In this document: one piece after another, positions 1 to 64,000 of the stretch
Numbering within the stretch: the stretch's first letter is position 1
How the letters are laid out: each line of letters opens with the position of its first letter
Source of the DNA: a plasmid
Direction: 5' to 3' (one strand)
Sequence record: NZ_CP031419.1
DNA: 64,000 nt
The notes under the pieces: generated by a model
Seen by the model: the letters and a program-made list of their open reading frames with translations, nothing else
Told to the model about the DNA's origin: nothing
The model's database searches: none
Position numbers and translations under genes: made by a program

Positions 1-337
1 CAGCGATATCGGGGGTGTAGGCGAGGGCGCACCAGTTCGCGATCCGATCCACGACCGCACCGACGGTCTCGGTATGGCGCCGCGCGCCGGGTGCGGCAAC
101 CGGGGTGACGAGCGCGATATACCGGTCGATCGCGCGGACCAGACGAAGCCGGTGCATATCGATCTGGTCGGCTCGCTCACCGCCACCTGAAAGCCGGGCC
201 GCATGCAGCGCGCCGAGTTCCCCGGCAGCATCCAGCATCGGGTGCGGCCGCGACACCAGGAGCAGGCCACGAATGGTGTGGATCAGTGTCGTCGAGCTCG
301 GAATGCGAGCAGCGTGCATCGGTCCGTCGCTCGTCAT
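1..337 (-). CDS. partial hypothetical protein (N-terminus in window, C-terminus beyond left edge)
   Basis: Manual minus-strand translation from the ATG at ~335-337 gives MTSDGPMHAARIPSSTTLIHTIRGLLLVSRPH... with no stop before position 1. It is absent from the ORF track because its stop lies outside the window. The start forms an ATGA overlap with the stop of the next gene. Confidence 0.3.
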   Translation of the reverse strand, partial: MTSDGPMHAARIPSSTTLIHTIRGLLLVSRPHPMLDAAGELGALHAARLSGGGERADQIDMHRLRLVRAIDRYIALVTPVAAPGARRHTETVGAVVDRIANWCALAYTPDIA

Positions 338-669
338 CGCCCAGCCTGGAGGTGCCGATCCGGACGAGTGAGGGAATGCGGGCGCCCACCACCCTGCGGC
401 CAGCACATCGGCGGGTCCACCGTCCAGACCGCCGCGATGCGCCGCACCGTTTCCATCCACCCTCGTAGGTGTCGCTCCGAGGGCACCACGACCACATCCG
501 CCCGCGCGGAGTGCAAATGAGCCAGCAGGACAGTCAGATCGGTGGTGACGTAGGTGTCGCGGGCAGGCAAATCCAGCCGCATCCGCCGGGCCAGCGCCCG
601 GACGCTCTCGACACCGCCCTGCCCATCGCGCGCCGAAACATCTTGCCGGACAATCGCAATCGCTCTCAT
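334..669 (-). CDS. hypothetical small protein, serine-recombinase N-terminal-like
   Basis: Internal Met of ORF 334..735 (MRAIAIVRQDVSARDGQ...). The ATG overlaps the stop of the upstream gene (ATGA). Weak resemblance to a resolvase catalytic-domain fold. Confidence 0.35.
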   Translation of the reverse strand: MRAIAIVRQDVSARDGQGGVESVRALARRMRLDLPARDTYVTTDLTVLLAHLHSARADVVVVPSERHLRGWMETVRRIAAVWTVDPPMCWPQGGGRPHSLTRPDRHLQAGR

Positions 670-1496
670 GAGACCGCGCTCCGTAGCGAGCTGCGCGAGA
701 CCGACGGCGTCACGGCCAGGGGAATCCTCGCCCACGTGAGCGTTCCGCCGGCCTCGGGCTGTACCCGCCCGTGCTCGGCGAAGGCGGTGATCGAAACGCT
801 CAGCGGCTCATCGGCCCGGGATGCGGTCTCGTGCACCTGGACTTCCAGCGTGGCTTCGCGCCGGAGTAGCCACACGGTCACCTGGTTGTTCGGCGCGAGA
901 TCCGGGAAGCCGGCCGCGACTCGCGCGTAGATGCCCGGCTCGGCCGCCGCCATGGCTTCGCCCAGCACCGCGAGGACGATCTGCTCGACAGGCTCGGAGA
1001 GGTGCCGCAGTCCGGCACGGGTGAGTAGCTCGTGCGTCTGGAGCTGGGCCAGCCCGCGAGTGGCCAAGTTCAGTCGAAGCTCGAATTGCCCGATCGGAGT
1101 CCGCGGCGGGGTGGGGGCGGATGCCCGTGGCGACGGGATATCGCGGTTGCGGCGGACGGTGCGCACCAGGGCGGCATCGTCGTCCGGATCGAGGTACCAC
1201 ACTCGCAGCGGGCGGAGCCGCTGCAACTGGCCCAGCAACGTCAGCCGGTCGGAATTCTCTCCGCCTTTGAGGTGGGTCGGCGTCGGCGTGATGATGTGCC
1301 GCGACCACGCTTGCGAGACATCCCGCAGGAGCATCCACAACGCGCCGGTGGCGGCGCCGTACTCCCGGTGCACCACGGCCAGGTCGAAGCCTTCCCGAGC
1401 TGCGAACTCGCGCATCGCATCCTCTACCTCCTGGACGCGCTCGCCGACCAACTCTTGACGCAGATAGCCGTACATCAACGACGGTTTTCGGCCCAT
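666..1496 (-). CDS. hypothetical protein (resolvase-like N-terminus, possible HATPase-like C-terminus)
   Basis: Met94 of ORF 666..1775 (MGRKPSLMYGYLRQ...) is preceded by GGGGTAAG. The upstream part of the ORF is Arg/Pro-rich noise. The stop lies 4 nt from the start of the next gene. Confidence 0.4.
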   Translation of the reverse strand: MGRKPSLMYGYLRQELVGERVQEVEDAMREFAAREGFDLAVVHREYGAATGALWMLLRDVSQAWSRHIITPTPTHLKGGENSDRLTLLGQLQRLRPLRVWYLDPDDDAALVRTVRRNRDIPSPRASAPTPPRTPIGQFELRLNLATRGLAQLQTHELLTRAGLRHLSEPVEQIVLAVLGEAMAAAEPGIYARVAAGFPDLAPNNQVTVWLLRREATLEVQVHETASRADEPLSVSITAFAEHGRVQPEAGGTLTWARIPLAVTPSVSRSSLRSAVS

Positions 1497-1500
1497 CGTC

Positions 1501-2583
1501 TTACCCCTGTCTGAACTTCGGCAGCCCGTCGTGCTGGCCAAACTGAGATGTGGAACCCGGTGTGGTTCGGTGCGTGGCGAAAAGGGCCGTATGGCCGAGT
1601 GACTCGGACCCGGCAGCGGCGGCGTGCGCAGCGGGATCGGTGGCCGCCTGGCTCTGGCCGGGACTGGCCGGCGCTCCCGCTCGCAAGGTCGCGAGAACCC
1701 ATTCCAGGAAGCCCAGATAGTCGACGCCCGAGGAGAGCCGCGCGATGCGGCCGGGCCCCAAGTGCATCCGCGCATCCGGCTCGATCCGGAACTCGCGATG
1801 GTCGAAGGACACGAAAGCGCCTTGCAACGCGGCGAAGGTCAGCGGATCATGCATCATGCTCGCGGGGTGGAACCGCGCGAACCACTGGTCGAGGTGGCGG
1901 GCGATCACCTGGGCCCACGGAATCGACGATGTCGCGAGCAGGCGATAGATCGGGCTGTCCGGGTCCACTGCGATCACCGGAGTGAAGGTGTGATCGGACA
2001 GCACCAAGGTCAGATTCTCTGCTCGGTCTACGACCGTGTGGACCGCCTTCGGATCGAGCCGAAAGTTGTGCTCGGCGCGGTCCGGCTGGCGGTATTCGAG
2101 AGCGCCGCCCATCTGCCAGATCCGCAGGCGCCGGGCCAGCCCGAGCGGGTTCCGCCGACCGGAATCGATCTCCAGAAGGCGTGCGAGATCGGTGAGCGGC
2201 CCGATTCCCAACCAGCGCAATGGCGCCGACGAAGCCGGGTCGGTGAGTGTGGCCACCGTGGCGTACAGGTCCAGCGGCCAGGGGTGCGCCCCAGCGGGGA
2301 CAAGCCCATCGGCGGCCCAATACTTACTCTCGCCCGCCGTGGCCCCGGCTGCTACCACGACGTCCTCGCGGCCGAGCAAGTCGAGCAGGTGGCGGGCGAG
2401 TATCGACCGCCGGCCGTCGGGGAACTCATCAGCGGTGACAACCAGTGCCAGACGTGGTTCGGTCATTGCGGCCAAGGCCAGTGCGATCGCGTCGTCCGGA
2501 TCGCCGCCGATGTCGGTGGAAACGATGAGGGGACAGTCCCTCAGCGCCACCGGGTCGTTGGAAGCAGCGGCAGCCATGATCAA
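1501..2583 (-). CDS. inosine-uridine preferring nucleoside hydrolase family protein
   Basis: N-terminal STDIGGDPDDAIALALA (DxDxxxDD Ca-binding motif of the IU-NH family), 360 aa. Confidence 0.8.
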   Translation of the reverse strand: MIMAAAASNDPVALRDCPLIVSTDIGGDPDDAIALALAAMTEPRLALVVTADEFPDGRRSILARHLLDLLGREDVVVAAGATAGESKYWAADGLVPAGAHPWPLDLYATVATLTDPASSAPLRWLGIGPLTDLARLLEIDSGRRNPLGLARRLRIWQMGGALEYRQPDRAEHNFRLDPKAVHTVVDRAENLTLVLSDHTFTPVIAVDPDSPIYRLLATSSIPWAQVIARHLDQWFARFHPASMMHDPLTFAALQGAFVSFDHREFRIEPDARMHLGPGRIARLSSGVDYLGFLEWVLATLRAGAPASPGQSQAATDPAAHAAAAGSESLGHTALFATHRTTPGSTSQFGQHDGLPKFRQG

Positions 2584-3038
2584 CCCGCCTGCGACAGGTT
2601 CTTCGCGGCGTCCAGGACGATGCTGACCACGGTGTCGAAGTCGGGACGTTCTTCGCCGACGGGTTCCTCCACCCAGTGCCGCCGCTCGTCGTCCGGGCCG
2701 GGGAGCGTGACCAGCGAACCCTGAACAGTCCGGATCGCTTGGAACTTGAACAGCTGGGACAGGATGCGGACCGGGCGTGGATCTCCCATCCGCGCGGGCT
2801 GGGTGACGAAGGTCAGGAACCCGGTTGCACGATTCTCGATCGTCGGGGTTGCCAGGCCCCGACGAAGCAGCTCGGCCCGAACTCGCTCACCGAGCGGGCG
2901 GGGCGTCTGGATTGTGTCCACGGGCCCGGCGCGCAAGATGATCTGCTGGTGCTCGTCCACCTCGGCGCCGACGAAACGGTTTTCTGTGATGTACCTCGCG
3001 CAACGCGCCGCCGCGGTCTCGGTCAGGGTAGTAGCCAT
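2580..3038 (-). CDS. hypothetical protein
   Basis: 152 aa ORF with a GAGGAG RBS. Its 4-nt overlap with the hydrolase start suggests translational coupling. Confidence 0.45.
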   Translation of the reverse strand: MATTLTETAAARCARYITENRFVGAEVDEHQQIILRAGPVDTIQTPRPLGERVRAELLRRGLATPTIENRATGFLTFVTQPARMGDPRPVRILSQLFKFQAIRTVQGSLVTLPGPDDERRHWVEEPVGEERPDFDTVVSIVLDAAKNLSQAG

Positions 3039-3298
3039 AGCTCCTCACAGGGCATCCGATGATCGGGAAGGAAGCCGTCGAACAGCTCGACGGCGGTGAT
3101 CGCGGGGTTGTGGCCCTGCGACCACTTCCGCAAGAAGTTCTTGACCGCTGAACGGCAACCGCGGTAGTCGAAAACCCGGTCAGCCCAAACGAACCGAAGA
3201 TGCACATCGGGTTCTCCCGGGCGCGGCGAGCCCTTGCCGTTCAACCGCGCATCAACCGCGCGGGCCACGAAATCGGAACGAACTACCGCACTAGCCAT
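3023..3298 (-). CDS. hypothetical protein
   Basis: Internal start MASAVVRSDF... with a GGAGG RBS; overlaps the stop of the upstream gene. Confidence 0.35.
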   Translation of the reverse strand: MASAVVRSDFVARAVDARLNGKGSPRPGEPDVHLRFVWADRVFDYRGCRSAVKNFLRKWSQGHNPAITAVELFDGFLPDHRMPCEELWLLP

Positions 3299-3639
3299 CG
3301 CGGAAACCTCCGTCGGTGGGTTAGCTGCTGACCACGTCGTTCGGGCAGCGGGGCGAGGTGGCACGGGACTCCGAGGACGCCGGCCACCGTGAGTGGGGCG
3401 TGACTCAACCCGAGCTCGTCAAGCCAGTCGGCTACGTTCGCCCACAGCGGGTCGTCGTCGCTCGCTGGGCGGGGCTGGGGGAGCACTTCGGCCAGCCTGA
3501 TGGCGGCCAACGCCTGCCCCAGCGTGAGCGTGCGCCCTCGCAGCTGCTCGACCACCCACTGGTCGTTCCCTACCGAGATCGCGGAAATAGTGGTGACGTC
3601 GCTCGACATCCTCCGGCCTGCAACCAGCTGAACAGCCAT
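3283..3639 (-). CDS. hypothetical protein
   Basis: Start at MAVQLVAG with a strong GAAGGAGGG RBS 8 nt upstream. The N-terminal 60 codons of the track ORF are probably non-coding. Confidence 0.4.
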   Translation of the reverse strand: MAVQLVAGRRMSSDVTTISAISVGNDQWVVEQLRGRTLTLGQALAAIRLAEVLPQPRPASDDDPLWANVADWLDELGLSHAPLTVAGVLGVPCHLAPLPERRGQQLTHRRRFPRWLVR

Positions 3640-3980
3640 GATCAGGCCCTCCTTCGCGGGTCGACCGTGCTGAACGGCGAGTTGGGAGGGGACACCGAGT
3701 CCGGCGGCAGAGTCACGCCACCGTGTTGTCCGAAGTCGCACTGATATGCCGTCATCAGTCCCACCTGCACTGGCCTCGTCTCGGAGTGACCAATCCCCAC
3801 GGTCACTTTGCTCTGCCATGTGTCAGAATGTCACAGTGACAAGCAACGTGCAATGCAAACGGCAAACATAGAGGTGGCGGATCGTTGCCGCCCAGTACTC
3901 CGACGCCGTCAGGGGCCGGAACTTGTGACAGAATGTTGGATGTGACAAAAAGTCACTGTGCGCTAGAGGAGGTGTGACCG

Positions 3981-4886
3981 GTGACTCAGGGCCCGATCTC
4001 GGCCAATGGCTACCGAATGTCGCCCTACAGTCGGCGGTTGCATCTCGGCGACCGCCTCCGCAACCTGCGCCAAGAGCAAGAACGCTCGATCCAGCAGGTG
4101 GCCAAGGAAGCTGACATCGACCGGACGCTGCTGACCCGCATCGAAACCGGACAACGTCGAGTCGCGGCCGACGTCAGTATGAAGGTTGCCGAGCATCTCG
4201 GCGTCGAGCAGCATTCGCCCCTCTGGCAGGAGTTCTACGCGCTCGCCCGAGACGCCGCGCAGTCCGGGTGGTGGGAGGGCCGCGCCTTCCGCGGGTTGTC
4301 CGACCGCCAGGCTTTACCGGCGGATCTTGAGGCAGGCGCCAGCCGAATCCGGTGGTACGACTTCGCGCTGGTTCCCGGCCTTCTCCAATCGCCGGCATAC
4401 GTTCGTGCGCGCCATGATGCGACGGTCACCAACGATCATTCTTCGGACAATCCTGTCGAGATCCGCGCCCGCGAACGCCGTCAGCAGGAAGCGCTCACTG
4501 AGGGTGGTCCCCGGATCGAGGTAATCGTCGAAGAGACCGTCGTTCGGCGGCGCGTCGTGCCCGCTCCGGCAATGCTCGAACAGCTGGAGCACTTGCTGAA
4601 GCTCATCGACGCGAACGAGCAGATCGACTTCCGCATCCTGCCCGTCGGTGGCGAACTACTCGGCCTGCGAGCGCCGAGGTCGCCGGTGTCGATCTACGAG
4701 TTCGCTGCGGGCGACCCGCCCTTGGTGTTCGTCGAGTCGTTAACCGACGATGTGCTGTTGCGCGATCACGCCGAGGTCGCCAACCATGAGCGGCTCTGGA
4801 AGCGGCTGCACGAGATAGCCCTACCCCCGGACGAAAGCCGTGTACTCATCGCCCGGAGTGCCGAAATTCTCGCAAAGGAGCAGTGA
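3981..4886 (+). CDS. XRE-family HTH regulator with DUF5753 (Scr1-like)
   Basis: GTG start after AGAGGAGG. The HTH (LRNLRQEQERSIQQVAKEADIDRTLLTRIETGQR) plus a long C-terminal domain is typical of DUF5753 partners of DUF397. Confidence 0.7.
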   Translation: MTQGPISANGYRMSPYSRRLHLGDRLRNLRQEQERSIQQVAKEADIDRTLLTRIETGQRRVAADVSMKVAEHLGVEQHSPLWQEFYALARDAAQSGWWEGRAFRGLSDRQALPADLEAGASRIRWYDFALVPGLLQSPAYVRARHDATVTNDHSSDNPVEIRARERRQQEALTEGGPRIEVIVEETVVRRRVVPAPAMLEQLEHLLKLIDANEQIDFRILPVGGELLGLRAPRSPVSIYEFAAGDPPLVFVESLTDDVLLRDHAEVANHERLWKRLHEIALPPDESRVLIARSAEILAKEQ

Positions 4887-4906
4887 AGCAAGTGAGGAAC
4901 ACGATC

Positions 4907-5293
4907 ATGACCGGGCATCGGCCGCTTGACGGGTACGTCAAGGCGTCCGCCAGCGACGGCGGTGGTAACTGTGTCCTCGTCCGCCGGAAGTCGGGCGAGG
5001 AGCTGATCTTCATTCGAGATAGCAAATACGGGCGCGACCCGCGCAATCTTCCGGAAGAGGAGCCGGTCGTCGAGATGCCGGCCTCGGCATGGGAGGGGCT
5101 TCGGGCCGCTGCCTTGGGCGCTGCAACATCGCCTACGGTTCCCGGTCAGCCCGTCCTCGAAGAGGCGGTTGACGGCGGAATGGTGCTCCAGGGAGCGGAC
5201 GGTACAAGGTTGACCTTCACCGCCGCGGAATGGAGAGCGTTCAAGGCTGGCCTCGTCGCAGGAGAGTTCGAGCCCCAGCAGGTCGCCGCCTAG
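4907..5293 (+). CDS. DUF397 domain protein (tandem DUF397)
   Basis: YVKASASDGGGNCVLVRR and WRAFKAGLVAGEFE are DUF397 signatures. It lies immediately downstream of the XRE partner, overlapping its stop. Confidence 0.65.
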   Translation: MTGHRPLDGYVKASASDGGGNCVLVRRKSGEELIFIRDSKYGRDPRNLPEEEPVVEMPASAWEGLRAAALGAATSPTVPGQPVLEEAVDGGMVLQGADGTRLTFTAAEWRAFKAGLVAGEFEPQQVAA

Positions 5294-5405
5294 GCCCGCC
5301 GCCCGTCCGTCGGCGACGACTCTCTCCGGCTCGCTACACCCCTACCAGAATCCAACGTCCGTCGACTGAACCCAGGTCGGCGGACGTTCGCATCTCCGAA
5401 CAGTG

Positions 5406-5768
5406 CTACAGCAGATGACCCGGCTCGAAGCCGAACTCCACGACCAGGGCGTGCAGGCGCTGAACATCATCGTCGGCGATCGGCTGCCATGTGGACGGGG
5501 GAAGGAGCATGTTCTCGGCTGTGCGCTGGTCGCCGAGCAGCGGAGCGAACCGAACCCTTCCCAGGAGATCGCCCACCGAGGTGACGACGAGCTCCTCCAG
5601 CCGCCCAGGGACGTCGTCCTCCACCCGCAGACCACGCGCCTTCTGCCATAGGGGGGTGGCGCCTCCCCAGCGGAGTCGTGCGGGCGGCCAAACACCGGCC
5701 ACCCGCACGGTCACGTCGATAGGGGGGTCCACCCACCGGCACGGCTGGTATCGGGCCTCATCGAACAT
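5406..5768 (-). CDS. hypothetical protein
   Basis: 120 aa ORF downstream of the MoxR/VWA triad. Confidence 0.3.
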   Translation of the reverse strand: MFDEARYQPCRWVDPPIDVTVRVAGVWPPARLRWGGATPLWQKARGLRVEDDVPGRLEELVVTSVGDLLGRVRFAPLLGDQRTAENMLLPPSTWQPIADDDVQRLHALVVEFGFEPGHLL

Positions 5769-5802
5769 ATGAGCGACACTAGTTCACCGGCCGGGCGAGG
5801 GC

Positions 5803-6825
5803 CTATCCGGCTGCGCGCATCATCAACTCGGCGAGCTGCATGTTCACCAACCGCAGTGAGGCGTGAGTATCGTCCAGGGAATCGGAGAGCCGTTCGGAGT
5901 ACTCCTCCGCTCGGCGGCTCAGCTGCTGGAAGCGGTTGTGCAAGTTGGTGACAGCGGCGTCGCCGGCTCCGTTCGCCTTCGCCGCGGCGATGTCTTCGGC
6001 CAGCTTCTCGAGGTCTTCCCGGGCCTGGTTGGTGAAGGCGTTGACGATCATCTCGCGCATCTCGTCTTCATCGGGCAGGGGGACACGGACGAAGTGGCTG
6101 CCGGACCCGAACCGCGCGACTACTTCGCGCAGCCCGGCCAGGGTCGCTTCGTGCTCGGCGGTGACGAAGTAGACCCCGCCGGTAGGTCGAACCTTCAGTC
6201 CCCCAAGGGCTTCTACGTAGCGGCGGACGATGGCCCGAAGGCGGTCGGGGCCCATGTAGGTCGAGTGCCAGGTGTGCAGGTCGGTGACTTCCGCGAGCAG
6301 CTGCTCGACTCGATCCTGTTCACCCTGCGGGAGGTCCGCGATGGCGGCGGCGTCCGGCTCCACCCGGAGCTTCCCCGCACCGGCGGCGTCGGGATCATCG
6401 GAGCGGATGAACGCGATGACGCCCAGGCGGGTGTCGTAGGACAGCTCGGTGCGTTCCTCGTCGCGGACCTCCCGCACGAGGTGGCGAACCAACTGACCGC
6501 TGTCACGGCGGACGTGGCGAACCATCAGCGTGGCCACCCGATCACCGGCATCGTCGCCTGACTTGCGCCGCGGACGGGTTTTTCGGTCCGCCGTGGGATC
6601 GTCGAGGGAGTAGACAGCCTTCACTCCCTGCGGCCCGGTGACCCGCTCGAAGGCGTCGTCGGCGCGCAGGGGAGGTGGCAGATGCACTGTGTCCAAGTCG
6701 AATTCGTCGAACCACTCTTCGAGTTCTTCCGGAGTGACCTCCCCCCGGAAGATCGAGTACAGCACCAGCCAGCCCAGCACAGGGCTCGTTTCTGCCTTGT
6801 CGGTGTACTGGTCGAAGACGGACAT
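5803..6825 (-). CDS. hypothetical protein, third gene of the MoxR-VWA operon (VMAP-like candidate)
   Basis: 340 aa, same strand and immediately downstream of the VWA gene. No recognisable catalytic motif. A CAAAACGTTCGTTTTC palindrome lies in its upstream region. Confidence 0.45.
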   Translation of the reverse strand: MSVFDQYTDKAETSPVLGWLVLYSIFRGEVTPEELEEWFDEFDLDTVHLPPPLRADDAFERVTGPQGVKAVYSLDDPTADRKTRPRRKSGDDAGDRVATLMVRHVRRDSGQLVRHLVREVRDEERTELSYDTRLGVIAFIRSDDPDAAGAGKLRVEPDAAAIADLPQGEQDRVEQLLAEVTDLHTWHSTYMGPDRLRAIVRRYVEALGGLKVRPTGGVYFVTAEHEATLAGLREVVARFGSGSHFVRVPLPDEDEMREMIVNAFTNQAREDLEKLAEDIAAAKANGAGDAAVTNLHNRFQQLSRRAEEYSERLSDSLDDTHASLRLVNMQLAELMMRAAG

Positions 6826-6921
6826 TGGGAAGCCTCCTCATCAAGCCGCAATCTATTCAAAACGTTCGTTTTCATCCCCACCGCCCCCCGTGAAGTCGGC
6901 GCGGTGGGGGAGCACGCTCGG

Positions 6922-8565
6922 TCAGATGACCCGAAACAGGTCCGCTGCCGGGTGCGGGTCGGCCAGGTCGTCAAGGGTGCGCAGGTTGTCACACAACGCT
7001 TCCAGCACGGCGCTACGGCCGGCCGGGCGGCGTGGGTCGGTGATGGCCACCCCGAACAGTCGGAAGTCCAGCTCGCTCTTGGCCGACTTCCAGGTCCGCA
7101 TCCACTCTTCTGCCACCTCGGCCTCCCCATCGGTGATGAGCACGATGTCCCCGCCCTGCACCGCCTCGTCGCCGTGGTTCTCGGCGAGGATGTCGACGGC
7201 GGCACCGAGGGGTGTTTGGAAATCGGTTCCGCCGGAGAAGAAGGTCTCGGCGAAATCGAGTACCTGGTCGAGCGCGGCCTCTCCGGCCGGGAACCTGTGC
7301 ACGCTGACCTGTTCAGCCGAGGAGAACAGGATGCCGACGAAATCGCGGCCCTCGGCGCGGGCCTGGTCGAGCAGCGCGAGCCCGCAGGCTTTCGCCCATG
7401 CCTCCGCGCTGGCGATCCGTCCATCCGGCCCGGTGTGCGGTGCACACATCGAATACGAGCAATCCAGGCAGGCGATGATCGCACCGCGGCCGCTGTGGTC
7501 TTCGCCCATGGTTTCGTAGAGCATCAGTTGCTTCTCGGCGAAGCGGGCGGCGAACACCGCCCGCAACGCGGGGTGCGCAAGATTGGCTGCCTCGGACGGG
7601 ATCAGCCGCGTCAAGTCGTCGCCCAGAGTGATACCAACGAGTTCTCCGGCGACGTGTTCGAGCTTGCGGGTGCGTTCGGCCGTGGCCAGGCGCCGGAACC
7701 GGCCGACGAGGTCGGTGAACTTGCCCAGCCTGCCACCGCGCAGGCGCTCGGCCAGCCGGGCGCGCTCGTCGAACGACATCCGTTGCAGCTGACCGGGTCC
7801 GAGACCCCAGGCCGCCATCAGCGCCGCCTCCTCGCGCGCCTGTTCGGCGGCGGAGGCCATCGCCTGGCGAGCGTCCGCCCGCAGTGTGGTGCCGAGCGCG
7901 CCGGCCGCTGCTTCCGCTTGTGCGCGGGCCTGCTGGGCCGCATCGTCGGCGGCGTGCGCTGCGGCTACCGCGTTGTCGACCGCGGCGGCGGCTTGGTCGG
8001 GCACCGCGCCGTCGTCGTCTACCTGATCAGCGGCGGCGCCGAGCGCGACTTCGACTGCTGTGGCACGCTCGGCGGCCTCCTGCTCAGCCGCGGCGGACTG
8101 TTCGGCGGCCTGTTGAGCGTCTTGGGACTGCTCGAGCATCTGGGCCAGAGTCGAGCGCTGGGCGATCACCGCCATGGCGGCGGCGTACTCGTCACCGACG
8201 GTCTCGCGGTGGAGATCGGCGTACTCAGGAGTGCCGACCAGGGCGGAGACGATGGCGTGGTTCGGCAGCCGAGTGGGCTCAACCCCGGCAGGGTCGCGCA
8301 GGACGGGATCAGCCTTGTAGACGGTGAGGAATACATCCCGCAGCAGATCGGGCACGTAGTCGAAGCGCTGGGACAGCTCCTCTTCGACCTTGGCCAGCGC
8401 GGTGGCCTGATCCCGCACCTCGGTCCAGGTCATCACGTCGAACCGGTCGCCCTCCACGACCGTGACGGGCCGTGCGGGTGCGGACGTGCCCAGGCCGACC
8501 CATCGGCCTGCCTTGCGGGCCAGATCGGCGAACTTGCGCAGTGCAGTGCTGGACATCGAAACCAT
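6922..8565 (-). CDS. von Willebrand factor type A (VWA) domain protein
   Basis: MIDAS-like DCSYS (IIACLDCSYSM), GGTDF and LITDGEA motifs. Long Ala/Gln-rich coiled-coil N-terminal half. Confidence 0.75.
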   Translation of the reverse strand: MVSMSSTALRKFADLARKAGRWVGLGTSAPARPVTVVEGDRFDVMTWTEVRDQATALAKVEEELSQRFDYVPDLLRDVFLTVYKADPVLRDPAGVEPTRLPNHAIVSALVGTPEYADLHRETVGDEYAAAMAVIAQRSTLAQMLEQSQDAQQAAEQSAAAEQEAAERATAVEVALGAAADQVDDDGAVPDQAAAAVDNAVAAAHAADDAAQQARAQAEAAAGALGTTLRADARQAMASAAEQAREEAALMAAWGLGPGQLQRMSFDERARLAERLRGGRLGKFTDLVGRFRRLATAERTRKLEHVAGELVGITLGDDLTRLIPSEAANLAHPALRAVFAARFAEKQLMLYETMGEDHSGRGAIIACLDCSYSMCAPHTGPDGRIASAEAWAKACGLALLDQARAEGRDFVGILFSSAEQVSVHRFPAGEAALDQVLDFAETFFSGGTDFQTPLGAAVDILAENHGDEAVQGGDIVLITDGEAEVAEEWMRTWKSAKSELDFRLFGVAITDPRRPAGRSAVLEALCDNLRTLDDLADPHPAADLFRVI

Positions 8566-8575
8566 CCCCCTTCGG

Positions 8576-9844
8576 TCAGTTGCTGCCGGTCAGGGTGCTG
8601 ACGTCCACGCCGAGCGCTTCGGTCATCACCCGGGCGTAGACCGCCTTGTGCCGGGCCAGCGCCGCGTCCACCGTGGCCGTGGACCGGCCTGCGGAACGTG
8701 CGTTGTGACGCAGCTCCTCGAGCCTCTTGCCCGCCTTGCCGAGCTTGTGGTTGGCCTCTTTGATCGCCCACTGCGACAACGCCTCTCGCGATTGACCCGC
8801 CTTGGCGTCGAGCTGGGCGGCCATCTCGGCAATGGCGTCGGACAGGTCCATCGCCTCCCGCGCGTCGGGGTTGACCAGCGCGAGTACCTCCCGTTCCACG
8901 GTGGGCCGCTCGGCGACCGAGTCCCACAGCACGTGGGTGAGCATCGGCAGGTCGTTGTCGTCGACCTCGGCGCGGCCGTCGAGGAACGCCGATGCCTGGA
9001 GAAGGCGAATGGCCTGCTTCCAGCGTCGATCCGACGCCACGAGCGACTGTCGCCTCAGCGAGGTTCGCAGCTGGCAGACAGTATCGACCACCCCGTCAGG
9101 CACCGCCACGGCCGGGACGTCGATCGTGACCGCCTGCTGCAACGCCGCAAGTGTGACCGTGGTCGGCGCGGCGGCGGCCGCGGGGCTCTGGACGGCAGAA
9201 CGAATGAGGGCGGCGAAGTTCGACGGATCGGTCAGATAGCCGACCTCGAGCCGGACGAGCAGACGATCGTAGATCGCGGCGCTTTCCTCCCCGCTGGGCA
9301 GCTCGTTGGAGGCGGTGATGGCCGAGATCAGCGGGCAGCTGATCGGGGCCCCGCCGGATTCGGGGTGGTAGAGCCGTTCATTGAGGAAGGCCAGTGTCTC
9401 GTTGAGAGCACCCACCGAGCACTTGAAGATCTCGTCCATGAACGCGATATGGCAGGTCGTAGCACGTCCCTCGAACAGCTGGGTGTACCGGCCCTGGGTC
9501 AGTGCTGCCACGTCGACCGGTCCGAACATTTTCTTCGGGTCGGTGAATTTGCTCAGCAGAATCTCCCACAGCTGGGCATCGACGATCCGGCCGGTCAGCT
9601 CCCGCGCCAACTCGGATTTCGCGGTGCCGGGAGGGCCCAGGATCAGCGAGTGCTTGCCCGCAAGGATCGCTGCGACCACCGCGCGCACAACTTCGGAACG
9701 CTCGTAGAACAAGTCCGACAACTCATCGCTCACCGCCCGCAGCTTGCGCGCCGTGTCGGACGAGTCGTGCTCCACCTGCTGTTTCCCGCTCATGACCTCT
9801 CCCCGATTTAATGGGTACCCATTTAATGTGGACGACACTAGCAC
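8576..9844 (-). CDS. MoxR-family AAA+ ATPase
   Basis: Walker A GPPGTAKSELAREL and Walker B FMDEIFK. The true start may be the internal MSGKQQ. Confidence 0.8.
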   Translation of the reverse strand: MLVSSTLNGYPLNRGEVMSGKQQVEHDSSDTARKLRAVSDELSDLFYERSEVVRAVVAAILAGKHSLILGPPGTAKSELARELTGRIVDAQLWEILLSKFTDPKKMFGPVDVAALTQGRYTQLFEGRATTCHIAFMDEIFKCSVGALNETLAFLNERLYHPESGGAPISCPLISAITASNELPSGEESAAIYDRLLVRLEVGYLTDPSNFAALIRSAVQSPAAAAAPTTVTLAALQQAVTIDVPAVAVPDGVVDTVCQLRTSLRRQSLVASDRRWKQAIRLLQASAFLDGRAEVDDNDLPMLTHVLWDSVAERPTVEREVLALVNPDAREAMDLSDAIAEMAAQLDAKAGQSREALSQWAIKEANHKLGKAGKRLEELRHNARSAGRSTATVDAALARHKAVYARVMTEALGVDVSTLTGSN

Positions 9845-9870
9845 AGAGGTTGGACAAATGGGTACCCACT
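9812..9870. promoter_or_regulatory. paired palindromic operator-like sites (AATGGGTACCCATT x2) in the MoxR divergent promoter
   Basis: A perfect 14-bp palindrome and a second near-copy about 46 bp away, between divergent genes 8576..9844(-) and 9887..(+). Confidence 0.4.
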
Positions 9871-9886
9871 AAGTGAGGATGGGGCG

Positions 9887-10132
9887 ATGACGCCCAGCGA
9901 CCCGCACAAGGCCCCCCAGCGAACCTGGCGTCCTGAGAACGACGAGTACGACGACGCGAAGAAGCTCCTCCGCGCTCGCGGGCGGGGATTGACGGAATAC
10001 CTGCGTGCCTGCGTGCGTTGGCTGCGCGCCGACCCGGACACCGCGCTCGCGATACTCGGCGAGCACTGGCCCGAGCCGCGCACCCGCGGACGTCCTCGTA
10101 CGGAGGAGTCTTCGCATGAAGCGCCTCGCTGA
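9887..10132 (+). CDS. hypothetical small protein
   Basis: 81 aa, divergent from moxR. Confidence 0.3.
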   Translation: MTPSDPHKAPQRTWRPENDEYDDAKKLLRARGRGLTEYLRACVRWLRADPDTALAILGEHWPEPRTRGRPRTEESSHEAPR

Positions 10133-10320
10133 ATGCGGGGGAAGGCGGCGTCGTAGAACGAGACGGAGGGAAGGCGCGGGTGGCATCCGGTCTGGGGAGG
10201 GGTCCGGATGCCGCGCGCCTTCCCTCCGTGAGGAGGCCGTCGCCGGCGCGGTGGAAGGCCGAGGGGAGTGGTGCCTCCCACCGTGCTCGATGGTGACGGC
10301 GTGGCTTGGACGGCAAGGAA

Positions 10321-10974
10321 TTACGGTCTGAAACTTGCCGGAACGACCGGGACGAATTTCGCCTCCGGGTCGTGCTTGTCGGGCGTGCAGGCGTAGAACG
10401 GCCCCGCCGGATCGGTCAGGTTGCGCAGCAGAGGGTAGAAGAAGTCGCGGAAGTACACGGCCATGGCGGCTCCTGGCTGCACGACCGCCTCCAGCCACGA
10501 GCGGCGCAGCGACCACAGCACCGTCACCGCCTCGGGGTGCTCGTACCACTCCGAGCACCAGCAGATCGCGCCGTTGGCGGAACTGGTGGTGGAGCGAGGC
10601 AGCTTACGCTGCGCCCACTCACCGATATTGGCGATCACCCATTCCAGCAGCACGTCCATGTCGATCTGGTCCGGATCGGCCCCGTCGGGGATCGCGGCAG
10701 GCGGGGCGCTGCTGGCGCCGTCACCCGCACCGCTCGGGGCGGCCGCAGCGGGAGCCTCACCAGGGGCGGCGGAAGCGAGCCGGTCGGCCAGAACGCCGAG
10801 CGCAGTCTCGAACTCGTCGAGCCCTTGGGAGGATCGGGCGGCGGTGGCGTCGACCCGCTCCACCTTCGTGGACAACAGCCGGTGCTGGTTGCGCATCTCG
10901 ACGAGAGCTTCGCTCAGGGAGGCGACCTGGTTGCGCAGTTCTTCGACCCGCTCATCCGGCGATTCGGTGCTCAC
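10321..10974 (-). CDS. DUF4913-like protein (conjugative-element associated)
   Basis: 217 aa with a coiled-coil N-terminus and a conserved Cys/Trp-rich C-terminus (ICWCSEWYEHPEAVTVLWSLRRSW). Sits immediately downstream of the coupling protein, as in actinobacterial T4SS elements. Confidence 0.5.
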   Translation of the reverse strand: MSTESPDERVEELRNQVASLSEALVEMRNQHRLLSTKVERVDATAARSSQGLDEFETALGVLADRLASAAPGEAPAAAAPSGAGDGASSAPPAAIPDGADPDQIDMDVLLEWVIANIGEWAQRKLPRSTTSSANGAICWCSEWYEHPEAVTVLWSLRRSWLEAVVQPGAAMAVYFRDFFYPLLRNLTDPAGPFYACTPDKHDPEAKFVPVVPASFRP

Positions 10975-12698
10975 GCCGCACTCGCTTTCGCCTGCTCGTC
11001 GAGCCGCCGCCGCAGCGCCTTGGCGACCGGGTTGGCCGGGCCCAGATGCTCGATCGCGGCGTTCTGCACCTCCTTGGTGGCCTCGTCGCGGACTCGTTCG
11101 ACATCGCCCTTGTCCGGTTCGGTGTACCAGGGGATGAGGTCGATCAGCACGGGGCGCGATTCCTGCCGGATCAGCAGCGCGTTGCGCTTCTTCATCGCAG
11201 CGATCTCTTCCACGGGCATGATCGGCTCCAGCGATCCACGATCGTTGGAGGTGGTAACACCCCCGGGACCATGGGAGCGGCGCCGCTCACGAGGTTTGTA
11301 CTGTCCGACCAGGCCGGAGAGCTTGCGCAGGAACGGTTCGTCCTGCAATCCGGCGCCGAGGATGCGCACGGTGGAGGCACCCCACAGGGCGGCCGCGTCG
11401 TCCGCACCCCAGGTCGAGATCACCTGGGCTTCGGACTGGAAAATGGCGGTGACGCACATCGACTTCGACCCCAGGTGTGACGCCAGCTTCGGCAACCGTT
11501 TGATCTTGCAGATGTTGGCGCACTCGTCGAGAACGAGAGTCAAGGGTGGATCGACCCGGCCGCCATGAGCCGAGGCGGCGAGGTCGCCGAGTTCGAATAT
11601 CTTGGCGACCATCGCCGCGATCACCGCGCCGGCGGAGCCGGAACCCTCCTGGGTCATCAAGTACAGCGTCGGGGCCTTGCCGTCTTCGTAGGCGAACAGG
11701 CTCCACAAATCGAGTTCGGTGATCTTCTCCGTGGTCGGCTGCTCCCACGTGTTCGGCGGAGTGATCCAGCGCAACGTTTCTTCGTCCTGGATGCTGGCCA
11801 GCGCGGTCTGGGCCTCACCGAACACACCGCCCCGGGTCTCGGCGGGCAGGTCGAGCACCGCGGCGAAGGCGTTGGCCGCACGGCGGTTTCCGTGCTGGTG
11901 CAGGATGTCGATCGGTTTGTCCGAGTACGTGTCGATCCAATCCAGCACGTCACGCATGGTGCGGCCGCTCAGGGATGCGGCCAGCAACGCCCAGGACAGC
12001 AGGTTCTTGCCGGTCGGGGCGAAGAACGGGTCCTCGTTCTGTCCGGACCCGCCGCCGCGGTTCTCCTCGATGAAGTGCTCGGCGACCTTCTTGGCGTCTC
12101 GCAGCGTGGTGATGCCGGAAAGGATGTTCCACCACCACGTCTGGGCGGCGTAGGCGATCTGGCTGGGATCGAAGACGTAGACCGGGCCGACGTCCTTCCG
12201 CAGGGCGCCGGTCAGAATCCACAGGTCCGGCTTGTTCGAGGTGGCGATCACCGCCCCGGGTGCTGACAGAATGCGGGGGACCGCGACCGCGGAGGTCTTG
12301 TTGCTGCGCGGTCCCATCATCACGATGGTGAAGTCCTCGTAGGAGGCATACACCGACTTGCCCTTCAGACGGCCGATCAGCGGCGCCAGCTCCCGCATGG
12401 ACACGCCTTTGGCCGACTCGATCGAGGCGCGCAGGCCCACACCTCGCTCAGCAGCCTTCTTCCCGATCATGTCCGGGATCTGCTTCCTGTCGCGCAGCAA
12501 CTTCTCCGGCGTCTCGTTCGGCCATGCCTTCCACACCACCCACGCCAGCGCCGCGAGCAAAAGGCACAACAGCGCCCCCACAAGCCCGATAACCAGCCAC
12601 GACGTACCCTGCTCGTGAATGCGGTAGACGCTGTAGCAGATCCCACCGACGACCAACACCGAGATCCAAACCCACGCCAGCGCAGAGTCACCCATCAC
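10971..12698 (-). CDS. type IV secretion coupling protein (VirD4/TraG/TcpA-like)
   Basis: Two N-terminal TM helices, a degenerate Walker A (GPRSNKTS), Walker B (LVLDECANI), 575 aa. Confidence 0.7.
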   Translation of the reverse strand: MMGDSALAWVWISVLVVGGICYSVYRIHEQGTSWLVIGLVGALLCLLLAALAWVVWKAWPNETPEKLLRDRKQIPDMIGKKAAERGVGLRASIESAKGVSMRELAPLIGRLKGKSVYASYEDFTIVMMGPRSNKTSAVAVPRILSAPGAVIATSNKPDLWILTGALRKDVGPVYVFDPSQIAYAAQTWWWNILSGITTLRDAKKVAEHFIEENRGGGSGQNEDPFFAPTGKNLLSWALLAASLSGRTMRDVLDWIDTYSDKPIDILHQHGNRRAANAFAAVLDLPAETRGGVFGEAQTALASIQDEETLRWITPPNTWEQPTTEKITELDLWSLFAYEDGKAPTLYLMTQEGSGSAGAVIAAMVAKIFELGDLAASAHGGRVDPPLTLVLDECANICKIKRLPKLASHLGSKSMCVTAIFQSEAQVISTWGADDAAALWGASTVRILGAGLQDEPFLRKLSGLVGQYKPRERRRSHGPGGVTTSNDRGSLEPIMPVEEIAAMKKRNALLIRQESRPVLIDLIPWYTEPDKGDVERVRDEATKEVQNAAIEHLGPANPVAKALRRRLDEQAKASAA

Positions 12699-13468
12699 GC
12701 ACCCCTTCGCAGAGGACCGACACTCACCACTCGCACCACCAGACCCGCCTCTTGGGCCGCGAGCAGCAGCTCCGCCCGCAACGCGGCGGCCGCACCGGCA
12801 CTTCGGGTGCCCGGCACCTCGACGACGAAGACCTCCCGGCGCGCGGTGAGCGCCGCCGCCTCGAGCACCGGCAGCGGCCCGACGCCGGGAAGCGCACCGG
12901 TCTGCGCGCTCAGCGCGGCGAGGATCATGCCGTGGTCCAGCGGCAGCATCGCTTGGCGGACCACAGCCCAGATCGCAGCCTGTTCCCCGGCCGGCGTCTC
13001 GCCGAAGGTATCCAGATCAGCGGTCGGACCGGATTCCCCGTTCGCGTGCAGCAGCTGATACGGCTCACTGAGATCACCGGAGTGAATCCAGTCGAGCACA
13101 TCCGTGAGGCTGCGGCGGCCGCGCACGGCCGCCAGCAACAGGTTCGCGGTCAGCAGCGTAGCTTCCGGGACGAAGTACAGAGCCGCCTCATCTCGGACCA
13201 CGGAGAAGAGGTTTTCGGCGATCCGGTCGGCATCGGCGGCATCGGTGATTCTGGCCAGCAGATCCCAACGGAAAGTAGTTGCCGGGCCCGGCAACTCCGG
13301 GTTCCACACCAACGCCTGGCCCCACCACCGTCGCGGCAACGCCGCAACGTGGTCGGTCACGGTGATGACCATGGCCGAGGTAGCGCCGACCGGATCGTGG
13401 TCCCAGTCCTGTGCGGAGATGACGTCCCGCATCACGATCCTCTCCCGAGTCGGTCGTTCATGCTGCAT
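12695..13468 (-). CDS. hypothetical protein, partial paralog of the coupling protein
   Basis: Shares a segment with the T4CP (LTDVLDWIHSG vs MRDVLDWIDTYSD). Has no TM region or P-loop. ATGA-overlaps the T4CP start. Confidence 0.4.
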   Translation of the reverse strand: MQHERPTRERIVMRDVISAQDWDHDPVGATSAMVITVTDHVAALPRRWWGQALVWNPELPGPATTFRWDLLARITDAADADRIAENLFSVVRDEAALYFVPEATLLTANLLLAAVRGRRSLTDVLDWIHSGDLSEPYQLLHANGESGPTADLDTFGETPAGEQAAIWAVVRQAMLPLDHGMILAALSAQTGALPGVGPLPVLEAAALTARREVFVVEVPGTRSAGAAAALRAELLLAAQEAGLVVRVVSVGPLRRGA

Positions 13469-15092
13469 GGCTCCTCCGTCCGTCGGAGTTGAGTCCGGCG
13501 AAAGCGCCGTCGGTGTTGTAGAGATCGAGTTCTTCCGGTGTCAGGTCGACATGGACCGGCAGGCCCATGCGGGAGCCGGACTTGATCAGATATTTGCCGC
13601 GACCTGGGTGACGTTGACCGGGAACCCAGGTCGGCGGAGCGGACCAGCGGGTCACCAACTCCTTCTCGCCAGAGGTGAACGGGCTGATCGCGTGCAGGCG
13701 CTCCATTTCGGCGTTGTCCAGCCCGCCGATGACTTTGATCGCGTTGCGCGCGACCATGCCCTTGGCCTTGGCCCGGTCGGCTTCGGTGGGCAGCGCTTCG
13801 AGGTCGGTGATCGAGTGCGTGCTTTGTGCCGACACCACACCGCGTGCGCGGTTCAGACGGGTCATGCGGTCGGACTTCTCCACCAGACCTGGTGCCGCGC
13901 GCAACGCGCGCCACAGTTCGTCCTGGGGCTGGAACACATTCCGGCGCTCCCCGGCGGCCTGCTTACCCTCGATCAGGCCGGCCGACCATGCCCACGCGCA
14001 CATCATTGCGGCGGCCACCACGTCGTCACCGTCATCCTCAACGGCCTTGAGCGACAGCGAGACCGCGGGCAGATCGGCGTCGATCGAGAAGCTCGAAGAC
14101 CGATCGAACATGCCCTTGATCGGGCCTTCGCACAACAGCACCAGGGTGTTGCGCAGCTCCCGGATCTCGCGGCGGTACTCGTACTCGTCTCGCGCCGCGA
14201 CCACGCGCTGCAACGGTGCGCCCGCCTCATCGAGAATGTGCACGAGCTCCGGGATCGTGGGATCGGGGAGATGGTGCCGCGCGCTGGCGTCGTCGGCCTG
14301 GTCGACTGCCATCGCCAGCAGCAGCCGCTCGGTGGCAGTCAGATCCTGGCCGCCGACGATGGTGATCAGCGACTCCAGCAGGTCCAGGCGCCGGCCGCGG
14401 GCCTGGGAGACCAGCTGTTCACGCTGGCTGCCTACAGCGGCGCGAATCGCGCCGCGCAGCGGGCCGAGATCGAGGGGGTTGAGGCTGTGCAGACCGCGCC
14501 CGATCCGGAAAACCTTGCCTTCCAGTGCCTCCACGATTGGGCTGTACTCGTCTTTGATGTCGCCGGGGATCACTGCGGCGAAGCCGTACGCGACGAGGCC
14601 GACCATCAACCGTTTGCAGCAGGTGGACTTGCCGATGCCGGGCTGGCCCTGCACCCAGAGGCCCGTGTTGGTGACCAGACCGTCGACGAGCCACTGCGAC
14701 GGGTCGAGCCCGATTGGCTCGGCGGTGTGCAGGTGGCGGCCGAAGGGGACGCCCCGGACGCGGGCACCGGATGCAGCCGGGAACGGGTAGAGGCCCTGAA
14801 CCTGGGTGGTGGTGCCCGCATACAGCCGACCCGCGTCGACGTTGTGGGCGTACCCGCCGAACGGACGGTTCTCGCCCCGCGCGCTGGGAATCGGAGGCAA
14901 GGACTCGAAGGGCAGGAACGGGTTGAACGGAGCCTGTCCAGGCTCGTTCTCGTCGGGCTGTTCCTGTTTGCGGTAGGCCGGAGTGACGCCCAACTTCGCC
15001 AACCATCGCTCTGCCAGACCTGCTTGGGCTCCCGCACGCTGCCGCGCGGCGGATTCGGCTTCGGTGATCAGTTCGGTGGTCATGCCAGCCAC
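13458..15092 (-). CDS. VirB4-like conjugal transfer ATPase (ATP-binding protein)
   Basis: Walker A GQPGIGKST, 544 aa, paired with an upstream SCO6880-like membrane protein (split VirB4 arrangement). Confidence 0.7.
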   Translation of the reverse strand: MAGMTTELITEAESAARQRAGAQAGLAERWLAKLGVTPAYRKQEQPDENEPGQAPFNPFLPFESLPPIPSARGENRPFGGYAHNVDAGRLYAGTTTQVQGLYPFPAASGARVRGVPFGRHLHTAEPIGLDPSQWLVDGLVTNTGLWVQGQPGIGKSTCCKRLMVGLVAYGFAAVIPGDIKDEYSPIVEALEGKVFRIGRGLHSLNPLDLGPLRGAIRAAVGSQREQLVSQARGRRLDLLESLITIVGGQDLTATERLLLAMAVDQADDASARHHLPDPTIPELVHILDEAGAPLQRVVAARDEYEYRREIRELRNTLVLLCEGPIKGMFDRSSSFSIDADLPAVSLSLKAVEDDGDDVVAAAMMCAWAWSAGLIEGKQAAGERRNVFQPQDELWRALRAAPGLVEKSDRMTRLNRARGVVSAQSTHSITDLEALPTEADRAKAKGMVARNAIKVIGGLDNAEMERLHAISPFTSGEKELVTRWSAPPTWVPGQRHPGRGKYLIKSGSRMGLPVHVDLTPEELDLYNTDGAFAGLNSDGRRSHAA

Positions 15093-16579
15093 CTCTGCGC
15101 GGCGCTACGGGAAAGTCCGGCGGTCGGCTCGATGCCGTAGCCGAGGCTCGTTGCAAACGCGGCGGCCTGTGCGCCGCGTGCCCGCCGGAACTGCAACTTG
15201 GAGGCGCTGACTCGATCCTCGATGTCGGCGCAGGCCGCGGCCAAGGTGTCCTCGTTTCGCACCGTGGTGGTGATGTACATGGTGAACTGGCCCAGCCCGG
15301 CGCCCATGGACTCTTCCTGAGCGGCCTTGCGGGCGCGGACCCGATCGTCGTACTCGCGCTGGGTCTCGTCCTTCTTCGTCTTCGCATTCCAGATCCGGCG
15401 CAGGGTGCCGGCCTGGATCTCGCGCTCGACGATCTCGGCGGCCTGGGCGGCGGTGTAGGGGCGGTACACCAGCGAGAAGCGCCGGTAGTACTTACCTGGG
15501 CTGACCAGCTTGAGCAAGATGTGGTGTCGCACCACCCCGCTCGGCGGAGCCTTGAAAACCCAGGTCACCGAGTATCCGCTGTCGTGGTAGTAGACATCCT
15601 TGGTCGACTCGGTTCGCAGCGGCCCCGCGTCGGACCAGGACAGCAACTCGTCGGCCTCCTCGTCGGGAGCGTCGGAGAGGAACACCCGGATGGCGGGGTC
15701 GAAAGCGGCGCGGATGTTGCGGATGACCCCCGCCGTGCTGGCCCGCTCGGTCACCGTCGCCCCGGCCGCAGCGAGTGCGGACTCGATGCGCGGCAACCAG
15801 CGCACCACTTCGGCCGCCCCCTCCGAGAGGGTCTTCGGCTGAGGAGACGCCTTGGACAGGTCGAAATTGACTGTCACCCGCATCTGCACGTCCGCGGTGG
15901 TCGTCCGCGACTGGTTCACGACCTTCTTCATGATCGTCTTGGCCAGTTTCGGGGCGTTCCTGCCGTCGCGCTCCATCCGCGCCAGGGTGTAGGCGCGCTG
16001 GTCGACACCACCTGTGGGGGAGGACTCGCACGTAAACACCACCGAGGAGATGATGGGTGTGAAGCCCAGATCGGCGAGCCAGCTGCCGTAGTTGCGAACC
16101 CAGGCTTCGGTGTCGGCCGTGTCGGCCAGGGTTGTGCCGACAGGGGACACCTTCAGCACCGCAGACAGGATGCCGGTGCGGCGGTTCCACAGCAGGCATT
16201 GGTTGCCGCCTCGGCCGTCCTCCACCGTCAACGGCTTGAGCGGCGCCAGTACACCGGGAAGGTTTTCTCCTCGGCTGACCTCTTCGAGAACGTCGGCCGC
16301 GTGGGCGTCGCTGGCACAGCGATTAGCCCAGGCGTTGCGTACGTTCCACGCCACGTGCTGGACGACCGTGCGCCGAGAATCGCCCACAGGGACGATCGTC
16401 AGAGCCAGCACCGGGATGGCGATGAGCAATCCCATGAAGGCGAGGACCAGGCTGATGAAGGTGGTGAATGCCAGGCCAACCACGGTGGCAAGGATGATGG
16501 CCGTTCCGCTGGTCCCGAGTCGCCCCAGCCCGAACCCGGTGACTTCGCGGTAACCGCCGTAACCTCGGGTCTCGCTCAT
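15080..16579 (-). CDS. SCO6880-family-like membrane protein (VirB3/VirB4 N-terminal equivalent)
   Basis: N-terminal TM hairpin (ILATVVGLAFTTFISLVLAFMGLLIAIPVLAL), 499 aa, overlaps the ATPase gene. Confidence 0.5.
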   Translation of the reverse strand: MSETRGYGGYREVTGFGLGRLGTSGTAIILATVVGLAFTTFISLVLAFMGLLIAIPVLALTIVPVGDSRRTVVQHVAWNVRNAWANRCASDAHAADVLEEVSRGENLPGVLAPLKPLTVEDGRGGNQCLLWNRRTGILSAVLKVSPVGTTLADTADTEAWVRNYGSWLADLGFTPIISSVVFTCESSPTGGVDQRAYTLARMERDGRNAPKLAKTIMKKVVNQSRTTTADVQMRVTVNFDLSKASPQPKTLSEGAAEVVRWLPRIESALAAAGATVTERASTAGVIRNIRAAFDPAIRVFLSDAPDEEADELLSWSDAGPLRTESTKDVYYHDSGYSVTWVFKAPPSGVVRHHILLKLVSPGKYYRRFSLVYRPYTAAQAAEIVEREIQAGTLRRIWNAKTKKDETQREYDDRVRARKAAQEESMGAGLGQFTMYITTTVRNEDTLAAACADIEDRVSASKLQFRRARGAQAAAFATSLGYGIEPTAGLSRSAAQRWLA

Positions 16580-16655
16580 CGTGTGCTCCTAACCTGTGTC
16601 GCCTGCCCTGCTGGTGTTGTCTTTCGTGATGCGTGTCGCCGGAATACGTTGTCGT

Positions 16656-18371
16656 TCATCGCGTCTCCGGCCCGAGGTCGTCGCCGGTCATCTCCGAGCC
16701 GACGTCATCGGCGGCCTCGACCGCCGAATTGGCTGCCGACATCCCCGCTTGGATCGCCAGGGTCGCCCCGCCGGTGGCAGCGGCACCCGCCGCTCCGGCA
16801 GCTGCCGATCCGCCACCCGCTGCTCCGGCGGCTGCCGCTCCGCCTCCCGCCGCGGACCCGGCGGCCCCACCGCCGGCGGCACCGGCGATCTCGACGCCAC
16901 TGCCTCCGGCATCGCTCGGTGTGGCCGGTGTTCCGGCGGCGTCCGGATGCTCGGGCTGCGGGCCTCCGGACCCGGCCTCGAGTTCGACACCAGACGAGCC
17001 GGAGCCGATCGCCTTCTGCGAGGACCCGGACTCCAACTGGCTCTGTCCGCTACCGGATGTCAGTGCCTGCGACCCGCCGTTGCCCGGGGACGGATCAGGC
17101 TCTCCCGAGCCACCCGGCCCGGTGGCCGACATGAAATTGGCGAACCCATCACCCCCGGCGGACGTTCCGCCCCCGCCTCCACCACCGCCACTGAGCGCAG
17201 CGGCGCCGAGCATGCCGCCCGCCAACCCGCCGACCGCGACGCCGAGTGCGCCCGATCCACCGGAGACGTGCATGCCCATGAAGTCGAAGAACTTCAGCAT
17301 CGCGGGGAGGGCGATCACCGCCAAGGCGACCACCATCAGGCCCGTGACCAGGGTGGTCAAGGACTGTTCTTCGCCAATGAGCTGGAAGCCGAGCGAGTAG
17401 ATGAACGCAGCCATCGGTTTGTAGAGCACCAGCGCCACACAGGTGGCGGCAATGCGGGGGAACCACTGGCGTCCCCAGGTGGTGAGCTGTCCGGCGGCGG
17501 CGAACAAGATCATGTTGTAGAGCACGATGATTCCGGCCTGGCGAATGAAGCCCATCACCCACTGGATGAACCCGAGGATGGCACCGAGCAGGCCGAGGAT
17601 CAGGACACCGCCGGGGTTCCCGATGGTGGCGGTTCCCAGCATTGCCTGCACGCGCTGGCCGAACTGGTTGGCGTCGGTATCGATCATCTGCCGGGCGAAG
17701 TCGTCGCCGGCGTGGATCGCCCCGGAAAGGACGATCAACGCCATCGACGAGATGACGACGTACTTGACGCCGCCCAGCAGGACTTGCGCACCGGGCTCGG
17801 TCCGGCGGGAGATCATCATCACCATGGCGCTGGTGAGGATTCCGGCCATCATGATGAAGAAGACGACCTTCTGCACCGGCTGTTTGTCGGCCATCACTCC
17901 CGCGTAGGACAGGCTGATCGAGTCGGTGCCGATCCACCAGGTCATCGACTCGACCAGCAGATCGCCAGCGAACTTCCCGATGGACTCCGCAGCCTTGCCG
18001 AATGCCGAATCCACCGCCTTGCCGACGGTGTTCTCGGCGACTGTTCCGGGGCTCAGGTCGAAGGTCCTTTCCCGGGCACCGTTGTTGATCTGAGCCCGAT
18101 ACAGGGTGTCGTCGTTGGGGTAGAGGTATCCGGTGTCCGGGTTGCCCTCGCACCCAGGGAACTCGGGGTGTTCCGAGCACCAGATCACACCGTCGGCGTC
18201 GCGCCAGCTCTTCTGTTCGGCGGTCAGTTCAGACAGCTTCTGCGGCATGTTCGCCGGCGGTTGCGCCGCGACGATTCCCGGTCCGGCGACCAGTGCCGCC
18301 AGCAGCACGCCGAGAAACACCATCGGCCGCAGCATCGCTCGCGCACCTGCGCGCGCACCCGGAACCGTCAT
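16656..18371 (-). CDS. polytopic membrane protein, VirB6/TrbL-like, with Gly/Ala-rich C-terminal tail
   Basis: Signal peptide, at least 6 predicted TM helices, then a low-complexity tail of roughly 170 aa rich in G/A/S. Confidence 0.5.
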   Translation of the reverse strand: MTVPGARAGARAMLRPMVFLGVLLAALVAGPGIVAAQPPANMPQKLSELTAEQKSWRDADGVIWCSEHPEFPGCEGNPDTGYLYPNDDTLYRAQINNGARERTFDLSPGTVAENTVGKAVDSAFGKAAESIGKFAGDLLVESMTWWIGTDSISLSYAGVMADKQPVQKVVFFIMMAGILTSAMVMMISRRTEPGAQVLLGGVKYVVISSMALIVLSGAIHAGDDFARQMIDTDANQFGQRVQAMLGTATIGNPGGVLILGLLGAILGFIQWVMGFIRQAGIIVLYNMILFAAAGQLTTWGRQWFPRIAATCVALVLYKPMAAFIYSLGFQLIGEEQSLTTLVTGLMVVALAVIALPAMLKFFDFMGMHVSGGSGALGVAVGGLAGGMLGAAALSGGGGGGGGTSAGGDGFANFMSATGPGGSGEPDPSPGNGGSQALTSGSGQSQLESGSSQKAIGSGSSGVELEAGSGGPQPEHPDAAGTPATPSDAGGSGVEIAGAAGGGAAGSAAGGGAAAAGAAGGGSAAAGAAGAAATGGATLAIQAGMSAANSAVEAADDVGSEMTGDDLGPETR

Positions 18372-18385
18372 GGTGGACTCCTCTC

Positions 18386-19057
18386 CTAGAAGGTCGTGAA
18401 CCCTTTCAGGCCCGTGGAATTCGGAAGTTCAGGAAGGCCGGAATCGACCTGGTACACCCAGTCGTTGCCGTCCCAGAGCACAGCGCGGCGCTGGAAGTCG
18501 TAGCCGCCCTTGTTCGAGGGGACGGCGAAGTAGATCCGCGCGAAAGTCGGTGTGTAAGTGGCGAACTGGAAAGCGACGGGCTGACGGAACGCCGCGTCGA
18601 ACTCCTCCGGAGACAGGTTGCGGGTCTGGGTCACTGCGTTGCGAACCTGCTGCTGCTGGCCGAGGTCGGCGCGCACCTGGGTGCCGAGCAGTTGTTCGTA
18701 TCGGGTGTCGGTCAGCACTCGCGTGGAGATCTGCCAGGCGGCGATGAGCGCGCCCTGTGGCGTGTGGCTGTAGCCGTGGGCCCGGGGACCATCGACTTCG
18801 GCGGGCCCGTCGGGACCGAACGGCAGTCGTACTCCGTTGATCAGCTTCCACTCCAGATCGCGTGGCGGTGTCGCCGTGGCGACGGCACCGGGCTCGGCCG
18901 GAGTCGCGGAGTTGTCCGAGCGGTCGCGAACGACGGCGACCAGGACTATTCCGACAGCCACGACCAGCACGGCGGCCGCGGCCACGAGCAGCCAGCGTCG
19001 CGACGGTCGCGGGCCCTGGTTCGCGGGGCGTTCGGCGAATTCCCGGGTGGTGAACAT
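18386..19057 (-). CDS. membrane-anchored conjugation-associated protein (paralog A)
   Basis: N-terminal TM anchor. Shares GYSHTPQGA, QIS.R.L and WDGNDW...LPEL..TGL.GFT with the next gene. Confidence 0.45.
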   Translation of the reverse strand: MFTTREFAERPANQGPRPSRRWLLVAAAAVLVVAVGIVLVAVVRDRSDNSATPAEPGAVATATPPRDLEWKLINGVRLPFGPDGPAEVDGPRAHGYSHTPQGALIAAWQISTRVLTDTRYEQLLGTQVRADLGQQQQVRNAVTQTRNLSPEEFDAAFRQPVAFQFATYTPTFARIYFAVPSNKGGYDFQRRAVLWDGNDWVYQVDSGLPELPNSTGLKGFTTF

Positions 19058-19073
19058 TGACGTCTCTCCTTCG

Positions 19074-19832
19074 CTACAGCGGGGTGAATCCGGTCAGCTC
19101 TGCCGTTTCCGGCAGCGCCGGGGCGATCAGATCACTGCTGTAGCGCCAATCGCCATCGCGCCACACCACCGCTTGCCGGGCGATCCGGTAGGAGCCAGAG
19201 GGCCGGGGGTAGGCGTAATAGACGGTGGCGGCATCGCCGGTGTAGGCGCCGATCTTGAATCCGGCGGGTTGCACGGTGCTTGCCTGCACCGCGACCGGGT
19301 CCAGTCGGGGCTGGGTGGACCGGGCAGTGAGGATTTGCTGCCGATCTCCATCCGAGATCGCGGCCTGGGCGTCGAGGATGCGCGCGTAGTCCGGCGAGTA
19401 CAGGATTCGCATGCTGATCTGGAGCGCCGCTATAGCCGCGCCCTGTGGGGTGTGGCTATAGCCGGCCGCGACCGCCCCGTCGATGCGGCTCGGTCCATCG
19501 GAGGCACTGAACGGCAGCGGAACACCCTCGACCCGCTGCCAGGACACCCCTTGCGGTGCGGCGGTAAGCCAGTCCGGGTCGGCAGGGCTGCGGTTGACCG
19601 GCACCTGGGGGACCAGCGATCCCTTCGCAGGGGTCGTCGGGGCGGCGGCTGCGCTGCTACTGGCTCCGGGGCCGGTGGCGAGGTCCTGTCCGCCGGAGCC
19701 GGAGTCGGAGCCGATCAGCGCGATCCCGGTGACGAGTACCAGCGCCGCTGCGGCGGCAGCGCCGATCAGATACGGACGGCGAACACCCGCCAGGGGCGTC
19801 TTCTCTCGGAACTCTCGCGTAGTCAGTGGCAT
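19074..19832 (-). CDS. membrane-anchored conjugation-associated protein (paralog B)
   Basis: Tandem paralog of 18386..19057 (GYSHTPQGAAIAALQIS; WRDGDWRYSSD...LPETAELTGFTPL). Confidence 0.45.
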   Translation of the reverse strand: MPLTTREFREKTPLAGVRRPYLIGAAAAAALVLVTGIALIGSDSGSGGQDLATGPGASSSAAAAPTTPAKGSLVPQVPVNRSPADPDWLTAAPQGVSWQRVEGVPLPFSASDGPSRIDGAVAAGYSHTPQGAAIAALQISMRILYSPDYARILDAQAAISDGDRQQILTARSTQPRLDPVAVQASTVQPAGFKIGAYTGDAATVYYAYPRPSGSYRIARQAVVWRDGDWRYSSDLIAPALPETAELTGFTPL

Positions 19833-19848
19833 TGTGGCTCAACCTCTT

Positions 19849-20295
19849 TCACAGGAAAACGTGGATGACGGTGTATGCCGACCCGGACAGCACGGTGGCG
19901 CCGAGCACGACGGGCAGCGAATGCAGCGCCTTCTTCGCCTGTTCGGACCGCCCCCGGATGCCGACCATCAGCACCCCGGCGGTGATCAGCACTCCGCCGA
20001 CGGCGCAAGCGAGTGCGAGCGTGCGCAGCCAGCCGAGCGCGGCGGCGATGAACGAGTCCAGATCCTCGGGGGCGTTCGCGGGATCTCCACCGAATTTGTC
20101 CCATTGCACGCCACCGGTTTTGGGGTCCTGGATGGGGATTTGCTCCCCGCTGCCGCCACCGCCGGGACTCTGCGGGCTGAGCTGCTGGCTGGGGGTGGGG
20201 GCCGGGGTGGTCGTCGGCGGCTGTGCGTGCACAGCCCCGGCCCCCGCCACGGTCAATACCGTGGCGAGCACGAACGCCCAGGCTGCCTGTTTCAT
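19849..20295 (-). CDS. VirB2/TrbC-like pilin candidate
   Basis: Start at MKQAAWAFVLATVLTVAGAGAVHAQ (signal peptide), Pro/Thr linker, two C-terminal TM helices. ATGA overlap with the upstream paralog. Confidence 0.4.
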   Translation of the reverse strand: MKQAAWAFVLATVLTVAGAGAVHAQPPTTTPAPTPSQQLSPQSPGGGGSGEQIPIQDPKTGGVQWDKFGGDPANAPEDLDSFIAAALGWLRTLALACAVGGVLITAGVLMVGIRGRSEQAKKALHSLPVVLGATVLSGSAYTVIHVFL

Positions 20296-20579
20296 TGGAA
20301 CGCCTGGATAATTCCGCCCGCGCCGCCGGTGATGACGACGCCCAGGATGACCATCGGCAGGTGCCCGAGGGCGTTCTTGGCGGTGTCGCTGCGCCCACGC
20401 AACCCGATGAACAGCATCCCCGCTACGGCGAGAAGCCCGCCGAAAGCCAGGGCGTAGCAAATGGTCTTGCCGTAGCCGAGGACGGTGTCGATGCGGTTGC
20501 CGAGCTCGCCCGGCAGTTCCCTGGCAGGAGGGTTGGGGACTTGGGCCAGCCAGTCGGCGGCCAGTAGGAGTGTGGACAT
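20292..20579 (-). CDS. small pilin-like membrane protein (paralog of 19849..20295 C-terminus)
   Basis: 95 aa with an AAGGAAAG RBS. Its C-terminal half aligns with that of the previous gene (GMLFIGLRGRSDTAKNALGHLP vs GVLMVGIRGRSEQAKKALHSLP). Confidence 0.4.
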   Translation of the reverse strand: MSTLLLAADWLAQVPNPPARELPGELGNRIDTVLGYGKTICYALAFGGLLAVAGMLFIGLRGRSDTAKNALGHLPMVILGVVITGGAGGIIQAFQ

Positions 20580-20602
20580 TGGCTTTCCTTTCTCGTGATC
20601 GG

Positions 20603-21160
20603 TTAGGACACCCGCATGACGGGGTGCTCGTCGTTGGGCTCCAGCTCGGAGTCGCTGTCGGCGGTCAGGGGTTCGCGCTCGATGAGAGCCAGCACCGCGG
20701 GGACCAGTTCCTCTCGGAACTTGCGGGCCGGTTCGGCCCAGCGGTAGGTCTTGCGATCGGCGTCGAACACGCCGGTGGCCAGCAGGTCCCACGGGTTGTC
20801 GCTCGCGGCGAGCGGCGAGAACCACGGCAGTCGAAGCACCGGGGTCGACAAGTTGGCCGCCGCCATCTTCAGCCGCCGCTCCACCACCGATGGCCACCGT
20901 GCTTCGCTGCCCGCGACCACGACCAGAACGGGACGCACGGGCATCCGCTGGGCGGTAGCGATCGCCCAGCTCACTGCGGCCGCGGTCGCGCGGGTCACCA
21001 GTACGTCGACGCACTGGCTTCCGTTGGCCTCGATGACACCCATATCGATGCCGTCGAGCAGATGCGCGACTGTCGTCGTGCCGACGCCACCGGCGATCCC
21101 GCCCACCACCGGACGCCGTGGGACCGCGCTCATCGCGAACCCACCTGAGACACGCGCCAT
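20603..21160 (-). CDS. hypothetical protein
   Basis: 185 aa ORF within the T4SS operon. Confidence 0.35.
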   Translation of the reverse strand: MARVSGGFAMSAVPRRPVVGGIAGGVGTTTVAHLLDGIDMGVIEANGSQCVDVLVTRATAAAVSWAIATAQRMPVRPVLVVVAGSEARWPSVVERRLKMAAANLSTPVLRLPWFSPLAASDNPWDLLATGVFDADRKTYRWAEPARKFREELVPAVLALIEREPLTADSDSELEPNDEHPVMRVS

Positions 21161-21783
21161 TCAGCGCCTACCTTGACCAGTGCGATGCCGACCACCAAGT
21201 GCCGGTCCGGCATCGGCCCGGTCGGAGTGTTCACCTTCTGGGTGACCTCGAGGAGCCGCACCGCTGAGGTTGCCGTGTCCGTGGGGGCGCCGGCCTCTAC
21301 GCCCGGACGAATCCCCTCGGCGGGGACGGTCAGGATGGCGGAGCGTGCCGTCAGATCCAGCCAGTCGGCACCGGGGCCTGCGATCGGCGGATAGTCGCGA
21401 AGCAGTTGGGTGAGTCGGGGCTCCAGCAACGGCACCGCGCGGAGCTTCGCGTCGTGTGGAGTCAGGTCCCGGGTGGTGTCCCACCCGTACCAGATTCGCG
21501 CCACTGCGGCCGCGACAGCGTCGGCGCTGGCCTCGTCGACCGGTCCGATCTCCGCCGGAAGGGTCGCCGGGGCGGGCAGCGGCGTCGATGGCGGTGTGGC
21601 GGGAACGCGAGAGGTCGTCTCGGTGGGCGTTACGAAGGAGGTTGTCGGCGAGGGTGGAGCAGTCTGCTCGTGGTCGGAGTCACCGGACGAGCACCCGGTG
21701 ACCACCAGCGCAGCGCTGGCCAGCACGGCAGCCGGTGCCGTCCAACGGAACTTTGGCGTCATTGTTTCTGGATTCCTACTCAT
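21130..21783 (-). CDS. lipoprotein
   Basis: Signal peptide with lipobox LVVTGCSSG, followed by a Pro/Thr-rich linker. Confidence 0.5.
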   Translation of the reverse strand: MSRNPETMTPKFRWTAPAAVLASAALVVTGCSSGDSDHEQTAPPSPTTSFVTPTETTSRVPATPPSTPLPAPATLPAEIGPVDEASADAVAAAVARIWYGWDTTRDLTPHDAKLRAVPLLEPRLTQLLRDYPPIAGPGADWLDLTARSAILTVPAEGIRPGVEAGAPTDTATSAVRLLEVTQKVNTPTGPMPDRHLVVGIALVKVGAEWRVSQVGSR

Positions 21784-22850
21784 CCGAACCGCCTAATTTC
21801 GATTCCCGATCCCAAATTCGACAAGGGCGAGATCTTCACTACGTCGCCCGATTGGGGGGCCTCAACCATTTTTCCGTCACCAATTGCAATTCCGACGTGC
21901 TGCGGGTCTCCGCCGCCTGGAAAAACGATGTCCCCCGGCTGTATATCGCCGAGTGCTACCTCTCGACCCCGAGGGTCATTGAGGATGCTTGTGGTGTAGT
22001 GGGGGAGCTGGATTGTTTTTCCGCTCGCTTGCCCGACTGCGTACACCACCAGTCCGGAGCAGTCGAACCCGACTTTCCCATAATCGCCGTGGGAGTCGGC
22101 AACGCCACCGTCTCGAATTCCCTGCGACGGGCCGTCGATGTTGCCGCCGCCCCAGGCGTAGGGGGTTCCTTGCCAGCACAACGCCGCAGCGGCGACATTC
22201 GCACCGAAACCACCCCCGGGGCGGAACTGGCTGCAATTGGCCACCCGCCCGCCGCCGGTGCCGATCTGGGTGTACTTGGCCATCTTGGCCTTGACTCCCG
22301 GGGCGTAACCCTCCGTTTCCCCGTTGACGATCTGAGGGCCGCCATTGGCCAATACGCAGCCGTAGCCACAGTTGTAAGCGTTGAGGACGATGTCGATCAG
22401 GTCACCCTTGATGCGCCCGCTGGCCAGGTCCTTCTTCGCCTGCTCGACGGTGGTGCAGTCGAACTTCGCCTGCGCCATGATGGCGTCCGGGGGGTCGAAC
22501 GGGGAGATCACGCCGTTGCCGTTGGCGTCGACGCCGTAGCTCGGCCAGGTATAGGGCATGAACTGACTGAGCCCTTGCGCACCGGCCGGGGAAACAGCGT
22601 TAGGATTCCAGCCTGATTCCTGCTCGATCTGCGCAGCGATGAGTGGGGCCGAGATTTCCTCGCACATGGTGCCGGCCCGGATGACCCACGCCTCGTATTC
22701 GGGCGGAACGGTTCCGGTCGCCAGTTTTCCCTGCGCGAAACTTGGGTTGTCTTTGTCTCCATCGACGAAAACCGCGACGATCAGCACCGGGAATAAGAGC
22801 AACGCCAAGGCGAGCGCTGCCCATTTCAATGATGATTTCATCGCGGTCAC
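21780..22850 (-). CDS. secreted cell-wall hydrolase: lytic transglycosylase (SLT) + NlpC/P60 peptidase
   Basis: SLT motif AQIEQESGWNPNAVSPAGAQGLSQFMPYTW. NlpC/P60 Cys and His in GFDCSGLVVYA ... HVGIAIGDG. Confidence 0.8.
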   Translation of the reverse strand: MTAMKSSLKWAALALALLLFPVLIVAVFVDGDKDNPSFAQGKLATGTVPPEYEAWVIRAGTMCEEISAPLIAAQIEQESGWNPNAVSPAGAQGLSQFMPYTWPSYGVDANGNGVISPFDPPDAIMAQAKFDCTTVEQAKKDLASGRIKGDLIDIVLNAYNCGYGCVLANGGPQIVNGETEGYAPGVKAKMAKYTQIGTGGGRVANCSQFRPGGGFGANVAAAALCWQGTPYAWGGGNIDGPSQGIRDGGVADSHGDYGKVGFDCSGLVVYAVGQASGKTIQLPHYTTSILNDPRGREVALGDIQPGDIVFPGGGDPQHVGIAIGDGKMVEAPQSGDVVKISPLSNLGSGIEIRRFG

Positions 22851-23009
22851 ACCTCCCCAGATGTGTGTATTGAATGCTCATATCCACCGTGGTTCGGTGG
22901 CGCTGTGTTTATCCGGCGGTGAGTTCTGAGAGAACTCTGTCGAGTGGCGACTGTTTTCCGCTGGTGCCCGGCACTCCCATACCGGGCGCCAGCGGAAAAG
23001 GTCACCGGA

Positions 23010-24320
23010 TTACAAACCGGCCTGAATTTTGGAGGTCAGCCATTTCACGATCCATTGAGTGGCCGTGTCGCCACTCTCGTTGACCTTGTAGTTACCGGCG
23101 TAGGATCGGTGCGCGTCCAGCAGCAGGTACGAGACCGCCTGCGATGCCTGCTGAATGAGCTCGTCGGGCTTGGTCAAGCTGACCAGCGCGTCGAACTCCG
23201 GCATGTTGATGACCTTGGAGACGTCATCGAGCATCGTGGAGGAGAACACCATCTCGGCCAGCGCGATCGGCAGGGTCTGCGGCGAGGTAGCCGCTGCCAC
23301 ACCGATTTTCGTGAACTCGGTGATCACCGACTTTGCAGCCTGCGCGATCACCTGCGGATCGGCCTCGGCGACGTTCTTCACCAGCTCGAGGCCCCGGCCG
23401 ATCAAGTAGTCGGGCAGATCCTCGGGCGTGAGGTTCAGCAGTGGGACAACCGCCGCGACGACCTTGGACTTGCCCGACAGCGAGCACACAGTGTCATTGG
23501 GCGCACACATTGTGGTCACCCGCTCGGCGAGCACACCCATTCCGCCCTCGCGCTCGCCGAGAACGCCTTCACCGCCGGGGTTGGAGCCGATCAAGGTCTC
23601 CGAGACCGAGGAGAGCTTCGTACTCGACGAGCCGGTTGAGGTGCCGGTGCTGCTGGCGGAGTCCGACTCTGCGGTGGCCGAGCGCTTCGGGTCCGACAGC
23701 AGGGCACCGGCCAGGATGCGCGACGGATCGACCGCTCCCTTGCGGTTGCCCACAGCCGACAGGAAATCTCCGGCGATCAGCGCGCCCTGCGAGTAGCCCA
23801 GGATGACGAACTTCGACAACGGGCACGCCTCGGCCAGTTCCTTGGCTCGGGTGTTCAGCGCCGACGCCCCGTTCTCGCGGGACTGGCTCAGCGTGAGCGG
23901 GTTTCCGGTGAACATGCCCGCGATCGGCCCGCCGACCTGAGCAACGTAAGGAACCTGCTCAGCGCGCACCGACGCCGTCGCGGGCTTCTGCGCGGTGGCA
24001 GAGGGGCGCGGGGTTGCCGCCGGGGTCGCCGCCGGGGTCGCCGCCGGAGTCGATCCCGACAGCGTCGGCGGAGCCGAATTCAATGCTGCGAGAAGCGGAC
24101 CCGTAACCTGTCCGAGCATTCCCGGCACGACGTTACGGTCCGCTCCCGCACTGGTCTCCCACGTCCCAGGGACGGCGAGGGTGATCACATCGGCGCAGTC
24201 CGTCACAGCAGGACTGGCGCCCGGATCGGCCGATGCGACCGACGGGGCGATGCAGGTCAGCGACGCCGCTATCACCAGCGAGCCGGCTACCCGCCCTCCG
24301 ATCATCGCGGCGGACATCAC
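23010..24320 (-). CDS. secreted cutinase-like serine esterase family protein
   Basis: Signal peptide and G-Y-S-Q-G-A nucleophile-elbow motif (ILGYSQGALIAGDF). C-terminal extension of unknown function. Confidence 0.5.
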   Translation of the reverse strand: MMSAAMIGGRVAGSLVIAASLTCIAPSVASADPGASPAVTDCADVITLAVPGTWETSAGADRNVVPGMLGQVTGPLLAALNSAPPTLSGSTPAATPAATPAATPRPSATAQKPATASVRAEQVPYVAQVGGPIAGMFTGNPLTLSQSRENGASALNTRAKELAEACPLSKFVILGYSQGALIAGDFLSAVGNRKGAVDPSRILAGALLSDPKRSATAESDSASSTGTSTGSSSTKLSSVSETLIGSNPGGEGVLGEREGGMGVLAERVTTMCAPNDTVCSLSGKSKVVAAVVPLLNLTPEDLPDYLIGRGLELVKNVAEADPQVIAQAAKSVITEFTKIGVAAATSPQTLPIALAEMVFSSTMLDDVSKVINMPEFDALVSLTKPDELIQQASQAVSYLLLDAHRSYAGNYKVNESGDTATQWIVKWLTSKIQAGL

Positions 24321-25801
24321 CGCACCAGCCCTTGCACTGCCGCCAACGCACCATTGGCCGCATCGGTCAGGGGGCCGAGCTGGTCAGGCGTGAACGCCGG
24401 CTGCTCGGTGACCGCCTCCACGACCGCATCGGCCACCGCAGCCGTCTCCGGTGCGGCCTGTGCGGCAGCCACGACATCCTGCGCGGTCTGCTCGACAACG
24501 CCGACAGCCTGAGTGACGACGGGCTCGCTCTGAGCCCACTGGTCGACCTGATCGACAACCGCGGCGGCCTGCTCGAGCACCTGCTCACCGCCGGGCTGCT
24601 CCTGAACCCAATCGACAGCCTGCTCACCGGCATCTACCGCAACGGCGGCTTGCTCGCTGAACTGGTCGGCCAAGGTCGGGCCGGGCGGGGGCACCTCGCG
24701 CTCCTCCATGGGAATCTCGCCGTCGGGGGCCGGACCGGTGTATTCGGAGCCGTCATCGGCGAGCAGCACGAACCCGACCAGGCCGCCGATCGCCCCGCCC
24801 GCGAGACCACCAGCGATCGCAGCCGGGATGCCGACGATCGCGGCACCGGCGGCCGCGCCGGCGGCGACGCCGATCGCGGTTCCGGCGACACCGCTGGTGA
24901 CAGTGCCGATCACGGGTACGGGGATGAGCGTGCCCATCGCGGCACCGGCGATGCCACCGATCGTGCCGCCGATCAAGCCACCGGCGATGCCGCCGAAGAC
25001 CGCGGCCGGAACGCCGATGACCGTGGCACCGATGCACGTTCCGGCTGCCGCGCCGATAACGGTGCCTCCGGCGAGCGCGTCAGCACGCGAGGGGGCGATT
25101 CCGACCGACTGCAACGCCGTGTTGGTGGCCTGCTGGGCTTCGCTGATGTAGGCGTTGGCCTTCCACGCCACATCGATCGGCACCCAGTCAGGCGTAGGGA
25201 TGGACGCTCGCTTCGAGCCGATTCTTTCCGGCCCGACCGGCACCCAGTACTTCGGCTTCTCGGGCACCGGGGCCGGGGCGTGCAGGGTCAGCAGTTCCTC
25301 GCCCAGGCTCGGCTCGGGCGCGGGGGCACGGTACGGCGGAGTCGGCTCGACGTAGTAGTAGGTCTGCGGAGCCGGGGTACTCGGGGCCGGAGTGTCGTAG
25401 TACGGACCGACCTGGACACCACCACTGGGCGGCGCCGTCTCGTACTCGCTGGGAGCGCGCGAGGGTGGGTCGGGCAGGATTACGCCCAACGGACTCTGGG
25501 ACTGTGGCTTGGGCGGGAGCACGGGAGCGGTCGACACCCCGGGCTGTTCCTGCGGTTCGGCCGGGCCGGTGATTCCCGGCTGCCCCGACGGGGCTGCCTG
25601 TGCCACACCGCAAGCAGTCATCAGGACCGCGGTTGCTACCGCTGGCGCGACCGCCACGCGGATGAGGTCGGTTCGGATTCCGGTGAAGCGGCGGTGAGCG
25701 GCCGATCGAGTTGTTCCGACACGCCGGGAGCCGCTGTAGGGGATCGGCGTTTCCGCCTTATCGCTGCACGCGCTTGCGGCAGCAGGACCTAGTGTTGTCA
25801 T
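24317..25801 (-). CDS. secreted Pro-rich and Gly-rich membrane protein
   Basis: Start at MTTLG with an AAGGAAGG RBS. Signal peptide, PxxP-rich region, Gly/Ala/Ile hydrophobic stretches, acidic C-terminus. Confidence 0.4.
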   Translation of the reverse strand: MTTLGPAAASACSDKAETPIPYSGSRRVGTTRSAAHRRFTGIRTDLIRVAVAPAVATAVLMTACGVAQAAPSGQPGITGPAEPQEQPGVSTAPVLPPKPQSQSPLGVILPDPPSRAPSEYETAPPSGGVQVGPYYDTPAPSTPAPQTYYYVEPTPPYRAPAPEPSLGEELLTLHAPAPVPEKPKYWVPVGPERIGSKRASIPTPDWVPIDVAWKANAYISEAQQATNTALQSVGIAPSRADALAGGTVIGAAAGTCIGATVIGVPAAVFGGIAGGLIGGTIGGIAGAAMGTLIPVPVIGTVTSGVAGTAIGVAAGAAAGAAIVGIPAAIAGGLAGGAIGGLVGFVLLADDGSEYTGPAPDGEIPMEEREVPPPGPTLADQFSEQAAVAVDAGEQAVDWVQEQPGGEQVLEQAAAVVDQVDQWAQSEPVVTQAVGVVEQTAQDVVAAAQAAPETAAVADAVVEAVTEQPAFTPDQLGPLTDAANGALAAVQGLVR

Positions 25802-26029
25802 TGCAGAGCCTTCCTTAAGTTTCTGCACCTGCTCCGGGGGCGGTTGCACCCGCGAATCCCGGAGTTCTCTGGGCCTTCCCCCCGTTGCACCGGGGGGAAG
25901 GTCCTTCACTTCGTGACGCTGATGGCCTCGGCTGTGGTTGCACCCACACCTTCGGCGTTCAGCGCCACACCCTCAGACGCTCTCTATCGCCCCACCTTCC
26001 TGGGATGATACGTTATTCCCATACGATAC

Positions 26030-26563
26030 TTGCATACGTTGCGAGACTTCTCTAGGGGGTGCGGCAAGGTGTTTCCTGATGGACCACCGGCCCCGGCGCG
26101 CGCAATGACGCGACGCATCACGCGCGGATTCGACCCCGTGGCGCTCAAGCGCGCCCGCGAGGAGCATCCGAACGAAGATCTCCGCCGCCGGGCCGAGGTC
26201 GCGCGGCTGGCGGGTGTGGGCGTCGCCACGATTCAGCAGTGGGAGGCTGGAAAGAAATCCCCCCAGGTCAATCTGCTGTTCCGTGTCGCTGCCGTACTCG
26301 GCGTTCCGATGGAGCAGCTCGTCCCGATTCCGCGTGAGCAGCGCTATCTGCGTGACTGGCGCGTCCTGCGCGGCATGCTGGAATCGGACCTGGCTGCCCG
26401 TACCGGAATCAGCGGTTCGTCGATAGGCCGCCTGGAAGAAGGCTCGGCCGCCCTCACCGACGAAAACGCCAACCGCCTCGCCGAAGCCTTGGGTATCACG
26501 GCTATCGAAGTGCGTGCCGCCTACGACCGGGCCCGCAACCGCGCCGTCGGCGCACCCGCTTGA
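26030..26563 (+). CDS. XRE-family transcriptional regulator with tandem HTH domains
   Basis: Two HTH_XRE-like segments (LRRRAEVARLAGVGVATIQQWEAG and LESDLAARTGISGSSIGRLEEG). The start may be the internal MTRR. Confidence 0.55.
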   Translation: MHTLRDFSRGCGKVFPDGPPAPARAMTRRITRGFDPVALKRAREEHPNEDLRRRAEVARLAGVGVATIQQWEAGKKSPQVNLLFRVAAVLGVPMEQLVPIPREQRYLRDWRVLRGMLESDLAARTGISGSSIGRLEEGSAALTDENANRLAEALGITAIEVRAAYDRARNRAVGAPA

Positions 26564-26824
26564 ATTCCTACCCCGCACCAGGCTCGGCCTGCTCGGCACC
26601 GTGAACCCCCTTGCTTCGGGCTCTGCCGGAACACTGGGCGGCTCCAGCAGGTGGGATCGTGCACTCCACTCCTGTTTCGTGAGATCACACACCCCCGGAG
26701 CGTACTTACTCCGCGTGCCGCCCGCAAGCGCTTATCACTACGAAATCACTAACATATTGCCCTTTTGGGTCGAAATTCGTTGGTGGGGGCTGACTTGTCG
26801 TGAACATCTGACTACACTCTTGCT

Positions 26825-27505
26825 ATGCCCTCCGGACATCCAGAGTTCTTCGGGGAAGTCGTCAAGGCTCGCCGTGAGTACCTCAGCCTCACCATGGCCG
26901 AGGTGCGCGCCGCCGGCGGTCCTGCGCAGACGACGATGGTCCGGACCGAGCGCGGAGAGCTAGACAACCCGCAGAAAAAAATCTTCGCGAAGTTCGATGA
27001 GGCGCTGCGCTGGGTGCCTGGATCCGCCGCGGCCGCCTACTGGAATGGGGAAGTGCCGGTTCCTCTCGAACCGGCACAGCCGCCGGCCCCGCCCTTGAGC
27101 CTGGCTGGTTCCGACGTCGAGGTTCCTCTCGACCAGGTCATCGCGTTGATGGAGTTACAGCGTGATCTCAACGCCGCCGCGGAGGCTCGCCGGGAATTGA
27201 GTGCCGACTCCGTCCAGGATCTCGCCACACGCCTCAACAGGGAGGTCAGCCTGATAGTTGGCCGCTGGGCCACCACTATGCTGGAACGTAACCGTGGCAC
27301 GGAAGCGGTGCATCCCGGGCTCGAAGTGATCTTCGCCGATGCACTGTCCACTCCGGTCGACCCCGGCACTCCGGACGCCGAAGAGCGTTTGTATCGGCGC
27401 TGGTTGCTCGGTGGCCGCTCGGCTGCTGGCCTCGGGGAGGAGCTACGCCAGAAGTTCGAGCAGCGCTATCGGCAGCGAGGAGGTGATCTGGATGCAGACC
27501 AATGA
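26825..27505 (+). CDS. hypothetical HTH-containing protein
   Basis: LSLTMAEVRAAGGPAQTTMVRTERGE is HTH-like. 226 aa. Confidence 0.4.
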   Translation: MPSGHPEFFGEVVKARREYLSLTMAEVRAAGGPAQTTMVRTERGELDNPQKKIFAKFDEALRWVPGSAAAAYWNGEVPVPLEPAQPPAPPLSLAGSDVEVPLDQVIALMELQRDLNAAAEARRELSADSVQDLATRLNREVSLIVGRWATTMLERNRGTEAVHPGLEVIFADALSTPVDPGTPDAEERLYRRWLLGGRSAAGLGEELRQKFEQRYRQRGGDLDADQ

Positions 27506-27962
27506 CGGCTCTTTACCGCCGCTCAGTGCGCGCGTGAGCCGGCTTTTCGCTACCTTCCACGCCCGCTCCGCACCCGAACAGTCCGTCGATGACGTTGCAC
27601 GGTCGGTCAGTGCGATGTTGGGCAGGATCGTCCCCGGCGCCGAGATCGCCGCGTTGCGGGCGGGCGAATACGACCGCGACTTCGCCGATCCTCAAATCCT
27701 TGCCGCTCTCGCGAAGCACTTCGGTGTCCCTCCGGCCTATCTGGCCGGAGCGGACGCCACCGCCGTGCGCCAGGTCGAAAAGGAGCTGCTGATGCTTGCA
27801 GCCACCCGCGATGCCGGCGTGCGGAGCCTGAACTTGCGCGGCAAGAAGATCGACATTGGCGAACTCGCCGACCACCTCAAACGACTGGCCAAACGGCGGT
27901 CCGACTCGCCGGATGAGGCGGCCACTCGCGACGTATCCGATACGTCTGACCTGGGGGAATAG
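27492..27962 (+). CDS. hypothetical protein
   Basis: Start MQTNDG overlaps the stop of the upstream gene (ATG..TGA), which suggests coupling. Confidence 0.35.
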   Translation: MQTNDGSLPPLSARVSRLFATFHARSAPEQSVDDVARSVSAMLGRIVPGAEIAALRAGEYDRDFADPQILAALAKHFGVPPAYLAGADATAVRQVEKELLMLAATRDAGVRSLNLRGKKIDIGELADHLKRLAKRRSDSPDEAATRDVSDTSDLGE

Positions 27963-27981
27963 ACTCGAGCGAAAGTAGGAG

Positions 27982-28518
27982 ATGACCGTGGTGAGAGGGG
28001 AGGGCGTGGTGAACAAAATGACCACGCGGTTCACAGAGCTGAGCAAACTCGTGCCGATCCCATACCCCTGGGATACGCGCGAATACATCGCGAGGGTAGC
28101 CGCATACCGCGGCCGGCCGATCGACTTGGTCCCCATCGCCCCGGGCGCTCTCTCCGGGACCGGCTGCGGAACCGGCAGCGGATTGTGGCTAGAACTCGAC
28201 GACTCCGACGTGATCATGTACGGCGCGGATACCGAGTGGCACGCCGACCACATCATCGCTCATGAGATCGGCCACATGCTTCTCGGCCACGGCAGTACCG
28301 AGGGGGAACCCGATCCCGTCGACGACCTTCCGCTCAACGAGCTCATGCCGTCGCTGTCACCCGATGCCATCCGCAACGTCCTGCGCCGACAGGACTACGA
28401 CAGCGCCCGGGAGCGTGACGCGGAGACCTTCGCCGACATGGTGATGGTCGAAGCGACTCTGCCCCAACGGAAACCGAGCCGGTTCCGGTCAACCTTCTTC
28501 CGAGCACGGCACCGATGA
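27982..28518 (+). CDS. ImmA/IrrE-like metallopeptidase (HExxH)
   Basis: HEIGHMLLGH zinc-binding motif, downstream of XRE-type genes. Confidence 0.5.
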   Translation: MTVVRGEGVVNKMTTRFTELSKLVPIPYPWDTREYIARVAAYRGRPIDLVPIAPGALSGTGCGTGSGLWLELDDSDVIMYGADTEWHADHIIAHEIGHMLLGHGSTEGEPDPVDDLPLNELMPSLSPDAIRNVLRRQDYDSARERDAETFADMVMVEATLPQRKPSRFRSTFFRARHR

Positions 28519-29696
28519 CCTCCCCGATCCCCGGCGTCGTGGCCTGGCCGGTGCTGGTCCTGTTCATCGCGGTCATCATCGGGCGCTGCTGGCTGCTGCG
28601 AGATGGCGCGGTGGACAAGCTCATCAACCGCGCGCTGGTCATTGCGCTCTTCGGACTGTTGCTGCGGGAAGCATGGTTCGAGCACATGCTGATCGCGATC
28701 CTGCCGTTCAACGATGCCGACGTCGTTCACTTCGCACGCCAGATTTCCTTCGGCTGCATCCTGTTCACCGTCTCGTGTATCTACGGCATCGCTCAACTTT
28801 GGGCAGGAGCCGACCCAGAACACACCTGGCAGCGGCAACGTCGCTACGACCTCGTCGCCCTGATATCGACCATCACCATCCTGATTGCTGGAACTCCCGC
28901 CCGGCGGGCAGACCAACTGATCGATCAAGCCCTGGGCTGGCCAGCGGTCATCGCCTGGGTTGCGTTCTATCTTCCGATCGCGGCCACCGCCCTGCTCGTT
29001 GGCCGAATCAGCATCCGCGAGTTGCGCGGCGCCGATCAGAACACCTCATGGCGAGAGCGCAGCGTATACCTCGGTGTCCTGGCCATCGCGATCGCAATCG
29101 GTGCGGACTCCGTCTTCGTCCCCGTCGTAACGGCCCTCGAAGTCGCAGCCGATCGCCCTTCGGCAGACCCCGACATGGAGGCGAAGGCTTGGACCTTCTT
29201 CGGCGCCACCGTCGCAGCAGGCGCCGTCGTAGCGGTACCGCTGATCGGCACGGTTCTGGCCCTTTCCGGGTGGGACCGCACAAGTCGCTACTGCCGCAGG
29301 CTGAAGCCGCTGTGGCGCGACCTCACCGCAGCCGTACCGGAGATCGTTCTCGCTCTGCCACAGGACCGATCCGGCCGAGTCGAGCCGGCCACCCGGCTGC
29401 ACCGGATGACGGTGGAGATCCGCGATAGCTTGCTCTACCTCAAACGCTACGGAGCCGTCGACGAAGCTGGACAAGGCGCCGACGCATACGCACGCCGCGT
29501 CGCCGCTGCTATCGCAGCCAAGAACGCTGGAGAAGCACCCCAGACCAGCCCTGCGCCTGCCGGGCGCCCTGCATTCGTCGGGGCCCGCGACCTCACCGCG
29601 GAGCTGCAACAGCTGCTCGACCTCGCCGCCGCCTGGCCCACCGCCAAGCGGCAGGCCGGCCGAACCGAGTCGCCGGACACGGCACTGACCCAGTAG
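28515..29696 (+). CDS. polytopic membrane protein (MAB_1171c/DUF6545-like putative transporter)
   Basis: About 6 TM helices then a soluble C-terminus. Commonly co-located with XRE/ImmA pairs in actinobacteria. Confidence 0.45.
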   Translation: MTSPIPGVVAWPVLVLFIAVIIGRCWLLRDGAVDKLINRALVIALFGLLLREAWFEHMLIAILPFNDADVVHFARQISFGCILFTVSCIYGIAQLWAGADPEHTWQRQRRYDLVALISTITILIAGTPARRADQLIDQALGWPAVIAWVAFYLPIAATALLVGRISIRELRGADQNTSWRERSVYLGVLAIAIAIGADSVFVPVVTALEVAADRPSADPDMEAKAWTFFGATVAAGAVVAVPLIGTVLALSGWDRTSRYCRRLKPLWRDLTAAVPEIVLALPQDRSGRVEPATRLHRMTVEIRDSLLYLKRYGAVDEAGQGADAYARRVAAAIAAKNAGEAPQTSPAPAGRPAFVGARDLTAELQQLLDLAAAWPTAKRQAGRTESPDTALTQ

Positions 29697-29704
29697 GAGT
29701 TCCA

Positions 29705-31126
29705 ATGGCAGTGACAACATCCACCACCTCGGGCGGCCACTCCAATCCGCCGTTGCCCCACCCGAAATGGCGGCTGCCGATCATCAACGACCTACTCACC
29801 ATCAATCCCGTCAAACCCACCCTCACCTCGCTGCGGGATGCCGAGCAACTTGGCGGCATCTTCGAACGGCGACTCGTCGACTGGCCCATGATCGTCGTCT
29901 CCGACTCCGAACTCATCACCGAGATCTGCGACGAGCGCAACTGGGCCAAACACCTCGGCGTCCCGCTCCGGAAGATGCGCCACATCGCTCGTGACGGCCT
30001 GTTCACCGCCCGCAACGATGAACCGAACTGGGCAAAGGCCCACGCTGTGCTTGCGCCGGCCTTCACCAAGGAGGCGATGCGCTCCTACCACCAAACCATG
30101 CTCACAACGATCAGCGAACTCCTCGATTACTGGGCGAAGCGCGATGGCCAGTGGGTCGACATCGGCGAGGACATGAACAAACTCACCCTCGAGATCATCG
30201 CCCGAACTGGATTCGACTACACCTTCGACAGCTTCACACGCAGCGAGGTACACCCGTTCGTCGCCGCCATGCTGCGCGGCCTGACCTACATCTCCCGCAA
30301 CAGCAACATGCCGCCCTTCTTGCAGAAGACCATCGGCGCCCGCGCGGCCGCGCGCCATAGCCGCGACATCACCTACGTCCGAACGGTCGTCGACGACGTC
30401 ATCAAAGCCCGCCAAGCCAGCGGCACCGTAGGCGACCACCACGATCTGCTCGACCGGATGCTCACCGTGCCCGACCCGGCTTCCGGCGAGCTCCTCGACA
30501 CCACGAATGTCCGCAGCCAGATCCTCACCATGCTCGTCGCGGGCCACGAAACCAGCGCTGGAGTCCTCGCTTTCGCGCTCTACGAGCTCAGCCGACGCCC
30601 TGAGATCGTCGCTGCCGCCCGCGCCGAGATCGACACACGTTTCGCCGACGGCGACCTGTCCACGATCGCCTACGACGACGTGGCGAAACTCCGTACCCTG
30701 CGCCGCATCGTCGACGAGACGTTGCGCCTCTACCCGGTCGCGCCCGGCTTCTTCCGTGAAGCCCGGCACGAGACCACAATTGGAGGCGGCCGGTACCGCT
30801 TCGGGCCCGGCGACTGGGTACTCGTGCTCACCCTGCACGCCCACCGCGACCCCGCCACGTGGGGCCCCGACGCCGGCGAGTTCCAGCCCGACCGATGGCT
30901 GCCCGAACGAATGCGTTCTCTGGACGGCCGTCAGGTATTCAAGCCGTTCGGCACTGGGCTTCGCGCCTGCATCGGTCGCCAATTCGCCTACCACGAAATC
31001 GTTCTCGCGCTGGCGCACATCCTGCAAACGTTCGAGTTCACCCCCGACCCAGGGTACGAACTCGACATCGCTGAGCAGATCACCCTCAAGCCGAACCGGT
31101 TCAGGCTGCGCCTCAACCACCGCTGA
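29705..31126 (+). CDS. cytochrome P450
   Basis: Heme-binding FGTGLRACIGRQFA, the EXXR motif ETLRL, and the I-helix AGHETS. Confidence 0.9.
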   Translation: MAVTTSTTSGGHSNPPLPHPKWRLPIINDLLTINPVKPTLTSLRDAEQLGGIFERRLVDWPMIVVSDSELITEICDERNWAKHLGVPLRKMRHIARDGLFTARNDEPNWAKAHAVLAPAFTKEAMRSYHQTMLTTISELLDYWAKRDGQWVDIGEDMNKLTLEIIARTGFDYTFDSFTRSEVHPFVAAMLRGLTYISRNSNMPPFLQKTIGARAAARHSRDITYVRTVVDDVIKARQASGTVGDHHDLLDRMLTVPDPASGELLDTTNVRSQILTMLVAGHETSAGVLAFALYELSRRPEIVAAARAEIDTRFADGDLSTIAYDDVAKLRTLRRIVDETLRLYPVAPGFFREARHETTIGGGRYRFGPGDWVLVLTLHAHRDPATWGPDAGEFQPDRWLPERMRSLDGRQVFKPFGTGLRACIGRQFAYHEIVLALAHILQTFEFTPDPGYELDIAEQITLKPNRFRLRLNHR

Positions 31127-31162
31127 TTGGGCGGATCGCCCGGCCGACGGCGCTGTAGCAGA

Positions 31163-31393
31163 TCAACGGGGCCCCGGCTGAGGGCGTGATAACTCGGCGG
31201 AACGTCCATGCCAGCGCAGTGCGGCGTAGCCGACGGCGACCGACGCGGCGAGGGCCGCGACGGCGAGGGCCAGGCCAACAGGATCGGGCCGGAGCCCGTG
31301 TTTCGTCGTCATGACCAGCAGTACCGCGAGCCAGGGCAATCCGACAGCGGCCAAGGTGAACAGGAAATCGGCGCGGGGTGTGCGACCTGTCAT
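31163..31393 (-). CDS. small hydrophobic protein
   Basis: 76 aa with two predicted TM helices. Weak support. Confidence 0.25.
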   Translation of the reverse strand: MTGRTPRADFLFTLAAVGLPWLAVLLVMTTKHGLRPDPVGLALAVAALAASVAVGYAALRWHGRSAELSRPQPGPR

Positions 31394-31494
31394 TCGGTGC
31401 GCTTCCCTTCCTTCGTGATCTGCGGGCCCGATCTGGGTGTGCGCTCGACTGGTTGCGGGCCCGGATCTCAGCGTAGCCGGTAGCGTGAAACGCT

Positions 31495-32580
31495 GTGACC
31501 GGCAGCGTAACCCAGGTAATCAGCGTAGTGACCGCCGTCGGCCGCGTGGACCCGCAGCATTTGACCGAGGCGTACGAGTCGCTGTGCGCGCAAGTGCTCC
31601 CGGCTGGGTGGAGCTGGGAATGGGCCGTCCAATCCGACGGCCCCCACCATGACGAACTGCCGCTACCGGCCGCTGCCCGGCAAGATCCGCGGGTCCGACC
31701 GGGCAGCCAACCGCACGGCGGCCCAGCGGTCGCGCGGACCACCGCACTCGCCCGTTGCCACGGCCCGCTGGTGCGGGTTCTCGACGCCGATGACCAGCTC
31801 CCCGAAACCGCGCTCGCGGACGCGATCACCGCCCTGTCCACCGATCCGGGTATTGGTTGGACGGCGAGCGCAGTGCTCGACCTCGTCCCTGACGGCACCC
31901 TCACCGGCTGGGACGGCGACCCCGCCGAAGGCGTACTCCCGCAGGGATCGACCATCGCCGCGTGGATGACCGACCCGGCCGCGTTGCGTATCCATCCGGC
32001 CACCCTCACCGTGCGCCGTGCGCTTCTGGTAGCCGTCGGGGGGTGGTCAGCCCTGCCCGTCTCTGAGGACATGGGGATGCTCGCGGGCCTGGACAGCCTG
32101 GCCAGCGGGTACTTCTTGGCCAGGCCGGGCCTGGTGCGCCGCTCGCACCCAGGGCAGATGACCCGCACACCGGAGTTCGCCGGTCAGGTGGCCGCCTTGC
32201 GGGGGTTCATCGCCGAACGCGCGACCGTCCTGCGCGGCCTTTTCCCCTCCGCCGAGGAAGACGCCGCCCAGGCGCGCCAGCTGCTCGGCCGGCGGCTGCG
32301 CGACCTGCGCCGGGCGAGCAACCTGACGGGCCGGGATCTGGCGCACGAAGCAGGCTGGCATCCCTCGAAGGTCACCCGGACCGAGCAGGGCGGCCGGATG
32401 CCCACGCCCGATGATCTGCGTACCTGGTGCGCGATCACCGGGGCCCAGCTACACCTCCAAGACCTTCTGGCCGCCGTCCGCAACGTCGATGCGGTCGCCG
32501 TGGAGGCCCGGCGTGCCAGAGCGCGGCAACGAACCATCGGCGCGAGCCCGGACCGGAGCAGCCCTCGGAATGATGATTGA
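31495..32580 (+). CDS. family-2 glycosyltransferase fused in-frame to a truncated XRE-type HTH segment
   Basis: GT2-like N-terminus (VISVVTAV...VLDADDQL) followed by GRRLRDLRRASNLTGRDLAHEAGW, an HTH characteristic of DUF5753 regulators, then early termination. Confidence 0.45.
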   Translation: MTGSVTQVISVVTAVGRVDPQHLTEAYESLCAQVLPAGWSWEWAVQSDGPHHDELPLPAAARQDPRVRPGSQPHGGPAVARTTALARCHGPLVRVLDADDQLPETALADAITALSTDPGIGWTASAVLDLVPDGTLTGWDGDPAEGVLPQGSTIAAWMTDPAALRIHPATLTVRRALLVAVGGWSALPVSEDMGMLAGLDSLASGYFLARPGLVRRSHPGQMTRTPEFAGQVAALRGFIAERATVLRGLFPSAEEDAAQARQLLGRRLRDLRRASNLTGRDLAHEAGWHPSKVTRTEQGGRMPTPDDLRTWCAITGAQLHLQDLLAAVRNVDAVAVEARRARARQRTIGASPDRSSPRNDD

Positions 32581-32859
32581 TCGAGAGCCCGGCCGCGCGG
32601 CCACGATATCGGGCAGGATCGGCAGCGTGACCGATATCGCGGCCGCCGACGAGCGCGCAATCTTGGACCAGTTACGCAGGGCGCAGGACGCTCACCACGG
32701 GGGCGATCAGCCCACCGCGAGCGCGTTGATAGACGACCTGCTGACCCGATACGGGCGCGAGACCGTGGACGCGGTGCGTTGGCGGCAGGCCCGTGACCAA
32801 CTCGACGCAGATCTCAACCTGTACAGCATGTTCGGGACCGCCGGATTGATCGGCGACGA

Positions 32860-33291
32860 CTAGCCCCGCAGCCGCTCGACACCGATCCGGATCGTGGTGA
32901 CGAACACCGCCGTCGCGGTGCGCGCGGCCGCACGCCGGTCCGCGACCGTCAGGGCCTCGCTCTGCGCGGCCAGCGTCGCCGCGTCGCCGCGTTCGGCGAC
33001 GGTCAGCGCCAACCGCCGGAACCCGATCGGCACCGGGCTATCAACGCTGTCGAGATCGGCCAAGTCCACCGGAAGCCCGCCCAAGGTGTCGATGACACCG
33101 ACACAAGCCAGCTCAACGAGCTGCGCCGTAGTCGGCGCGCTCTCGCCGACCAGCACCAAGAGCGGCTCCGGGCACGAGGGGCACTCGTCGTACGCGGCGC
33201 CGACGAGCTGGGCAAGTAAATCCGTGTCCACGCCCCATCCGGCCAGCTTGCCGGGTGGGACCTCGAACCCGCTGTGTCCGTGGTCAATCAC
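32860..33291 (-). CDS. hypothetical protein
   Basis: 143 aa ORF. Confidence 0.3.
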   Translation of the reverse strand: MIDHGHSGFEVPPGKLAGWGVDTDLLAQLVGAAYDECPSCPEPLLVLVGESAPTTAQLVELACVGVIDTLGGLPVDLADLDSVDSPVPIGFRRLALTVAERGDAATLAAQSEALTVADRRAAARTATAVFVTTIRIGVERLRG

Positions 33292-33416
33292 ACGTAGATG
33301 GTGTCACCGATCAGCCCGGAAGTTCGGCCGAACGAGCACGAGAGCCCCAGGGCAGATGGCGCCGGGCTCCCACCCCGACCAATGCCGGGCGTGCCGGTGA
33401 GCCTTCCACGCCAGGA

Positions 33417-34085
33417 TCAGCGTCGCGGTTTCCTCGCGGTGAACAACGTGACATCTCCTACCTCGCTGAGATTCACCTCGGCGAAGGCGCTTCTCAGCGC
33501 CGTCTCCAGTCCGGCGTGGTCGTCCGCTGCGTTGTTGAACGCCCCGACCTCGGTGTAGATCGCAGTCAACACCCGGCCGAACAGCGTGCTGGACTTCCGG
33601 TTGAGGATGGTCGATCCGAACAGCACGCCGTCGTCGGCGAGCACCTGGGCGAGATGAGCGAACGCCACACCTTTCTCACCGAAATCGCCCGGTAGGCAGT
33701 GAAGAACGAAGTTGATCCCGATCGAGTCGAACCCAACCCCAGCGCTTTCGGGCACGGGGTCTAGAACGCTTGCTGCGACGGTACGAACGTCGCAGCTCCT
33801 ACCCTCCAGCCGACGGCGAGTATGCGCCAGCGGCTCCGGGTTCAGATCCATCAGCGTGACGGCGGACTCCGGGGGCAGCTCGGCGTTGGCCAGGTACCAC
33901 CCGGAACCCGGGCCCACCTCGAGGTGCTTCCGGCCGATGAACCGGTTGTACTGGTCCAGCATGACCTCTGCCGGGCATTGCCAGGCGAACCGGTCCGACA
34001 GCTTGATGACCCACAAGTCGTAGACCGCCAAGAACGCGGGCGTATACGGCTCTGCGGCGATGCGGGCGGCATCCTTGCCTGCCAT
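33417..34085 (-). CDS. class I SAM-dependent methyltransferase
   Basis: Motif I LEVGPGSGW. Start at MAGKD with a GGGAGGA RBS. Confidence 0.65.
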   Translation of the reverse strand: MAGKDAARIAAEPYTPAFLAVYDLWVIKLSDRFAWQCPAEVMLDQYNRFIGRKHLEVGPGSGWYLANAELPPESAVTLMDLNPEPLAHTRRRLEGRSCDVRTVAASVLDPVPESAGVGFDSIGINFVLHCLPGDFGEKGVAFAHLAQVLADDGVLFGSTILNRKSSTLFGRVLTAIYTEVGAFNNAADDHAGLETALRSAFAEVNLSEVGDVTLFTARKPRR

Positions 34086-34399
34086 GGGTCCTCCCAGCTC
34101 AAGGAACGGGTCCGTCCGTCTGGAACCCTCACAACGCCAGCTGACCATGCTGGCGCAGTCCGGGCCCAGGATCTCACACACCCTGGCCACTCGGCGCAGA
34201 TCGCATTGCCTCGCACCCGGAAGAGATCATTGTGCGTTAATGTATCTAAAGAGTCTATAGACACCAACGAGGAAGGAGGCCGCTATCGAAGTGGACGCTG
34301 TGGCACACCCACGACCGTGGCCAGCAGCGATTCATCTTGGTTAACCGAAATCAGCGTGTCGCGTGCTCCGGCGCGACTCTCCATGCAAGGATGTCGCAC

Positions 34400-34660
34400 A
34401 TGGCTGGAGTAAAGCGCCTGTCTTACTCACGAAAGACGTACGGCTTCAAGCTGCATCAGAACGTCGACAAACTGATCGACGAGTTGGCCGCCGCCGAAAC
34501 TGGAGGCGACCGGAGCAGGTTGCTGACGTTGCTGGTGTGCGAGAGGCGCGGCGTCCCGGTCGACGAGATCCTCGTTCCCGATGAGAACGGCCAGGAGTCA
34601 CTACTCGACGGCACCACGAAAAAGGAGGTCACAAGGAAGCACCGACAATCGGTCGCATAG
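34400..34660 (+). CDS. small hypothetical protein (putative RHH-like)
   Basis: Start MAGVKRLSY after AAGGA. TTTAGATACAT motif about 150 bp upstream. Confidence 0.3.
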   Translation: MAGVKRLSYSRKTYGFKLHQNVDKLIDELAAAETGGDRSRLLTLLVCERRGVPVDEILVPDENGQESLLDGTTKKEVTRKHRQSVA

Positions 34661-34857
34661 TCCGGGGCTAGCTCACGCCAGCACGCCCTGAAGACCAGCG
34701 GAGACCAAAGACCACAAACTGAACAATCGACCGGGTTAACCACATGGACGGAAGCCCTCAGCCACGCCTAGCCGAGAGCTCCCGGTTCGTCCATGGGGGA
34801 TGAGCATTCGCCTTCTCATCTCCACGGTGTACCCCCTCAGCAACGAAAGGCCATCCC

Positions 34858-36735
34858 TTGCTGAAGGAACCCAGGGTCGAGGATACCGCACGCCCGAAAT
34901 CCGGTTCAACCGAAACCGCAGAGTGTGTCGAAAACTCACCCTCCTCAAACCGAAGCGGCAGCCCACCAGGGCCACCATCACAGCTCAGATTGCGCGAGTT
35001 GGACCATGTCCTCTACTCCGGTCCCTACGTTCTCATCGACGCCGACAACCATTCGCCGCGCCGGACCCGGTCTCTCGACAGGGCGTACGCCGCGATCGAC
35101 GCCGGCGAGGTTGCTACGGCTGGTGGGACTCTCCGGCCTGGCAACGTCGGCGCAGACATCGACCCCCTCCCAGAGCACGCTGTGCTCGGTGACGCGGTCG
35201 CCGAGGTACTCGTCGGGTGGCTCCACGATCAGGGCATCTTCTACCTGGCGCGTGAGTCCGGTCGGCCCGGAGGTCGGCACGTTGTAGGCGTCGGCGCATC
35301 GCCGGACCAGATGGAGGAATGGAACCGCCTGTGCGCCGATACCGCGCAAGCGTTCGGCGTTCCGGTCGACGACCGCTCTGGCGGCGTGCTGAGACTGCTC
35401 GCCGCCCCGCACCGCAAGGGATACTCCGCACCTGTTCTCGGCGGAACGCTGACGCTGAACGCCCCCACCGTGAGGACGCGAGCCAGCCGGGTCCGCGGTG
35501 CGCGGCCGGCGCGTCGACGGCCTTCGCCTAGCTCTCGCCCGGCGCCCGCTGGTCCCGACACCTCCCGCTCTGCGCGGGAGTACGGGCAAGTCTGCGCCAT
35601 GATCCGCCGTGGATGCACCCCTGCCGAGGCGTGGCGGGCCCAGAACCGCCCCGGATCGAAAGCTTCCGAGCGTGGAGAGCACCGGTGGCGGCGCTTCGTC
35701 TGGCTCGATGCCCACACCACCGTGTGCGCCGAGGAAGGGCTTACGCCGGAGCAAGCATGGCAGCGGGTCAGCGCAGCAAGTCCGGCCGTGTGCCGCAAGA
35801 TCGGACGGCGAGCATGGCAGCGCCTCTGGGAGCGTGCGGTCGAGCAGGCGGCCATTCAGCGGCCGCGCCGGCGGCGCCTGCCGTCCGACACTGTGAATAG
35901 GTCGACGGGAGCGGACAACGCGCGGATCGCCGCTGTCGCAGCGGGCCTCAAAACAGCACTCGATGCGACAGATCTGGGCGTGCGCCCCCAACGACGGAGG
36001 AACTGCGAGATTCTGCTGCTGAACCTCGCGCCGGTCTTCGTCAGGCGGGAGGGTTCAATCTCGGTGCGGGATATCGCTCTTCGTGCGGGCATCGACGTGA
36101 AAACGGTCCGGGTGTGCCGCGACCTACTCATCGCCCACGGACTTCTCGCGACGACGCACCACTACGCAGGCGGCGCGTCGGACAGCCACGCTTACGCGAT
36201 GGGACCAGCGGCCCGTCCTTACGTCGACGACGCAGTTTCGAAAATTTCCCCCACTTGTCCGAAGGACACCCCCCTCCCCCCAACGCCCTCCGGCCGCGCC
36301 GACCGCTCCCTCCTCCGCTCCCGCTTCCGCCGTGAACGCCACCACTGGCGCATCCGCTGCGCAGCCCTAGCCGACCTACCCCCTGGTGAATCCCTGGCCA
36401 GCAGCTCGTCACCCGCGGTGAAGGCGTACCGCTCGCTGCGCTACCAGCAGCGCTGGTGGCGCAGCCTGTCGTGCGACGACCAGGAGGCGCGTCGGGCTGC
36501 CAGGCGCGCGACACTCGAGGCGCTGACCCCCAGCGCCCGCTCGGCCTGGTTCAACTGGCTGGACCGGCGGAACAGCCTGGTGGCCGTGGTTGATCGGGCT
36601 GCCGCCGGAACCTTCACTTCGACCGACCGATCTGTCCTGGCTGCTGCGCCTCGAACTGTGCACACGGGGCTGCAAGACCCCAGCTGGCAGCCCTGCCGCC
36701 CTCGGAGCAGACAGCTCGTCTTGGCGGCGGCTTAG
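34858..36735 (+). CDS. putative replication protein with PrimPol-like N-terminal motif
   Basis: hhhDhD-type motif (YVLIDADN). Positioned between RHH/parAB and the iteron arrays. Long Arg-rich C-terminus. Confidence 0.35.
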   Translation: MLKEPRVEDTARPKSGSTETAECVENSPSSNRSGSPPGPPSQLRLRELDHVLYSGPYVLIDADNHSPRRTRSLDRAYAAIDAGEVATAGGTLRPGNVGADIDPLPEHAVLGDAVAEVLVGWLHDQGIFYLARESGRPGGRHVVGVGASPDQMEEWNRLCADTAQAFGVPVDDRSGGVLRLLAAPHRKGYSAPVLGGTLTLNAPTVRTRASRVRGARPARRRPSPSSRPAPAGPDTSRSAREYGQVCAMIRRGCTPAEAWRAQNRPGSKASERGEHRWRRFVWLDAHTTVCAEEGLTPEQAWQRVSAASPAVCRKIGRRAWQRLWERAVEQAAIQRPRRRRLPSDTVNRSTGADNARIAAVAAGLKTALDATDLGVRPQRRRNCEILLLNLAPVFVRREGSISVRDIALRAGIDVKTVRVCRDLLIAHGLLATTHHYAGGASDSHAYAMGPAARPYVDDAVSKISPTCPKDTPLPPTPSGRADRSLLRSRFRRERHHWRIRCAALADLPPGESLASSSSPAVKAYRSLRYQQRWWRSLSCDDQEARRAARRATLEALTPSARSAWFNWLDRRNSLVAVVDRAAAGTFTSTDRSVLAAAPRTVHTGLQDPSWQPCRPRSRQLVLAAA

Positions 36736-37057
36736 GCTAGACGGGGGTACTGAGCGCGCGGCGGATCGTAACCGGCAGGTGGAGGTCCGATAGCTTTGGA
36801 AGAGCCGTGAGCCCCGGCACTATTGGGGCTCTGCGGGCTTGTGGCGGACACGGACGCGGCGAGGGTAACGACTGAACTCTGACACGGTCCAGCGGGTTGA
36901 GCAGTGCCGGTGTCGGGCTCCGTCGGCTGGGCCGTACGGCATACACACCGCGTGAGCAGGGAGGCCAGGCGACCGGACTGGGCCCAGCAGTGCGAGCCGC
37001 CTCGCGCCTCGAACCTGATGTGGCGGGTCGAACGGTTCGAGCTGCGTGCTCAAGAGC

Positions 37058-37277
37058 GAAACTTCCCACACAACTTCGGAGTTGGGCCGGTTAAGGAGTG
37101 TTCGGTGCCAGCGGAAACTTCCCACACCGCGAATATCGGGTAAACCACGGTTTACCCGAGCCCGGGTTGAATCCGGCGCTGACGTCAGCAGGTCGAAGAA
37201 CTTCACTACGTGCGTGAGGTCGCAGGCCAGAGTGGAAACTTCCCACACTGACCACAATCTCAAAACGTCCGTTTTGG
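37058..37277. repeat. iteron/centromere-like repeat array A (GAAACTTCCCACAC x3, GTAAACCACGGTTTAC, CAAAACGTCCGTTTTGG)
   Basis: Direct 14-mers at ~37058, ~37114 and ~37235. A 16-bp palindrome at ~37140. An AAAACG..CGTTTT palindrome at ~37261. Confidence 0.6.
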
Positions 37278-37422
37278 AAGCGTGGCAGGGCCGCGTGAAC
37301 GGCAAGGATTCCGCCGAGCCCTTCCGGGTCGACCGGCGACCGAGGGCCTCAGCGCGTCGTCACAGTGACGAAATGGTTTGGGGGAAGGCAGTGGTTGGTA
37401 AACGCAGTCTCTCGGCCCAACT

Positions 37423-37716
37423 TCAGGTTTGGTTCGAGGGGACCTCGGGCATGCGTCCGTGTTCGTCGGGTCGCGGCACGCCGGCCGAATCGAGCCAGGC
37501 GTTGACGGCATCGTCTACGGTCTTAGAGATGACGTAGCCGCGCTTCTTGATCCAGTCGAGACGAGCGATCGTCGAAGCATGGAGTTGCGTCCCAAACTGC
37601 TTCTTGCCGACGCCTTTTCGAACCGGCAGCTCCACGGCCGCGGCTACTGAGGAATCTCCGCTGGTAGGTGTACTGCGCGAAGCATTCACGGTAACTCCTC
37701 CAATGAAGATGGACAT
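37423..37716 (-). CDS. small DNA-binding protein, RHH-like
   Basis: 97 aa, divergent from parA (KKQFGTQLHASTIARLDWIKKRGYVISKTVDDAVNAW). Confidence 0.4.
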   Translation of the reverse strand: MSIFIGGVTVNASRSTPTSGDSSVAAAVELPVRKGVGKKQFGTQLHASTIARLDWIKKRGYVISKTVDDAVNAWLDSAGVPRPDEHGRMPEVPSNQT

Positions 37717-37877
37717 CCGGTTCTTCAGTGCGGTTTCGGCGAATCGCCGCCGTAGCCGTTGACACTAGAAAACTATCTTATATCCTCTCTTACAGTCGCA
37801 GTTACCACCGCGGCGATTCTCAAACCCAAATCCGAAGTAGCCCACACGATGTGGGCGAAGTACACGGAGGTAGAACC

Positions 37878-38591
37878 ATGGCATACGTCGAGGTTGTTCT
37901 GAATCAGAAGGGTGGCGTCGGCAAGTCCACGCTCACCGTCAACCTGGCGGCCACCACCGCGGATGCGCTGTCGAGCTCGGAGCCGGGCACCATCTCTCCC
38001 GTTGCGGCGGTCAGCATCGACCCCCAGGGGTCGGCAGTCTGGTGGGCAGACCGAGTTGCGGATCTGCCGTTTCATATCGTCCAGGCGCACAATGACATTG
38101 AAGGACTGCGCGCTCTCCGGAACAGCAGCAGCATCGACCACTTCTACGTCGACACCCCAGGCTGGATCGGCCACGACGAAGATGACGAAGCAGCTGCCGA
38201 CCCTCTCGGCAAGGGGCCCGCGGCCGAGGCGCTGCGCGCTGTGCTCGAATCCGCTGACCACGTGATCGTGCCGATCGAGCCCGAGCCGCTCGCGTTCGAT
38301 CCGACGGCTCGGACAATCGAGAAGGTCATCAAGCCGCGTGGGTTGGATTTCCTTGTCGTAGTCAACAACTGGGACCCACGAGACGGTATGGCGGACTTGG
38401 AGCAGACCAAGGACTACGTCAAGGCCAACGGGTGGCCTCTCGCGAATACCGTGATCCGCCACTACAAGGTTCACGCACGTGCCGCAGCCGAAGGCACCGT
38501 GGTGACGGAGTACCCGCGCAACCGAGTTAGCTTGGAAGCGCGTGCCGATTTCAGCAAGCTCGCTCTTGAGCTCAAGGCCGGGGCTCGCTGA
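37878..38591 (+). CDS. parA: ParA-family partition ATPase
   Basis: Deviant Walker A NQKGGVGKST, followed immediately by parB. Confidence 0.85.
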   Translation: MAYVEVVLNQKGGVGKSTLTVNLAATTADALSSSEPGTISPVAAVSIDPQGSAVWWADRVADLPFHIVQAHNDIEGLRALRNSSSIDHFYVDTPGWIGHDEDDEAAADPLGKGPAAEALRAVLESADHVIVPIEPEPLAFDPTARTIEKVIKPRGLDFLVVVNNWDPRDGMADLEQTKDYVKANGWPLANTVIRHYKVHARAAAEGTVVTEYPRNRVSLEARADFSKLALELKAGAR

Positions 38592-39508
38592 TGGCCGGCC
38601 GGGGCGGTCGTGCGAACCTCGCCGACCTGGTTGGTTCCACTGGGAAGAACTCCACGGTCGACGGTGTGAACGCACGAGCCAGTTCGCCTGCAAAAGGGTC
38701 GACACCCGAGGTGGTGGTCAATGGGGCGCCACTGGAGATCAAGCTGGAAGATCTCGTGGCGAATCCGTTGAACCCGCGCGAGATCATGGATGTGGACGAT
38801 CTCGCTTCTATCATCGAGATTCAGCTGCAACCGGCATTGATCATCGGCCGAGAGGCGTACCTGAAGCTCTGGCCCGAGCTGGAGTCGGAGCTGGGTGATG
38901 CCAAGTATGTCGTCATCAACGGTTGCCGACGTCTGGAGGCTGCCCGAAAGTTCGGCCGGACGACCCTTGAGTGCGTTCGCAAAGACGAAGTCGCTGACTC
39001 GAGAGCGAGTCTGCGAGCGGCGTCCATCCGAGAGAACGTCGAACGGGAGAACCTCGACGTAATCGAAGAGGCGAAGGCCGTCGAGGCGTTGGTTTCGGAC
39101 TGCGAGGGCAACGGAGCGCGGGCCGGGCAGATCCTCGGCAAGACGAAAATGTGGGTGTCTCAACGCCGGGCGCTTCTAAAGCTCACACCGGAGCTTCAGG
39201 CGAAGCTTCGGGCGGGCGAGCTTGCTATCCGAGAAGCCCGAGAACTCGGCCGAGTTCCCGCTGAGGAACAGGTCGCCCGCTGGAAGGCTCAGCTGGAGAA
39301 GAAGGAGAGGGAGCAAGAGGGCGAGACGTCGGAGTCGAATACGTCGAGGCGCGATGTCGACACCGTGAAGATCGTCAAGACGCTCAAGAAGTGGGACGCG
39401 GACACTGCGGTTCTCGCCTCCGCGCTCTTCGTGCATCTCGATCGAGGTGGTGTGCACGAGTTGATCGAGCAGCTAAATCAGATGGCTACGTCGAAGGAAG
39501 GCGAGTAG
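38591..39508 (+). CDS. parB: ParB/Spo0J N-terminal domain protein
   Basis: ParB box (NPRE...GCRRLEAARK), HTH, C-terminal coiled coil. Confidence 0.75.
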   Translation: MAGRGGRANLADLVGSTGKNSTVDGVNARASSPAKGSTPEVVVNGAPLEIKLEDLVANPLNPREIMDVDDLASIIEIQLQPALIIGREAYLKLWPELESELGDAKYVVINGCRRLEAARKFGRTTLECVRKDEVADSRASLRAASIRENVERENLDVIEEAKAVEALVSDCEGNGARAGQILGKTKMWVSQRRALLKLTPELQAKLRAGELAIREARELGRVPAEEQVARWKAQLEKKEREQEGETSESNTSRRDVDTVKIVKTLKKWDADTAVLASALFVHLDRGGVHELIEQLNQMATSKEGE

Positions 39509-39521
39509 TTCCTCGTCCTCT

Positions 39522-39841
39522 GTGTGGGAAGTTTCGGGGCCGGTAGACCAATGGTCTACCGGCCCCGACTCAATTCACGTGATCAATTCGTCTAGTCGCG
39601 CGATGCGCTCCATGCGGTAAACCGCGGTTTACCCGGAGTGTCCGTGACTGCTGCCGGTGGCCCGCCGTCTCTGGACCTTCCGTCGGGTCCGACGCATGGA
39701 ATGCGAGCTGTTGGCGAAACTTCCCACACAACCTCTTCGGCGAGTAAACCGCGGTTTACCGTATGGCCCCACACCCGGCCATCGGCCACAGGGCGAGAAC
39801 TTCCCACACAAACTTCAATGGGGGTAAACCGCGGTTTACCC
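39522..39841. repeat. iteron/centromere-like repeat array B (GTAAACCGCGGTTTAC x3, GAAACTTCCCACAC x3, 14-bp-arm palindrome)
   Basis: Palindrome GGGGCCGGTAGACCAATGGTCTACCGGCCCC at ~39536. 16-bp palindromes at ~39616, ~39745 and ~39826. 14-mers at ~39522 (inverted), ~39716 and ~39797. Confidence 0.6.
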
Positions 39842-40786
39842 CCACATCGCCAGCACTCGGTCGGCTTCCGCTTCTGCCGCATCGAGCAGGGCTTCGACGT
39901 CAGCCATGGATTCCACTGCGCGCCGCCGGGCTGCGAGACCATGGTCAAAGTGGTCGTTACCGAGGGGTGGGCACTGGCTCTCGAAGGTGGGGTCATGGAC
40001 GAGGTCGACGCCGTCGTCTCGACGGCGTTTCCGTGGGCGATGGGTTGGCACTCTGCCGAGAATGTGCGCGGCGGTGATTACCCCGATCGAGCCGGGGGTG
40101 AGTGGCGAGGGATCGAGAGCCGGGCTACCGTCCCGGTCGAGGGCAAAGAGCAGCGGGCCTGTGGTGTGGGCCGCAGCGGATATGCGCTCAGGGAGCGTCT
40201 CGCGCTCGAGGTGCTGCTCCAGGAGATAGGTCGCGGTCGGCCGGTGCACGACAGCGAGGACTGCCGCCCAACGTCGGAAAGCGGCGACGGGGCAGATCGC
40301 GCGGTCGTCAGCGGCACGAAGGACTACGAGGGGCCCGGCGCCGATCTCGATGCGGTCCGAGCGGATCGCGACCTCGGATCGGTCAAGTCCTGCGATGAGC
40401 GGAAAGGAGAGGCCGGAGCGGGCTAGGTGGAGCAAGACCGCGTCGCGGCGGCCGAATAGCCCCGCAGGCCAGCCCCAGGTAGGAAGGTTCGGCAGGGCCG
40501 CTTCGATTAGTCCGTGAAGCCGCTCGGTCCTGGCGGCGCGGGCAGGATTCATCAAGTTGCGGACGTATGGTGATCGGCCGGGTGCGGGAAATCCAGCATT
40601 GCGGTGCGCCCAGTTGATGGCACTGAGGCGGCCTCGTTGGGTTGACGGTGCCGCCGGCGCGGACGCCAGGTACTCGCCGACCGCGCTCGGGTCGGCGGGC
40701 ATCGGCGTATGGCCATGCACGGCGCACCAGTCAGCGAAGCGGGAGTAGTCATAGCGGTAGCGCGCGGTGAGGGCATCGCTCACCAT
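39836..40786 (-). CDS. tyrosine-recombinase-like protein, truncated/degenerate paralog of downstream integrase
   Basis: N-terminal core-binding-like region (RFADWCAVHGHTPMPADPSAVGEYL) aligns with the integrase (RFERWCAVNATQGHQALPAHPLTVALYI). No C-terminal H-x-x-R...Y catalytic segment was recognised. Confidence 0.5.
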   Translation of the reverse strand: MVSDALTARYRYDYSRFADWCAVHGHTPMPADPSAVGEYLASAPAAPSTQRGRLSAINWAHRNAGFPAPGRSPYVRNLMNPARAARTERLHGLIEAALPNLPTWGWPAGLFGRRDAVLLHLARSGLSFPLIAGLDRSEVAIRSDRIEIGAGPLVVLRAADDRAICPVAAFRRWAAVLAVVHRPTATYLLEQHLERETLPERISAAAHTTGPLLFALDRDGSPALDPSPLTPGSIGVITAAHILGRVPTHRPRKRRRDDGVDLVHDPTFESQCPPLGNDHFDHGLAARRRAVESMADVEALLDAAEAEADRVLAMWG

Positions 40787-42072
40787 GGCAGCCGGGTGGC
40801 GGCGTTGCCGACCAGAGGAGCGTGTTCACGGGCATACACCCGGAGCATGGAGACTGACTTGTGTCGGGTTTGGCGCTGGATCTCGTAGTCGCTGGCGCCG
40901 AGTCGGTAGCCCTGCGTAACGAAGCCGCTGCGAAGGGAATGGCCCGCGAATAAGGCTGCGGTCTCTTTGTCGTACCCGACTGCCATTAATCGGCGGCGCA
41001 GCATATCGCCGACGGCTTCGGCCGTCAGCGCGGTAGATGCGATGTTCCCGTGGCGGTCGACCGCACGGAAGGCGGGGTTTCGCGAATTGGTGAGTTCGGG
41101 CCAGCGGCCGCGGCATACGTGCCGCTCGCAGTAGTCGTCGGTCTTGTTCAGCAGCTCCTGCACAGCAATGCGACCGCCGGCGTCGCGCGCTGCCACGAGG
41201 TCGAGCCAGCGCCGCCACGCGCACGGCGGGCATGTTGCGGGCTCGCTGCCCCGTGGGAGTGCGACCACCACTTCCTCTTCCTGCGATCCCTTCGAGATTC
41301 GCAGCCGGACGTGGAGGCCGTCGAGCCTGTGCGGAGTGATGTCCTCAAGCCAGCGCTCGGTCATCTCCGAGGCACGGAACGCGCCAGTGAACCCCATCAG
41401 CAGCAGTGCGGCGTCGCGGTGGGCGGCGATGCGCTGAGCGTCGTTCACCGCCTGGCGGCGGGCCTGGGTGACGAGCTCGCGCACGTCGTCGACGAGTACC
41501 GGTTCGGCGCGTTTGGGGCGGCGCTCGCCCTTCTCTCGGCAGGCCCTCCGGATGCCGGTCAGTACCTCGGCGACGATCCGTGCCGAGCCCGGATGCGGGT
41601 AGCCGGCCGCCCGGTGGCGGTCCCCGATCGCGGCAACCCATCGGGTGAGGGTCGGCGGAGCGTAGCGGCGTCGTCCTTTGCTATCGCGCAGTACGGCGGC
41701 TTCGCTGATGTAGAGGGCCACGGTGAGTGGATGGGCGGGCAGCGCCTGGTGCCCCTGCGTAGCGTTCACCGCGCACCAGCGCTCGAACCGCCGCCAGTCC
41801 GTCGCGTAGGAGCGAATCGTGTTGCGGGCCTGGGCGGTGGCGGTGGACTCCCCGATGAGCCGGAGATCCTCGCTTGACAGCGACGGCAGCGGCGCCAATG
41901 CCAATTCCGCGTCGGAGTCCACATCGGCAATTCCAAGAGGCGTCAGCACCTCCCGAATGCGGTCGATCTCCGCGTCGGCCAGCGCCGGTGCTGCCGCCTG
42001 GCGGTAGACCTCGATCTCCTTGCCGGTCATGTGGAGGAGCTTAGCCGTGTGGGCCGACATCCTCACTGGCAC
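40780..42072 (-). CDS. tyrosine-type site-specific recombinase/integrase
   Basis: Catalytic HSLRSGFVT (HxxR) and RHKSVSMLRVY (Tyr), with conserved Arg residues upstream. Confidence 0.75.
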   Translation of the reverse strand: MPVRMSAHTAKLLHMTGKEIEVYRQAAAPALADAEIDRIREVLTPLGIADVDSDAELALAPLPSLSSEDLRLIGESTATAQARNTIRSYATDWRRFERWCAVNATQGHQALPAHPLTVALYISEAAVLRDSKGRRRYAPPTLTRWVAAIGDRHRAAGYPHPGSARIVAEVLTGIRRACREKGERRPKRAEPVLVDDVRELVTQARRQAVNDAQRIAAHRDAALLLMGFTGAFRASEMTERWLEDITPHRLDGLHVRLRISKGSQEEEVVVALPRGSEPATCPPCAWRRWLDLVAARDAGGRIAVQELLNKTDDYCERHVCRGRWPELTNSRNPAFRAVDRHGNIASTALTAEAVGDMLRRRLMAVGYDKETAALFAGHSLRSGFVTQGYRLGASDYEIQRQTRHKSVSMLRVYAREHAPLVGNAATRLPW

Positions 42073-42119
42073 AAAACGTTCTGTGTCGGCGGATTGGAAG
42101 AGGCCCCGAAGTGTCGAGG

Positions 42120-43516
42120 TCAGTCGGTCTGCGCCGTCGTGTTATCCAGGCCAGCGGGCAGCGCGCGTTCGAAGAACCCGTCGTAGACCTCAGCCGGGAG
42201 CGTGCCCGACACGCGAAGGCATTCGCGGAGCGTGCGTGCGATAGTGCCCCGGCTGAGTTGCAACTCGGGCGAGCGGTCGGCTTCGCCGACGACCTCACCG
42301 ACCAAGCTTCGTGCGCGCGCCGGGTTGTGCGCGATGAGCCAGTCCAGGTTCCTGGCGACAGGGCCCGCGATCATGATCCAGTCGCTGGAGGGGCGTAGCC
42401 GCTCTCCCCGCCGCAACTGGTCGCGCAGCGCGTAGAACAGGGTGTCGCGCTGGTTGTCCATGCCCGCGATCCGGTCGAGGTCGTTGACCACGAAGAGCGC
42501 GAGATCTCGGGCGACCGCGGTGACTTGCTCCTTGTTGCGCTGTCCGATGACCCACCAACGCCGTCGTTTCGGGACGCCCCAGAAGTAGTGGGTGTACTCC
42601 TCCGTGAGCCGGTCGAACAGCGCGGCGATTCCGCGTGGCATCGGATTGTCGGGGCTGGTGGCGAGTACCTCCCCGATCCCGGCGGCTGACCGCTCACGGG
42701 CTTCGACCCAGTCGGCGGCGACAGGCCGGGACCACAATGCCCTGCCCCCGAGGACCAATTGAGGGTCGGGCAACAGCCCCTCCCCGCGAGCGCGATATCC
42801 GCGCACAGTGCCCGGCGCCAGTCCCGCCATGGCCGCGAGTTGGGTGGCGTTGATGAGCTGGTCCGCGCGGCCAGTTCGGGGGCATGCAGACTGACCACGC
42901 AGTCTTCGAGAGGGCGGCCGTCGCTGGTCCGCAAGTGCTCCCAGAGCGCGAGATCGTCGAGCCAGTGCGGTGATCCCTCGCTGTCGAGTTGGACATCCTC
43001 GACTGAAAGCAGGCGGCCGCGTCCGGGATCGGCTGGGGCGGACGCCAATTGCTGTGCTGCTGTGACAGTTTCGGCGTTGGCGACTTGCCGAAGGGCGTAG
43101 CCGCCGGCGACGGTGTCGACCACTTGCCGCGGGCGGTACCAAGATGTGCCGTCCCACCAGTAGCCCCCGGACCGGAACAGCAGCGGCGAGGGTCGGCCTG
43201 CGTCCCAGGCGGCCCAGAGTTCATGGAGGCCCGCAGCGTCCTCATCGCGCACCAGCAAGACGGTGCGCCCGTGGTCGGGATGGTAGTGGATCGACCATGC
43301 GAACTCGGGACGGCGTGGATCGGTGGTGAACGCCCACCAACGCTGGCCGCCGGTGCTGTAATCGAAGCGGCCCCAGGTCTTTTCGTCACGTCCCCGGCCT
43401 ACCCCCTCGATGTCCTCCGGGTCGTCTACGGGTATGTGAAGGTCGTCTACGAACGGCAACGACGGAACTGGATGATCGGTGCTGAGCCCGTTCGCGAGCG
43501 GCACAACTCCCAACAT
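42120..43516 (-). pseudogene. frameshifted gene (N-terminal domain in one frame, HTH-containing C-terminal part in another)
   Basis: The protein-like signal switches between ORF 42371..43516 and ORF 42120..43157 near ~42870, at a CCCCC run. Both ORFs continue as Arg/Ser-rich noise beyond the switch point. Confidence 0.4.
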
Positions 43517-43534
43517 GCTGACCCTCTTTCCTGA

Positions 43535-43576
43535 GCGTTGTAATGGTGCAGCGTAGGCGCTGCACCATTACAACGC
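43535..43576. promoter_or_regulatory. perfect 19-bp-arm inverted repeat (GCGTTGTAATGGTGCAGCG-tagg-CGCTGCACCATTACAACGC)
   Basis: Lies in the divergent intergenic region between 43516(-) and 43671(+), adjacent to the recombinase module. Confidence 0.45.
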
Positions 43577-43670
43577 AACCACCGCGCTCGGAGCTGCGGA
43601 CGCCGCCGGATTCAGATGTTTTCGATACACTCGAATAACTAGAACTTTCGACAGGAGGAGGTCTGAACCG

Positions 43671-44129
43671 ATGGAACTGGCGACGTATCCCCAGGTGCCG
43701 GGGCAGCTGGCCCTGTGGGAGCCCGAAGTCGAGCAGCCGCCCGCACGGCCGTCACATCCCCACCGGCCGGCCGGACTGCACACCTGCCCCAACCCGGAGT
43801 GCGGCTACCCCGCGAAGGGGGAAAGCGCACGCGGGCGCCTGCGAGAGGACGTGAAGGTCGTCTGGCTCGTACCCGACCCCGACCAGCCGGACACCCCAGC
43901 CGAGCGCCGCTACTGCAACCGCTGTCGCCCGCGGCCACCGCAGCAAATCGCCGATGTCGAGTGCGCGGCCTGCGACCATGGCGGGCCGCTCCTTGTCGGG
44001 GCACTCGCGATCACGCTGCGCGCCAAGGGGAAAGTCCCCACCGCCGTCCTCACATGGTTGATGGACCAGGGGTGGCGCGAGCAGGAGGGCGGGGGGCTCC
44101 TCTGTCCCGACCATCCCGCCCACCGATAA
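43671..44129 (+). CDS. Cys-rich (zinc-ribbon-like) hypothetical protein
   Basis: CPNPECGY...CNRCRP...CAAC...CPDHP. AGGAGGAGG RBS. Confidence 0.4.
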   Translation: MELATYPQVPGQLALWEPEVEQPPARPSHPHRPAGLHTCPNPECGYPAKGESARGRLREDVKVVWLVPDPDQPDTPAERRYCNRCRPRPPQQIADVECAACDHGGPLLVGALAITLRAKGKVPTAVLTWLMDQGWREQEGGGLLCPDHPAHR

Positions 44130-44398
44130 ACATCTAGTTATACAGCTATTGCGACTTGAGCATTGATTCTGGCCAGCGCCGAATGCCCCACCGAGCGTGG
44201 CGCACGGCTCGCGGCCCAGATACAGCCGTGCCCCGGGCGGCATGCTCAGCAGAGGCGGACCCGGGGCGTACGGGAACACGGTAGGCGGCCCGAGAACTTC
44301 CGGTCAACCTAATTTTCTAGCTGCGGCCCCGCAATTCAAAACGGCCGTTTTGGAATGCCGGGCGACCCGCTGGCCCGCGGCCGGGCGGGACCCCGGGG

Positions 44399-44902
44399 CT
44401 ATTCGGCGGACTGACGCAGGTGCGGGCGGGTCAGGCCCTTCCCGCGCCGCTCATTGAGTATCTCGACGACTCCGCGTGTGCGGTACACGGTGCGGGCCCC
44501 GCGGTCCTCGTGCTCGACCTTCTCGTCGAAGGTCTCGCGATATTGGGTCACGGTCTTGCCGTCGACGCCGAGCAGGCGGGCGATGGCGCCGAGGGTACGG
44601 AACTCGTCGGGCCCGTCGGGCATGAGGAAGGGAGCCGGCCGGTTGGCGGCTTCCCAGCGCTCGGCGAAGGCGTCGAGTTCGTCGGAGTCGTACTCCGGGG
44701 CGGGGGTGCCTTTGCCGGTGCGCGGGCGGGGTTGCTTCGGGGCCGGGAAGTCGTCGCGACCGGTCCAGTTGTTGCGGATCGAGCCATAGCTGCGGCCGCG
44801 CTGTTCGGCCCATTCCTTCAACGTGATCAGGGTTCCCACGCCCTCATTGTGGTCGGAGGCAGCTCCGGCGTGGTGGTCGGCTGTCGGCGCGGTGGGGATC
44901 AT
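44399..44902 (-). CDS. hypothetical DNA-binding protein (HTH-like)
   Basis: LGAIARLLGVDGKTVTQYR and LITLKEWAEQRGRSYGSIRNNW are HTH-like segments. Confidence 0.4.
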   Translation of the reverse strand: MIPTAPTADHHAGAASDHNEGVGTLITLKEWAEQRGRSYGSIRNNWTGRDDFPAPKQPRPRTGKGTPAPEYDSDELDAFAERWEAANRPAPFLMPDGPDEFRTLGAIARLLGVDGKTVTQYRETFDEKVEHEDRGARTVYRTRGVVEILNERRGKGLTRPHLRQSAE

Positions 44903-45073
44903 CGTCGCTTCTTCTCTCTCGCGGTGGCGGGGTGTCGAAGTGTCGAATCAGGGCGATTCGCTTGCTAAGCTTGGCGATGCCCTTCTTTTGCGAGTGGGGC
45001 ACTTTCGGGCGGCCTGGCGTGTCCGAGCTGCGGTCTTCGCGACCGAGGCTTCGCCGGCCGCCCGAGCCATGTC

Positions 45074-45805
45074 CTAGGAGCCCTCCAGGAACGCCGTGAG
45101 CGCCGCTGCGGCGGCGATGCTGGGTTCGGGCTCCCCGGCGTGCGGCCAGTCCTCCACGTGCAAGCTCAGGTCATCCCAGAGCTTTCGGGCTTCGGCGATC
45201 AGCACGGCCCGGTCGATACCGGTGCGGCCGTTCACCCACTCGGCCAAGTTCGGGCAATAGTGCTCCCCGGCCCAACCCTCGGCGATGGCCCTGGCCTCGT
45301 ACGCGGTGATCACGGTGTCGAAGCTGCCGTCGGTGTAGATGCGCTGGGCGACCGCTTCGTAGACGCTGGGCACCGTTTCAGTGGTTTGCCAGACACGCAC
45401 CTCGGTGGTGAAGGTCAGCACGTCACCGGGCATCTCCTCGTCGCGACGGTCGAGCCAGAACGGTGCCACCTCGGCTCTGGGGACACTGGTCAGGCTTTCG
45501 CGGTCGATGCACTTGTTGCCGTACATGCCGGAGGTGCCGGTGTAGTCGATGCTCCCATCGGGATCGAGAATGAAGCCGTAATCGGGGTCGTCCCCGCAGG
45601 CGAACAACTCGCCGCTGTAGGCAGTGACCCACAAACGGGAGCGGTACCCGCCGGGGTGAACGAGGATATCGCCGGTCCAGGGGCTGGTGGGCCCGGCCGC
45701 ACGGGCCACGACGCCGCGGCGAGCGCGGGCCTCATCGGCGGTGGTCCAGCGGGAGCGGTCGAACATCGTGAATGGCATCGGAGGAAGTCCTTCCGGAGAA
45801 GTCAT
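45074..45805 (-). CDS. hypothetical protein
   Basis: Start at MTSPEGLPP (243 aa). Upstream portion of track ORF 45074..47149 is antisense/other-frame noise overlapping the methyltransferase. Confidence 0.45.
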   Translation of the reverse strand: MTSPEGLPPMPFTMFDRSRWTTADEARARRGVVARAAGPTSPWTGDILVHPGGYRSRLWVTAYSGELFACGDDPDYGFILDPDGSIDYTGTSGMYGNKCIDRESLTSVPRAEVAPFWLDRRDEEMPGDVLTFTTEVRVWQTTETVPSVYEAVAQRIYTDGSFDTVITAYEARAIAEGWAGEHYCPNLAEWVNGRTGIDRAVLIAEARKLWDDLSLHVEDWPHAGEPEPSIAAAAALTAFLEGS

Positions 45806-45862
45806 GGGGGCCAGGGGTTTCAATCGCGGATGGGGTTGCGGGAGTGGACGAGAAAGGAAGGG

Positions 45863-45899
45863 CCAGGGAGGGGGCCCGGTGTGCGGGCCCCCTCCCTGG
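45863..45899 (-). terminator. 16-bp-arm GC-rich hairpin downstream of the methyltransferase stop (also in 5' leader of next gene)
   Basis: CCAGGGAGGGGGCCCG-gtgtg-CGGGCCCCCTCCCTGG, followed on the minus strand by TTCCTTTCT. Confidence 0.35.
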
Positions 45900-45903
45900 T
45901 GGA

Positions 45904-47583
45904 TCACGCCGCCGGGGTGTAGCGGTCGAGCTCTTCGCCGGTGATGGCCTCCACCAGCGCAGAGATCAAAATCTCGGCAGCGGGCGGGGTGACGGCGTTG
46001 CCGAGCTGGCGCACCCGTTGGCGCTTGTTGCCGAGCACGATGTAGTCCTTGCGGAACGCCATCGCGTCCTGGATCTCGTGCGGCTCCAACATGCGGAACC
46101 GAGTGTTCTCGATGTCGCGCTCGGTGATCATGTCGACCAGAGCGAACCGGTCGCGGGTGCTGACCGTGCCCAGCGGTTCGGTGGCGGGCCGGGCGGTGCC
46201 GGTGCTGTAGTAGGGCAGCAGCAGCGTGTTCCACAGCTCGGGCGACATCCCGGCGGGCGGCGTGACCAGGCCGTGGTGATTGCCGCTGGCGGTGACGGTG
46301 GCCAGGGCCTCGGTCACCGGACGCGCGTCCGAGGAACCGCCGCGCAGCTCGGCGACGAAGGGGAGGAACGCCACCGCCGTCTCGTTGCGGGTGGTCTGGG
46401 TGCGCAGCGGCATCGAGGCCAGCTGGGCTTCCTTGCCGTCGCGACCCTCCATCGGAATCATCAGCGGCGGCGGCACGACCAGGCCGTGGTTGGAGCCGTC
46501 GGCAACGACCGTGGCGAGGGGTTCGTTCAGCCCGATCGTGCGGGGGCGGTCCGAGCGCAGCAGCGCCAGGAACGGCTGCGGGATCGCGAGCCCGTCGTTC
46601 TCCCGGGTGGTGCGGGCGGCCATGGGCCCTGTGACCTGGGTGGCGTCGTCGCGCCAGGTTCCCCCGGCGGGGACCATCATCGGCATCATCGAGGCGTAGC
46701 GGCGCATCCCGACGCGAATGCGTTCCATGGTCTTGGGAGCCAGAGGCTTGTCCCGGTCGCCGATGCGGGTGCCCGGCAGGGTCCAGTCGATCGCGGCGGC
46801 CGCCGGGAGCGCGGGCGGCTCCACGATCGAGTTGCGGCAGCTGACGCGAGGGCAGCGGTACACGTACTGGGTGCGGTAGCGCCCCATGTCGGCATTGGGC
46901 TTCTTGAAGACCTGGAGGGCGCTCACCCACTCGTCGCAGGCCAGGCAGTACGACAACGGGCGGAGCCACTTGTTCCAGTCGGGCTCGCGGCCGAGCTTGA
47001 GATCCCAGTAGGCGACGTAGAGCCGGTCCCGGGACTGCGGGGCCGCCGGAGTGCGAACCGGCTGGGCATGGCTGGAGTTGAGGGCGATGACCTTGACCCC
47101 GTAGCCCAGGGCCCGGATCTCGCCGATCCAGCGGTTCCACTGGTCCCACTGACGGACCTCGACCACGTTCTCCACGACCCCGGCGCGGACCCGGCCACCG
47201 CGCTCGATCACGCCGCGCAGGTACATCGGGACCTCTTCCATCAGCGCCCTGCTGCGGTCGGCTTCCTCATCGCGCTGAAGGTCGAGGAGGTCACCTTGGA
47301 GGGTGTTGTCGTAGTCGCGCTTCTTGCCGCGCGCCGAGGACCACTGCGGGCACTCCGGCGAGGCCCAGAAGATATCGGCCACAGGCCATTTCACGATCTG
47401 TTCTTTGGCCTCTTCGGTGCTCAGGTCTCCGAGGAAGTGATCGGCCTCGGGGTAGTTGGTGGCATGGGTCTCGATGGCCTTCGACCAGTGGTTCGCCGCG
47501 CGGGTGACGCGCACACCGGGCACCTTCGATGCGCCCTGAGTGGAGCCGCCAGCGCCGCAGAACCAATCCATCAATTCGAGCAT
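45904..47583 (-). CDS. DNA (cytosine-5)-methyltransferase, orphan (no cognate endonuclease seen)
   Basis: Motif I DWFCGAGG, PC motif ASPECPQWS, ENV motif VVENVVEV. 559 aa. Confidence 0.8.
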   Translation of the reverse strand: MLELMDWFCGAGGSTQGASKVPGVRVTRAANHWSKAIETHATNYPEADHFLGDLSTEEAKEQIVKWPVADIFWASPECPQWSSARGKKRDYDNTLQGDLLDLQRDEEADRSRALMEEVPMYLRGVIERGGRVRAGVVENVVEVRQWDQWNRWIGEIRALGYGVKVIALNSSHAQPVRTPAAPQSRDRLYVAYWDLKLGREPDWNKWLRPLSYCLACDEWVSALQVFKKPNADMGRYRTQYVYRCPRVSCRNSIVEPPALPAAAAIDWTLPGTRIGDRDKPLAPKTMERIRVGMRRYASMMPMMVPAGGTWRDDATQVTGPMAARTTRENDGLAIPQPFLALLRSDRPRTIGLNEPLATVVADGSNHGLVVPPPLMIPMEGRDGKEAQLASMPLRTQTTRNETAVAFLPFVAELRGGSSDARPVTEALATVTASGNHHGLVTPPAGMSPELWNTLLLPYYSTGTARPATEPLGTVSTRDRFALVDMITERDIENTRFRMLEPHEIQDAMAFRKDYIVLGNKRQRVRQLGNAVTPPAAEILISALVEAITGEELDRYTPAA

Positions 47584-47606
47584 GGGAATCGTCCCTTCGT
47601 GATTTG

Positions 47607-47670
47607 CGAGTGGGTCGAAGAAGGCGGGGTGTCCGGTCCCGCTTCCTTCTATGTCATATATTACCCGTTA
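47607..47670 (-). promoter_or_regulatory. conserved hairpin leader/promoter element, copy 1 (upstream of methyltransferase)
   Basis: GCGAGTGGGTCGAAGAAGGCGGGGTGTCCGGTCCCGCTTCCTTCTATGTCATATATTACCCG, nearly identical to the copy at 59232..59298. Confidence 0.6.
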
Positions 47671-48019
47671 AAGTTGATCGAGGTCAAGAACTTTCTTGAC
47701 GTGTCTTTTATCGAAATTATCTGTGCGGCAACAGCTTTCGATTCTCCTGCCGACCTGGGGATCGGGGCCGCAAACGCTACCGATACAATGGATGTTTTAG
47801 ATACACTGGAAGTGTTCGAAAAGTGCCCGCTCCCCGCGTTCGCCCACGTCAACGGAGCCGGAAGGGCTCGACAACGGCGTCGGGCCCAGCGGCGAACCCG
47901 CGAGCAGACACCGATCACACGAGAACCGCTGAGCGCTCGCGCGTCTCGGACCGGCCGCATACGTCGGAACGAGGTGGAAGACTTGCGGGCGAACGAGGCG
48001 TGGCCGACGCAACCGAACG

Positions 48020-48964
48020 ATGGAGCAGCCGATGACCGATGCCAGATCCGACCCCGCCGCACCCGAGGCGAGCCTCGGGGACCTCCAGGCCGAGGCGATC
48101 ACCCTGCTCACCCGCGTCTCGAGGATGCAGCGCTCCCGTCCGGCGGCGAACGGCGCTGCGGCCGCCCGCGCGACCGATCCGATCGACTTCGCCGAATTCG
48201 TCACCCAGGTGATGGCCGGAGTGGCCGCCAACCGGGGCGGCGTCGCCGTGCTGGCCGGTCGGCCCGGCAGCTGGGAGGCCGACAAACTGCGCGACATGCT
48301 CTACAGCACCGTCGGCGAGGACGAATGGGCGCTGGCCGAGCACCGCACCGAACCCGTGGTGATCCCGCTCGCGATCGAGGAAGTCCTGATCGACGCCGGG
48401 GAGCCCGAGGAATACGAACCCGAGGACCGCGCCCAGGAGATCGTCCGGCGCGCCCAGACCGCCGGCCTCAGCGTGGACGAATGGCTGACCCGCTGGAACG
48501 GCCGCGAACCGGTCTTCACCCGATGGCGGCCGTTGATGAAGCCCGAGGACCACTACGACGAGCAGGTCAACGCGGTCGAGAACCGCCACGACGATGCCTA
48601 CACCGCCCTCGAGGCCCGCTACCCCGAGGACACCGACTACAGCGTCTACGCCGCCGAGGCCGAGCAGCTCGACGCGCAGCGTGACGCCGAACTCGCCGCG
48701 CTGCGGGAGCGGTGGCGTCGGCGCTACCAGCGCTACGCCACCGCATTCGAGGCGGCCGTGCGGGCCAAGGCCGACGAGCTCGGGGTGCGGGTACCGCTCG
48801 AAGTCCAGGTCGAGACGGACCCGGACCGAACCTGGGACGCCCGCCAGAACATCGCTCCCGGCTGGGCCGACGCCGACCGGCTCGCCGTCCGCCTGTACGA
48901 GCACGCCCGCGAAGTCACCCCCACCGCCCTTCTGACCACCGACGAGCCCGACACCGAAGGCTGA
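48020..48964 (+). CDS. hypothetical protein
   Basis: 314 aa, acidic. Divergent from the methyltransferase. TTTAGATACACT motif about 230 bp upstream. Confidence 0.4.
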   Translation: MEQPMTDARSDPAAPEASLGDLQAEAITLLTRVSRMQRSRPAANGAAAARATDPIDFAEFVTQVMAGVAANRGGVAVLAGRPGSWEADKLRDMLYSTVGEDEWALAEHRTEPVVIPLAIEEVLIDAGEPEEYEPEDRAQEIVRRAQTAGLSVDEWLTRWNGREPVFTRWRPLMKPEDHYDEQVNAVENRHDDAYTALEARYPEDTDYSVYAAEAEQLDAQRDAELAALRERWRRRYQRYATAFEAAVRAKADELGVRVPLEVQVETDPDRTWDARQNIAPGWADADRLAVRLYEHAREVTPTALLTTDEPDTEG

Positions 48965-48970
48965 GGCCCC

Positions 48971-49288
48971 ATGACCGCCGAGAGCGCCCCCAAAACCCCA
49001 CCGGCACAGCGGGTTCTGACCGTCGGGCAGATCCGCGAAGCCCTTGCACAGTTCCCCGACGATCTCCCGCTGATGGTGTGCGTTCCCGTCGACGACGACA
49101 CCTACGAAAGCTACGGAGTCACGATGGGCCCCTACCACCAGCGGGCTGACTGGGGCGACGGGCTCGGCCCGGTCGCTGACGAACGCTACGTCGCCATCGA
49201 CGCCATGGCGTACTTCCTTGCTCTGCGAGAGGAGCTGGAGATCACCTCCGCCGACTCGGTCGCATCCGAGCAGGAGGCCGGACTGTGA
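48971..49288 (+). CDS. hypothetical protein
   Basis: 105 aa, tightly packed with neighbours. Confidence 0.35.
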   Translation: MTAESAPKTPPAQRVLTVGQIREALAQFPDDLPLMVCVPVDDDTYESYGVTMGPYHQRADWGDGLGPVADERYVAIDAMAYFLALREELEITSADSVASEQEAGL

Positions 49289-49728
49289 GCACACCCCGGA
49301 ACCCGTCGAGTCGCGAAACCGCCACCACCGGAAGGGAACTCGTCAAGTACGAGCCCTACCTTGAGCTCGTCTCGCGGCTGTGGTTCGCGGCGGCCGTGAA
49401 CCCGAACCGCCTCGCCGAGAAGATCGCGAGAACGACCCGCTTGAGCCGCAGCAGCTCGGTCATTTTCGTCGACGAACCGGTGACCTGGGAGACGCTGCCG
49501 CAGCGGCTCGCCGAGCGCCGACGCGACTACGCCGGGTACTTCGCGTCCCTGCCCCCGGTGGAGGCCGCCGCCTCTCGGCGGGGCTTGCTCCAGCGGCCCA
49601 CGCCGGAGATGGAGGCTACCGTCGCGGAGGCCGCCGCGCGGGTCTTCGCGCGGAGACAACAACCCGGCCCGGCTCAAAAATCCCAGCGCGCCAACGACAC
49701 CCACGCATCCGAGGGGGAACACCGATGA
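49285..49728 (+). CDS. hypothetical protein
   Basis: 147 aa, 4-nt overlap with the upstream gene. Confidence 0.35.
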   Translation: MSTPRNPSSRETATTGRELVKYEPYLELVSRLWFAAAVNPNRLAEKIARTTRLSRSSSVIFVDEPVTWETLPQRLAERRRDYAGYFASLPPVEAAASRRGLLQRPTPEMEATVAEAAARVFARRQQPGPAQKSQRANDTHASEGEHR

Positions 49729-49976
49729 AGGATCTCACCGCGACCGACCGACGCTTGGGCGAGGCCCTGGCCCAGCGTGACGAGGCGGCCCTGTCCAAGG
49801 TGGCCGACGAATTCGCCGCCGCCGGGCTGCCCGCCATGGCGCAGCTGTTGCGCGACCGCGGGACCGCAGGCGCAGCAGGGTTGCTGTCGGGGTTGACCGG
49901 GTGGTCGGTTCCGTCGGCGCACGGAGTCCGCCATCACCGTCACGGTGACGTAACTCCCGAGGGTCGTAGGTCGTGA
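49725..49976 (+). CDS. hypothetical small protein
   Basis: Internal Met of ORF 49380..49976 (MKDLTATDRRLGEALAQRDEA...). Overlaps the upstream stop. Confidence 0.3.
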   Translation: MKDLTATDRRLGEALAQRDEAALSKVADEFAAAGLPAMAQLLRDRGTAGAAGLLSGLTGWSVPSAHGVRHHRHGDVTPEGRRS

Positions 49977-50236
49977 CGGAGTCATGGCACTGTGAAGCGT
50001 ACGGACCCGAAGGTGTCGAAGTCGGGGCCCGGTGTTTCGTCGCGGGCGAGCTGCACGAGCGGGTCTGCACCGATCCGGGCGTGTGTCACCGGACGATGGT
50101 GGCAGAACGCCAGAGGGTTTTCCGGCGGATGAACGAGTTGGCCGCCGGTGGGTCGCCGTGGGCGGCCGACTTGGCGCAGGAGTTCGCCAGCCCCGAGCGG
50201 ATTCTCGGCGGCACGGACGAAGACCCCAGTTCCTGA
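49973..50236 (+). CDS. hypothetical small protein
   Basis: 87 aa, overlapping start and stop with the previous gene. Confidence 0.3.
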   Translation: MTESWHCEAYGPEGVEVGARCFVAGELHERVCTDPGVCHRTMVAERQRVFRRMNELAAGGSPWAADLAQEFASPERILGGTDEDPSS

Positions 50237-50572
50237 TTCGGCCGTGGCCACGCGTGTGGGATGCCGCGTCTTTGGCATACTGGCTGCGGGCCGTGGCGGG
50301 CGGCCCTACGGCCTGCTGATGCAGCGGGAGACCCCGTTGAAGAAGCGTATCGCTCCACCCGCCCACTAACATTGATGCCCTGCTGACGCTGATATGGAGC
50401 TGAACTGGGCAAATGCGGTTCTGGCTCCGGATAACTGCCATTATCCGGAGTGACACCAAAAAACACTACGGTGAGATACCCCCGCGCGGAGCACCTTTAG
50501 ATACATTAGAATAAATGGGCATGGCGGGAGCGCGATACCCGCGTCCACCAGCGGCGAACGCCGCCGGAGGAG

Positions 50573-51505
50573 ATGACCCAGAGCGACGGGGGAGAGGGGA
50601 AACCGATGACCAAGGCAAACGACCCGGCGGTAGCGGCGGACGCGGAAGGCTGGCGGCTCGATCCGGTGCGCCTGGACTGGGATACGGTCCTCCTCCGCGA
50701 TCCCGCATACCGTGATCCTGCCGAACTGCTGTTCGCGGGCAAAACGATGGGGATCGGCGGAATTGCCGCTCTGGTCGGCGTACCCGTCACCGCCTTCCTG
50801 GCCCTGCTGACGGACTGGGCCTCGTGGTGGTGGTGCATTCTCGCCGCAGGCATCCTTATCGTATCCGGGCTGTCGACCGCAGCGATCGGAGCGGCCTTGG
50901 ATCAGCGGCAGATGGAGAAGGCCACGCTGACCGGGGCAAGGCTGAAGGTATTGCCGCCGGCCCTCTGCCGTCCGCTGGCCCGCGCGATTCTTGCCATCGA
51001 GGACATCAAGTCCGGCCGGGCATTTCGCGAGAAGTATCTGGGCGAGCTGGAGCTGAGCGCAACGGCCTGGCAGATGGCGCAAACAGCGCTGCGCGGAGGA
51101 GAACTGGTGGCGGCGCGGACCGAGCTGCTCGACGCCGAAGAAGGAGTCATCTCGCCCGCCGACCGTGTTGCGGCCGAAGCCGCGCAGCGGACGGTCGACG
51201 AGCTGGTCGAGGGCCTGGAGCGTGACGCCGAAGCCCTGGCCACCGCAGCGGCATCGGCCCGGACGCTGTCAACGGCGCTGGAGGACACGGAGGCGCGCGC
51301 ACTGGCGGAAACCGAGCGGGAACGAATCTCCCGCCAGCAGCTCGCGCGCCGACACCGGCTCGACGCGGCGCTCGCTGCGGTCCGCACCGCCGACGAGGCC
51401 AATTCCCCTGACACCGCAGATCTCGCGGTCGCCCGCGCCGCCGCCTACGCCGAAGTCATGCAGCTCGGTGGGACACCTACCCCCGGCCTGGTACAGCCGG
51501 ACTGA
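50573..51505 (+). CDS. membrane protein (two TM helices) with coiled-coil C-terminus
   Basis: IGGIAALVGVPVTAFLALL...WWWCILAAGILIVSGLSTAAIGA. TTTAGATACATTAG motif about 75 bp upstream. Confidence 0.4.
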   Translation: MTQSDGGEGKPMTKANDPAVAADAEGWRLDPVRLDWDTVLLRDPAYRDPAELLFAGKTMGIGGIAALVGVPVTAFLALLTDWASWWWCILAAGILIVSGLSTAAIGAALDQRQMEKATLTGARLKVLPPALCRPLARAILAIEDIKSGRAFREKYLGELELSATAWQMAQTALRGGELVAARTELLDAEEGVISPADRVAAEAAQRTVDELVEGLERDAEALATAAASARTLSTALEDTEARALAETERERISRQQLARRHRLDAALAAVRTADEANSPDTADLAVARAAAYAEVMQLGGTPTPGLVQPD

Positions 51506-51525
51506 CGCTCAGGAACCCCACCGGT

Positions 51526-51720
51526 TCAGGCCGCGGTAATCTCGAACAGGGTCAGCGCCGCGCTGTTAGCGTGTTGTTCGGCACGCTCCTTCACAGCACA
51601 GGTTGGGCCGATCCCCGCGCTCACCGAAGCCGCCGAAAGCAGCCAGCCGTGGCAGCGGCGGCAGTGCACGACGAGCCGCACCGTCGGCTGTTCCTGGTCA
51701 TCGGTCTCGGTCGCGGCCAT
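51526..51720 (-). CDS. small Cys-containing protein (zinc-finger-like)
   Basis: Start MAATETDD with a GGAGGAGAG RBS. CRRCHGW...GPTCA. Confidence 0.35.
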   Translation of the reverse strand: MAATETDDQEQPTVRLVVHCRRCHGWLLSAASVSAGIGPTCAVKERAEQHANSAALTLFEITAA

Positions 51721-51859
51721 GTTCGATCTCTCCTCCGGCCGGGTGGGTCTCTCCCAGGGTGACACAAGTGACCGACAACTCCGGCACGGTAGGGACGGCA
51801 AGGTTTTGGGTCGTTCCGTCCCGCAGAGCATGGGGCAGCCGGGCCCGACTTAAGGGAGG

Positions 51860-52456
51860 TCAGACCGGCAGGGGGTCGATGCGGTCGGCGGCGTAGTGGT
51901 AGAGCCGCCAGACCGATTTCGAGAGCAGCTCCCGGTCGGCGCAGCACACGGTCGCCAGGGCCGGACGGCCGTCCTTGGTGGTGGGGTAGCGGCCCTGGTC
52001 GCCGTTGCGGTCGTGGCGTTCGAGGTCGCGGACGAAGGCAACGATGTCGCGCTCGGTCTCCCCAGTGCCGAGCAGCGGATCACCGGCCGCGGCGAGGGCG
52101 TCGAGGAATGCGGTGAGAACGTGGCTCGACCTCAGCGCGGGGATGCCGGAGTAGGCCGGATACAGCGCCTTGAGCGACAACTCGGCGAGCTGACGCGACA
52201 GGAAGAACGCCGGCTGCGCGGCCCCGGCGTCGATGGCGGCTTGGGCGGCCGAGGCGAATTCGAACAGCGTCGTCGAGGGCGCGTTGATCGGATGCTCGCG
52301 GGACATGCAGAGCACGTCGTCTCGGCTGTCGTGGTCGACCGTGGGGTCGCCGAACGGACTGATGTAGGCCACGGACGGGAATTCTGCTCCCCGATCCGGG
52401 GCGGGGGAAGCGGTTTTCGCGGCCCGTGCTGAGGCGGTCCGCGCCGTCTCCGGCAC
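51860..52456 (-). CDS. hypothetical protein
   Basis: 198 aa ORF. Confidence 0.35.
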   Translation of the reverse strand: MPETARTASARAAKTASPAPDRGAEFPSVAYISPFGDPTVDHDSRDDVLCMSREHPINAPSTTLFEFASAAQAAIDAGAAQPAFFLSRQLAELSLKALYPAYSGIPALRSSHVLTAFLDALAAAGDPLLGTGETERDIVAFVRDLERHDRNGDQGRYPTTKDGRPALATVCCADRELLSKSVWRLYHYAADRIDPLPV

Positions 52457-52469
52457 GCGGCCGTGCTTG

Positions 52470-52784
52470 TCAGAGATCGAACCGGACGGCGAGCACCATC
52501 TTGATGAAGTCGAGCATCTCGGTAGTCACCGTCCCGTCGTAGGTTCCGGCCTCGAGTACCGCTCGCACGCAGGGAATGAACCGGTGTACGGCGAGCACGC
52601 GGCCCTCGTCCCAGCCCACCGAGAAGATTCGCAGGTCTTGCGGCATCTCCCGGGCGTCGACGACCGGCACCGCCAGCGCCACATCACGATGGCGCAGCAA
52701 CGCCTGGCCGTCGACGATCACCACGGTCAGATAGCCGTCACCGGCGGCGATGGTGTAGATGTCGCCCTGGTGCAGTTCCCTCAC
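52470..52784 (-). CDS. MazF/PemK-like toxin candidate
   Basis: 104 aa with an N-terminal GDIY... beta-strand pattern and AVPVV segment consistent with the MazF/PemK fold. 4-nt overlap with the upstream RHH gene. Confidence 0.5.
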   Translation of the reverse strand: MRELHQGDIYTIAAGDGYLTVVIVDGQALLRHRDVALAVPVVDAREMPQDLRIFSVGWDEGRVLAVHRFIPCVRAVLEAGTYDGTVTTEMLDFIKMVLAVRFDL

Positions 52785-52990
52785 AGGGACATGCCCATGC
52801 CGATGCGCAGCAAGTCGGCATCGCTGTACTTCGGCGGGTTCTGTTGCTCGTGCGCGGCGATGCGCCGCAACTCCTTGTCCGCGAGCCGCTGGAGCACGGC
52901 CCGGTTGATCTCGGCACTGACGTTGCCCTCCGCGCTCTCGCGCAGAGCCTGGGCCGTCGCGTCCGGGAGGCTGATGTTCAGTTTCGCCAT
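52781..52990 (-). CDS. RHH-family antitoxin candidate
   Basis: 69 aa, LNISLPDATAQALRESAEGNVSAEINRAVL (ribbon-helix-helix). Overlaps the toxin gene start. Confidence 0.5.
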   Translation of the reverse strand: MAKLNISLPDATAQALRESAEGNVSAEINRAVLQRLADKELRRIAAHEQQNPPKYSDADLLRIGMGMSL

Positions 52991-53042
52991 GCCACCACGG
53001 TAAAGCGTGTCGCTTTACCGTGGCAAGCGGGCGGGCCGTCGA

Positions 53043-53747
53043 TCAGAGCGGGAACAGCGACGGTTGGGCGTTGGCATTGCCAGTCCAGGACAAAACGTTG
53101 GGGAGGTTCGCGTCCGGGGCGAAGGTGAGGTAGGTCCCATCGACACTGTCGCAGCCGATCGCAGTCGCGTAGTCATAGCGGCGGCGCGAGTTCACCCGGC
53201 CCATATGGACCCACTTGCCGAGGCTCGAGGCGACCGCGGCGAGGTTCGCCGCCGCCGGGCCGAGCTTCCAGGCGGTGTCCCCGGCGAGGAACAGACAGTC
53301 AATCTCGTCCCACGGGTCCCAGGTGTCGAACTCCATGAAATTCTGGGCCGCGAAGGCGACGGGAAACCCGAGATCGCGGATGCGCCGCAGCATCGGCAGA
53401 GAGCGGGCGAGCGTGGCGAAGTGGTCGCCGACAACGTCGGGCGCCACCACGAACAGACAGCGGTCGGCGTGCGGGCGCAGCCGGCCGAGCCAGTTCAGGT
53501 AGGCGTCGTCACCGGGATAGGCCCCGCCGAACACCCCGTTGTCGGCACACCACAGCGGGTAGTCAGCGCTCAGGCGGTTGCCTTGAGCGGGAGTCATGAT
53601 CGCGCCCAGTTCCTCGGCGCGGATTCGGTCGCGGATCGCGGGTGTGCTGGGTGGGGTGAGGTAGAGCGGAGCGCCAGGAGTGCAGTCGTGCCAGCGCTCG
53701 GCCGCCCAGCTCTCATTAAAACGTTCGTTTTGGTTATCGGCAGGCAT
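53043..53747 (-). CDS. hypothetical protein, possible TGT-fold (DpdA-like?) enzyme
   Basis: 234 aa. Segment WVHMGRVNSRRRYDYATAIGCDSVDGT loosely resembles the HxxG...G.D.FDs segment of tRNA-guanine transglycosylase-like proteins. Speculative. Confidence 0.3.
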   Translation of the reverse strand: MPADNQNERFNESWAAERWHDCTPGAPLYLTPPSTPAIRDRIRAEELGAIMTPAQGNRLSADYPLWCADNGVFGGAYPGDDAYLNWLGRLRPHADRCLFVVAPDVVGDHFATLARSLPMLRRIRDLGFPVAFAAQNFMEFDTWDPWDEIDCLFLAGDTAWKLGPAAANLAAVASSLGKWVHMGRVNSRRRYDYATAIGCDSVDGTYLTFAPDANLPNVLSWTGNANAQPSLFPL

Positions 53748-53846
53748 GGATGCTTCCCTCCCACTGTGGCGGGGTGCGGTCGGAGACGGGAGAAGAAGGG
53801 CGGCGGACGAAGACCCCGGACCGCCGCCCCGCTCCCGATGGGAGGA

Positions 53847-54512
53847 CTAGAAGGTGAGTGTGAACCGCAGCGCGGCGCGGTACTCCTCGAACTCGACATC
53901 GAGGATCTTGCCGGTGAACTTCTCCCAGTTGCCCACAACGACGAAGTGCCGTTCGGCCAGCTGGCGCGTGGCTTCCTCGGTCGTGTCGACTGGAGTGGCT
54001 GGCGGGTCGAGCGGGACAAAGGTGCCCATCGGGTGGTCCTCGTAGTCGAAGACCTCGACCGTGCCGCCCGGGGACCAGGTCGCGCGCACCGTGATCACGC
54101 CCCGGAACTCGGCCTCCATGGCCCTGACGATTTCGGTCAGCTGATCGGCTGCGGTGAACAGCGCGGTCGCGCGCTCGTGCAGATCCGGGCGGTTACCAGC
54201 GAACAAGCGATCCATGTACGCGCGGGCGGTATCGGTGTAGGTGTTGACGGTGTCGCCCAGGACAGCGAGCACGCCGTCGCCCTCGGCGCCTCCGTGGAAG
54301 TGGCCGACGGCGGCCGCCGCCGCGAGCGCGCGAACGGTCAGGTCGGCGGCGCAATCGACGAACCCGTCGGCGTCCTGGACCGCCAACTCCTGCGCGACCT
54401 CGGTCAGGAACCGCACGACCTTGCTGGTCTCGGTCGCGGGCCGGGTGTCCTCGGTGGCGGGGCGCAGCGGGAACGGGTTGCTGATGATCTCCATGATCGG
54501 GAGTCCCTTCAA
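53847..54512 (-). CDS. hypothetical protein
   Basis: 221 aa, preceded by conserved leader copy 2. Confidence 0.4.
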   Translation of the reverse strand: MKGLPIMEIISNPFPLRPATEDTRPATETSKVVRFLTEVAQELAVQDADGFVDCAADLTVRALAAAAAVGHFHGGAEGDGVLAVLGDTVNTYTDTARAYMDRLFAGNRPDLHERATALFTAADQLTEIVRAMEAEFRGVITVRATWSPGGTVEVFDYEDHPMGTFVPLDPPATPVDTTEEATRQLAERHFVVVGNWEKFTGKILDVEFEEYRAALRFTLTF

Positions 54513-54516
54513 GGTG

Positions 54517-54582
54517 TGCGAGTGGGGGATGAAGGGGCGGGGTGTCCGGTCCCGCCGCCTTCTGTGTCATATATTACCCGTT
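54517..54582 (-). promoter_or_regulatory. conserved hairpin leader/promoter element, copy 2
   Basis: TGCGAGTGGGGGATGAAGGGGCGGGGTGTCCGGTCCCGCCGCCTTCTGTGTCATATATTACCCGTTA. Confidence 0.6.
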
Positions 54583-54631
54583 ATCTGGAATGAGTCAAGT
54601 CTTCCCGCGTATGTGTGGTGTGTGTCGCCGG

Positions 54632-55903
54632 TCAGGCCGATATTGGGAACAGCGCCAGGTCGGTGCCGGTGGCCTGCGCCCACCAGTCGGCGAATCCTGG
54701 CCGTTCCTTGTCGGCGACGACGGCGGGGGCGACGACGAAGAAGTGCTCCAGCTCGTGCGGGCTCGTGCCGTCCCGGCCGGGGACGACCGCGCGGGCGATG
54801 CCGTCGTCCCCGAGCTCGCGGCGGGTGTCGACGAGCGCCGGGGAGCCGTCGGGCCCGCCGATATCGACCCGCAGCGGAGCGCCGTCGAGCCAGGCGGCCA
54901 TCTCTTCGCGAGAACCGACGTCGACCGACCGCACCGATCGCGCGACCATCTTGGCCCCGCCGGTTTGGGTGCGCCGGGCGAGGCGGCGGACCTCGTAGAG
55001 GGCGTGAGGTTGTTCGGCGAGCGCACTCTCGAAGGCGGCCAGGACGCCGGTGAGTCCGGCCGCGCGCACGTAGTCGATGGCGCGCTTGCCGCCGACGAGG
55101 CCCTGTTTGGCGTTGAGCGCGAGTGCGGTGTGCTCCATCAGCAGCATCCGCGCCCCGGCGTCTGGGAACGCCGCGTAGCGCGCCAGGGTGGCGACTCGAT
55201 TGGCAGCGGTGACCAGCGCGAAGGGACAGAACACGCACGCCGACTTCTGCCATGCTCGGCCGGTCTTCTCCCGGATGTAGGCCAGCACCTGTTCCCGGTC
55301 CCAGCCCCAGGAGATCAGTGGGTACTCACCACGCCGCAGCGCGGTGTCGTATCCGGCGTCGCGGCGGGCCCGCGTCAGCTCGCCTGCCTCGAATCCGACG
55401 ACGTGCCGGTACGGCCGTCCGTGTGTAATCGCGGCGATCACCGGGTCGAGCACTTCGCCCTTGGCCGACATGCTGCACCGACGACTGCCACCGACCTGCG
55501 GCTGAGTGCCGGCCGTGAGCATCTCGGTGCCGAGGGTGTAGGCGCCCTCGATATAGAGGCGGTGCGGCGATCGGGAGTCGTCGAAGACGATGACGCCGGT
55601 GCCATCAGCGCGCACCCGGCGGTCGGCCCGCCCGACCTGGATGAACCGAATCCGGTGCTGGGCCAGTAGCGGGAGCACGACCTCGGCCACGTCCCGTGCG
55701 GTGTCTTCCCATTCGTCGCCCACCATGGCGGTGACGACGGCCAGCTCCGCCAGGTCGAAGTCGCGGCTGTCGGGGTCGAAGATCCAGCGCAGCAGCAGGG
55801 CGGTGCTGTCGGCCCCAAGTCCATAGGACAGCACGACTCGGGGCGCGGGTTCGTGCGCGGCGAGCTGCTCCCGCAGTGCCGCGGGCACAGCGGGCCCGGT
55901 CAC
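54632..55903 (-). CDS. PP-loop (PAPS-reductase/DndC/QueC-like) superfamily protein candidate
   Basis: Probable GTG start (VTGPAVP...). SYGLGADST resembles the SGGxDS PP-loop. A Cys cluster KSACVFCPF follows. The N-terminal 86 codons of the track ORF are Arg-rich noise overlapping a small gene. Confidence 0.4.
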   Translation of the reverse strand: MTGPAVPAALREQLAAHEPAPRVVLSYGLGADSTALLLRWIFDPDSRDFDLAELAVVTAMVGDEWEDTARDVAEVVLPLLAQHRIRFIQVGRADRRVRADGTGVIVFDDSRSPHRLYIEGAYTLGTEMLTAGTQPQVGGSRRCSMSAKGEVLDPVIAAITHGRPYRHVVGFEAGELTRARRDAGYDTALRRGEYPLISWGWDREQVLAYIREKTGRAWQKSACVFCPFALVTAANRVATLARYAAFPDAGARMLLMEHTALALNAKQGLVGGKRAIDYVRAAGLTGVLAAFESALAEQPHALYEVRRLARRTQTGGAKMVARSVRSVDVGSREEMAAWLDGAPLRVDIGGPDGSPALVDTRRELGDDGIARAVVPGRDGTSPHELEHFFVVAPAVVADKERPGFADWWAQATGTDLALFPISA

Positions 55904-56211
55904 CGGTTCGCCCGATCGCGGACGCGCAGGGCCACCCCGCCCGAGCCCGGCGGGCAGGTGCAGCCCGCCGCGTGCAGCTCGTCGGTGATGCGCCGCCAGG
56001 CGCGGTAGTGCCGTAGTCCGCCCTCGACGGCCACCGCACCGGCGAGGAACATCAGGCTGGAGATGATCGCGGGGAACTCCGACGACACTGCGCCGAGGGC
56101 GTACATCGAGCCCCCGGTCAGCCAGCCGGTGGCCACAACGGCGTGTGCCTGGGCGAGCCAACTCTGGTCGTGCTGTTCGTCATGACGTCGGTCGTGCTGG
56201 AAGTTGTTCAC
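55900..56211 (-). CDS. small membrane protein (hidden inside a longer spurious ORF)
   Basis: GTG start 7 nt after GGAGGAG. Two TM helices (SMYALGAVSSEFPAIISSLMFLAGAVAV). Partial conserved leader (GCGCGAGTGGGGATGGGCGG) upstream. GTGA overlap with the next gene. Confidence 0.35.
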   Translation of the reverse strand: MNNFQHDRRHDEQHDQSWLAQAHAVVATGWLTGGSMYALGAVSSEFPAIISSLMFLAGAVAVEGGLRHYRAWRRITDELHAAGCTCPPGSGGVALRVRDRANR

Positions 56212-56258
56212 GGGAAAACTCCTCCGGGAATGCGCGAGTGGGGATGGGCGGATGGCGG

Positions 56259-56876
56259 TCAGCGCGCCGTGTCCGGTTCGGCGTCGGTGCCGCCCGCGAC
56301 GAGAGAGCGCGGGCGAAAGTCGCGCGCGAACCGGTCGGTGAGCTGCGCCAGCAGCGCGAGCAATTGGTCGCGGGGAACGTCGACCGACTGGAAGGACCCG
56401 CCGAAGCGCACCGCGTCGGCGTCCGGGGCGATGGTGAGCCGTTCCCGGCCGTCGCCGAGGTCGGTGACCTCGAGCCGGTCGCCGTCGGCGTCTTCGAAGA
56501 CGGTGTGCGGCATGACGCGGATGCTGTCGGGCAGGCCCGCCGGGCGGACGCCGTGGCGCAGCAGGGCGACGGTCTCGGGCGTCAGCGCGCTCGCGGTGCG
56601 CAGCCGGAGTTCGAGTTCGCCGTCGTCGCTGTAGGCGATCAGCCGCCCGTCGAGGTCGTAGAAGTCGAGCCAGAGCCCGAACTCGTCGGCGCGGTCGGTG
56701 GCCGCGCCGACGGCCAGCCCGTTGGCCAGCAGCCCGCGAATGATCCAGCCGGTCGGCCCGAGCGGGGTCACCTGGGCGGAGTCGACGCTGTAGCGGTCGA
56801 TGAGGTCGAGCTCGTCGCGGAACGGGGTGTCCAGCACCGAGGACCACGCCCGCGCGTCCTGGTCTTTGCGCGACAT
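56259..56876 (-). CDS. hypothetical protein
   Basis: Start MSRKDQDARAW. ATGA overlap with the upstream gene's stop. Confidence 0.4.
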   Translation of the reverse strand: MSRKDQDARAWSSVLDTPFRDELDLIDRYSVDSAQVTPLGPTGWIIRGLLANGLAVGAATDRADEFGLWLDFYDLDGRLIAYSDDGELELRLRTASALTPETVALLRHGVRPAGLPDSIRVMPHTVFEDADGDRLEVTDLGDGRERLTIAPDADAVRFGGSFQSVDVPRDQLLALLAQLTDRFARDFRPRSLVAGGTDAEPDTAR

Positions 56877-57535
56877 CACGCCCGCCCCTCGTCGGTCAGC
56901 GAGGCCCACCAGCCGTCGACGAGGCCGTGCGCTGTCCAGTCCGCGAGCTGGGCGTGCGCGCAATCGCGGTGTGCGACCACCGCCGCGGCGCGCTCGATCG
57001 GGTAGCAGTGCGAATGCGTCGAGCAGCCCTGAGTCCAACCGGGTACGTCCTCGTCGAGCACGATGACGTTCGTAGGGACCAAGCCGTCGGAGGTGAGCGG
57101 GCCGAGCAGAGTGGCTTCCCGGTCCGGGTCGCCGAGCGCGGCGGCGGGCAGCATCGCGAAATCCCAGCGCCGGGAAGAGGACAGGACTGCGACGCGGACC
57201 GGATCGTGCAGCAGCGCGGCGGCGGCCTGCACGGCGGCCACGGCGGTGTAGCCGTAGCAGAAGATCTCGAGCGGGGTGCCGTCGAGACGGGAGTAGACCG
57301 AGGCGCACCACTCGGTGCTAGCGGCGATTTCGTCCGCGCCGAGCGCCAGGCCGTCGCCGTTGCACACGAGCATCTCCAGCGGGATGCCCCGGACTTCGCC
57401 GACGGGAATGTAGATGTTCACGTGGCCGACGACGCGGACCTGCGCGTCGTAACCGAGTTCGGTCAGCGCGGTCAACTCAGGTGCGTAGCGCACCTGTGCC
57501 TCGGCGACGAGAGCGTCGAATTTGGTGGAGGGCAT
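56876..57535 (-). CDS. hypothetical protein
   Basis: 219 aa, preceded by conserved leader copy 3. Confidence 0.4.
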   Translation of the reverse strand: MPSTKFDALVAEAQVRYAPELTALTELGYDAQVRVVGHVNIYIPVGEVRGIPLEMLVCNGDGLALGADEIAASTEWCASVYSRLDGTPLEIFCYGYTAVAAVQAAAALLHDPVRVAVLSSSRRWDFAMLPAAALGDPDREATLLGPLTSDGLVPTNVIVLDEDVPGWTQGCSTHSHCYPIERAAAVVAHRDCAHAQLADWTAHGLVDGWWASLTDEGRA

Positions 57536-57558
57536 TGCCCTGCTCCCTTCGGGGGATT

Positions 57559-57618
57559 TGCGAGTGGGGATCGAAGGGGGCGGGGTGTCCGGTCCCGCCC
57601 GGCTTCGGTGTTGCTCAG
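57559..57618 (-). promoter_or_regulatory. conserved hairpin leader element, copy 3 (lacks the TGTCATATATTACCCG module)
   Basis: TGCGAGTGGGGATCGAAGGGGGCGGGGTGTCCGGTCCCGCC. Confidence 0.5.
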
Positions 57619-57624
57619 GTGGTG

Positions 57625-58284
57625 TCAGTGGCGCTCGCGCGGTTCTGCGGTGGCGAGCAGTTCGAGCAGGGCTTCGATGTCGCTAGAGCCCGCGAGGCGG
57701 GCGGCGAGGGGTGTCCGCATGCGGGTGATTACGGCGTGCAGCGTGCCGCGCGGACCATCGGACACTGGATGCCGGTCGCCGGTGCGCGGGTCCACGAGCT
57801 CGCCGGTGACCTGGATGTCGATCAACGGGTTCCGGCGGAACACCAGGAAGCAGCGCGTGGTGACGTAGTCGAATTCGATGTCGGCTCCGAACGCAAGGGC
57901 CGGTTCGGGGGCGTCGCGGACGATGACCTCGAAGTAGCGGTAGCCAGAGAAGATCGCGGTGAACGGTGCGGTGCACACGGTGACGCTGAGCCATTGCCGG
58001 GTGCCCGCGTGCCAGGCGGTGTAGGGGCCGGTGCGGGTGAGATCGGTCAGGGTCTCCACGAACGCCGCGTGACGCGCCTCGTAGTCCGGCGTCCGCCACC
58101 ATGCGCGGCTGTCGCCCCGATGGAACCGGGCGATACAGAACAACACGGTCCCGCTGACGAGCAAGCCCGCGACGTCGAGCCAAGCGCGCCGTTGCACCGC
58201 CGTGTACAGGCTGGAGCCGATCGCGGCGGCCGCCACGAACATGGTCAGGGGGAACAGCTTGTTGAGAATCTTGCGGATCACGAT
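57625..58284 (-). CDS. membrane protein
   Basis: Probable GTG start after GAAAGG. N-terminal TM helix (MFVAAAAIGSSLYTAV). Confidence 0.4.
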   Translation of the reverse strand: MVIRKILNKLFPLTMFVAAAAIGSSLYTAVQRRAWLDVAGLLVSGTVLFCIARFHRGDSRAWWRTPDYEARHAAFVETLTDLTRTGPYTAWHAGTRQWLSVTVCTAPFTAIFSGYRYFEVIVRDAPEPALAFGADIEFDYVTTRCFLVFRRNPLIDIQVTGELVDPRTGDRHPVSDGPRGTLHAVITRMRTPLAARLAGSSDIEALLELLATAEPRERH

Positions 58285-58331
58285 CGAAACCTTTCGTCGA
58301 TAGGAAAAGGAGGGAGGGAGCCGGGCGCGGC

Positions 58332-58715
58332 TCAGCCGTTGACCCACTCGATCGGCACTTCCACGCCCCAGAAGCGGCGGTGGAGCAGCCGCCGGGCGTT
58401 CTCGGCGTCGGTCAGCCGTCCGTCGCGGCGGCGGAAGTGGACGATCGGGCAGCCCTCGATCGAGGGCCAGAAGGTGCCGTCGGCGTGCCGGATTCCGGAC
58501 TGGATCAGGGCGTACGCCTCGCGGCCGGAGCCACCCGAGTTGCACGCGGTCACCCGGACGACGGGCACCCCGGCGGCGATCCGCGCGTCGCGCTCGGCGA
58601 CGGCCTCGGCGGTGTCGAAGTACTCGGGGTCGTGATTAGAGGCGTAGAGAGCGGCGCGGATCTGCTCGGCGGTGCACTGCACGTTCAGCTGTCCGGCCGC
58701 GGCGGTGGAGGGCAT
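58332..58715 (-). CDS. hypothetical protein
   Basis: Start MPSTAAAG. A diverged leader copy (GCGAGTGGGGGAGCGACGGGCGGAAGTGTCCGGTTTCCGCC) lies upstream at ~58735-58790. Confidence 0.35.
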   Translation of the reverse strand: MPSTAAAGQLNVQCTAEQIRAALYASNHDPEYFDTAEAVAERDARIAAGVPVVRVTACNSGGSGREAYALIQSGIRHADGTFWPSIEGCPIVHFRRRDGRLTDAENARRLLHRRFWGVEVPIEWVNG

Positions 58716-58801
58716 GAGGTGCTCCTTCGGCGATGGCGAGTGGGGGAGCGACGGGCGGAAGTGTCCGGTTTCCGCCCCGTCGCTTCGGGTGACGGAAAGG
58801 G

Positions 58802-59212
58802 TCAGAAGGGTGCTTCGTCGTCGCCCCACGGGGCGCTTGAGTCACCGCGCCCGTCGGCGGGCTCGTCGTCCTCGTCGTCGGGGTTCCAGTCGTCGGGGAC
58901 GCCGTCGGCCCACACCACTGCCTTGGCGTTGTGGTCCCAGGTGACGTTGGCGAGGGCCTGCACGTTCTCCAGCGAGGCGTCGTCTTCGACGCGAACGCCC
59001 GCCGGGATGTGCCACAGGTCGCCCCGGAAGTCCCAGGCCGACCCGCTGCGCTGGGCCGAGGAGCTGACTTCCTCGGCCGCCCAGGCGCGGGCGTCGGCCT
59101 CGGTGACGAATTCCTTCTCGTCGAGGGAGCGTCGCTCGGACGCGGGCGGGACGTCGGAGAAGACGACGTAGAAGCGATCGTGGTCCGCGACCACTGCTGC
59201 CAGAGGACTCAT
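58802..59212 (-). CDS. small acidic protein (DNA-mimic/anti-restriction candidate)
   Basis: 136 aa with a strongly D/E-rich C-terminus (PDDWNPDDEDDEPADGRGDSSAPWGDDEAPF). Preceded by leader copy 4. Confidence 0.4.
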   Translation of the reverse strand: MSPLAAVVADHDRFYVVFSDVPPASERRSLDEKEFVTEADARAWAAEEVSSSAQRSGSAWDFRGDLWHIPAGVRVEDDASLENVQALANVTWDHNAKAVVWADGVPDDWNPDDEDDEPADGRGDSSAPWGDDEAPF

Positions 59213-59231
59213 GGGAATGCCCTTTCGTAGG

Positions 59232-59298
59232 GTGCGAGTGGGGTCGAAGAAGGCGGGGTGTCCGGTCCCGCTTCCTTCTATGTCATATATTACCCGAT
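59232..59298 (-). promoter_or_regulatory. conserved hairpin leader/promoter element, copy 4
   Basis: GCGAGTGGGGTCGAAGAAGGCGGGGTGTCCGGTCCCGCTTCCTTCTATGTCATATATTACCCGATA. Confidence 0.6.
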
Positions 59299-59372
59299 AT
59301 ATCGGCGAAGGCCAAGCACTTTCCGATGGGTGAGTCGGATTGGTTCCCGCCCGATCGGTCTCGGGCGGGAAG

Positions 59373-59837
59373 TCAGTCGGTGCTGTAGGAGTGCCGGTGC
59401 CGGGCCGGGGCGCATTGCCGACGGCGCAGCACGGCGAGCCGTCGCGTGTCCTGCGATCGGGCGGGGCTCGATGGGCGCGCCGCCGGGCATCCCTCCGGTT
59501 CGCCGAGCGGTGCGGTGGCAGACAGAACAGCGAGGGCCGCCTCCCAGCGATCGGCCCGGTCCGCCGCCCGCAGCTGCACCGCCAGAACGGTCAGGCTCGC
59601 CGCGCCGACACCGACGGCGACCACGGCGAGCGGCGCGGACAACGGCATGGTCGCCACCGCCCACAGGAACGACAGCGCCGCGAGGCAGCCGTGCGCCGCC
59701 GACAGCGTGGTCGCGCCGGGTCGCTCGCCGGTGGCGGGGAACCGTTGCGCGTCTCGGCGGTAGGAGAGCGCGAGCGCGGCGAACACGACACCCGGCCCGC
59801 CGAGGAGCAGGGCCGGGACGGCGTACGAGGCGGACAC
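59373..59837 (-). CDS. hydrophobic membrane protein
   Basis: 154 aa with several TM-like stretches. High-GC composition makes this call tentative. Confidence 0.3.
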   Translation of the reverse strand: MSASYAVPALLLGGPGVVFAALALSYRRDAQRFPATGERPGATTLSAAHGCLAALSFLWAVATMPLSAPLAVVAVGVGAASLTVLAVQLRAADRADRWEAALAVLSATAPLGEPEGCPAARPSSPARSQDTRRLAVLRRRQCAPARHRHSYSTD

Positions 59838-59842
59838 AGCCG

Positions 59843-60379
59843 TCAGCTCCGCACCCGTGCGGCGGCTGGCGCGCCCGCGTCGGCGGCAGCGACCCGAACC
59901 GGATCGGCAGCGGCGGACGGACCGCCGGAACCGGCTGGAGCCGGATCGGGTTGTGGGACGGCGGCGGACGGGGTGACCGGCGTGCCCGGGGAGGTCGACT
60001 CAAGTTCGGAGTCCTCCGCCGGCGGCGGAGTCAGCGGCGCTTCGGCCGCAGCGGTCGACGCACGTGAGGGGCGAGGCCGAGGCTTGGCCTTCGCCCGCTT
60101 CGCCACAGCACGGATAGCGTCGGTGGGCTTGAGTCCGATCCGTTCCAGCGCGGCCGCCTCGGCTCCGGCATTGGTGGCCGCCTCGTAGGCAGCCACCACG
60201 GCATCCTCGGCAGCTTCCTCATCGGCGATCAACCGCGCTGTCTCGGCCCGGCGCGTCTCGGACGCCTGCTGCCATTCCCCGACCTTCACCGCGAGTTCGC
60301 CGATGCGCGTCTCCATATCGTCGTCGATGACCGCCCGCCGGTACGCGGACAGAGCATCGGTCGCCATCTTCTTCGCCAT
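59843..60379 (-). CDS. hypothetical protein, first gene transcribed away from oriT
   Basis: 178 aa with a coiled-coil N-terminus and a Pro/Ala-rich tail. Confidence 0.4.
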   Translation of the reverse strand: MAKKMATDALSAYRRAVIDDDMETRIGELAVKVGEWQQASETRRAETARLIADEEAAEDAVVAAYEAATNAGAEAAALERIGLKPTDAIRAVAKRAKAKPRPRPSRASTAAAEAPLTPPPAEDSELESTSPGTPVTPSAAVPQPDPAPAGSGGPSAAADPVRVAAADAGAPAAARVRS

Positions 60380-60689
60380 GGGAAACCTCTCGTCGCTCAG
60401 CGCTCACTAATGGAGCGATCGAACCTAGTGTATCTAATGTATCTACAGAACGGAGGTGGTCAACCATGCGAACGGGAGTCGGGTGAGTGCGCGCCTTGCT
60501 CGCCGGGTGTCCCGTTCGTTCAGTCTGCGCACCGGGGCGGGCTGGGGTCGGGCGCCCGCAGCCTCGATCCAGCCCCCCTCGTTCACGGCACCGGCCTCGT
60601 CGCGTATCGCGCCCGCCCAGCGAACGAAAGCGTTTTCCACGTGGAGCTCACCGTGAGCCGCAGCGTGGCTGACCAGCCTTTTCCGGTGA

Positions 60690-60784
60690 GCAAGATATCC
60701 CAAAACCCCGGGGTTTTGGGTTGCGCCCGGGGACGGGCGCGAGACACACTCGAAGTGATTCGAGTGTGTCTAAAGCCTCCAGAG
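60690..60784. promoter_or_regulatory. oriT candidate: three consecutive perfect inverted repeats
   Basis: CCCAAAACCCCGGGGTTTTGGG (~60690-60711). GACACACTCGAAGTGATTCGAGTGTGTC (~60733-60760). CCTCCAGAGGATCTGGAGG (~60766-60784). About 115 bp upstream of mobC. Confidence 0.45.
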
Positions 60785-60898
60785 GATCTGGAGGCGCCGA
60801 TGTACCCAGACCTGCGGTCCGGCCACATCGGCTGGCCCGGCAGGCGACTGCCGGCCCTGCGAGCGCACCAGTGCGCCCGGTAGGCGAAAGGACGTGAA

Positions 60899-61318
60899 GT
60901 GCCCCCGAAGAGCAGACAGGGCCATCGGCCTCACTCCGTCGAGAAGCGGACGCGCCGCCATGAGGCGCTGTTCGCACCCGCGGAGTGGGCACTAGTGGCC
61001 GCCGCGGCGGCCACTGTCGGGCTGAAGCCTGGCGCCTTCATCGCCAAGGCAGCCGTTGGTGCCGCGCGTGCGTTCGCCGCACAGCGCAATGGCTCAGCCG
61101 TCCGCACCAGCGGCCAGGTGGAGATCCTCATCGCCGAGGTTCGGGAGTTGCGCCGACTGCTGGGCAACGTGGCCGGGAATGTGAACGATGTCGCCAAGCA
61201 CGCGAACTCCACCGGCGAACTCGGCCAGAACGCGGACGCGGTGCTCGCCTACACCCGCAAGATCAACGGCCGCATCGACACATGGTTGGTTGAACAGCTT
61301 CGGCACGGTGCGCTGTGA
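60899..61318 (+). CDS. mobC: MobC-family mobilisation (relaxosome accessory) protein
   Basis: LLGNVAGNVNDVAKHANSTG matches the MobC motif (L...GNNLNQIAR.AN). Overlaps the relaxase start. Confidence 0.6.
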   Translation: MPPKSRQGHRPHSVEKRTRRHEALFAPAEWALVAAAAATVGLKPGAFIAKAAVGAARAFAAQRNGSAVRTSGQVEILIAEVRELRRLLGNVAGNVNDVAKHANSTGELGQNADAVLAYTRKINGRIDTWLVEQLRHGAL

Positions 61319-62946
61319 TCGGCAAGGCGATCAGGGGATGGGACGGGCAGCGGCTCGTGCGGTACCTGTTCTCGAAGGGCAAGTACAACGAGCACACCAA
61401 CCCCACCGTGATCGCAGCATGGCAATCCGACCCCGACGCCCTTCAACCGGTATGGGTCGGCCCCGACGACTGCGACTTCGCGCCCGGTGAGATCGGCAAA
61501 CTCGCCAACCAGGTAACCGCCCTGTCGGATGCGATCGGGCTGCCCACCGAACAGCCCGAGCCCGGCCAGCCGGGCTACACCAAGCACGGCTACATCTGGC
61601 ACCTGCCGGTGGCCATCGGCGCCGAAGACGGGGAACTCGGCCACGACACCTGGCGGCGCATCGCCGAGGACATGCTGCACGAGACCGGGATCGCGAAAGC
61701 GGGAGACGCCGGGGCGTGCCGGTGGATCGCGGTGCACCACGGCAAGTCCGTCGACGGCAACGACCACATTCACATCGCCGCGGTCCTCGTGCGCGCCGAC
61801 ACCGGCAAACGCTTCTACCCCGACAACGATTGGAAAGCCGTACGCCGCGTCGCCCGGCGCTGGGAACAAGCTCTCGGTCTGCGAATGACCGCCATCAACG
61901 ACCCGTCGGCCGTACCCACCCCGACGCGCGGGGAACAGGAAAAGGCGAAGCGCCGCCACGCCGCCGGCGACGACGGCATGCTGCGAGCGACACCAGGTGC
62001 CGCGGCACGGGTACAGCTGCGGCAGATGATCACCGAGACCGCCGCCGTCGCGACGAGCGCCGACGAATTCGTTGCCCGGCTCCGCGACGCGGGCATGCTC
62101 ATCGACTTCAAGTACGACGCCATCGGGCAGATCAAGGGATGGGCGGTCGCCGCTCCCGGGGACGTATCGGCGAGAACCGGCGAGCCCATCTACTTCGCGC
62201 CCAGCCGGCACTTGGGCGCAGATATGTCTTGGCCGCGGATCACCGCCCGCTGGTCGGCCTCCGTGCCCGGCCGTCCCGGCGCCGCGCGGGAAGCGGCCGC
62301 CACCGACACAGCACGCGAGCCGCATGCAGTGCTGGCCGACAGCGCTGAGCGGGTCCGGTCGGTCACCACCGCAGTGCGCGGTGGCCGCGCCGACGTGGCG
62401 ACCGTGGCCCGCGAGTTGCAGGACGTCATCAGTAGTTGGGCATCCATCGCCGACGGTGCGGCGCGCCAGGGCCCGCTCTCCCGGGCCGCCTGGGTCTACG
62501 ACCGCGCCGCCCGCACCCGGCGCGGTCTGGCCGCCGTTCCCGCCGGGCAACTCGCCGCCGAACTGCGTGAGGTCTCGCGCGGACTCGCTGCGGTCCGAAT
62601 GCTGTCCGGTCGCGGCCTGCAACGAGATCCGAGCCTGCAACTCGGGCTCGCTATCGCCGAACTGTTGCTGGAGATCGCCGCATGGCACCAGCAGAACCAG
62701 CGCATCGCTGCCGCGCGCAGTGCCCGCGAAGCCGCCGGCCTGGTGCGCGCGCACGGGGAGGCCACCGGTGCCGTCCCGGGCCAGCTCCCGCCGCGGCGCG
62801 CCCCGGCGGGCACCGGGCACACGCCCACCGTCACAGCACACCCCGGTCCGGCCGCGCGGCCGGGCGAAGGCCGCCGCGAACTGCCTGCGGTGCGCGGCGT
62901 CCGTGAACTGCCGTCCGGCCCAACAAGGAAGGAACACCGACGATGA
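61315..62946 (+). CDS. relaxase/mobilisation nuclease (HUH)
   Basis: HUH motif HHGKSVDGNDHIHIAAV. N-terminal relaxase domain. 543 aa. Confidence 0.75.
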   Translation: MIGKAIRGWDGQRLVRYLFSKGKYNEHTNPTVIAAWQSDPDALQPVWVGPDDCDFAPGEIGKLANQVTALSDAIGLPTEQPEPGQPGYTKHGYIWHLPVAIGAEDGELGHDTWRRIAEDMLHETGIAKAGDAGACRWIAVHHGKSVDGNDHIHIAAVLVRADTGKRFYPDNDWKAVRRVARRWEQALGLRMTAINDPSAVPTPTRGEQEKAKRRHAAGDDGMLRATPGAAARVQLRQMITETAAVATSADEFVARLRDAGMLIDFKYDAIGQIKGWAVAAPGDVSARTGEPIYFAPSRHLGADMSWPRITARWSASVPGRPGAAREAAATDTAREPHAVLADSAERVRSVTTAVRGGRADVATVARELQDVISSWASIADGAARQGPLSRAAWVYDRAARTRRGLAAVPAGQLAAELREVSRGLAAVRMLSGRGLQRDPSLQLGLAIAELLLEIAAWHQQNQRIAAARSAREAAGLVRAHGEATGAVPGQLPPRRAPAGTGHTPTVTAHPGPAARPGEGRRELPAVRGVRELPSGPTRKEHRR

Positions 62947-64000
62947 ACCAGCCGGTCATTGAAACGCCCGTGATGGGCATCCCTCGCGAGGACACCATGC
63001 GCATGGCACTGGCAGCACGCACGCTGTCGGGAGTGCTGAGGCAGCTACGGGAACGGCGGGGCCGCTCCGCCTGGGACGACGCCGAGAACGCCGCCCGCAA
63101 GAACGCGGTCCTCGACCGCCACACGGTCAACCGATTCAGCCGTGCCGACGCCGAGGAATGGAACACTGCGGAAAGGGAAGGTCGCATCCGAGCCGAACGG
63201 CACCCGGATACCGGCATGACAATTCGTGTGGCCCCACTCTCGCGCGGCCGATTCGGGGTGCAAGCCGGATGGGAGGACAACCACGCCGAGGCAGTGTTCG
63301 GCTCCGAGGATCTTGCCGCCCGGGTGGCCGACTGGCTGCGAGCCGACGGCTCAGCCGATGCTGTCGACGATCTACGCCGCAATGTCGAGGACATGCACGC
63401 CACGTCCCGGCCACGGCAGCAACGGACTCTCCGAGACATCGAGCTCGCCGAGGCCCGCAAATGGGCACAAGAGAACGATGCCGACTGGTACCGCTGGTGG
63501 GAGTTGAGCTACACCAACGCCGACACCATCGATGGACGCCGCCTCGACGAGGCCGAGATCATCAACAAGTGGGTCGACGCCACCGGCGGCACCACCCGCA
63601 GCGCCGTCGGCGTGGCCCGGCGCTGGCTGGCCGAACACGATCCGGAGTGGACCAAGAACTGGGTGGCCGAATACGACAACTGCGACACACGCGACGGACG
63701 CCGCAGCCTCGAAGCTGAGATCGTTCGCCGATGGCGCGCCCAGTCTCGCGCTGGGCGTGGACGTGGCGGAGCCGGCCAGGACCAGGGCGCTGACGCAGGT
63801 GCCGCGGAACAGGGCAGCGGTCCGCAGGACCAGCGCACTCCGACCCCACTCGCAGACCGACTGCGGGGGCGAGTGCCTGATCGTGTTCTCGATGATCCGC
63901 GTTGGCATGTCGCCGAGGACCAGTTTGCTGTGCTCACCTCGCAGGGCGCCGACCCGGACACCCTCATCGAATCCGTTGCCGCGATCGACTTCAACAACGG
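62943..64000 (+). CDS. partial hypothetical protein with internal tandem repeat (runs off right edge)
   Basis: ATG at ~62943 overlaps the relaxase stop (ATGA). Manual translation gives MNQPVIETPVMGIPRED... and stays open to position 64000. It is absent from the ORF track because no stop lies in the window. Repeat units W..EY.N.DT.DGRR..EAEI...W occur twice. Confidence 0.45.
   Translation, partial: MNQPVIETPVMGIPREDTMRMALAARTLSGVLRQLRERRGRSAWDDAENAARKNAVLDRHTVNRFSRADAEEWNTAEREGRIRAERHPDTGMTIRVAPLSRGRFGVQAGWEDNHAEAVFGSEDLAARVADWLRADGSADAVDDLRRNVEDMHATSRPRQQRTLRDIELAEARKWAQENDADWYRWWELSYTNADTIDGRRLDEAEIINKWVDATGGTTRSAVGVARRWLAEHDPEWTKNWVAEYDNCDTRDGRRSLEAEIVRRWRAQSRAGRGRGGAGQDQGADAGAAEQGSGPQDQRTPTPLADRLRGRVPDRVLDDPRWHVAEDQFAVLTSQGADPDTLIESVAAIDFNN

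Follow-up and report, generated by a model that had tools for sequence, protein, structure and literature searches.

The leader operon of RP4/IncP plasmids (traK-traM) consists of leading-side genes that are read in the direction away from oriT by way of a double-strand promoter, and at the oriT of RP4/IncP and IncI plasmids the inverted repeat and the relaxase operon are both situated to one side of the nick. The IncP/IncI nick motif belongs to the ATCCTG type, the MOBP consensus being (C/T)ATCCTG(C/T) with an inverted repeat located 5′ of it (PMC3772185). The leading-region anti-defence islands described by Samuel et al. 2024 (PMC11541004) are situated next to oriT, opposite the relaxase, and comprise one-directional small genes from a mosaic pool that includes an orphan DNA methyltransferase and a toxin-antitoxin-like pair; Actinobacteria and deazaguanine enzymes are not mentioned in that paper. 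The Frpo/ssi promoters of F and IncI plasmids are hairpin-forming DNA ahead of leading-region genes, large stem-loops in which the −35 and −10 boxes are restored on the template T strand (PMC12672017).

The sequence analysed here is a 64,000-nt stretch of NZ_CP031419.1 (the window), which derives from a pNF1-family Nocardia conjugative plasmid and encodes a type IV secretion system, ParAB, a NikA/MobC-like protein and a MOBP relaxase. The block under study, 45074-60379, displays the features of the Samuel et al. islands listed above. It differs from them in that its genes point away from oriT, the T strand being the coding strand, no Frpo/ssi-type promoter is present, the ArdA, KlcA, Acr, PsiB and SSB families are absent, and the host is an actinomycete. 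With the RP4/IncP leader operon the block has in common leading-side genes directed away from oriT, a double-strand promoter, inverted repeats and a relaxase operon to one side of the nick, and an ATCCTG-type nick motif, whereas its genes are not relaxosome components, its putative nick core is TATCTTG rather than TATCCTG, and seven hairpins replace the one inverted repeat.

Gene content of the block

A codon-bias gene caller identified 22 ORFs in the block, 17 of them on the minus strand (Table 1). The other five are confined to 48020-49976 and 50573-51505, in agreement with the first-pass annotation, which had described genes oriented away from oriT except at 48.0-51.5 kb. The tight packing it reported is evident in four overlaps of 4 nt and one of 1 nt, and its many small uncharacterised proteins are reflected in the 16 of 22 ORFs that find no match in Pfam, PHROGs or PADLOC. 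The comparison it proposed with known anti-defence families was negative, as none of the 22 ORFs matched ArdA, KlcA/ArdB, Ocr, ArdC, PsiB, SSB or anti-CRISPR families in these three libraries.

Table 1. Features of the block and its flanks, ordered from the oriT side to the distal end.
Feature	Position	Strand	Remarks
MobA/VirD2-like relaxase, 543 aa, MOBP	61315..62946	+	Pfam PF03432 1.5e-7, over cut-off
NikA/MobC-like relaxosome accessory protein, 139 aa	60899..61318	+	Pfam, sub-cut-off
oriT candidate	60685..60880	-	seven adjacent hairpins at 60699-60880
178-aa ORF, leading-side gene 1	59843..60379	-	own promoter 60463-60436
154-aa hydrophobic protein	59373..59837	-	
Promoter P1 (TTGGCC-N17-TAATAT) + leader copy 1	59213..59315	-	82.5 bits
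Acidic 136-aa protein	58802..59212	-	
Leader copy without promoter, 5′ of 58332-58715	58716..58784	-	67.5 bits
127-aa ORF	58332..58715	-	missing from L001, L003, L124
218-aa ORF, hydrophobic N-terminus	57625..58281	-	missing from sister plasmids
Leader copy without promoter, 5′ of 56876-57535	57536..57608	-	67.7 bits
Two acidic ORFs, 219 + 205 aa, 1-nt overlap	56259..57535	-	
Weak leader copy: short hairpin, ACCGGACAC loop, CCCACTCGC box	56212..56292	-	19.9 bits
103-aa ORF with hydrophobic stretch	55900..56211	-	
PP-loop ATP-pyrophosphatase-fold protein, 423 aa	54632..55903	-	
Promoter P2 (TTGACT-N16-TAATAT) + leader copy	54495..54598	-	
215-aa acidic ORF	53847..54494	-	homologue in L370 island
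DpdA-like (TGT-fold) protein, 234 aa	53043..53747	-	
Two-gene pair, 69 aa + 104 aa, 4-nt overlap	52470..52990	-	
170-aa ORF, weak HEPN match	51860..52372	-	E 1.5e-3, 19.1 bits vs Pfam cut-off 22
DUF6011 small Cys-rich protein, 64 aa	51526..51720	-	Pfam 7.8e-11
Five ORFs, one DUF6225	48020..51505	+	
Promoter P3 (TTGACC-N18-TAATAT) + leader copy	47584..47687	-	
Orphan C5 DNA methyltransferase, 559 aa	45904..47583	-	
Terminator-like hairpin, 16 pairs, 3′ of methyltransferase gene	45863..45899	-	
230-aa acidic ORF	45074..45766	-	syntenic with methyltransferase in L001, L003
MerR/excisionase-like HTH protein, 167 aa	44399..44998	-	outside block

The C5 DNA methyltransferase is identified by Pfam (PF00145, E 1.6e-18) and, concordantly, by PHROG and PADLOC methyltransferase models, and no recognisable endonuclease lies near it, consistent with the orphan status proposed earlier. 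A promoter of its own precedes the gene and a strong terminator-like hairpin follows it. The methyltransferase resembles the orphan and multispecific C5 methyltransferases of phages in being solitary, borne on a mobile element with a promoter and terminator of its own, and long (559 aa), with segments of its variable region repeated internally.

The TGT-fold protein is probably a DpdA-like DNA base-exchange enzyme. It displays 47-53% identity to actinophage genes annotated as DpdA-like, and its TIM-barrel fold is nearest to DpdA/TGT. There is no Pfam TGT match, profile comparison with E. coli Tgt returned nothing, and the protein lacks the zinc subdomain of TGT. Members of the family adjoin a YhhQ-family (Vut_1) transporter gene; in the window neither a preQ0 synthesis gene nor a transporter gene is seen. 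The protein fits the ‘DpdA only’ group of phage systems, which needs a host or external precursor (PMC6884629, PMC10516641), differing from phage DpdA in being far shorter (a ∼210-aa core), lacking the zinc subdomain and being plasmid-borne. The PP-loop protein has three invariant cysteines (143, 223 and 226) and a C-terminal β-rich domain. Both folds are thus as first proposed, whereas the suggestion that the two proteins form a single module is not confirmed, given their location in separate predicted transcription units and the existence of two sister plasmids that retain the TGT-like gene with a split or truncated PP-loop gene, indicating that the PP-loop gene is dispensable. With the methyltransferase, the block encodes two to three DNA- or nucleic-acid-modifying enzymes of kinds by which phages and plasmids counter restriction.

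The 136-aa protein is, as reported, strongly acidic; with a net charge of −22 (−0.16 per residue) no other of the window's 72 ORFs is as acidic, and its tail, ...PWGDDEAPF, resembles the C-terminal tip of mycobacterial SSB. The two-gene pair (69 aa at 52781-52990, 104 aa at 52470-52784) has a toxin-antitoxin-like layout. Its earlier assignment as MazF/RHH has no library support: searches of Pfam, PADLOC and the PDB gave no match to MazF/PemK/CcdB or RHH models, and the 104-aa protein has just three relatives among 1.8 billion cluster representatives.

Mosaicism and conservation of the block

The region is highly mosaic, taking up integrase and TerC insertions and losing genes, and the plus-strand ORF set differs among sister plasmids. 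It is possible, although we consider it unlikely, that the block is a mosaic accessory cargo of phage-derived and orphan genes that adjoins oriT and has no establishment or evasion role; in addition to the mosaicism, the 16 orphan ORFs and the absence of known anti-defence families accord with such a cargo, as does mycobacteriophage Orion, which has a ‘singleton’ DpdA and no deazaguanine in its DNA (PMC6884629). Against this view, three transcription units carry one promoter-plus-leader module (see below), which is found neither elsewhere in the 64-kb window nor in the type IV secretion region of a sister plasmid, and of which BLAST detects just two to three copies in each whole sister plasmid. 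Furthermore, the three oriT-proximal genes are kept across the family, including in the divergent Nocardia MAG L019 (the 178-aa ORF is kept in L001, L124 and L019), and the methyltransferase, the DpdA-like gene and a homologue of the 53847 ORF recur in another Nocardia island along with Acb5. The anti-defence reading is drawn from the methyltransferase, the DpdA-like enzyme and the related islands, which contain Acb5 or Mom-like genes. The island proposed by the first-pass annotation is partly supported, by these features and the PP-loop protein, and not by any known anti-defence family.

The oriT candidate and transfer polarity

The hairpin cluster at 60699-60880 has a single-stranded DNA fold z-score of −8.8. 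On the minus strand the sequence after its last hairpin, IR7 (60720→60699), reads ATATCTTG|CTCACC, which places the putative nick between 60691 and 60690. The 10-mer TATCTTGCTC, antisense to the relaxase gene and 8 nt 3′ of IR7, occurs once only in the window and agrees with the MOBP consensus at 7 of 8 positions, the mismatch being one core position. It is kept at the matching place and strand in L001, L019, L124 and Prescottella equi pRErm46; in the last of these it adjoins an unrelated inverted repeat on the identical relative strand. In L019 the 21-nt block holding TATCTTGCTC is identical, and the inner stem of IR7 covaries. The sister plasmids are typed MOBP in PLSDB, and the NikA/MobC-like protein gives Pfam E-values of 5.8e-5 (NikA-like) and 0.012 (MobC), both under the curated cut-offs. 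Two TAGATACA repeats overlap the promoter of the 178-aa ORF.

The relaxase gene and the block flank the oriT candidate on opposite sides. As the MOBP-type motif is antisense to the relaxase gene, the block probably enters the recipient first, and it is most likely the oriT-proximal, relaxase-distal leading end of the plasmid, the side on which the first-pass annotation had placed it. The opposite polarity, with a plus-strand nick, transfer led by the mobC-relaxase side and the block at the trailing end, appears improbable. It could draw on a plus-strand sequence at 60866-60874, 25 bp ahead of the mobC-like gene, AGTGCGCCC, which resembles the MOBQ core consensus TAAGTGCGCCCT (PMC3832669), and on the fact that the nick position proposed here derives from a motif. 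The MOBQ-like core, however, forms the 3′ arm of a hairpin, and three of its positions change in L019 with the hairpin retained, whereas the opposite strand carries TATCTTGCTC, which is unchanged in L019 and also occurs in pRErm46; the relaxase is typed MOBP; and relaxase genes are mostly in the lagging region, normally the last to enter (PMC11541004).

Promoters and a shared leader

P1, P2 and P3 are near-identical promoters of the conventional TTGAC-N16-18-TAATAT type, with predicted starts. Each is followed by a leader module comprising a covarying hairpin of ∼12 bp, an invariant GGACAC loop (C-N-GGACAC), a CCACTCGC box ∼20 nt further downstream and a strong SD. A covariance model detects six copies, five of them strong and one weak, every one on the minus strand at 47.6-59.3 kb; in the 64-kb window its matches are confined to the block and each is sense to the genes. 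The CCCACTCGC box occurs eight times against 1.6 expected, a seventh box being at 44990-44998, outside the block and upstream of the MerR/excisionase-like gene. The repeated hairpin leader noted earlier is real. In an alignment of 11 copies the loop and box are invariant, while the variable stem contains compensatory changes at six of eight pairs. The module belongs to no Rfam family and is uncatalogued.

Promoterless modules precede three internal cistrons of the predicted P1 operon. Because they have a common leader, the P1, P2 and P3 units are likely to form one regulon, and we read the leader as an element of shared post-transcriptional control, with a predicted role in stabilisation and translation. 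The intercistronic position of three copies, and the presence of GC-rich hairpins without a T tract in many intergenic gaps of the block and of island L370, would also suit a non-regulatory element, be it a U-less intrinsic terminator, an intercistronic 3′-end stabiliser or a small repeated element. This interpretation carries little probability, as the loop and downstream box are fixed in 11 of 11 copies despite the variable stem, which a terminator or stabiliser would not require; in addition, three copies are directly 3′ of a promoter rather than behind a gene, the distance to the SD and start codon is constant, and the orientation is always sense.

The leader invites comparison with the stoperators of mycobacteriophage L5, which are repeated asymmetric control sites, and with CsrA sites, which combine a GGA loop with the SD. 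Like L5 stoperators, it is short and asymmetric, recurs in small gaps between genes and keeps a single orientation to transcription and, as in CsrA-type sites, GGA is present both in the hairpin loop and in the SD. Its sequence is similar to neither, and no repressor or CsrA homologue was identified. L001 has a hybrid leader and lacks two genes, and we read the leaders also as homology patches for the exchange of gene cassettes.

The first-pass annotation also suggested that the leaders could play an early-expression role; the corresponding full model makes them Frpo/ssi-like single-strand promoters of an anti-defence island that is expressed before complement synthesis. The block's leading-side location, recurring hairpins ahead of genes, and an orphan methyltransferase with a toxin-antitoxin-like pair, both characteristic of leading regions (PMC11541004), accord with this model; it is nonetheless very improbable, as a minus-strand nick sends the coding strand of the minus-strand genes, which could not be transcribed from the incoming single strand, and under reversed polarity the block enters last, so that for genes pointing away from oriT ‘leading’ and ‘T-strand-templated’ are incompatible either way, while the leader hairpin is within the transcript, on the coding strand, behind a conventional promoter or between cistrons, in contrast to the large stem-loops that restore −35 and −10 boxes (PMC12672017), and the long intergenic regions are ordinary in single-strand structure (z −1.4, −1.6). 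Transcription away from oriT, which the first-pass annotation took as fitting a leading region, is the wrong orientation for early expression from single-stranded DNA. The plus strand at 48020..51505 is the sole orientation in the block that an incoming T strand could template, and the regions upstream of its five ORFs show no unusual structure.

Proposed role of the block

On our preferred reading, of a leading-end island with double-strand promoters, the NikA/MobC-like protein and the MOBP relaxase would gather on the seven hairpins at 60.70-60.88 kb, and the minus strand would be nicked at TATCTTG|C (∼60691/60690). That strand would exit 5′→3′, bringing 60.69 kb down to ∼45 kb into the recipient first. 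As the coding strand arrives, the 17 minus-strand genes would not be expressed before synthesis of the complementary strand, after which P1 (59.3 kb), P2 (54.6 kb) and P3 (47.7 kb) would fire as conventional double-strand promoters, each transcript beginning with the common 5′-UTR module of stem-loop, fixed loop, box and SD. On balance we favour the complete interpretation, in which such an island, with its shared leader and modifying enzymes, serves protection and establishment. The likeliest role of the block would be self-protection of the plasmid DNA from restriction in the recipient, together with establishment of the plasmid there.

Plasmid context

The window is 92-97% identical, in a mosaic pattern, to four Nocardia plasmids identified by megablast (three from N. 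farcinica, among them pNF1, and one from N. cyriacigeorgica), and one of its proteins matches an N. farcinica entry at 100% identity. As the G+C content of the DNA is 64-72%, genes were mapped with a codon-bias log-likelihood caller. The window encodes an actinobacterial type IV secretion set, partition proteins and a relaxase, the type of which in the sister plasmids is MOBP. The presence of both relaxase and secretion system indicates that the plasmid transfers single-stranded DNA, making the concept of a leading region applicable. The ORF downstream of the relaxase gene contains two internal repeats (…W..E..N.DT.DGRR..EAEI...W…) and returned zero matches in a Pfam search. On the trailing side of an N. 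cyriacigeorgica plasmid (L373), ~8 kb past the relaxase gene and beyond the extent of the window, lies a gene for a 2159-aa ‘helicase-related protein’, which is comparable in size to the large helicase/methylase proteins of other conjugative elements.

Features of the window and of related plasmids, islands and contigs
Feature	Sequence	Coordinates	Strand	Description
Type IV secretion set	window	5.8-25.6 kb	-	coupling protein, SCO6880-family protein, NlpC/P60
TGTATCTA/TAGATACA sites	window	28776-28783, 34241-34248, 47798-47805, 50498-50505, 60429-60445		
ParA and ParB	window	37.9-39.5 kb		
Seventh box CCACTCGC	window	44990		
Block	window	45074-60379	17 -, 5 +	22 ORFs; + ORFs at 48020-49976 and 50573-51505
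Methyltransferase gene	window	45904-47583		C5 DNA methyltransferase
Direct repeat	window	46256-46316, 46469-46529		61 nt, in methyltransferase gene
Toxin-antitoxin-like pair	window	52470-52990		69-aa gene, then 104-aa gene
DpdA-like gene	window	53043-53747		TIM-barrel fold
PP-loop gene	window	54632-55903		Rossmann-like PP-loop fold
Acidic-protein gene	window	58802-59212		136 aa
Hairpin cluster	window	60699-60880		seven hairpins; IR7 at 60720->60699
Surroundings of putative nick	window		-	...TTTTGGGATATCTTGCTCACC...
Surroundings of MOBQ-like core	window		+	...CACCAGTGCGCCCGG...
NikA/MobC-like gene and MobA/VirD2-like relaxase gene	window	60899-62946	+	relaxase: PF03432 above cut-off
ORF downstream of relaxase gene	window	62943-63998	+	two internal repeats
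Split PP-loop gene	L001	11117-21299		insertion
Hybrid leader	L001	22927-23002		halves correspond to window leaders at 58713-58784 and 57533-57608
Truncated PP-loop gene	L003	19508-19996		C-terminal part
Vut_1-family gene with DpdA-like homologue	L125-L129	5511-6041		
Acb5-family gene	L126	7201-7893		
Repeated elements	L370	4034-4074, 4613-4663, 10657-10696, 11460-11509, 11956-12006		
Helicase-related protein gene	L373	31509-37988		2159 aa

The oriT candidate and the direction of transfer

The block adjoins the oriT candidate on the side opposite to the relaxase gene. The 519-bp gap between ORF 59843-60379 (minus strand) and the mobC-like gene is highly structured as single-stranded DNA (z -8.8 versus shuffled controls) and contains a cluster of seven adjacent hairpins. 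The hairpins are perfect or near-perfect and stand back to back in a 180-bp stretch on the upstream side of the mobC-like gene, and several covary with the divergent Nocardia metagenome-assembled genome L019, the relaxase of which is 83% identical to that of the window. Textbook oriTs have a single inverted repeat, whereas the candidate has far more. In the alignment with L019 the left half of the gap is loosely conserved and a 21-nt block, GGTGAGCAAGATATCCCAAAA, is invariant; in the palindrome beside this block the outer arms are kept and the inner stem changes from CCCCGGGG to GTGGCCAC.

On the minus strand the inverted repeat IR7 is followed by 8 nt and then by a putative nick site, in the arrangement TTTTGGG-ATATCTTG|CTCACC. 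The sequence TATCTTGC, with the putative nick TATCTTG|C, equals the MOBP consensus (C/T)ATCCTG(C/T) at seven of eight positions, and this consensus is preceded, on the 5′ side, by an inverted repeat (PMC3772185). The 10-mer TATCTTGCTC occurs once in the window and is invariant in L019; in the Prescottella equi plasmid pRErm46 it lies beside an unrelated inverted repeat, antisense to mobC and the relaxase gene and ~120 bp upstream of mobC. The plus strand has a MOBQ-like core, AGTGCGCCC (MOBQ consensus from PMC3832669), which was rejected as the nick site because it is unconserved in L019. IR7 and the conserved MOBP-like motif, together with rejection of the MOBQ core, provide computational evidence that the minus strand is likely the T (transferred) strand and the block likely the leading region. 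This polarity agrees with the rule that relaxases sit in the lagging region (PMC11541004). The first-pass annotation, which had put the block on the leading side, therefore appears to be right about position: the block lies opposite the relaxase gene, and a MOBP-type nick motif is found on the strand that leads into it.

Gene orientation and the question of early expression

RNA polymerase uses the incoming strand solely as template, and genes expressed from the T strand must therefore be antisense to it, pointing toward oriT. In the F plasmid ssb, psiB and psiA are transcribed in this direction. For leading-side genes directed away from oriT, the nearest parallel is the IncP leader operon. 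In characterised leading regions the anti-defence, methyltransferase, SSB and toxin-antitoxin genes all point toward oriT (PMC11541004). In such islands the T strand is the template (Samuel et al. 2024), whereas in the block it would be the coding strand for 17 of the 22 ORFs, which are on the minus strand and hence sense to the likely T strand. Transcription away from oriT had been taken to fit a leading region; the orientation is the wrong one for T-strand templating. If the polarity were reversed the 17 minus-strand genes would be templated, but they would be the last to enter. For genes pointing away from oriT, entering first and being transcribed from the T strand are thus mutually exclusive.

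The hairpin leaders of the block had also been likened to single-stranded DNA promoters. Known promoters of this type are large stem-loops that rebuild −35 and −10 boxes (PMC12672017). The leader hairpin is small (~12 bp), lies inside the transcript and is downstream of a normal promoter, and the proposal that it acts as an Frpo/ssi promoter was rejected. The long intergenic regions of the block displayed no unusual single-stranded DNA structure (z -1.4 and -1.6).

A repeated promoter-leader element

Three copies of an 80-110-nt promoter-leader element are present in the block, upstream of the acidic-protein gene, ORF 53847-54494 and the methyltransferase gene, respectively. The element comprises a −35 box (TTGACC, TTGACT or TTGGCC), a spacer of 16-18 nt, CGGGTAATATATGACA, which includes the −10 box TAATAT, and a stem-loop followed by CCCACTCGC, GAAGGG and the start codon. 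A promoterless version (stem-loop, box and SD) precedes 58332-58715 and 56876-57535, and a weaker one 55900-56211. Across 11 aligned copies from the window, one sister plasmid and L019, neither the loop C-N-GGACAC nor the box CCACTCGC varies. The stem, by contrast, is variable and shows compensatory changes in six of its eight pairs; deriving from few independent events, these are suggestive without amounting to statistical proof.

A covariance model of the leader located copies solely in the block and its orthologues, each in the sense orientation relative to the genes; zero copies were detected in the type IV secretion region or in the related islands L370 and L371. Rfam contained no relevant match at gathering or permissive thresholds, and in PLSDB the leader is restricted to four pNF1-family plasmids. 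Scanning genome contigs with GGGTAATATATGAC, which is short and AT-rich, produced matches that are nearly all due to chance, the one useful hit being L019. Among the 236 matches listed for GGACAC-N8-30-CCACTCGC in viral and metagenome contigs, not one lay in a context of hairpin, SD and start codon. A palindrome over the −10 box (GTnATATATnAC) consists mostly of an ATATAT run, and no operator is claimed.

In the N. cyriacigeorgica plasmid L001 one leader is a hybrid, with a 5′ half that corresponds to one window leader and a 3′ half that corresponds to a second; the pair of genes separating these two leaders in the window is missing. Both genes downstream of the hybridised leaders share their first 12 nt (ATGCCCTCCACC, MPST). 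The hybrid points to recombination between leader copies and, in combination with the two lost genes, suggests that the leaders also act as recombination joints for cassettes. In L370, from Nocardia sp. CY41, a different repeated hairpin, CCGGGCAGCRGCTATCTGCCCGG, precedes three genes including that of the methyltransferase, and tandem AGGTTGGTA repeats are located at two promoter-like regions; the repeated-hairpin design thus recurs in this island, while its sequence does not. A separate motif, TGTATCTA/TAGATACA, occurs six times where 0.11 occurrences would be expected. A tandem pair overlaps the −10 box of the 59843-60379 promoter and three more copies lie in AT-rich intergenic regions, and the motif looks like the operator of a second regulon.

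Candidate nucleic-acid modification enzymes

The methyltransferase gene is monocistronic, with its own promoter and a 16-pair terminator-like hairpin. Its product matched PF00145 (E 1.6e-18) and no endonuclease model matched near the gene, upholding its designation as an orphan C5 enzyme; such methyltransferases are a hallmark of leading regions (PMC11541004). The two units of the direct repeat within the gene (74% identity) each encode a PLATVxAxGxxHGLVxPP-like segment, and the variable region contains four to five P(L/M)xT(V/Q)-type segments. These repeated segments may reflect more than one target-recognition domain.

The fold of the DpdA-like protein is nearest to TGT/DpdA. The protein matches phage queuine tRNA-ribosyltransferases in BFVD and is 47-53% identical to the products of actinophage genes annotated ‘DpdA-like tRNA-guanine transglycosylase’. 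Although the fold resembles that of TGT/DpdA enzymes, the zinc subdomain (CxCxxC...H) is absent, as the protein ends just past the barrel and none of its five Cys residues is in the pattern. Furthermore, Pfam TGT was not matched at E<0.1, and the family profile displayed no similarity to E. coli Tgt in hhalign (probability 0.3). D69-N-G, D104 and D200-S-V-D203 are invariant or nearly so in 31 sequences, and were tentatively equated by eye, not by alignment, with the TGT catalytic (DSGG-, GxDxFD-like) motifs. Neither the DpdA-like protein nor the PP-loop protein, used directly or as a profile, gave a significant match among PDB sequences.

In five phage-like metagenome contigs (L125-L129) a gene of the Vut_1 family, to which YhhQ belongs, is immediately upstream of, and overlaps, a 60%-identical DpdA-like homologue. 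YhhQ is a preQ0 transporter encoded by some phages (PMC6884629). In one of the five, L126, an Acb5-family gene is located two genes downstream of the homologue. DpdA-type modification shields phage DNA from restriction (PMC6884629, PMC10516641). No genes for the 7-deazaguanine-precursor (preQ0) pathway or its transporter were found in the window or in annotated sister regions, and the DNA of a mycobacteriophage with a singleton DpdA is unmodified, its host lacking the pathway (PMC6884629).

The PP-loop family has a conserved S26-Y-G28-L-G30-A-D32-S33 motif, two residues longer than the classical SGGxDS, and its member in the block was not matched by Pfam PAPS_reduct. The suggestion that the PP-loop and TGT-fold proteins form one module is not supported, given their separate transcription units and the disruption of the PP-loop gene in two sister plasmids. 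Intact in the window, this gene is split in L001 by an insertion bearing a TerC gene plus two integrases, while in L003 just the C-terminal part is left. A 423-aa gene near the DpdA-like gene of L127 was rejected as a PP-loop homologue, being non-homologous, and there is no DpdA/PP-loop linkage in that contig.

The acidic protein and a toxin-antitoxin-like pair

The acidic protein has a net charge of -22, much of it in the C-terminal tail, and its homologues are confined to Nocardia (seven clusters). Of the earlier description of this protein as an acidic DNA mimic the acidity stands, as it is the most acidic product in the window; its sequence matched nothing, ArdA/Ocr included, in Pfam, PHROGs or the PDB. 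Its C-terminal 14 residues include ...SAPWGDDEAPF, and the extra tail of the plasmid versions, ...DSSAPWGDDEAPF, is missing from five non-plasmid Nocardia homologues. The tail resembles the C-terminal tip of mycobacterial SSB, which in M. tuberculosis and M. leprae reads ...DDPWGSAP...GGGDDEPPF and ...GDEEPPF (PDB 1ue1, 3afp). We hypothesize, on the basis of this short motif, that the acidic protein mimics the SSB tip, which in E. coli docks SSB-partner proteins. If true, the first promoter-driven gene of the leading region would encode a tail mimic that is functionally akin to plasmid ssb/psiB.

The two genes at 52470-52990 overlap by 4 nt. This layout fits a toxin-antitoxin pair, but the assignment to MazF and RHH failed, as neither protein was recognized as MazF/PemK, CcdB or RHH in Pfam, PADLOC or the PDB. 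The 104-aa protein is a near-orphan, with three relatives available for a profile.

Interpretation of the block

No ORF in the block matched the ArdA, KlcA, Ocr, ArdC, PsiB, SSB, Acr or SOS-inhibitor families in Pfam, PHROGs or PADLOC, and 16 of the 22 were without any match. Support for viewing the block as an anti-defence island is indirect, coming from the orphan methyltransferase, from the protection that DpdA-type modification gives to phage DNA, and from related gene pools. L370 shares the gene pool (methyltransferase 71%, DpdA-like protein 75%, 53847 homologue 59%), there beside an Acb5-family gene, and in an Actinomadura contig a DpdA-like gene is 7 kb from a weak Mom-family match. The missing preQ0 pathway and the unmodified phage with a singleton DpdA call for caution. 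We moderately favour the view that the block is an establishment island with nucleic-acid modification at its centre, its three-promoter regulon being expressed once the second strand has been synthesised. That the block is plain accessory cargo we consider rather unlikely. Overall, the first-pass observation is mostly real, being right on position, partly right on content, and wrong on the meaning of the orientation and on the hairpins.

A more elaborate version of the establishment island is speculative and, as a whole, improbable. The three promoter-leader units would constitute a plasmid ‘entry regulon’, in which a trans-acting factor reads the GGACAC loop and CCACTCGC box, silencing the island in established hosts and permitting a burst of expression after entry. 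The factor would be either an RNA-binding protein, encoded by the plasmid or by the host, or a DNA-binding repressor of the stoperator type. The products would include the DpdA-like enzyme, adding a non-canonical base to plasmid DNA, and the acidic protein, whose ...PWGDDEAPF tail would, as a mimic of the SSB tip, engage or block host SSB-partner proteins. If true, such a regulon would correspond, in actinobacteria, to the ssb/psiB/ardA leading region, but would consist of unrelated components and be expressed from double-stranded DNA.

Most descriptions of leading-region anti-defence islands concern proteobacterial and Firmicutes elements, where early expression relies on single-strand promoters and on an orientation that makes the T strand the template. 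The Nocardia plasmid appears to have an island in the equivalent place, but with genes that run the opposite way and use conventional promoters and a common 5′-UTR module absent from Rfam. Three features are noteworthy: a leader regulon that is uncatalogued, a DpdA-like enzyme borne by a plasmid, and the large number of orphan genes at a strategic locus. If this reading is right, the ‘first in’ principle would extend to actinomycete type IV secretion plasmids, including those of clinical Nocardia and Prescottella equi, a DpdA-like base-exchange enzyme would join the plasmid establishment functions, and a compact cis-element with about 16 orphan proteins would become available as candidates for new anti-defence activities.

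What the first reader, a model, noticed from the sequence alone, without database searches (positions are those of the whole stretch)
45806..59298. Near-identical hairpin-containing promoter/5'-leader element repeated upstream of at least five minus-strand genes
A 65-80 bp block precedes five genes:
- 47583 (C5 methyltransferase)
- 54512
- 57535
- 59212
- 58715 (diverged)

Partial copies precede 56211 and 45805.

Read on the coding strand, the consensus is:

TAATATATGACA[T/C]AGAAGG - GCGGGACCGGACACCCCGC (stem-loop) - CYTTC.. - CCCCACTCGCA - 5-9 nt - GAAGGGA (RBS) - 6-9 nt - ATG.

Copies 1 and 4 lie 11.6 kb apart and are about 98% identical over 65 nt, far more conserved than the flanking genes.

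The TAATAT box sits where a -10 element would. The hairpin and the CCCCACTCGCA box would therefore fall within the 5'UTR.

The architecture resembles phage start-associated sequences (SAS/ESAS) or a shared riboregulator/operator that coordinately controls a regulon. I do not recognise it as a known RNA family.
Basis: seen in the sequence. Interest (0 to 1): 0.8.

Follow-up and report, generated by a model that had tools for sequence, protein, structure and literature searches.

The report
Repeated hairpin leader cassette, Nocardia plasmid
A 75-110 bp module heads at least six genes in the variable gene array beside the transfer origin of a Nocardia conjugative plasmid: a GC-rich hairpin with an invariant CCGGACA loop, a C-rich box, a strong ribosome-binding site and, in three copies, a promoter. 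It is real, recurs in related mobile elements, matches no described RNA family and probably coordinates expression of these genes.

Summary
Six canonical copies lie on the minus strand between 47.6 and 59.3 kb (covariance-model E <= 5e-7 each; background starts at E 0.02). Another three or four copies are degenerate.

- **Promoters:** only three copies (genes at 59212, about 54494 and 47583) carry TTGNCC-16..18-TAATAT. The other three (58715, 57535, 56211) are intercistronic.
- **Conservation:** the stem covaries, while the loop (A)CCGGACA(C) and the box CACTCGC are invariant in 27-28 distinct copies.
- **Source:** a pNF1-type conjugative plasmid of Nocardia. The array sits next to a NikA-like gene, a MOBP relaxase gene and an oriT-like cluster of inverted repeats.
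- **Relatives:** divergent elements in Nocardia wallacei, N. asiatica and Nonomuraea keep the loop and promoter core but carry lineage-specific boxes.
- **Known families:** no Rfam family matches, no copies turned up in viral contigs, and I found no description in the literature.
- **Recombination:** one 1.18-kb gene cassette indel is bounded exactly by two copies.

Best reading (about 0.5): a portable expression cassette acting mainly in the mRNA. It combines a 5'-terminal or intercistronic hairpin, an unstructured C-rich platform and a Shine-Dalgarno sequence, is probably recognised by an unknown factor, and also serves as a recombination linker.

The closest analogues are T4-type PeSLs, Cluster K SAS/ESAS and pLS20 EGeRS. 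It is a member of none of them.

The parts
59210..59315 (-). Copy E1, promoter type. TTGGCC 59315-59310; TAATAT 59292-59287; stem arms 59278-59267 and 59257-59246; loop ACCGGACAC 59266-59258; box CCCCACTCGCA 59243-59233; Shine-Dalgarno GAAAGGG 59226-59220; ATG 59212 (136-aa protein of unknown function).
   Evidence: covariance-model hit of 51.4 bits; fold.
58713..58788 (-). Copy E2, intercistronic. The stem has a different sequence (GCGACGGGGCGGAA / TTCCGCCCGTCGC). Loop 58769-58761; box CCCCACTCGCC 58745-58735; ATG 58715 (127 aa).
   Evidence: covariance-model hit of 39.6 bits; fold.
57533..57612 (-). Copy E3, intercistronic, about 20 nt after a TGA stop. Loop 57593-57585; box 57569-57559; ATG 57535 (219 aa).
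   Evidence: covariance-model hit of 44.2 bits; fold.
56209..56296 (-). Copy E4, intercistronic. The hairpin overlaps the end of the upstream ORF. Stem CGCCG/CGGCG; loop 56277-56269; longer spacer; box CCCCACTCGCG 56243-56233; GTG 56211 (103 aa).
   Evidence: covariance-model hit of 40.7 bits.
54492..54598 (-). Copy E5, promoter type. TTGACT 54598-54593; TAATAT 54576-54571; loop 54550-54542; box 54527-54517; Shine-Dalgarno GAAGGGA 54510-54504; probable ATG 54494.
   Evidence: covariance-model hit of 41.8 bits.
47581..47687 (-). Copy E6, promoter type, leader of the C5 DNA methyltransferase. TTGACC 47687-47682; TAATAT 47663-47658; stem arms 47649-47638 and 47628-47617; loop 47637-47629; box ACCCACTCGCA 47615-47605; Shine-Dalgarno 47598-47592; ATG 47583.
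   Evidence: covariance-model hit of 51.4 bits; footprint across orthologues.
44977..45065 (-). Variant copy. A long outer stem encloses a small inner hairpin and TCGGACAC (45026-45019). It is followed by an exact CCCCACTCGCA (44999-44989) inside a TGCCC/GGGCA hairpin, in the leader of the gene for a protein with two HTH motifs. The variant is conserved in all relatives.
45840..45899 (-). Degenerate copy just after the methyltransferase stop. A perfect 16-bp hairpin with a CACAC loop and a T-rich tail (terminator-like), then CCACTCCCGCA. In the plasmid of locus L001 this is followed by a Shine-Dalgarno and a GTG for a gene that is deleted in the window.
   Evidence: 20.6 bits, E 0.018.
53745..53830 (-). 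Degenerate copy. A 9-bp GC hairpin (GGGCGGCGG/CCGCCGCCC), a C-rich tract ACCCCGCCACAG, Shine-Dalgarno GGGAGGGAAG and ATG 53747.
   Evidence: Read from the sequence. It is below the model threshold, so membership is tentative.
52995..53023 (-). A perfect 12-bp hairpin with a GACAC loop, 4 nt before ATG 52990.
   Evidence: Read from the sequence. Relation to the family is tentative.
45904..47583 (-). C5 cytosine DNA methyltransferase gene. This is the gene most constantly linked to the element in other genomes.
   Evidence: Pfam PF00145, E 1.6e-18.
44399..44902 (-). Gene for a protein with two MerR/Xis-like HTH motifs. It always follows the methyltransferase module and is a candidate DNA-binding regulator. 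The true start may be the internal GTG near 44815.
   Evidence: The family matches are weak.
60690..62946 (+). Context. An oriT-like cluster of inverted repeats (60690-60880), a NikA-like gene (60899-61318) and a MOBP relaxase gene (61315-62946). All are divergent from the element-bearing array.

Best explanation
The element is a portable expression cassette of pNF1-type conjugative elements. It acts mainly as part of the mRNA.

**Promoter-type copies (three).** A strong housekeeping-type promoter (TTGNCC, 16-18 nt, TAATAT) would start transcription about 1-3 nt before the hairpin. Each primary transcript would then begin with a stable 11-14 bp stem-loop. That geometry is known to protect mRNAs from 5'-end-dependent decay.

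**Intercistronic copies.** The same hairpin follows the stop codon of the upstream gene. There it would insulate or stabilise the two halves of the polycistronic RNA.

**Downstream of every hairpin.** A G-poor, unstructured segment carries the invariant box (CCCCACTCGCA here). Then come a strong Shine-Dalgarno (GAAGGGA), a short spacer that often ends in TCCC, and the start codon. Together these form a ready-made, open translation-initiation region.

**A trans-acting partner.** The CCGGACA loop is invariant across paralogues and across genera. The box is identical among paralogues of one element but differs between lineages. I infer that both are read by a sequence-specific partner, either encoded by the element or supplied by the host. 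That partner would switch the whole set of genes next to oriT together, as expected for genes needed transiently after transfer. The promoter core may additionally be repressed by the co-conserved protein with two HTH motifs.

**Recombination.** The conserved 30-40 nt also serve as homology for recombination that inserts or deletes gene cassettes.

**Shown versus inferred.** Shown: the repeats, the covarying stem, the invariant loop and box, promoter-like hexamers at correct spacing, the plasmid/oriT context, the wider distribution, and one cassette indel bounded by copies. Inferred: the transcription start, the RNA-level action, the effect on stability or translation, and the existence and identity of the partner.
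For: - **Repeats are far beyond chance.**
- **The stem covaries.** 74.7% of cells are paired against 57.9% in shuffles (0 of 500 reach the observed value). 53 cells have changes on both sides against 20.7. The covariation score is 0.449 against 0.11-0.27 when partners are slid by 1-3 columns. RNAalifold keeps the inner stem, with 6-7 compensatory sequences per pair.
- **Loop and box are invariant.** The loop positions C-GGAC-C and the box CACTCGC do not vary in 27-28 distinct copies whose arms and spacers have diverged.
- **Fixed geometry.** All copies have the same orientation as the genes. The box lies 5-9 nt (up to 12 in relatives) before the Shine-Dalgarno, which lies 6-9 nt (up to 12 nt) before the start. 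No conserved pairing involves the box or the Shine-Dalgarno.
- **Promoters.** -35/-10 hexamers are present at three copies. They are retained in orthologues while flanks diverge, and conservation begins sharply about 8 nt before TAATAT (the TTA-CGGG block) and runs to the ATG.
- **Context.** The array is beside the NikA-like gene, relaxase gene and oriT-like region of a conjugative plasmid.
- **Wider family.** N. wallacei, N. asiatica and Nonomuraea keep the promoter core CGGGTAnnnT..(A/G)GAAG and the CCGGACA loop. Their boxes are lineage-specific (CCACCCACGAA and CCACCCGCGA), and several copies sit in one gene array.
- **Cassette indel.** The plasmid of locus L001 has one chimeric copy (E2 hairpin plus E3 initiation region) where the window has E2, 1.18 kb and E3.
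- **Analogous module elsewhere.** A sequence-unrelated hairpin + box + Shine-Dalgarno module occurs in a Streptomyces plasmid with no relaxase called by MOB typing.
Against: - There are no transcript data, so the start site and the RNA-level role are inferred.
- Folding energies are only modestly better than shuffles (z from -2.3 to +1.0).
- The reverse complement folds slightly better in 24 of 27 copies, and G-U against A-C counts do not favour the sense strand. The strand that folds cannot be identified from the sequence.
- No partner was found. No anti-loop or anti-box sequence is consistently present, and most downstream proteins have no recognisable family.
- Identity of the box among paralogues could reflect gene conversion rather than a shared reader.
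- In pNF1 the methyltransferase copy lies about 100 kb from the relaxase, so closeness to oriT is not universal.
Confidence: 0.5

Rival explanations
1. DNA-level operator. The invariant CCGGACA and/or the box are double-stranded binding sites for an element-encoded DNA-binding protein. Candidates are the co-conserved protein with two MerR/Xis-like HTH motifs, and the C5 methyltransferase, whose possible CCGG target lies in the loop. Binding would block transcription of the whole array once the protein accumulates. The flanking inverted repeat would be an unrelated terminator or insulator.
For: - The methyltransferase and the HTH protein are the genes that travel with the element in every locus.
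- The HTH protein shows weak MerR_1, HTH_17 and lambda Xis matches in many family members.
- Its own leader carries the most elaborate variant, with two GGACA motifs in N. wallacei and N. asiatica.
- The promoter core contains a near-palindrome, TATATGACATAGA, over the predicted start. Relatives have tandem CGGGTnnnnTGTTGA units.
- Repressor-controlled repeated promoters are known for establishment genes of p576-type plasmids (PMC8708921).
Against: - A double-stranded operator does not explain why arms of unrelated sequence always pair around the site.
- Copies without a promoter keep the loop and box.
- The distance from loop to box varies from 14 to 26 nt, which is awkward for a fixed two-part DNA site.
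- One copy has CAGG instead of CCGG.
Confidence: 0.2
2. The element is primarily a recombination linker or gene-cassette boundary. The repeats persist because they let cassettes be swapped between related elements, by homologous recombination as with T4-type PeSLs or by an unknown site-specific recombinase. Expression signals come along as passengers.
For: - An exact 1.18-kb indel is bounded by E2 and E3, and the plasmid of locus L001 carries a chimeric copy.
- The number and content of element-flanked cassettes differ between the window, L001, pNF1 and N. ignorata.
- The genes between copies are orphans.
- PeSLs behave this way (PMC2839356, PMC4122927).
Against: - There is only one clean case.
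- Two other junctions near copies turned out to be a microhomology deletion and, by its end sequence read from memory of Tn3 inverted repeats, probably a Tn3-like transposon insertion.
- Recombination alone does not explain a loop held invariant between Nocardia and Nonomuraea while the arms change.
- This reading is compatible with the best explanation rather than exclusive of it.
Confidence: 0.15
3. Single-stranded DNA function during conjugation. The hairpins form on the transferred strand in the recipient. There they act as priming sites for complementary-strand synthesis, as single-strand promoters, or as secondary relaxase recognition sites.
For: - The array adjoins the relaxase/oriT region.
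- A hairpin followed by a conserved single-stranded box resembles the layout of inverted repeat plus nick site.
- The conserved oriT-region sequence GAGACACACTCGAAGTG contains GACAC and CACTCG, the cores of the loop and box.
- The antisense strand folds slightly better.
Against: - The stems are 11-14 bp, too short to build a -35/-10 pair as Frpo does (PMC11541004).
- If the relaxase genes enter last, the transferred strand is the coding strand and cannot be the template. If the plus strand is transferred, the array enters last.
- Ordinary double-strand promoters are present.
- Copies also occur in chromosomal elements, where no transfer genes lie in the about 14 kb fetched (only a weak Toprim hit), and in pNF1 about 100 kb from oriT.
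- The tight register with the Shine-Dalgarno and start codon is not needed for a DNA function.
Confidence: 0.07
4. No function of its own. The copies are leftovers of duplications of one promoter/leader, or a selfish small repeat (MITE- or REP-like), kept similar by gene conversion.
For: Copies E1 and E6 are almost identical, which fits recent conversion.
Against: - Intercistronic copies have diverged completely in the arms and spacers yet keep the loop and box exactly.
- The same holds between species and genera.
- Pairing is maintained by compensatory change.
- I saw no terminal inverted repeats or target duplications in the copies I read (not separately searched). All copies share one orientation and one register with gene starts.
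- Copies are confined to these mobile elements: every true hit in the genome scan was Nocardia, and none was found in viral contigs.
Confidence: 0.05

Closest known systems
PeSL (promoter-early stem-loop) cassettes of T4-type phages (PMC2839356, PMC4122927)
   Same: - Both are short composite modules of about 100 bp: a sigma-70-type promoter, a GC-rich stem-loop and a Shine-Dalgarno sequence.
- Both are repeated upstream of small orphan genes in a hyperplastic region of a mobile element.
- In one PeSL subclass the stem-loop lies just downstream of the -10, as it does here.
- Recombination between copies gives cassette indels. One such case is seen here.
   Different: - There is no sequence relationship, and the host and element type differ (an actinobacterial plasmid or integrated element rather than a myovirus).
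- Half of the copies here have no promoter.
- PeSL stem-loops are terminators with poly-G/poly-C stems and no invariant loop. Here the loop is invariant, an extra conserved single-stranded box is present, and the sense strand has no U-tract.
SAS/ESAS (start-associated sequences) of Cluster K mycobacteriophages (PMC3203893)
   Same: - Both are conserved asymmetric motifs at the ribosome-binding position of many non-structural genes, in one orientation.
- In both, a subset or all copies are preceded by an inverted repeat with a variable spacer.
- The hosts are related (Mycobacteriales).
- The function of SAS/ESAS is unknown, and a role in translation initiation or a protein-binding site has been proposed.
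   Different: - The SAS consensus GGGATAGGAGCCC is absent from the window.
- ESAS arms are conserved in sequence and do not support pairing. Here the arms covary and the loop is conserved.
- An extra box lies upstream of the Shine-Dalgarno.
- The element is on plasmids and integrated elements, and no copy was found in IMG/VR.
EGeRS1/EGeRS2, establishment-gene regulatory sequences of pLS20-family plasmids (PMC8708921)
   Same: - Both are conserved regulatory sequences repeated upstream of several operons of variable establishment or anti-restriction genes of a conjugative plasmid.
- EGeRS2 consists of strong promoters shut off by a plasmid repressor.
- EGeRS1 consists of structured GC-rich leaders of unknown mechanism on the non-template transferred strand.
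   Different: - EGeRS1 is 400-600 bp with many inverted repeats. Here there is a single short hairpin plus a box.
- EGeRS elements sit only at operon starts, whereas these copies also sit between cistrons.
- There is no sequence similarity, and the hosts are Firmicutes rather than Actinomycetes.
nut-type antitermination sites (a boxB hairpin with a conserved loop plus a linear boxA) of lambdoid phages and rrn leaders. Compared from general knowledge.
   Same: Both pair a small hairpin, whose loop rather than stem is conserved, with a conserved single-stranded box in the leader RNA. The order hairpin then box is that of rrn leaders.
   Different: - Copies here precede nearly every cistron and abut the Shine-Dalgarno.
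- No N-like or NusG-like protein was recognised in the ORFs scanned against Pfam, which did not cover the whole window.
- The loop is a 7-9 nt CCGGACA, not a GNRA-like pentaloop.
- Antitermination could not be tested.

Membership tests
Any Rfam family (release 15) | A match to a curated covariance model at the gathering score. | tested here: not met
   There were no matches for the whole window. At E <= 10 on 44500-60000 only chance-level hits appeared, and none overlaps a canonical copy.
SAS/ESAS of Cluster K mycobacteriophages | The 13-nt GGGATAGGAGCCC (up to 2 deviations) 3-8 nt before start codons. | tested here: not met
   There was one match with 2 mismatches, at 33364 and unrelated to the array. 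Shuffles give 1.8.
SAS/ESAS of Cluster K mycobacteriophages | ESAS: 17-bp inverted repeats that are conserved in sequence and whose departures do not preserve pairing. | tested here: not met
   The pattern here is the opposite. The arms differ in sequence and keep pairing through compensatory changes, while the loop is invariant.
PeSL regulatory cassettes | A sigma-70-like promoter, a stem-loop and a Shine-Dalgarno in one intergenic module upstream of orphan genes. | tested here: inconclusive
   Three copies meet this. The three intercistronic copies lack a promoter.
PeSL regulatory cassettes | The stem-loop works as a transcription terminator or attenuator. | not testable with these tools
   None of the six canonical copies has a U-tract on the gene strand. 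Only the 45899-45863 hairpin and the antisense side of E1 and E6 look terminator-like.
PeSL regulatory cassettes | Recombination between copies creates cassette insertions or deletions. | tested here: met
   Window 58704-57520 (1.18 kb) is absent from the plasmid of locus L001, whose single copy is an E2/E3 chimera. This is a single case.
PeSL regulatory cassettes | Resides in hyperplastic regions of T4-type phage genomes. | tested here: not met
   The source is a Nocardia conjugative plasmid. There was no match in the phage collection or in viral contigs.
Frpo/ssi single-strand promoters of plasmid leading regions | A long imperfect hairpin in the transferred strand whose stem rebuilds -35 and -10 hexamers, with the transferred strand as the template strand of the genes. 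| tested here: not met
   The stems are 11-14 bp and contain no hexamers. The hexamers lie upstream in ordinary linear order. The strand geometry is unfavourable or unknown.
Intrinsic (Rho-independent) terminator | A GC-rich hairpin followed directly by a U-rich tract on the transcribed strand. | tested here: not met
   The scan flags none of the six canonical copies on the minus strand. The 3' flank is C-rich (CUUCGACCCCAC).
MITE / REP-type small mobile repeats | Terminal inverted repeats with target duplications, or scattered extragenic copies in either orientation with no fixed relation to gene starts. | tested here: not met
   All copies are on one strand with a fixed distance to the Shine-Dalgarno and start. 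They are absent from the other 45 kb of the window and from non-Nocardia genomes.
Integron attC sites | An imperfect hairpin whose base (R and L boxes) is conserved and whose top is variable, with an adjacent integron integrase and attI. | tested here: not met
   Conservation is at the top (loop) and in a 3' flanking box, while the base of the stem varies. No integron integrase context was seen, only plasmid recombinases about 3-5 kb beyond the last variant copy.
EGeRS of pLS20-family plasmids | Sequence homology to EGeRS1 or EGeRS2. The 400-600 bp multi-hairpin leader was judged from the paper's description only. | not tested
By the description in PMC8708921, size and architecture differ.

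The most novel reading that the evidence does not exclude
The CCGGACA-loop hairpin plus its lineage-specific box is the cis half of an undescribed post-transfer (zygotic) switch shared by mobile elements of several actinomycete orders. An element-encoded reader binds the loop and box in RNA or DNA and shuts down the whole anti-restriction/establishment regulon once the element is settled. The box would co-evolve with its reader.
Probability: 0.2. Interest if true: 0.75.

Novelty: new variant of a known kind. Interest (0 to 1): 0.55.

Why it matters
Genes beside the transfer origin of conjugative plasmids, including orphan methyltransferases, decide whether incoming DNA survives the recipient's defences. 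How they are expressed is known for only a few proteobacterial and Bacillus plasmids.

This element gives a precise sequence handle on that regulon in Nocardia, a genus that includes clinical pathogens carrying these plasmids, and in relatives such as Nonomuraea.
- It marks which orphan genes belong together.
- It offers a compact promoter/leader that may be useful for expression in Mycobacteriales.
- Its invariant loop and lineage-specific box make the search for a reader protein or RNA directly testable.
- It extends the idea of regulatory cassettes that double as recombination linkers from T4-type phages to actinobacterial plasmids.

Tried and rejected
- **Rfam.** Gathering and E <= 10 searches found nothing relevant.
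- **Phage origin.** There was no megablast hit in 50,697 phage records. Three pattern scans of IMG/VR were run. The first two gave only chance matches without hairpin or gene-start context. The eight hits of the third, the promoter-core pattern, contained no CCGGACA-loop hairpin.
- **Genome-wide pattern scan.** It returned 101 stretches, but only the Nocardia ones are real. The pattern demanded the pNF1-type box, so the true distribution is underestimated.
- **Anti-Shine-Dalgarno switch.** The idea was that the 3' arm (CCCUUCG) pairs alternatively with CGAAGGG. It looked promising in E3 and E5, but the supposed compensatory position is not kept in orthologues (reading), and RNAalifold finds no conserved pairing outside the hairpin.
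- **Strand assignment from wobble pairs and folding energies.** This was inconclusive.
- **Loop and box as an ECF-type -35/-10 pair.** Rejected because their spacing varies from 14 to 26 nt.
- **Antisense partner.** Anti-loop and anti-box words occur elsewhere only at chance level. The extra exact CCCCACTCGCA at 63844 (+) lies in a coding region in a different arrangement.
- **Functions of the downstream proteins.** Pfam, PHROGs and NCBIfam gave almost nothing.
- **Junctions near copies.** The junction in locus L108 and the one after the methyltransferase are, respectively, what looks like a Tn3-like insertion (judged from its end sequence) and a microhomology deletion, not element-mediated events.
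- **Complementarity to 16S rRNA.** I considered loop or box pairing with 16S rRNA from memory only. No rRNA sequence was available, so the idea was dropped.

Full report
**1. Is it there?**

Yes. The hairpin 19-mer occurs four times exactly, all on the minus strand. Shuffles give 0.35 matches at up to 3 mismatches. CCCCACTCGCA with up to 1 mismatch occurs ten times against 2.5 expected, and seven of these are minus-strand sites in 44989-59243.

Reading the upstream regions of the proposed starts shows two kinds of copy.
- Three copies, before 59212, 54512/54494 and 47583, run as follows: TTGNCC, 16-18 nt, TAATAT, ATGACA(T/C)AGAAGG, hairpin, box, Shine-Dalgarno, start.
- Three copies, before 58715, 57535 and 56211, begin after the stop codon of the previous gene. 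They consist only of hairpin, box, Shine-Dalgarno and start.

A covariance model built from 27 distinct hairpins scores six sites in the window at 39.6-51.4 bits (E <= 5e-7). One marginal site at 45860-45902 scores 20.6 bits, and everything else is noise.

I also noted a variant at 45065-44977 (TCGGACAC plus the exact box) and two degenerate hairpin modules at about 53830-53745 and 53023-52995.

**2. Is the hairpin a selected structure?**

The arms fall into at least four unrelated sequence classes: GCGGG/CCCGC, CGGAA/TTCCG, CGCCG/CGGCG and TCGGG/CCCGA. The longer outer stems are also unrelated, and yet they pair. On the ungapped 39-column alignment:
- 74.7% of cells pair, against 57.9% in shuffles (0 of 500 reach the observed value).
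- 53 cells carry changes on both sides, against 20.7 expected.
- The covariation score of 0.449 falls to 0.11-0.27 when partners are slid by 1-3 columns.

RNAalifold on the full-length alignment keeps only the inner stem and predicts no conserved pairing for the box or Shine-Dalgarno. The loop positions C-GGAC-C and the box CACTCGC are invariant in all 27-28 distinct copies.

Folding energy alone is unimpressive, with z from -2.3 to +1.0. The reverse complement folds slightly better, and wobble counts do not pick a strand. The structure is therefore supported by covariation. Assigning it to the gene strand rests on the constant orientation and register with gene starts.

**3. Where are we?**

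The region is 90-94% identical to large Nocardia plasmids, including pNF1 of N. farcinica IFM 10152, all typed MOBP. The window encodes:
- a type IV coupling protein, a lytic transglycosylase/NlpC-P60 protein, ParA/ParB and recombinases;
- immediately to the right of the array and divergent from it, a NikA-like protein and a MobA/VirD2-type relaxase. Upstream of these lies a dense cluster of inverted repeats at 60690-60880 that looks like oriT. One of its palindromes covaries in N. ignorata.

The element-headed genes are a C5 DNA methyltransferase and small proteins without recognisable families. This matches the content of the establishment or leading regions described for other plasmids (PMC11541004, PMC8708921). 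However, the nick site and the transferred strand are unknown here, and in pNF1 the methyltransferase copy is about 100 kb from the relaxase.

**4. Promoter part**

The scan finds only three sigma-70-like sites in 16.7 kb. Two of them belong to the element, and E1 has TTGGCC-17-TAATAT. In an alignment of 12 orthologous methyltransferase leaders, everything upstream of the -35 is scrambled. The TTGAC-type hexamer stays at 16-18 nt. The block from TTA-CGGGTAATAT to the ATG is almost invariant, except for the middle of the stem arms.

With the usual 6-8 nt between -10 and start, the RNA would begin 1-3 nt before the stem. This is an inference. It matters because a 5'-terminal stem-loop is an established mRNA stabiliser.

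**5. Wider distribution**

- A short-query BLAST finds the pNF1-type module only in four Nocardia plasmids of PLSDB.
- A pattern scan of 185,579 species genomes returned 101 stretches. All true copies were in Nocardia, and the rest lacked hairpin and gene context.
- Viral contigs gave nothing real.

I then followed the protein encoded after the methyltransferase module into more distant genomes. This showed the family is broader than my pattern allowed.
- In N. wallacei and N. asiatica (chromosomal elements) and in a Nonomuraea contig carrying ParA, the methyltransferase leader has the same promoter core (CGGGTAnnnT, 7 nt, then AGAAG, or GGAAG in N. wallacei) and a hairpin whose loop is again CCGGACA.
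- The box differs: CCACCCACGAA in the two Nocardia and CCACCCGCGA in Nonomuraea.
- In Nonomuraea four to five copies sit in successive intergenic gaps, and the box occurs nine times on the gene strand and never on the other.

So the loop is constant across orders, and the box is constant within an element but specific to a lineage.

**6. Homologous genes without the element**

Two Streptomyces plasmids carry related methyltransferase genes.
- In one, the gene is translationally coupled within an operon and has no leader.
- In the other, every 80-100 nt intergenic gap holds a different repeated module built on the same plan. A long hairpin has a conserved apex (GGGAATCCC), followed by a conserved box (AACCGACAGCCTCAC), a Shine-Dalgarno and a start. 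Weak matches to this module occur in 15 Streptomyces plasmids.

The element is therefore not tied to the gene. The architecture does recur, including on a plasmid with no relaxase called by MOB typing, which argues mildly for an RNA-level role rather than a role in transferred single-stranded DNA.

**7. Recombination**

Compared with the plasmid of locus L001, the window has an extra 1.18 kb (58704-57520) bounded by copies E2 and E3. L001 has a single copy whose hairpin is E2-like and whose initiation region is E3-like, so the exchange lies between the loop and the first codons. The number of cassettes between copies also differs in pNF1 and N. ignorata. Two other junctions close to copies proved unrelated: a deletion between AACCCC microhomologies, and what looks from its end sequence like a Tn3-like insertion.

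**8. Mechanism**

I commit to an RNA-level expression cassette, with confidence about 0.5.
- The hairpin acts as a 5'-terminal or intercistronic stabiliser and insulator.
- The G-poor box region acts as an open platform just upstream of a strong Shine-Dalgarno.
- The loop and box act as recognition sites for an unidentified partner that co-regulates the array.

The promoter core may additionally be repressed. The best candidate repressor is the protein with two MerR/Xis-like HTH motifs that always accompanies the module (weak matches).

Rivals:
- a purely DNA-level operator (0.2);
- primarily a recombination linker (0.15, and compatible with the main reading);
- a single-stranded DNA role in transfer (0.07);
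- no function (0.05).

I rejected an anti-Shine-Dalgarno switch and an ECF-type promoter reading (see the list of things tried).

**9. Comparison with known systems**

Functionally and architecturally the nearest system is the PeSL cassette of T4-type phages. It combines a promoter, a stem-loop and a Shine-Dalgarno upstream of orphan genes, and it mediates cassette shuffling (PMC2839356, PMC4122927). The next nearest are SAS/ESAS of Cluster K mycobacteriophages (PMC3203893) and the EGeRS of pLS20-family plasmids (PMC8708921).

The element fails the defining sequence or structural features of each (see the membership table) and matches no Rfam family. I found no paper describing it.

I rate it a new variant of a known kind: a repeated regulatory cassette of a mobile element. 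It is distinguished by a covarying hairpin with an invariant CCGGACA loop and a lineage-specific single-stranded box. Interest is 0.55. The element is real, undescribed and testable, but its mechanism is inferred and the general phenomenon is not unprecedented.

Noticed in passing
window 60742-60771 (+), with 60699-60720 and 60775-60860: The oriT-like region upstream of the NikA-like gene holds five close inverted repeats. The palindrome CCCAAAACCCCGGGGTTTTGGG keeps pairing through compensatory changes in N. ignorata. The left arm of AGACACACTCGAA-GTGA-TTCGAGTGTGTCT is conserved there while the right arm decays. That conserved arm (GACACACTCG) contains the cores of both the loop (GACAC) and the box (CACTCG). 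This could be coincidence, or the same protein could read both.
   Followed up: partly
window 60681-60683; locus L175 23301-26655: pNF1 carries a 3.3-kb insertion (tyrosine recombinase, HTH regulator, hypothetical protein) exactly at this point, between the first leading-side gene and the oriT-like repeats. The window lacks it.
   Followed up: partly
window 47683-47700: A perfect 8-bp inverted repeat, GTCAAGAA-ag-TTCTTGAC, overlaps the -35 hexamer of the methyltransferase promoter. It is conserved in several relatives and is a possible separate operator.
   Followed up: no
locus L176 (Streptomyces sp. ITFR-21 plasmid pSITFR-21c) 617-8009: An array of same-strand small genes, including a homologous C5 methyltransferase, is separated by 80-100 nt gaps. 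Four of the gaps each hold a long hairpin with the apex GGGAATCCC, and three to four of those are followed by an AACCGACAGCCTCAC-type box and a Shine-Dalgarno. Two gaps instead share a promoter-like GTCATAGTGTCCACCCACTA. Weak matches occur in 15 Streptomyces plasmids.
   Followed up: partly
window 57520-58704 (-): A 1.18-kb cassette (a 127-aa gene plus an ORF of about 218 aa) is present here and in N. amamiensis but absent from the plasmid of locus L001 and from pNF1. It is bounded by two copies of the element. The flanking genes both begin MPST.
   Followed up: yes
window about 45828; locus L001 20164-21148: The window lacks a 984-bp gene (325 aa) that follows the methyltransferase in relatives. 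The junction lies between AACCCC microhomologies, just after the degenerate box.
   Followed up: yes
locus L108 about 3665 onward (N. neocaledoniensis): Homology to the window stops about 3-5 nt after the box of copy E5. The new sequence begins GGCGTGTGGGGTCCAGTGACGAGAAAAGTCGCGCTAAG, which looks like a Tn3-family terminal repeat. A transposon appears to have inserted into the leader.
   Followed up: partly
window 44399-44902 (-); proteins P0001-P0026: This protein family has two MerR/Xis-like HTH motifs (TLxEWA...SVRNxW...FP and RTLGAIARLLGVDGKTVTQYR). All named members but one (labelled Streptomyces gardneri) are from Nocardia or Nonomuraea. In the loci examined its gene lies downstream of the C5 methyltransferase, directly after it or within 1-3 kb. 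Many homologues start at MGTLITL, so the window gene may start at the internal GTG near 44815.
   Followed up: partly
window 39718-39760 and 39798-39840 (+): Two 43-nt direct repeats (81% identical) each end in the palindrome GGTAAACCGCGGTTTACC, about 200 nt downstream of parB. They are a possible centromere (parS-like) or iteron site.
   Followed up: no
window 60436-60463 (-) and 60379: The third sigma-70-like site of the region (TTGACC-16-TACATT) drives the first gene on the array side of oriT (178 aa, unknown function). Its initiation region, GAGAGGTTTCCCATG, resembles the GGGAnnnTCCC-ATG ending of the element, but it has no hairpin or box.
   Followed up: no
window 47622-47644 and 59251-59273 (+): Read on the antisense strand, the hairpins of E6 and E1 are followed by a T-rich run and score as intrinsic-terminator-like. 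They could stop antisense transcription from running into the promoters.
   Followed up: no

Follow-up and report, generated by a model that had tools for sequence, protein, structure and literature searches.

A probable MOBP-like origin of transfer on a Nocardia plasmid, marked by an invariant box abutting an inverted repeat upstream of mobC

The intergenic region upstream of mobC on the Nocardia plasmid analysed here very probably (probability about 0.85) harbours the origin of transfer (oriT) of a conjugative or mobilisable plasmid of the T4SS type with MOBP-like features, as judged from the comparison of related sequences. The core of this oriT is an 11-nt box at 60688-60698 together with the adjoining inverted repeat H1, which on the minus strand reads 5'-H1-ATATCTTG/CTC-3' (the slash marks the predicted cut). 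An oriT candidate had been proposed here by a sequence-only reading of the window, i.e. of the whole 64-kb stretch, on account of three hairpins. Comparative evidence supports the candidate, with the 11-mer and not the hairpins as its diagnostic element. Elements of this kind are well known. Literature searches with the box in either orientation and for oriT in combination with Nocardia, Rhodococcus or pRErm46 returned neither an oriT or nick defined for this family nor a nicking or mobilisation experiment with it, and we found no earlier published definition of the family's oriT. The features of the site and of its surroundings are collected in Table 1.

Table 1. Features of the predicted oriT region and associated genes (window coordinates; the slash marks the predicted cut).
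Feature	Position	Strand	Description
Type IV coupling protein, same plasmid	10971-12698	-	Pfam TraG-D_C, T4SS-DNA_transf, TrwB_AAD_bind
Crossover point of tyrosine-recombinase elements	60680-60684		attB core TTTCC; empty in the window
Predicted nick box	60688-60698	-	plus strand GAGCAAGATAT; minus strand ATATCTTG/CTC
H1, nick-proximal inverted repeat	60699-60720		22-bp perfect palindrome CCCAAAACCCCGGGGTTTTGGG; arms YCYAAAA/TTTTRGR, variable centre
H2	60723-60740		GCGCCCG-GGGA-CGGGCGC
H3	60742-60771		13-bp arms AGACACACTCGAA (60742-60754) / TTCGAGTGTGTCT (60759-60771), GTGA loop
H4	60775-60795		9-bp arms GCCTCCAGA (60775-60783) / TCTGGAGGC (60787-60795), GGA loop
H5	60796-60832		imperfect 17-bp stem, invariant TGC loop (GCA on minus strand)
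H6	60834-60857		10-bp stem, GCGA loop
H7	60860-60879		8-bp stem; contains AGTGCGCCC
mobC-like relaxosome accessory protein	60899-61318	+	139 aa; GTG start at 60899
Relaxase	61315-62946	+	543 aa; PF03432

The window shares 98-99% identity with pNF1 and CP026745. Over positions 60380-63000 this level of identity (98-99%) is seen with plasmids from N. cyriacigeorgica (CP026745) and from N. farcinica (pNF1, CP133581). Along the plus strand the order is box, hairpins H1 to H7, mobC and relaxase gene, with minus-strand genes on the far side of the box. The gene to the left of the hairpins (59843-60379) is divergent, which places the cluster between two diverging genes instead of behind the last gene of a transcription unit. 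A ribosome-binding site (AAAGGA, 60887-60892) precedes mobC, the stop of which overlaps the relaxase start at 61315-61318, as had been read from the sequence before. The mobC product matches the NikA-like (RHH) family of Pfam weakly, at 23.6 bits and below the cut-off of 27, and its orthologues carry a MobC annotation in the related plasmids. The same plasmid encodes a coupling protein of the VirD4/TraG type as well as a cutinase.

The relaxase carries the MobA/VirD2 relaxase domain PF03432 (32.1 bits, above the cut-off of 24.6), and PLSDB types these plasmids as MOBP. In an alignment with its relatives and an IncP TraI the residues Y17 and H142...H151-I-H153-I-A are invariant. The protein possesses Tyr and HxH motifs like those of RP4 TraI, in keeping with the MobA/VirD2 superfamily, for which an N-terminal catalytic Tyr and an HxDx..HxH motif are characteristic. 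Pairwise BLASTP of the relaxase against IncP TraI gave no significant similarity, such that the link to IncP is drawn from the Pfam domain and the aligned motifs only; nor did BLASTP of MobC against TraJ. Against the NCBIfam equivalog TraI_MobP (TraI/MobA(P)) the relaxase reached 22.9, far below the cut-off of 250, and a sequence search of the PDB with the relaxase matched no solved structure.

The 11-mer GAGCAAGATAT adjoins the left edge of H1 and occurs once in the 64-kb window. We took the regions upstream of mobC from 15 related loci, comprising eight Nocardia genomes as well as Nocardia, Rhodococcus and Gordonia plasmids. Box and abutting repeat were counted at 16 mobC-relaxase loci of these three genera, the relaxases of which are 44-99% identical to that of the window. 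At 14 of the 15 loci the exact 11-mer is followed at once by the YCYAAAA/TTTTRGR repeat, as in the window; at the remaining one, L007, the whole site is deleted. The box is likewise invariant in five plasmids that lack a relaxase. Across all H1-type sites analysed, from Nocardia, Rhodococcus, Gordonia and Prescottella, it is unchanged and always abuts an inverted repeat. The centre of H1 covaries by lineage while staying self-complementary (CCCC/GGGG, GTGG/CCAC, CCGG/CCGG, GTG-TT-CAC, CCCATGGG). The palindrome itself was found once in the window, even when three mismatches were allowed.

The box outlasts the repeat in more distant plasmids. In pRErm46 and CP054210, the relaxases of which are only about 28-29% identical to that of the window, the same box is joined to an unrelated repeat, AACTTAGG-TGC-CCTAAGTT, approximately 125 bp upstream of mobC, and at least 20 additional plasmids of Rhodococcus and Prescottella share this second type of box and repeat. 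Inverted repeats also accompany box variants of the form GAGCRAGMTA, about 100-210 bp upstream of mobC, in more remote plasmids from five additional genera; for GAGCAAGCTA, GAGCGAGCTA, CAGCGAGTTA and GAGCAAGTTG the inverted repeat begins within 1-4 nt and the distance to mobC is 96-130 bp. The carriers belong to Pseudarthrobacter (typed conjugative, MPF_T), Micrococcus, Streptomyces and Micromonospora, in addition to one plasmid that carries a B. subtilis label. The nick core of this wider family, read on the minus strand, varies to TAGCTTGC and TAACTCGC. The plasmid pNF2 holds a further box variant upstream of its second mobC. It also has an H1-type copy downstream of a relaxase gene and inverted relative to that gene, an arrangement that speaks against the oriT reading. 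A constant box beside a variable repeat, with the same orientation towards mobC in several orders of actinobacteria, has the look of an oriT nick region. A second box-like site in the window (15498-15540) lies inside a gene of the SCO6880 family and was rejected as a coding coincidence, since the Rhodococcus orthologues lack it. A metagenome scan with GAGCAAGATATNCNAAAA yielded at least 120 loci; the palindrome was present in none of the matches listed, all of which were chance matches.

On the minus strand the site reads 5'-CCCAAAACCCCGGGGTTTTGGG-ATATCTTG-CTCACC-3'. The published MOBP nick consensus (RP4/R64/T-DNA border class) is (C/T)ATCCTG(C/T), cut after the G and with an inverted repeat immediately 5' (PMC3772185). 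TATCTTGC agrees with TATCCTGC at seven of eight positions and the hexamer at five of six (ATCTTG against ATCCTG), so that the sequence is close to the strict core and one transition away from it. H1 ends at 60699 and is directly followed by ATATCTTG, which provides a repeat 5' of the nick region at a spacing of about 8 nt. From the match to the consensus, the 8-nt spacing and the RP4-like arrangement of the genes we predict that the minus strand is nicked between positions 60691 and 60690, 8 nt 3' of H1. That the nick lies in the minus-strand box is probable, though less firmly indicated than the identity of the site. The earlier expectation of a nick just 3' of one hairpin is supported by comparison, with the predicted cut in the strand opposite to the one that was read. 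The proposed relaxase substrate is 5'-GGGGTTTTGGGATATCTTGCTCACCGG-3', and the sequence across the predicted cut after ATATCTTG is 5'-CCCAAAACCCCGGGGTTTTGGGATATCTTGCTCACCGG-3'. A nick in the loop of H1 was rejected, the centre of H1 being its most variable part (CCGG, GGCC, CAGG, CATG, GTTC); the conserved nick sequence in a hairpin loop that is typical of rolling-circle or MOBV-type origins was accordingly not found.

The layout resembles that of the IncP-1 oriT (RP4/RK2; TraI, TraJ; MOBP11). Both consist of a repeat, an 8-nt spacer and a nick, with CTATCCTG/C in RP4 and ATATCTTG/C here. In both the repeat is situated between the nick and the accessory-protein gene, and the neighbouring relaxase operon has the nicked strand as its template, for the present site provided that the predicted strand is right. 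Beyond the nick, genes on the nicked strand point away from oriT, comparable to the RP4 leader genes traK-traM: in the IncP plasmid PB5, which contains the RP4 nick region, traJ and traI lie on the repeat side opposite to the nicked strand, while traK-traM follow on the nicked strand. The Tyr and HxH motifs of the relaxases align as well. The site differs from IncP-1 by one transition in the hexamer, by having seven stem-loops where IncP-1 has a single inverted repeat, by the lack of BLASTP similarity between the relaxases and between MobC and TraJ, and by an actinobacterial host with a mycolate envelope.

The R64 oriT (MOBP12), served by the RHH protein NikA and the relaxase NikB, has its nick-proximal repeat as the accessory-protein site. 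The accessory protein of the window is weakly NikA-like and its gene likewise precedes and overlaps the relaxase gene, whereas its NikA match stays below the Pfam cut-off. With the MOBQ origin of R1162/RSF1010 the site shares the order of repeat, 8-nt spacer and nick and a PF03432 relaxase, but the MOBQ core GTGCGCC/CT is not conserved: AGTGCGCCC in H7 and TTGCGCC after H1 are present in the window and not conserved in relatives. pRErm46 of Rhodococcus/Prescottella equi has the same mobC-relaxase gene family and the same succession of box (GAGCAAGATAG), inverted repeat, two more hairpins and mobC. It differs in its nick-proximal repeat (see above) and in having about three hairpins against seven here. 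This plasmid is experimentally conjugative and encodes a MOB-P relaxase, MobC and a T4SS, besides a cutinase and a TraG-like coupling protein (PMC6794481), the latter two of which are also found on the plasmid of the window. An oriT was not defined in that work, in which the term has 0 mentions (PMC6794481).

On this basis transfer could proceed as follows. The relaxase and the RHH protein MobC would recognise H1 and the single-stranded box. The relaxase would cut the minus strand after the G at 60691/60690, remain bound to the 5' end and pilot this strand into the recipient, such that DNA to the left of 60690 would enter first and H1-H7, mobC and the relaxase gene last. On the incoming strand H1 would re-form beside the box and thereby allow the closing reaction.

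Seven abutting stem-loops fill the 181 bp from 60699 to 60879, the last of them ending 20 bp before the start of mobC. The sequence-only reading had described three inverted repeats at 60690-60784. All three are real (H1, H3 and H4), including the 22-bp perfect palindrome, while four stem-loops (H2, H5, H6 and H7) had been missed. The arms of H3 and H4 measure 13 and 9 bp instead of the 12 and 8 bp given previously. The true span of the three is 60699-60795, placing the previous right end about 10 bp too far left, and the distance between the third hairpin and mobC, upstream of which the cluster does lie, is 104 bp and not about 115 bp.

Folded as single-stranded DNA the region 60680-60900 reaches -72.6 kcal/mol on the plus strand and -80.8 kcal/mol on the minus strand, compared with about -41 ± 3.4 kcal/mol for 200 dinucleotide shuffles (z = -9.0 and -11.8, respectively). 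It ranks first in fold stability among 1277 sliding, overlapping windows of 200 nt in the 64 kb, at a G+C content of 0.665 that is below that of the runner-up windows. The pairing is also supported by covariation in an alignment of eight distinct Nocardia sequences, which belong to only three lineages and, being related to one another, call for caution. In this alignment 91.9% of the cells are paired, as against 28-43% once the 3' partners are shifted by 1-3 columns. Double changes affect 10 pairs spread over five of the seven helices, and the observed covariation score was reached by none of 500 shuffles. The closing pair of H2 changes from G-C to A-T, in the L008 group a C-G pair of H4 has become T-A, a compensatory change, H5 has double changes at three pairs, and the C.C mismatch that H6 shows in the window corresponds to T-A pairing in relatives. 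In H7 of L008 and L013 the pairing is kept and the sequence is not. Every lineage folds better than its own shuffles, with z from -2.2 to -13. The distant loci are unalignable past H3 and form three to five hairpins each in computed folds. The hairpin number differs between genera (3-7), whereas box and first repeat do not.

The hairpins fall into two groups. H2 and H3 keep sequence and pairing across genera, which suggests protein sites, most plausibly for MobC; we regard them as most likely the predicted relaxosome (MobC) binding sites. In H2 the motif TTGCGC..GGGCG is retained in Rhodococcus, Gordonia and Prescottella. The motif (G)ACACTCG of H3 is conserved throughout the family, and ACTCG/CGAGT or ACAC..GTGT hairpins occupy its position in Rhodococcus, Gordonia, Pseudarthrobacter, Micrococcus and pRErm46. 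Just before H2, TTGC (60721-60724) can pair with GCAA (60690-60693) of the box; this GCAAG/CTTGC pairing is present in computed folds and extends H1 past an ATAT bulge. H4 to H7 keep their pairing only and are a Nocardia-specific expansion; in Rhodococcus the position of H4 has unrelated sequence that still forms a hairpin. Of the seven hairpins, the family-wide oriT core comprises only H1 and, probably, H2 and H3.

The array of seven hairpins is one of two unusual features of the site, the other being a putative landing pad for recombinase elements. The crossover point at 60680-60684 is occupied in pNF1, pNF2, CP086600, CP086602 and L009. In pNF1 the flanks seen in the window are interrupted at this point by a 3.35-kb module encoding a tyrosine recombinase, an HTH protein and a 540-aa protein, the C-terminal half of which resembles proteins annotated as integrase. 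pNF2 holds a 100% identical copy of the module, equally far from an H1 site of 93.6% identity; since the flank differs, the module inserted there independently. In CP086600, CP086602 and N. salmonicida the junction is taken by diverged alleles, and in CP086600 the 540-aa gene is itself split by a Tn7-like/chaperone insertion of approximately 22 kb. All insertions leave box and H1 intact, which sets the left limit of the functional oriT at about 60684. Relative to the predicted nick the modules lie 8-12 nt to its 3' side, and their genes face oriT. One may speculate, though we consider it rather unlikely, that the short stretch directly 3' of the nick serves as a dedicated landing pad to 'oriT-hunting' elements that hitch-hike on conjugation. 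In that case the recombinase elements would be the very first DNA to enter the recipient, with the incoming strand as their template strand.

Box and H1-type repeat are also carried by plasmids that have replication genes only, namely pREC2 (3.6 kb), pN30 (5.4 kb) and pKNR01 (4.4 kb), and by the P. equi element IME2287. These relaxase-less carriers contain one to three box-plus-repeat units and, judged by sequence, are probable oriT-only elements, i.e. hitchhikers. In small Rhodococcus plasmids two or three tandem units combine the same box with different repeats, as if for mobilisation by several helpers. We predict that the first repeat, and not the box, sets which helper plasmid mobilises a given element; among candidate helpers, pYLC2 and pRoPD630_3 have an H1-type repeat. 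The repeat of IME2287 is of the H1 type and that of pRErm46 of the other type, and IME2287 was not co-transferred with pRErm46 (0 of 90 transconjugants, PMC10669575). As a single negative result this agrees with a specificity set by the repeat.

For the hairpins downstream of H1 a different role has to be considered, in which H2-H7 form a structured 5' leader of the mobC-relaxase mRNA, controlling expression through stability or attenuation hairpins with GNRA-like loops, and only box and H1 constitute the oriT. The loops are purine- and G-rich on the mobC-sense plus strand in every lineage (137 purines against 52 pyrimidines), e.g. GGGA, GTGA, GGA and GCGA in the window and GGGG, GTGG and GCGG in relatives, a bias more in keeping with a folded mobC-sense RNA than with a folded form of the strand predicted to be transferred. 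The hairpins moreover occupy the entire space between box and ribosome-binding site and vary in number by genus while box and first repeat stay constant, and CAAGAT in the box, as read from the sequence, has A2 and T6 of a -10 hexamer. Against a leader, the promoter scan found no site on the plus strand and one promoter-like site on the minus strand, for the divergent gene, and an Rfam scan of 60300-61000 (by E-value) gave no match. The sequence of H3 is kept family-wide in the manner of a protein site, the invariant loop of H5 takes the stable C-GCA-G form on the minus strand, and small plasmids without mobC retain downstream hairpins as well. Mismatches tell the strands apart only weakly: about six A.C events on the plus strand (G.T on the minus strand) slightly outnumber four to five G.T events on the plus strand, such that this wobble test leans to the minus strand, which also folds a little more stably than the plus strand in the window. 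Altogether a leader for all of H2-H7 is conceivable but doubtful. H4-H7 in particular might act as stem-loops either of the single strand being transferred or of a mobC leader RNA. Runs of stable stem-loops formed from one DNA strand next to oriT are known from Frpo of F and from ssi sites. By analogy H4-H7 could be a single-strand priming or promoter device instead of an mRNA leader, although the known sites lie in the leading region while H2-H7 would enter last; we put this device forward as a speculation with low odds.

The remaining explanations concern the box and H1 themselves. A MOBQ-like nick on the plus strand, in TTGCGCC 3' of H1 (compare AAGTGCGCC/CT of R1162) or in AGTGCGCCC of H7, would let mobC and the relaxase gene enter first. 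It draws on the two occurrences of TGCGCCCGG (60722-60730 and 60872-60880), on TTGCGC following H1 in most H1-type sites and on the PF03432 domain being common to MOBP and MOBQ relaxases. The conservation of TTGC is, however, partly explained by its pairing with GCAA of the box; pNF2, pREC2, L017 and every site of the second repeat type lack TTGCGCC behind their first repeat; the H7 copy, AGTGCGCCC, is a chance resemblance to the MOBQ nick core and is not conserved in L008 and L013; and no sequence is invariant but the box, which flanks H1 on its opposite side. A plus-strand nick is thus improbable. That box and H1 serve primarily as a site for tyrosine recombinases (attB or resolution site) is suggested by related elements at 60680-60684 in at least five plasmids and by element left ends (AGTYMRRCAAC) that resemble GGTGAGCAAG of the box. 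Yet box and repeat stand upstream of mobC in fixed orientation in many plasmids and genera without the recombinase module, and the crossover falls outside the invariant 11-mer, which makes a recombination site very improbable. Finally, the units might be replication-origin iterons, single-strand origins or generic intergenic hairpins or terminators, and in pREC2, pN30 and pKNR01 a distance of 400-760 bp separates them from repA downstream. In large plasmids, in contrast, whose replicons are unrelated, the site is found at mobC and not at rep. Mycobacterium, the genus that typifies the pAL5000 family, was represented in the results of neither blastn search, which thus gave no sign of the unit in Mycobacterium plasmids of that family. 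No T-run follows H2-H7, the flanking genes diverge and do not converge, no second copy of the hairpins exists in the window, and the sole terminator-like call, at H1, was false and reflects the A4/T4 tract of H1 itself. We consider this last group of readings very improbable, although a role as replication origin is conceivable for the units of the small plasmids; it would leave the link to mobC in large plasmids unexplained.

The oriT reading does not overturn the current understanding of conjugation. It provides a searchable oriT signature, GGAGCRAGMTA followed by an inverted repeat about 100-210 bp upstream of mobC, for a large set of clinically and environmentally relevant plasmids of Nocardia, Rhodococcus/Prescottella, Gordonia, the Arthrobacter group and Streptomyces, a group whose plasmids are often typed as non-mobilisable by current tools. 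The signature also reveals cryptic small plasmids as probable hidden mobilisable elements, and the predicted rule for their specificity is testable.

One junction, corresponding to window positions 60680-60684, is the common insertion site of a family of small elements; at least five plasmids or genomes of Nocardia carry them there. Their insertion point lies 8-12 nt from the predicted nick, and their genes, which comprise a tyrosine recombinase, an HTH protein and a 540-aa integrase-like protein, are oriented toward the oriT. The left junction (attL) reads ...CCTTTTC|AGTYMRRCAAC, the right junction (attR) ...TTTCC|GGTGAGCAAG. On a contig of N. amamiensis (L007:2425-2595) a recombinase gene remnant (residues 10-66) immediately adjoins the mobC start. 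Since the nick box and all of the hairpins are absent there, this locus is apparently an oriT deletion derivative.

The plasmid pNF2 possesses an additional relaxase of 621 aa and an additional mobC, upstream of which its own variant box GGGAGCGAGCTAACG and repeat GGTGCACCAATGGTGCACC are found. It also carries a site of the H1 type (nick box plus H1-like inverted repeat), which is located 280 bp downstream of the 621-aa relaxase gene and in inverted orientation to it. Therefore, two oriT-like sites are present on one plasmid.

Within the window, positions 15498-15540 (GGGCTGACCAGC-TT-GAGCAAGATGT-GGTGTCGCACCAC) resemble the oriT left flank together with the nick box and a short inverted repeat. 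This stretch is probably a coding coincidence, since it lies within a minus-strand T4SS gene of the SCO6880 family and no conservation was found in the Rhodococcus orthologues of that gene. Genes for a cytochrome P450 and for a C5 cytosine methyltransferase are also present on the window's plasmid, and one for a MoxR-type AAA ATPase adjoins that of a DUF6744 protein.

Allowing up to 2 mismatches, the A+T-rich 13-mer TCTAATGTATCTA occurs 6 times in the window vs 0.05 expected, with most copies in promoter regions. In Gordonia plasmids the exact 13-mer is found upstream of the divergent gene adjoining the oriT. The 13-mer is probably an operator for a plasmid-wide regulator.

Locations of the features in the window and in related plasmids or genomes
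Feature	Carrier	Location	Strand
Element copy	pNF1	L001:1-3000	
Element copy	pNF2	L002:640-4008	
Element copy	CP086600	L028	
Element copy		L009:34-2373	
H1-type site	pNF2	L002:4009-4060	
Second mobC/relaxase	pNF2	L002:4339-6706	
13-mer	window	28771-28783	
13-mer	window	34236-34248	
13-mer	window	47798-47810	-
13-mer	window	50498-50510	-
13-mer	window	60424-60436	
13-mer	window	60433-60445	
Methyltransferase	window	45904-47583	-
MoxR-type ATPase	window	8576-9844	-
P450	window	29705-31126	+
Relaxase-less carrier	pREC2	L020	
Relaxase-less carrier	pN30	L021	
Relaxase-less carrier	pKNR01	L022	
Relaxase-less carrier	IME2287	L023	

Small plasmids that lack a relaxase contain 1-3 tandem units of nick box and inverted repeat, in which the repeats differ. 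The repeat of IME2287 is of the H1 type, unlike that of pRErm46. These relaxase-less carriers are candidate multi-helper oriT-only plasmids.
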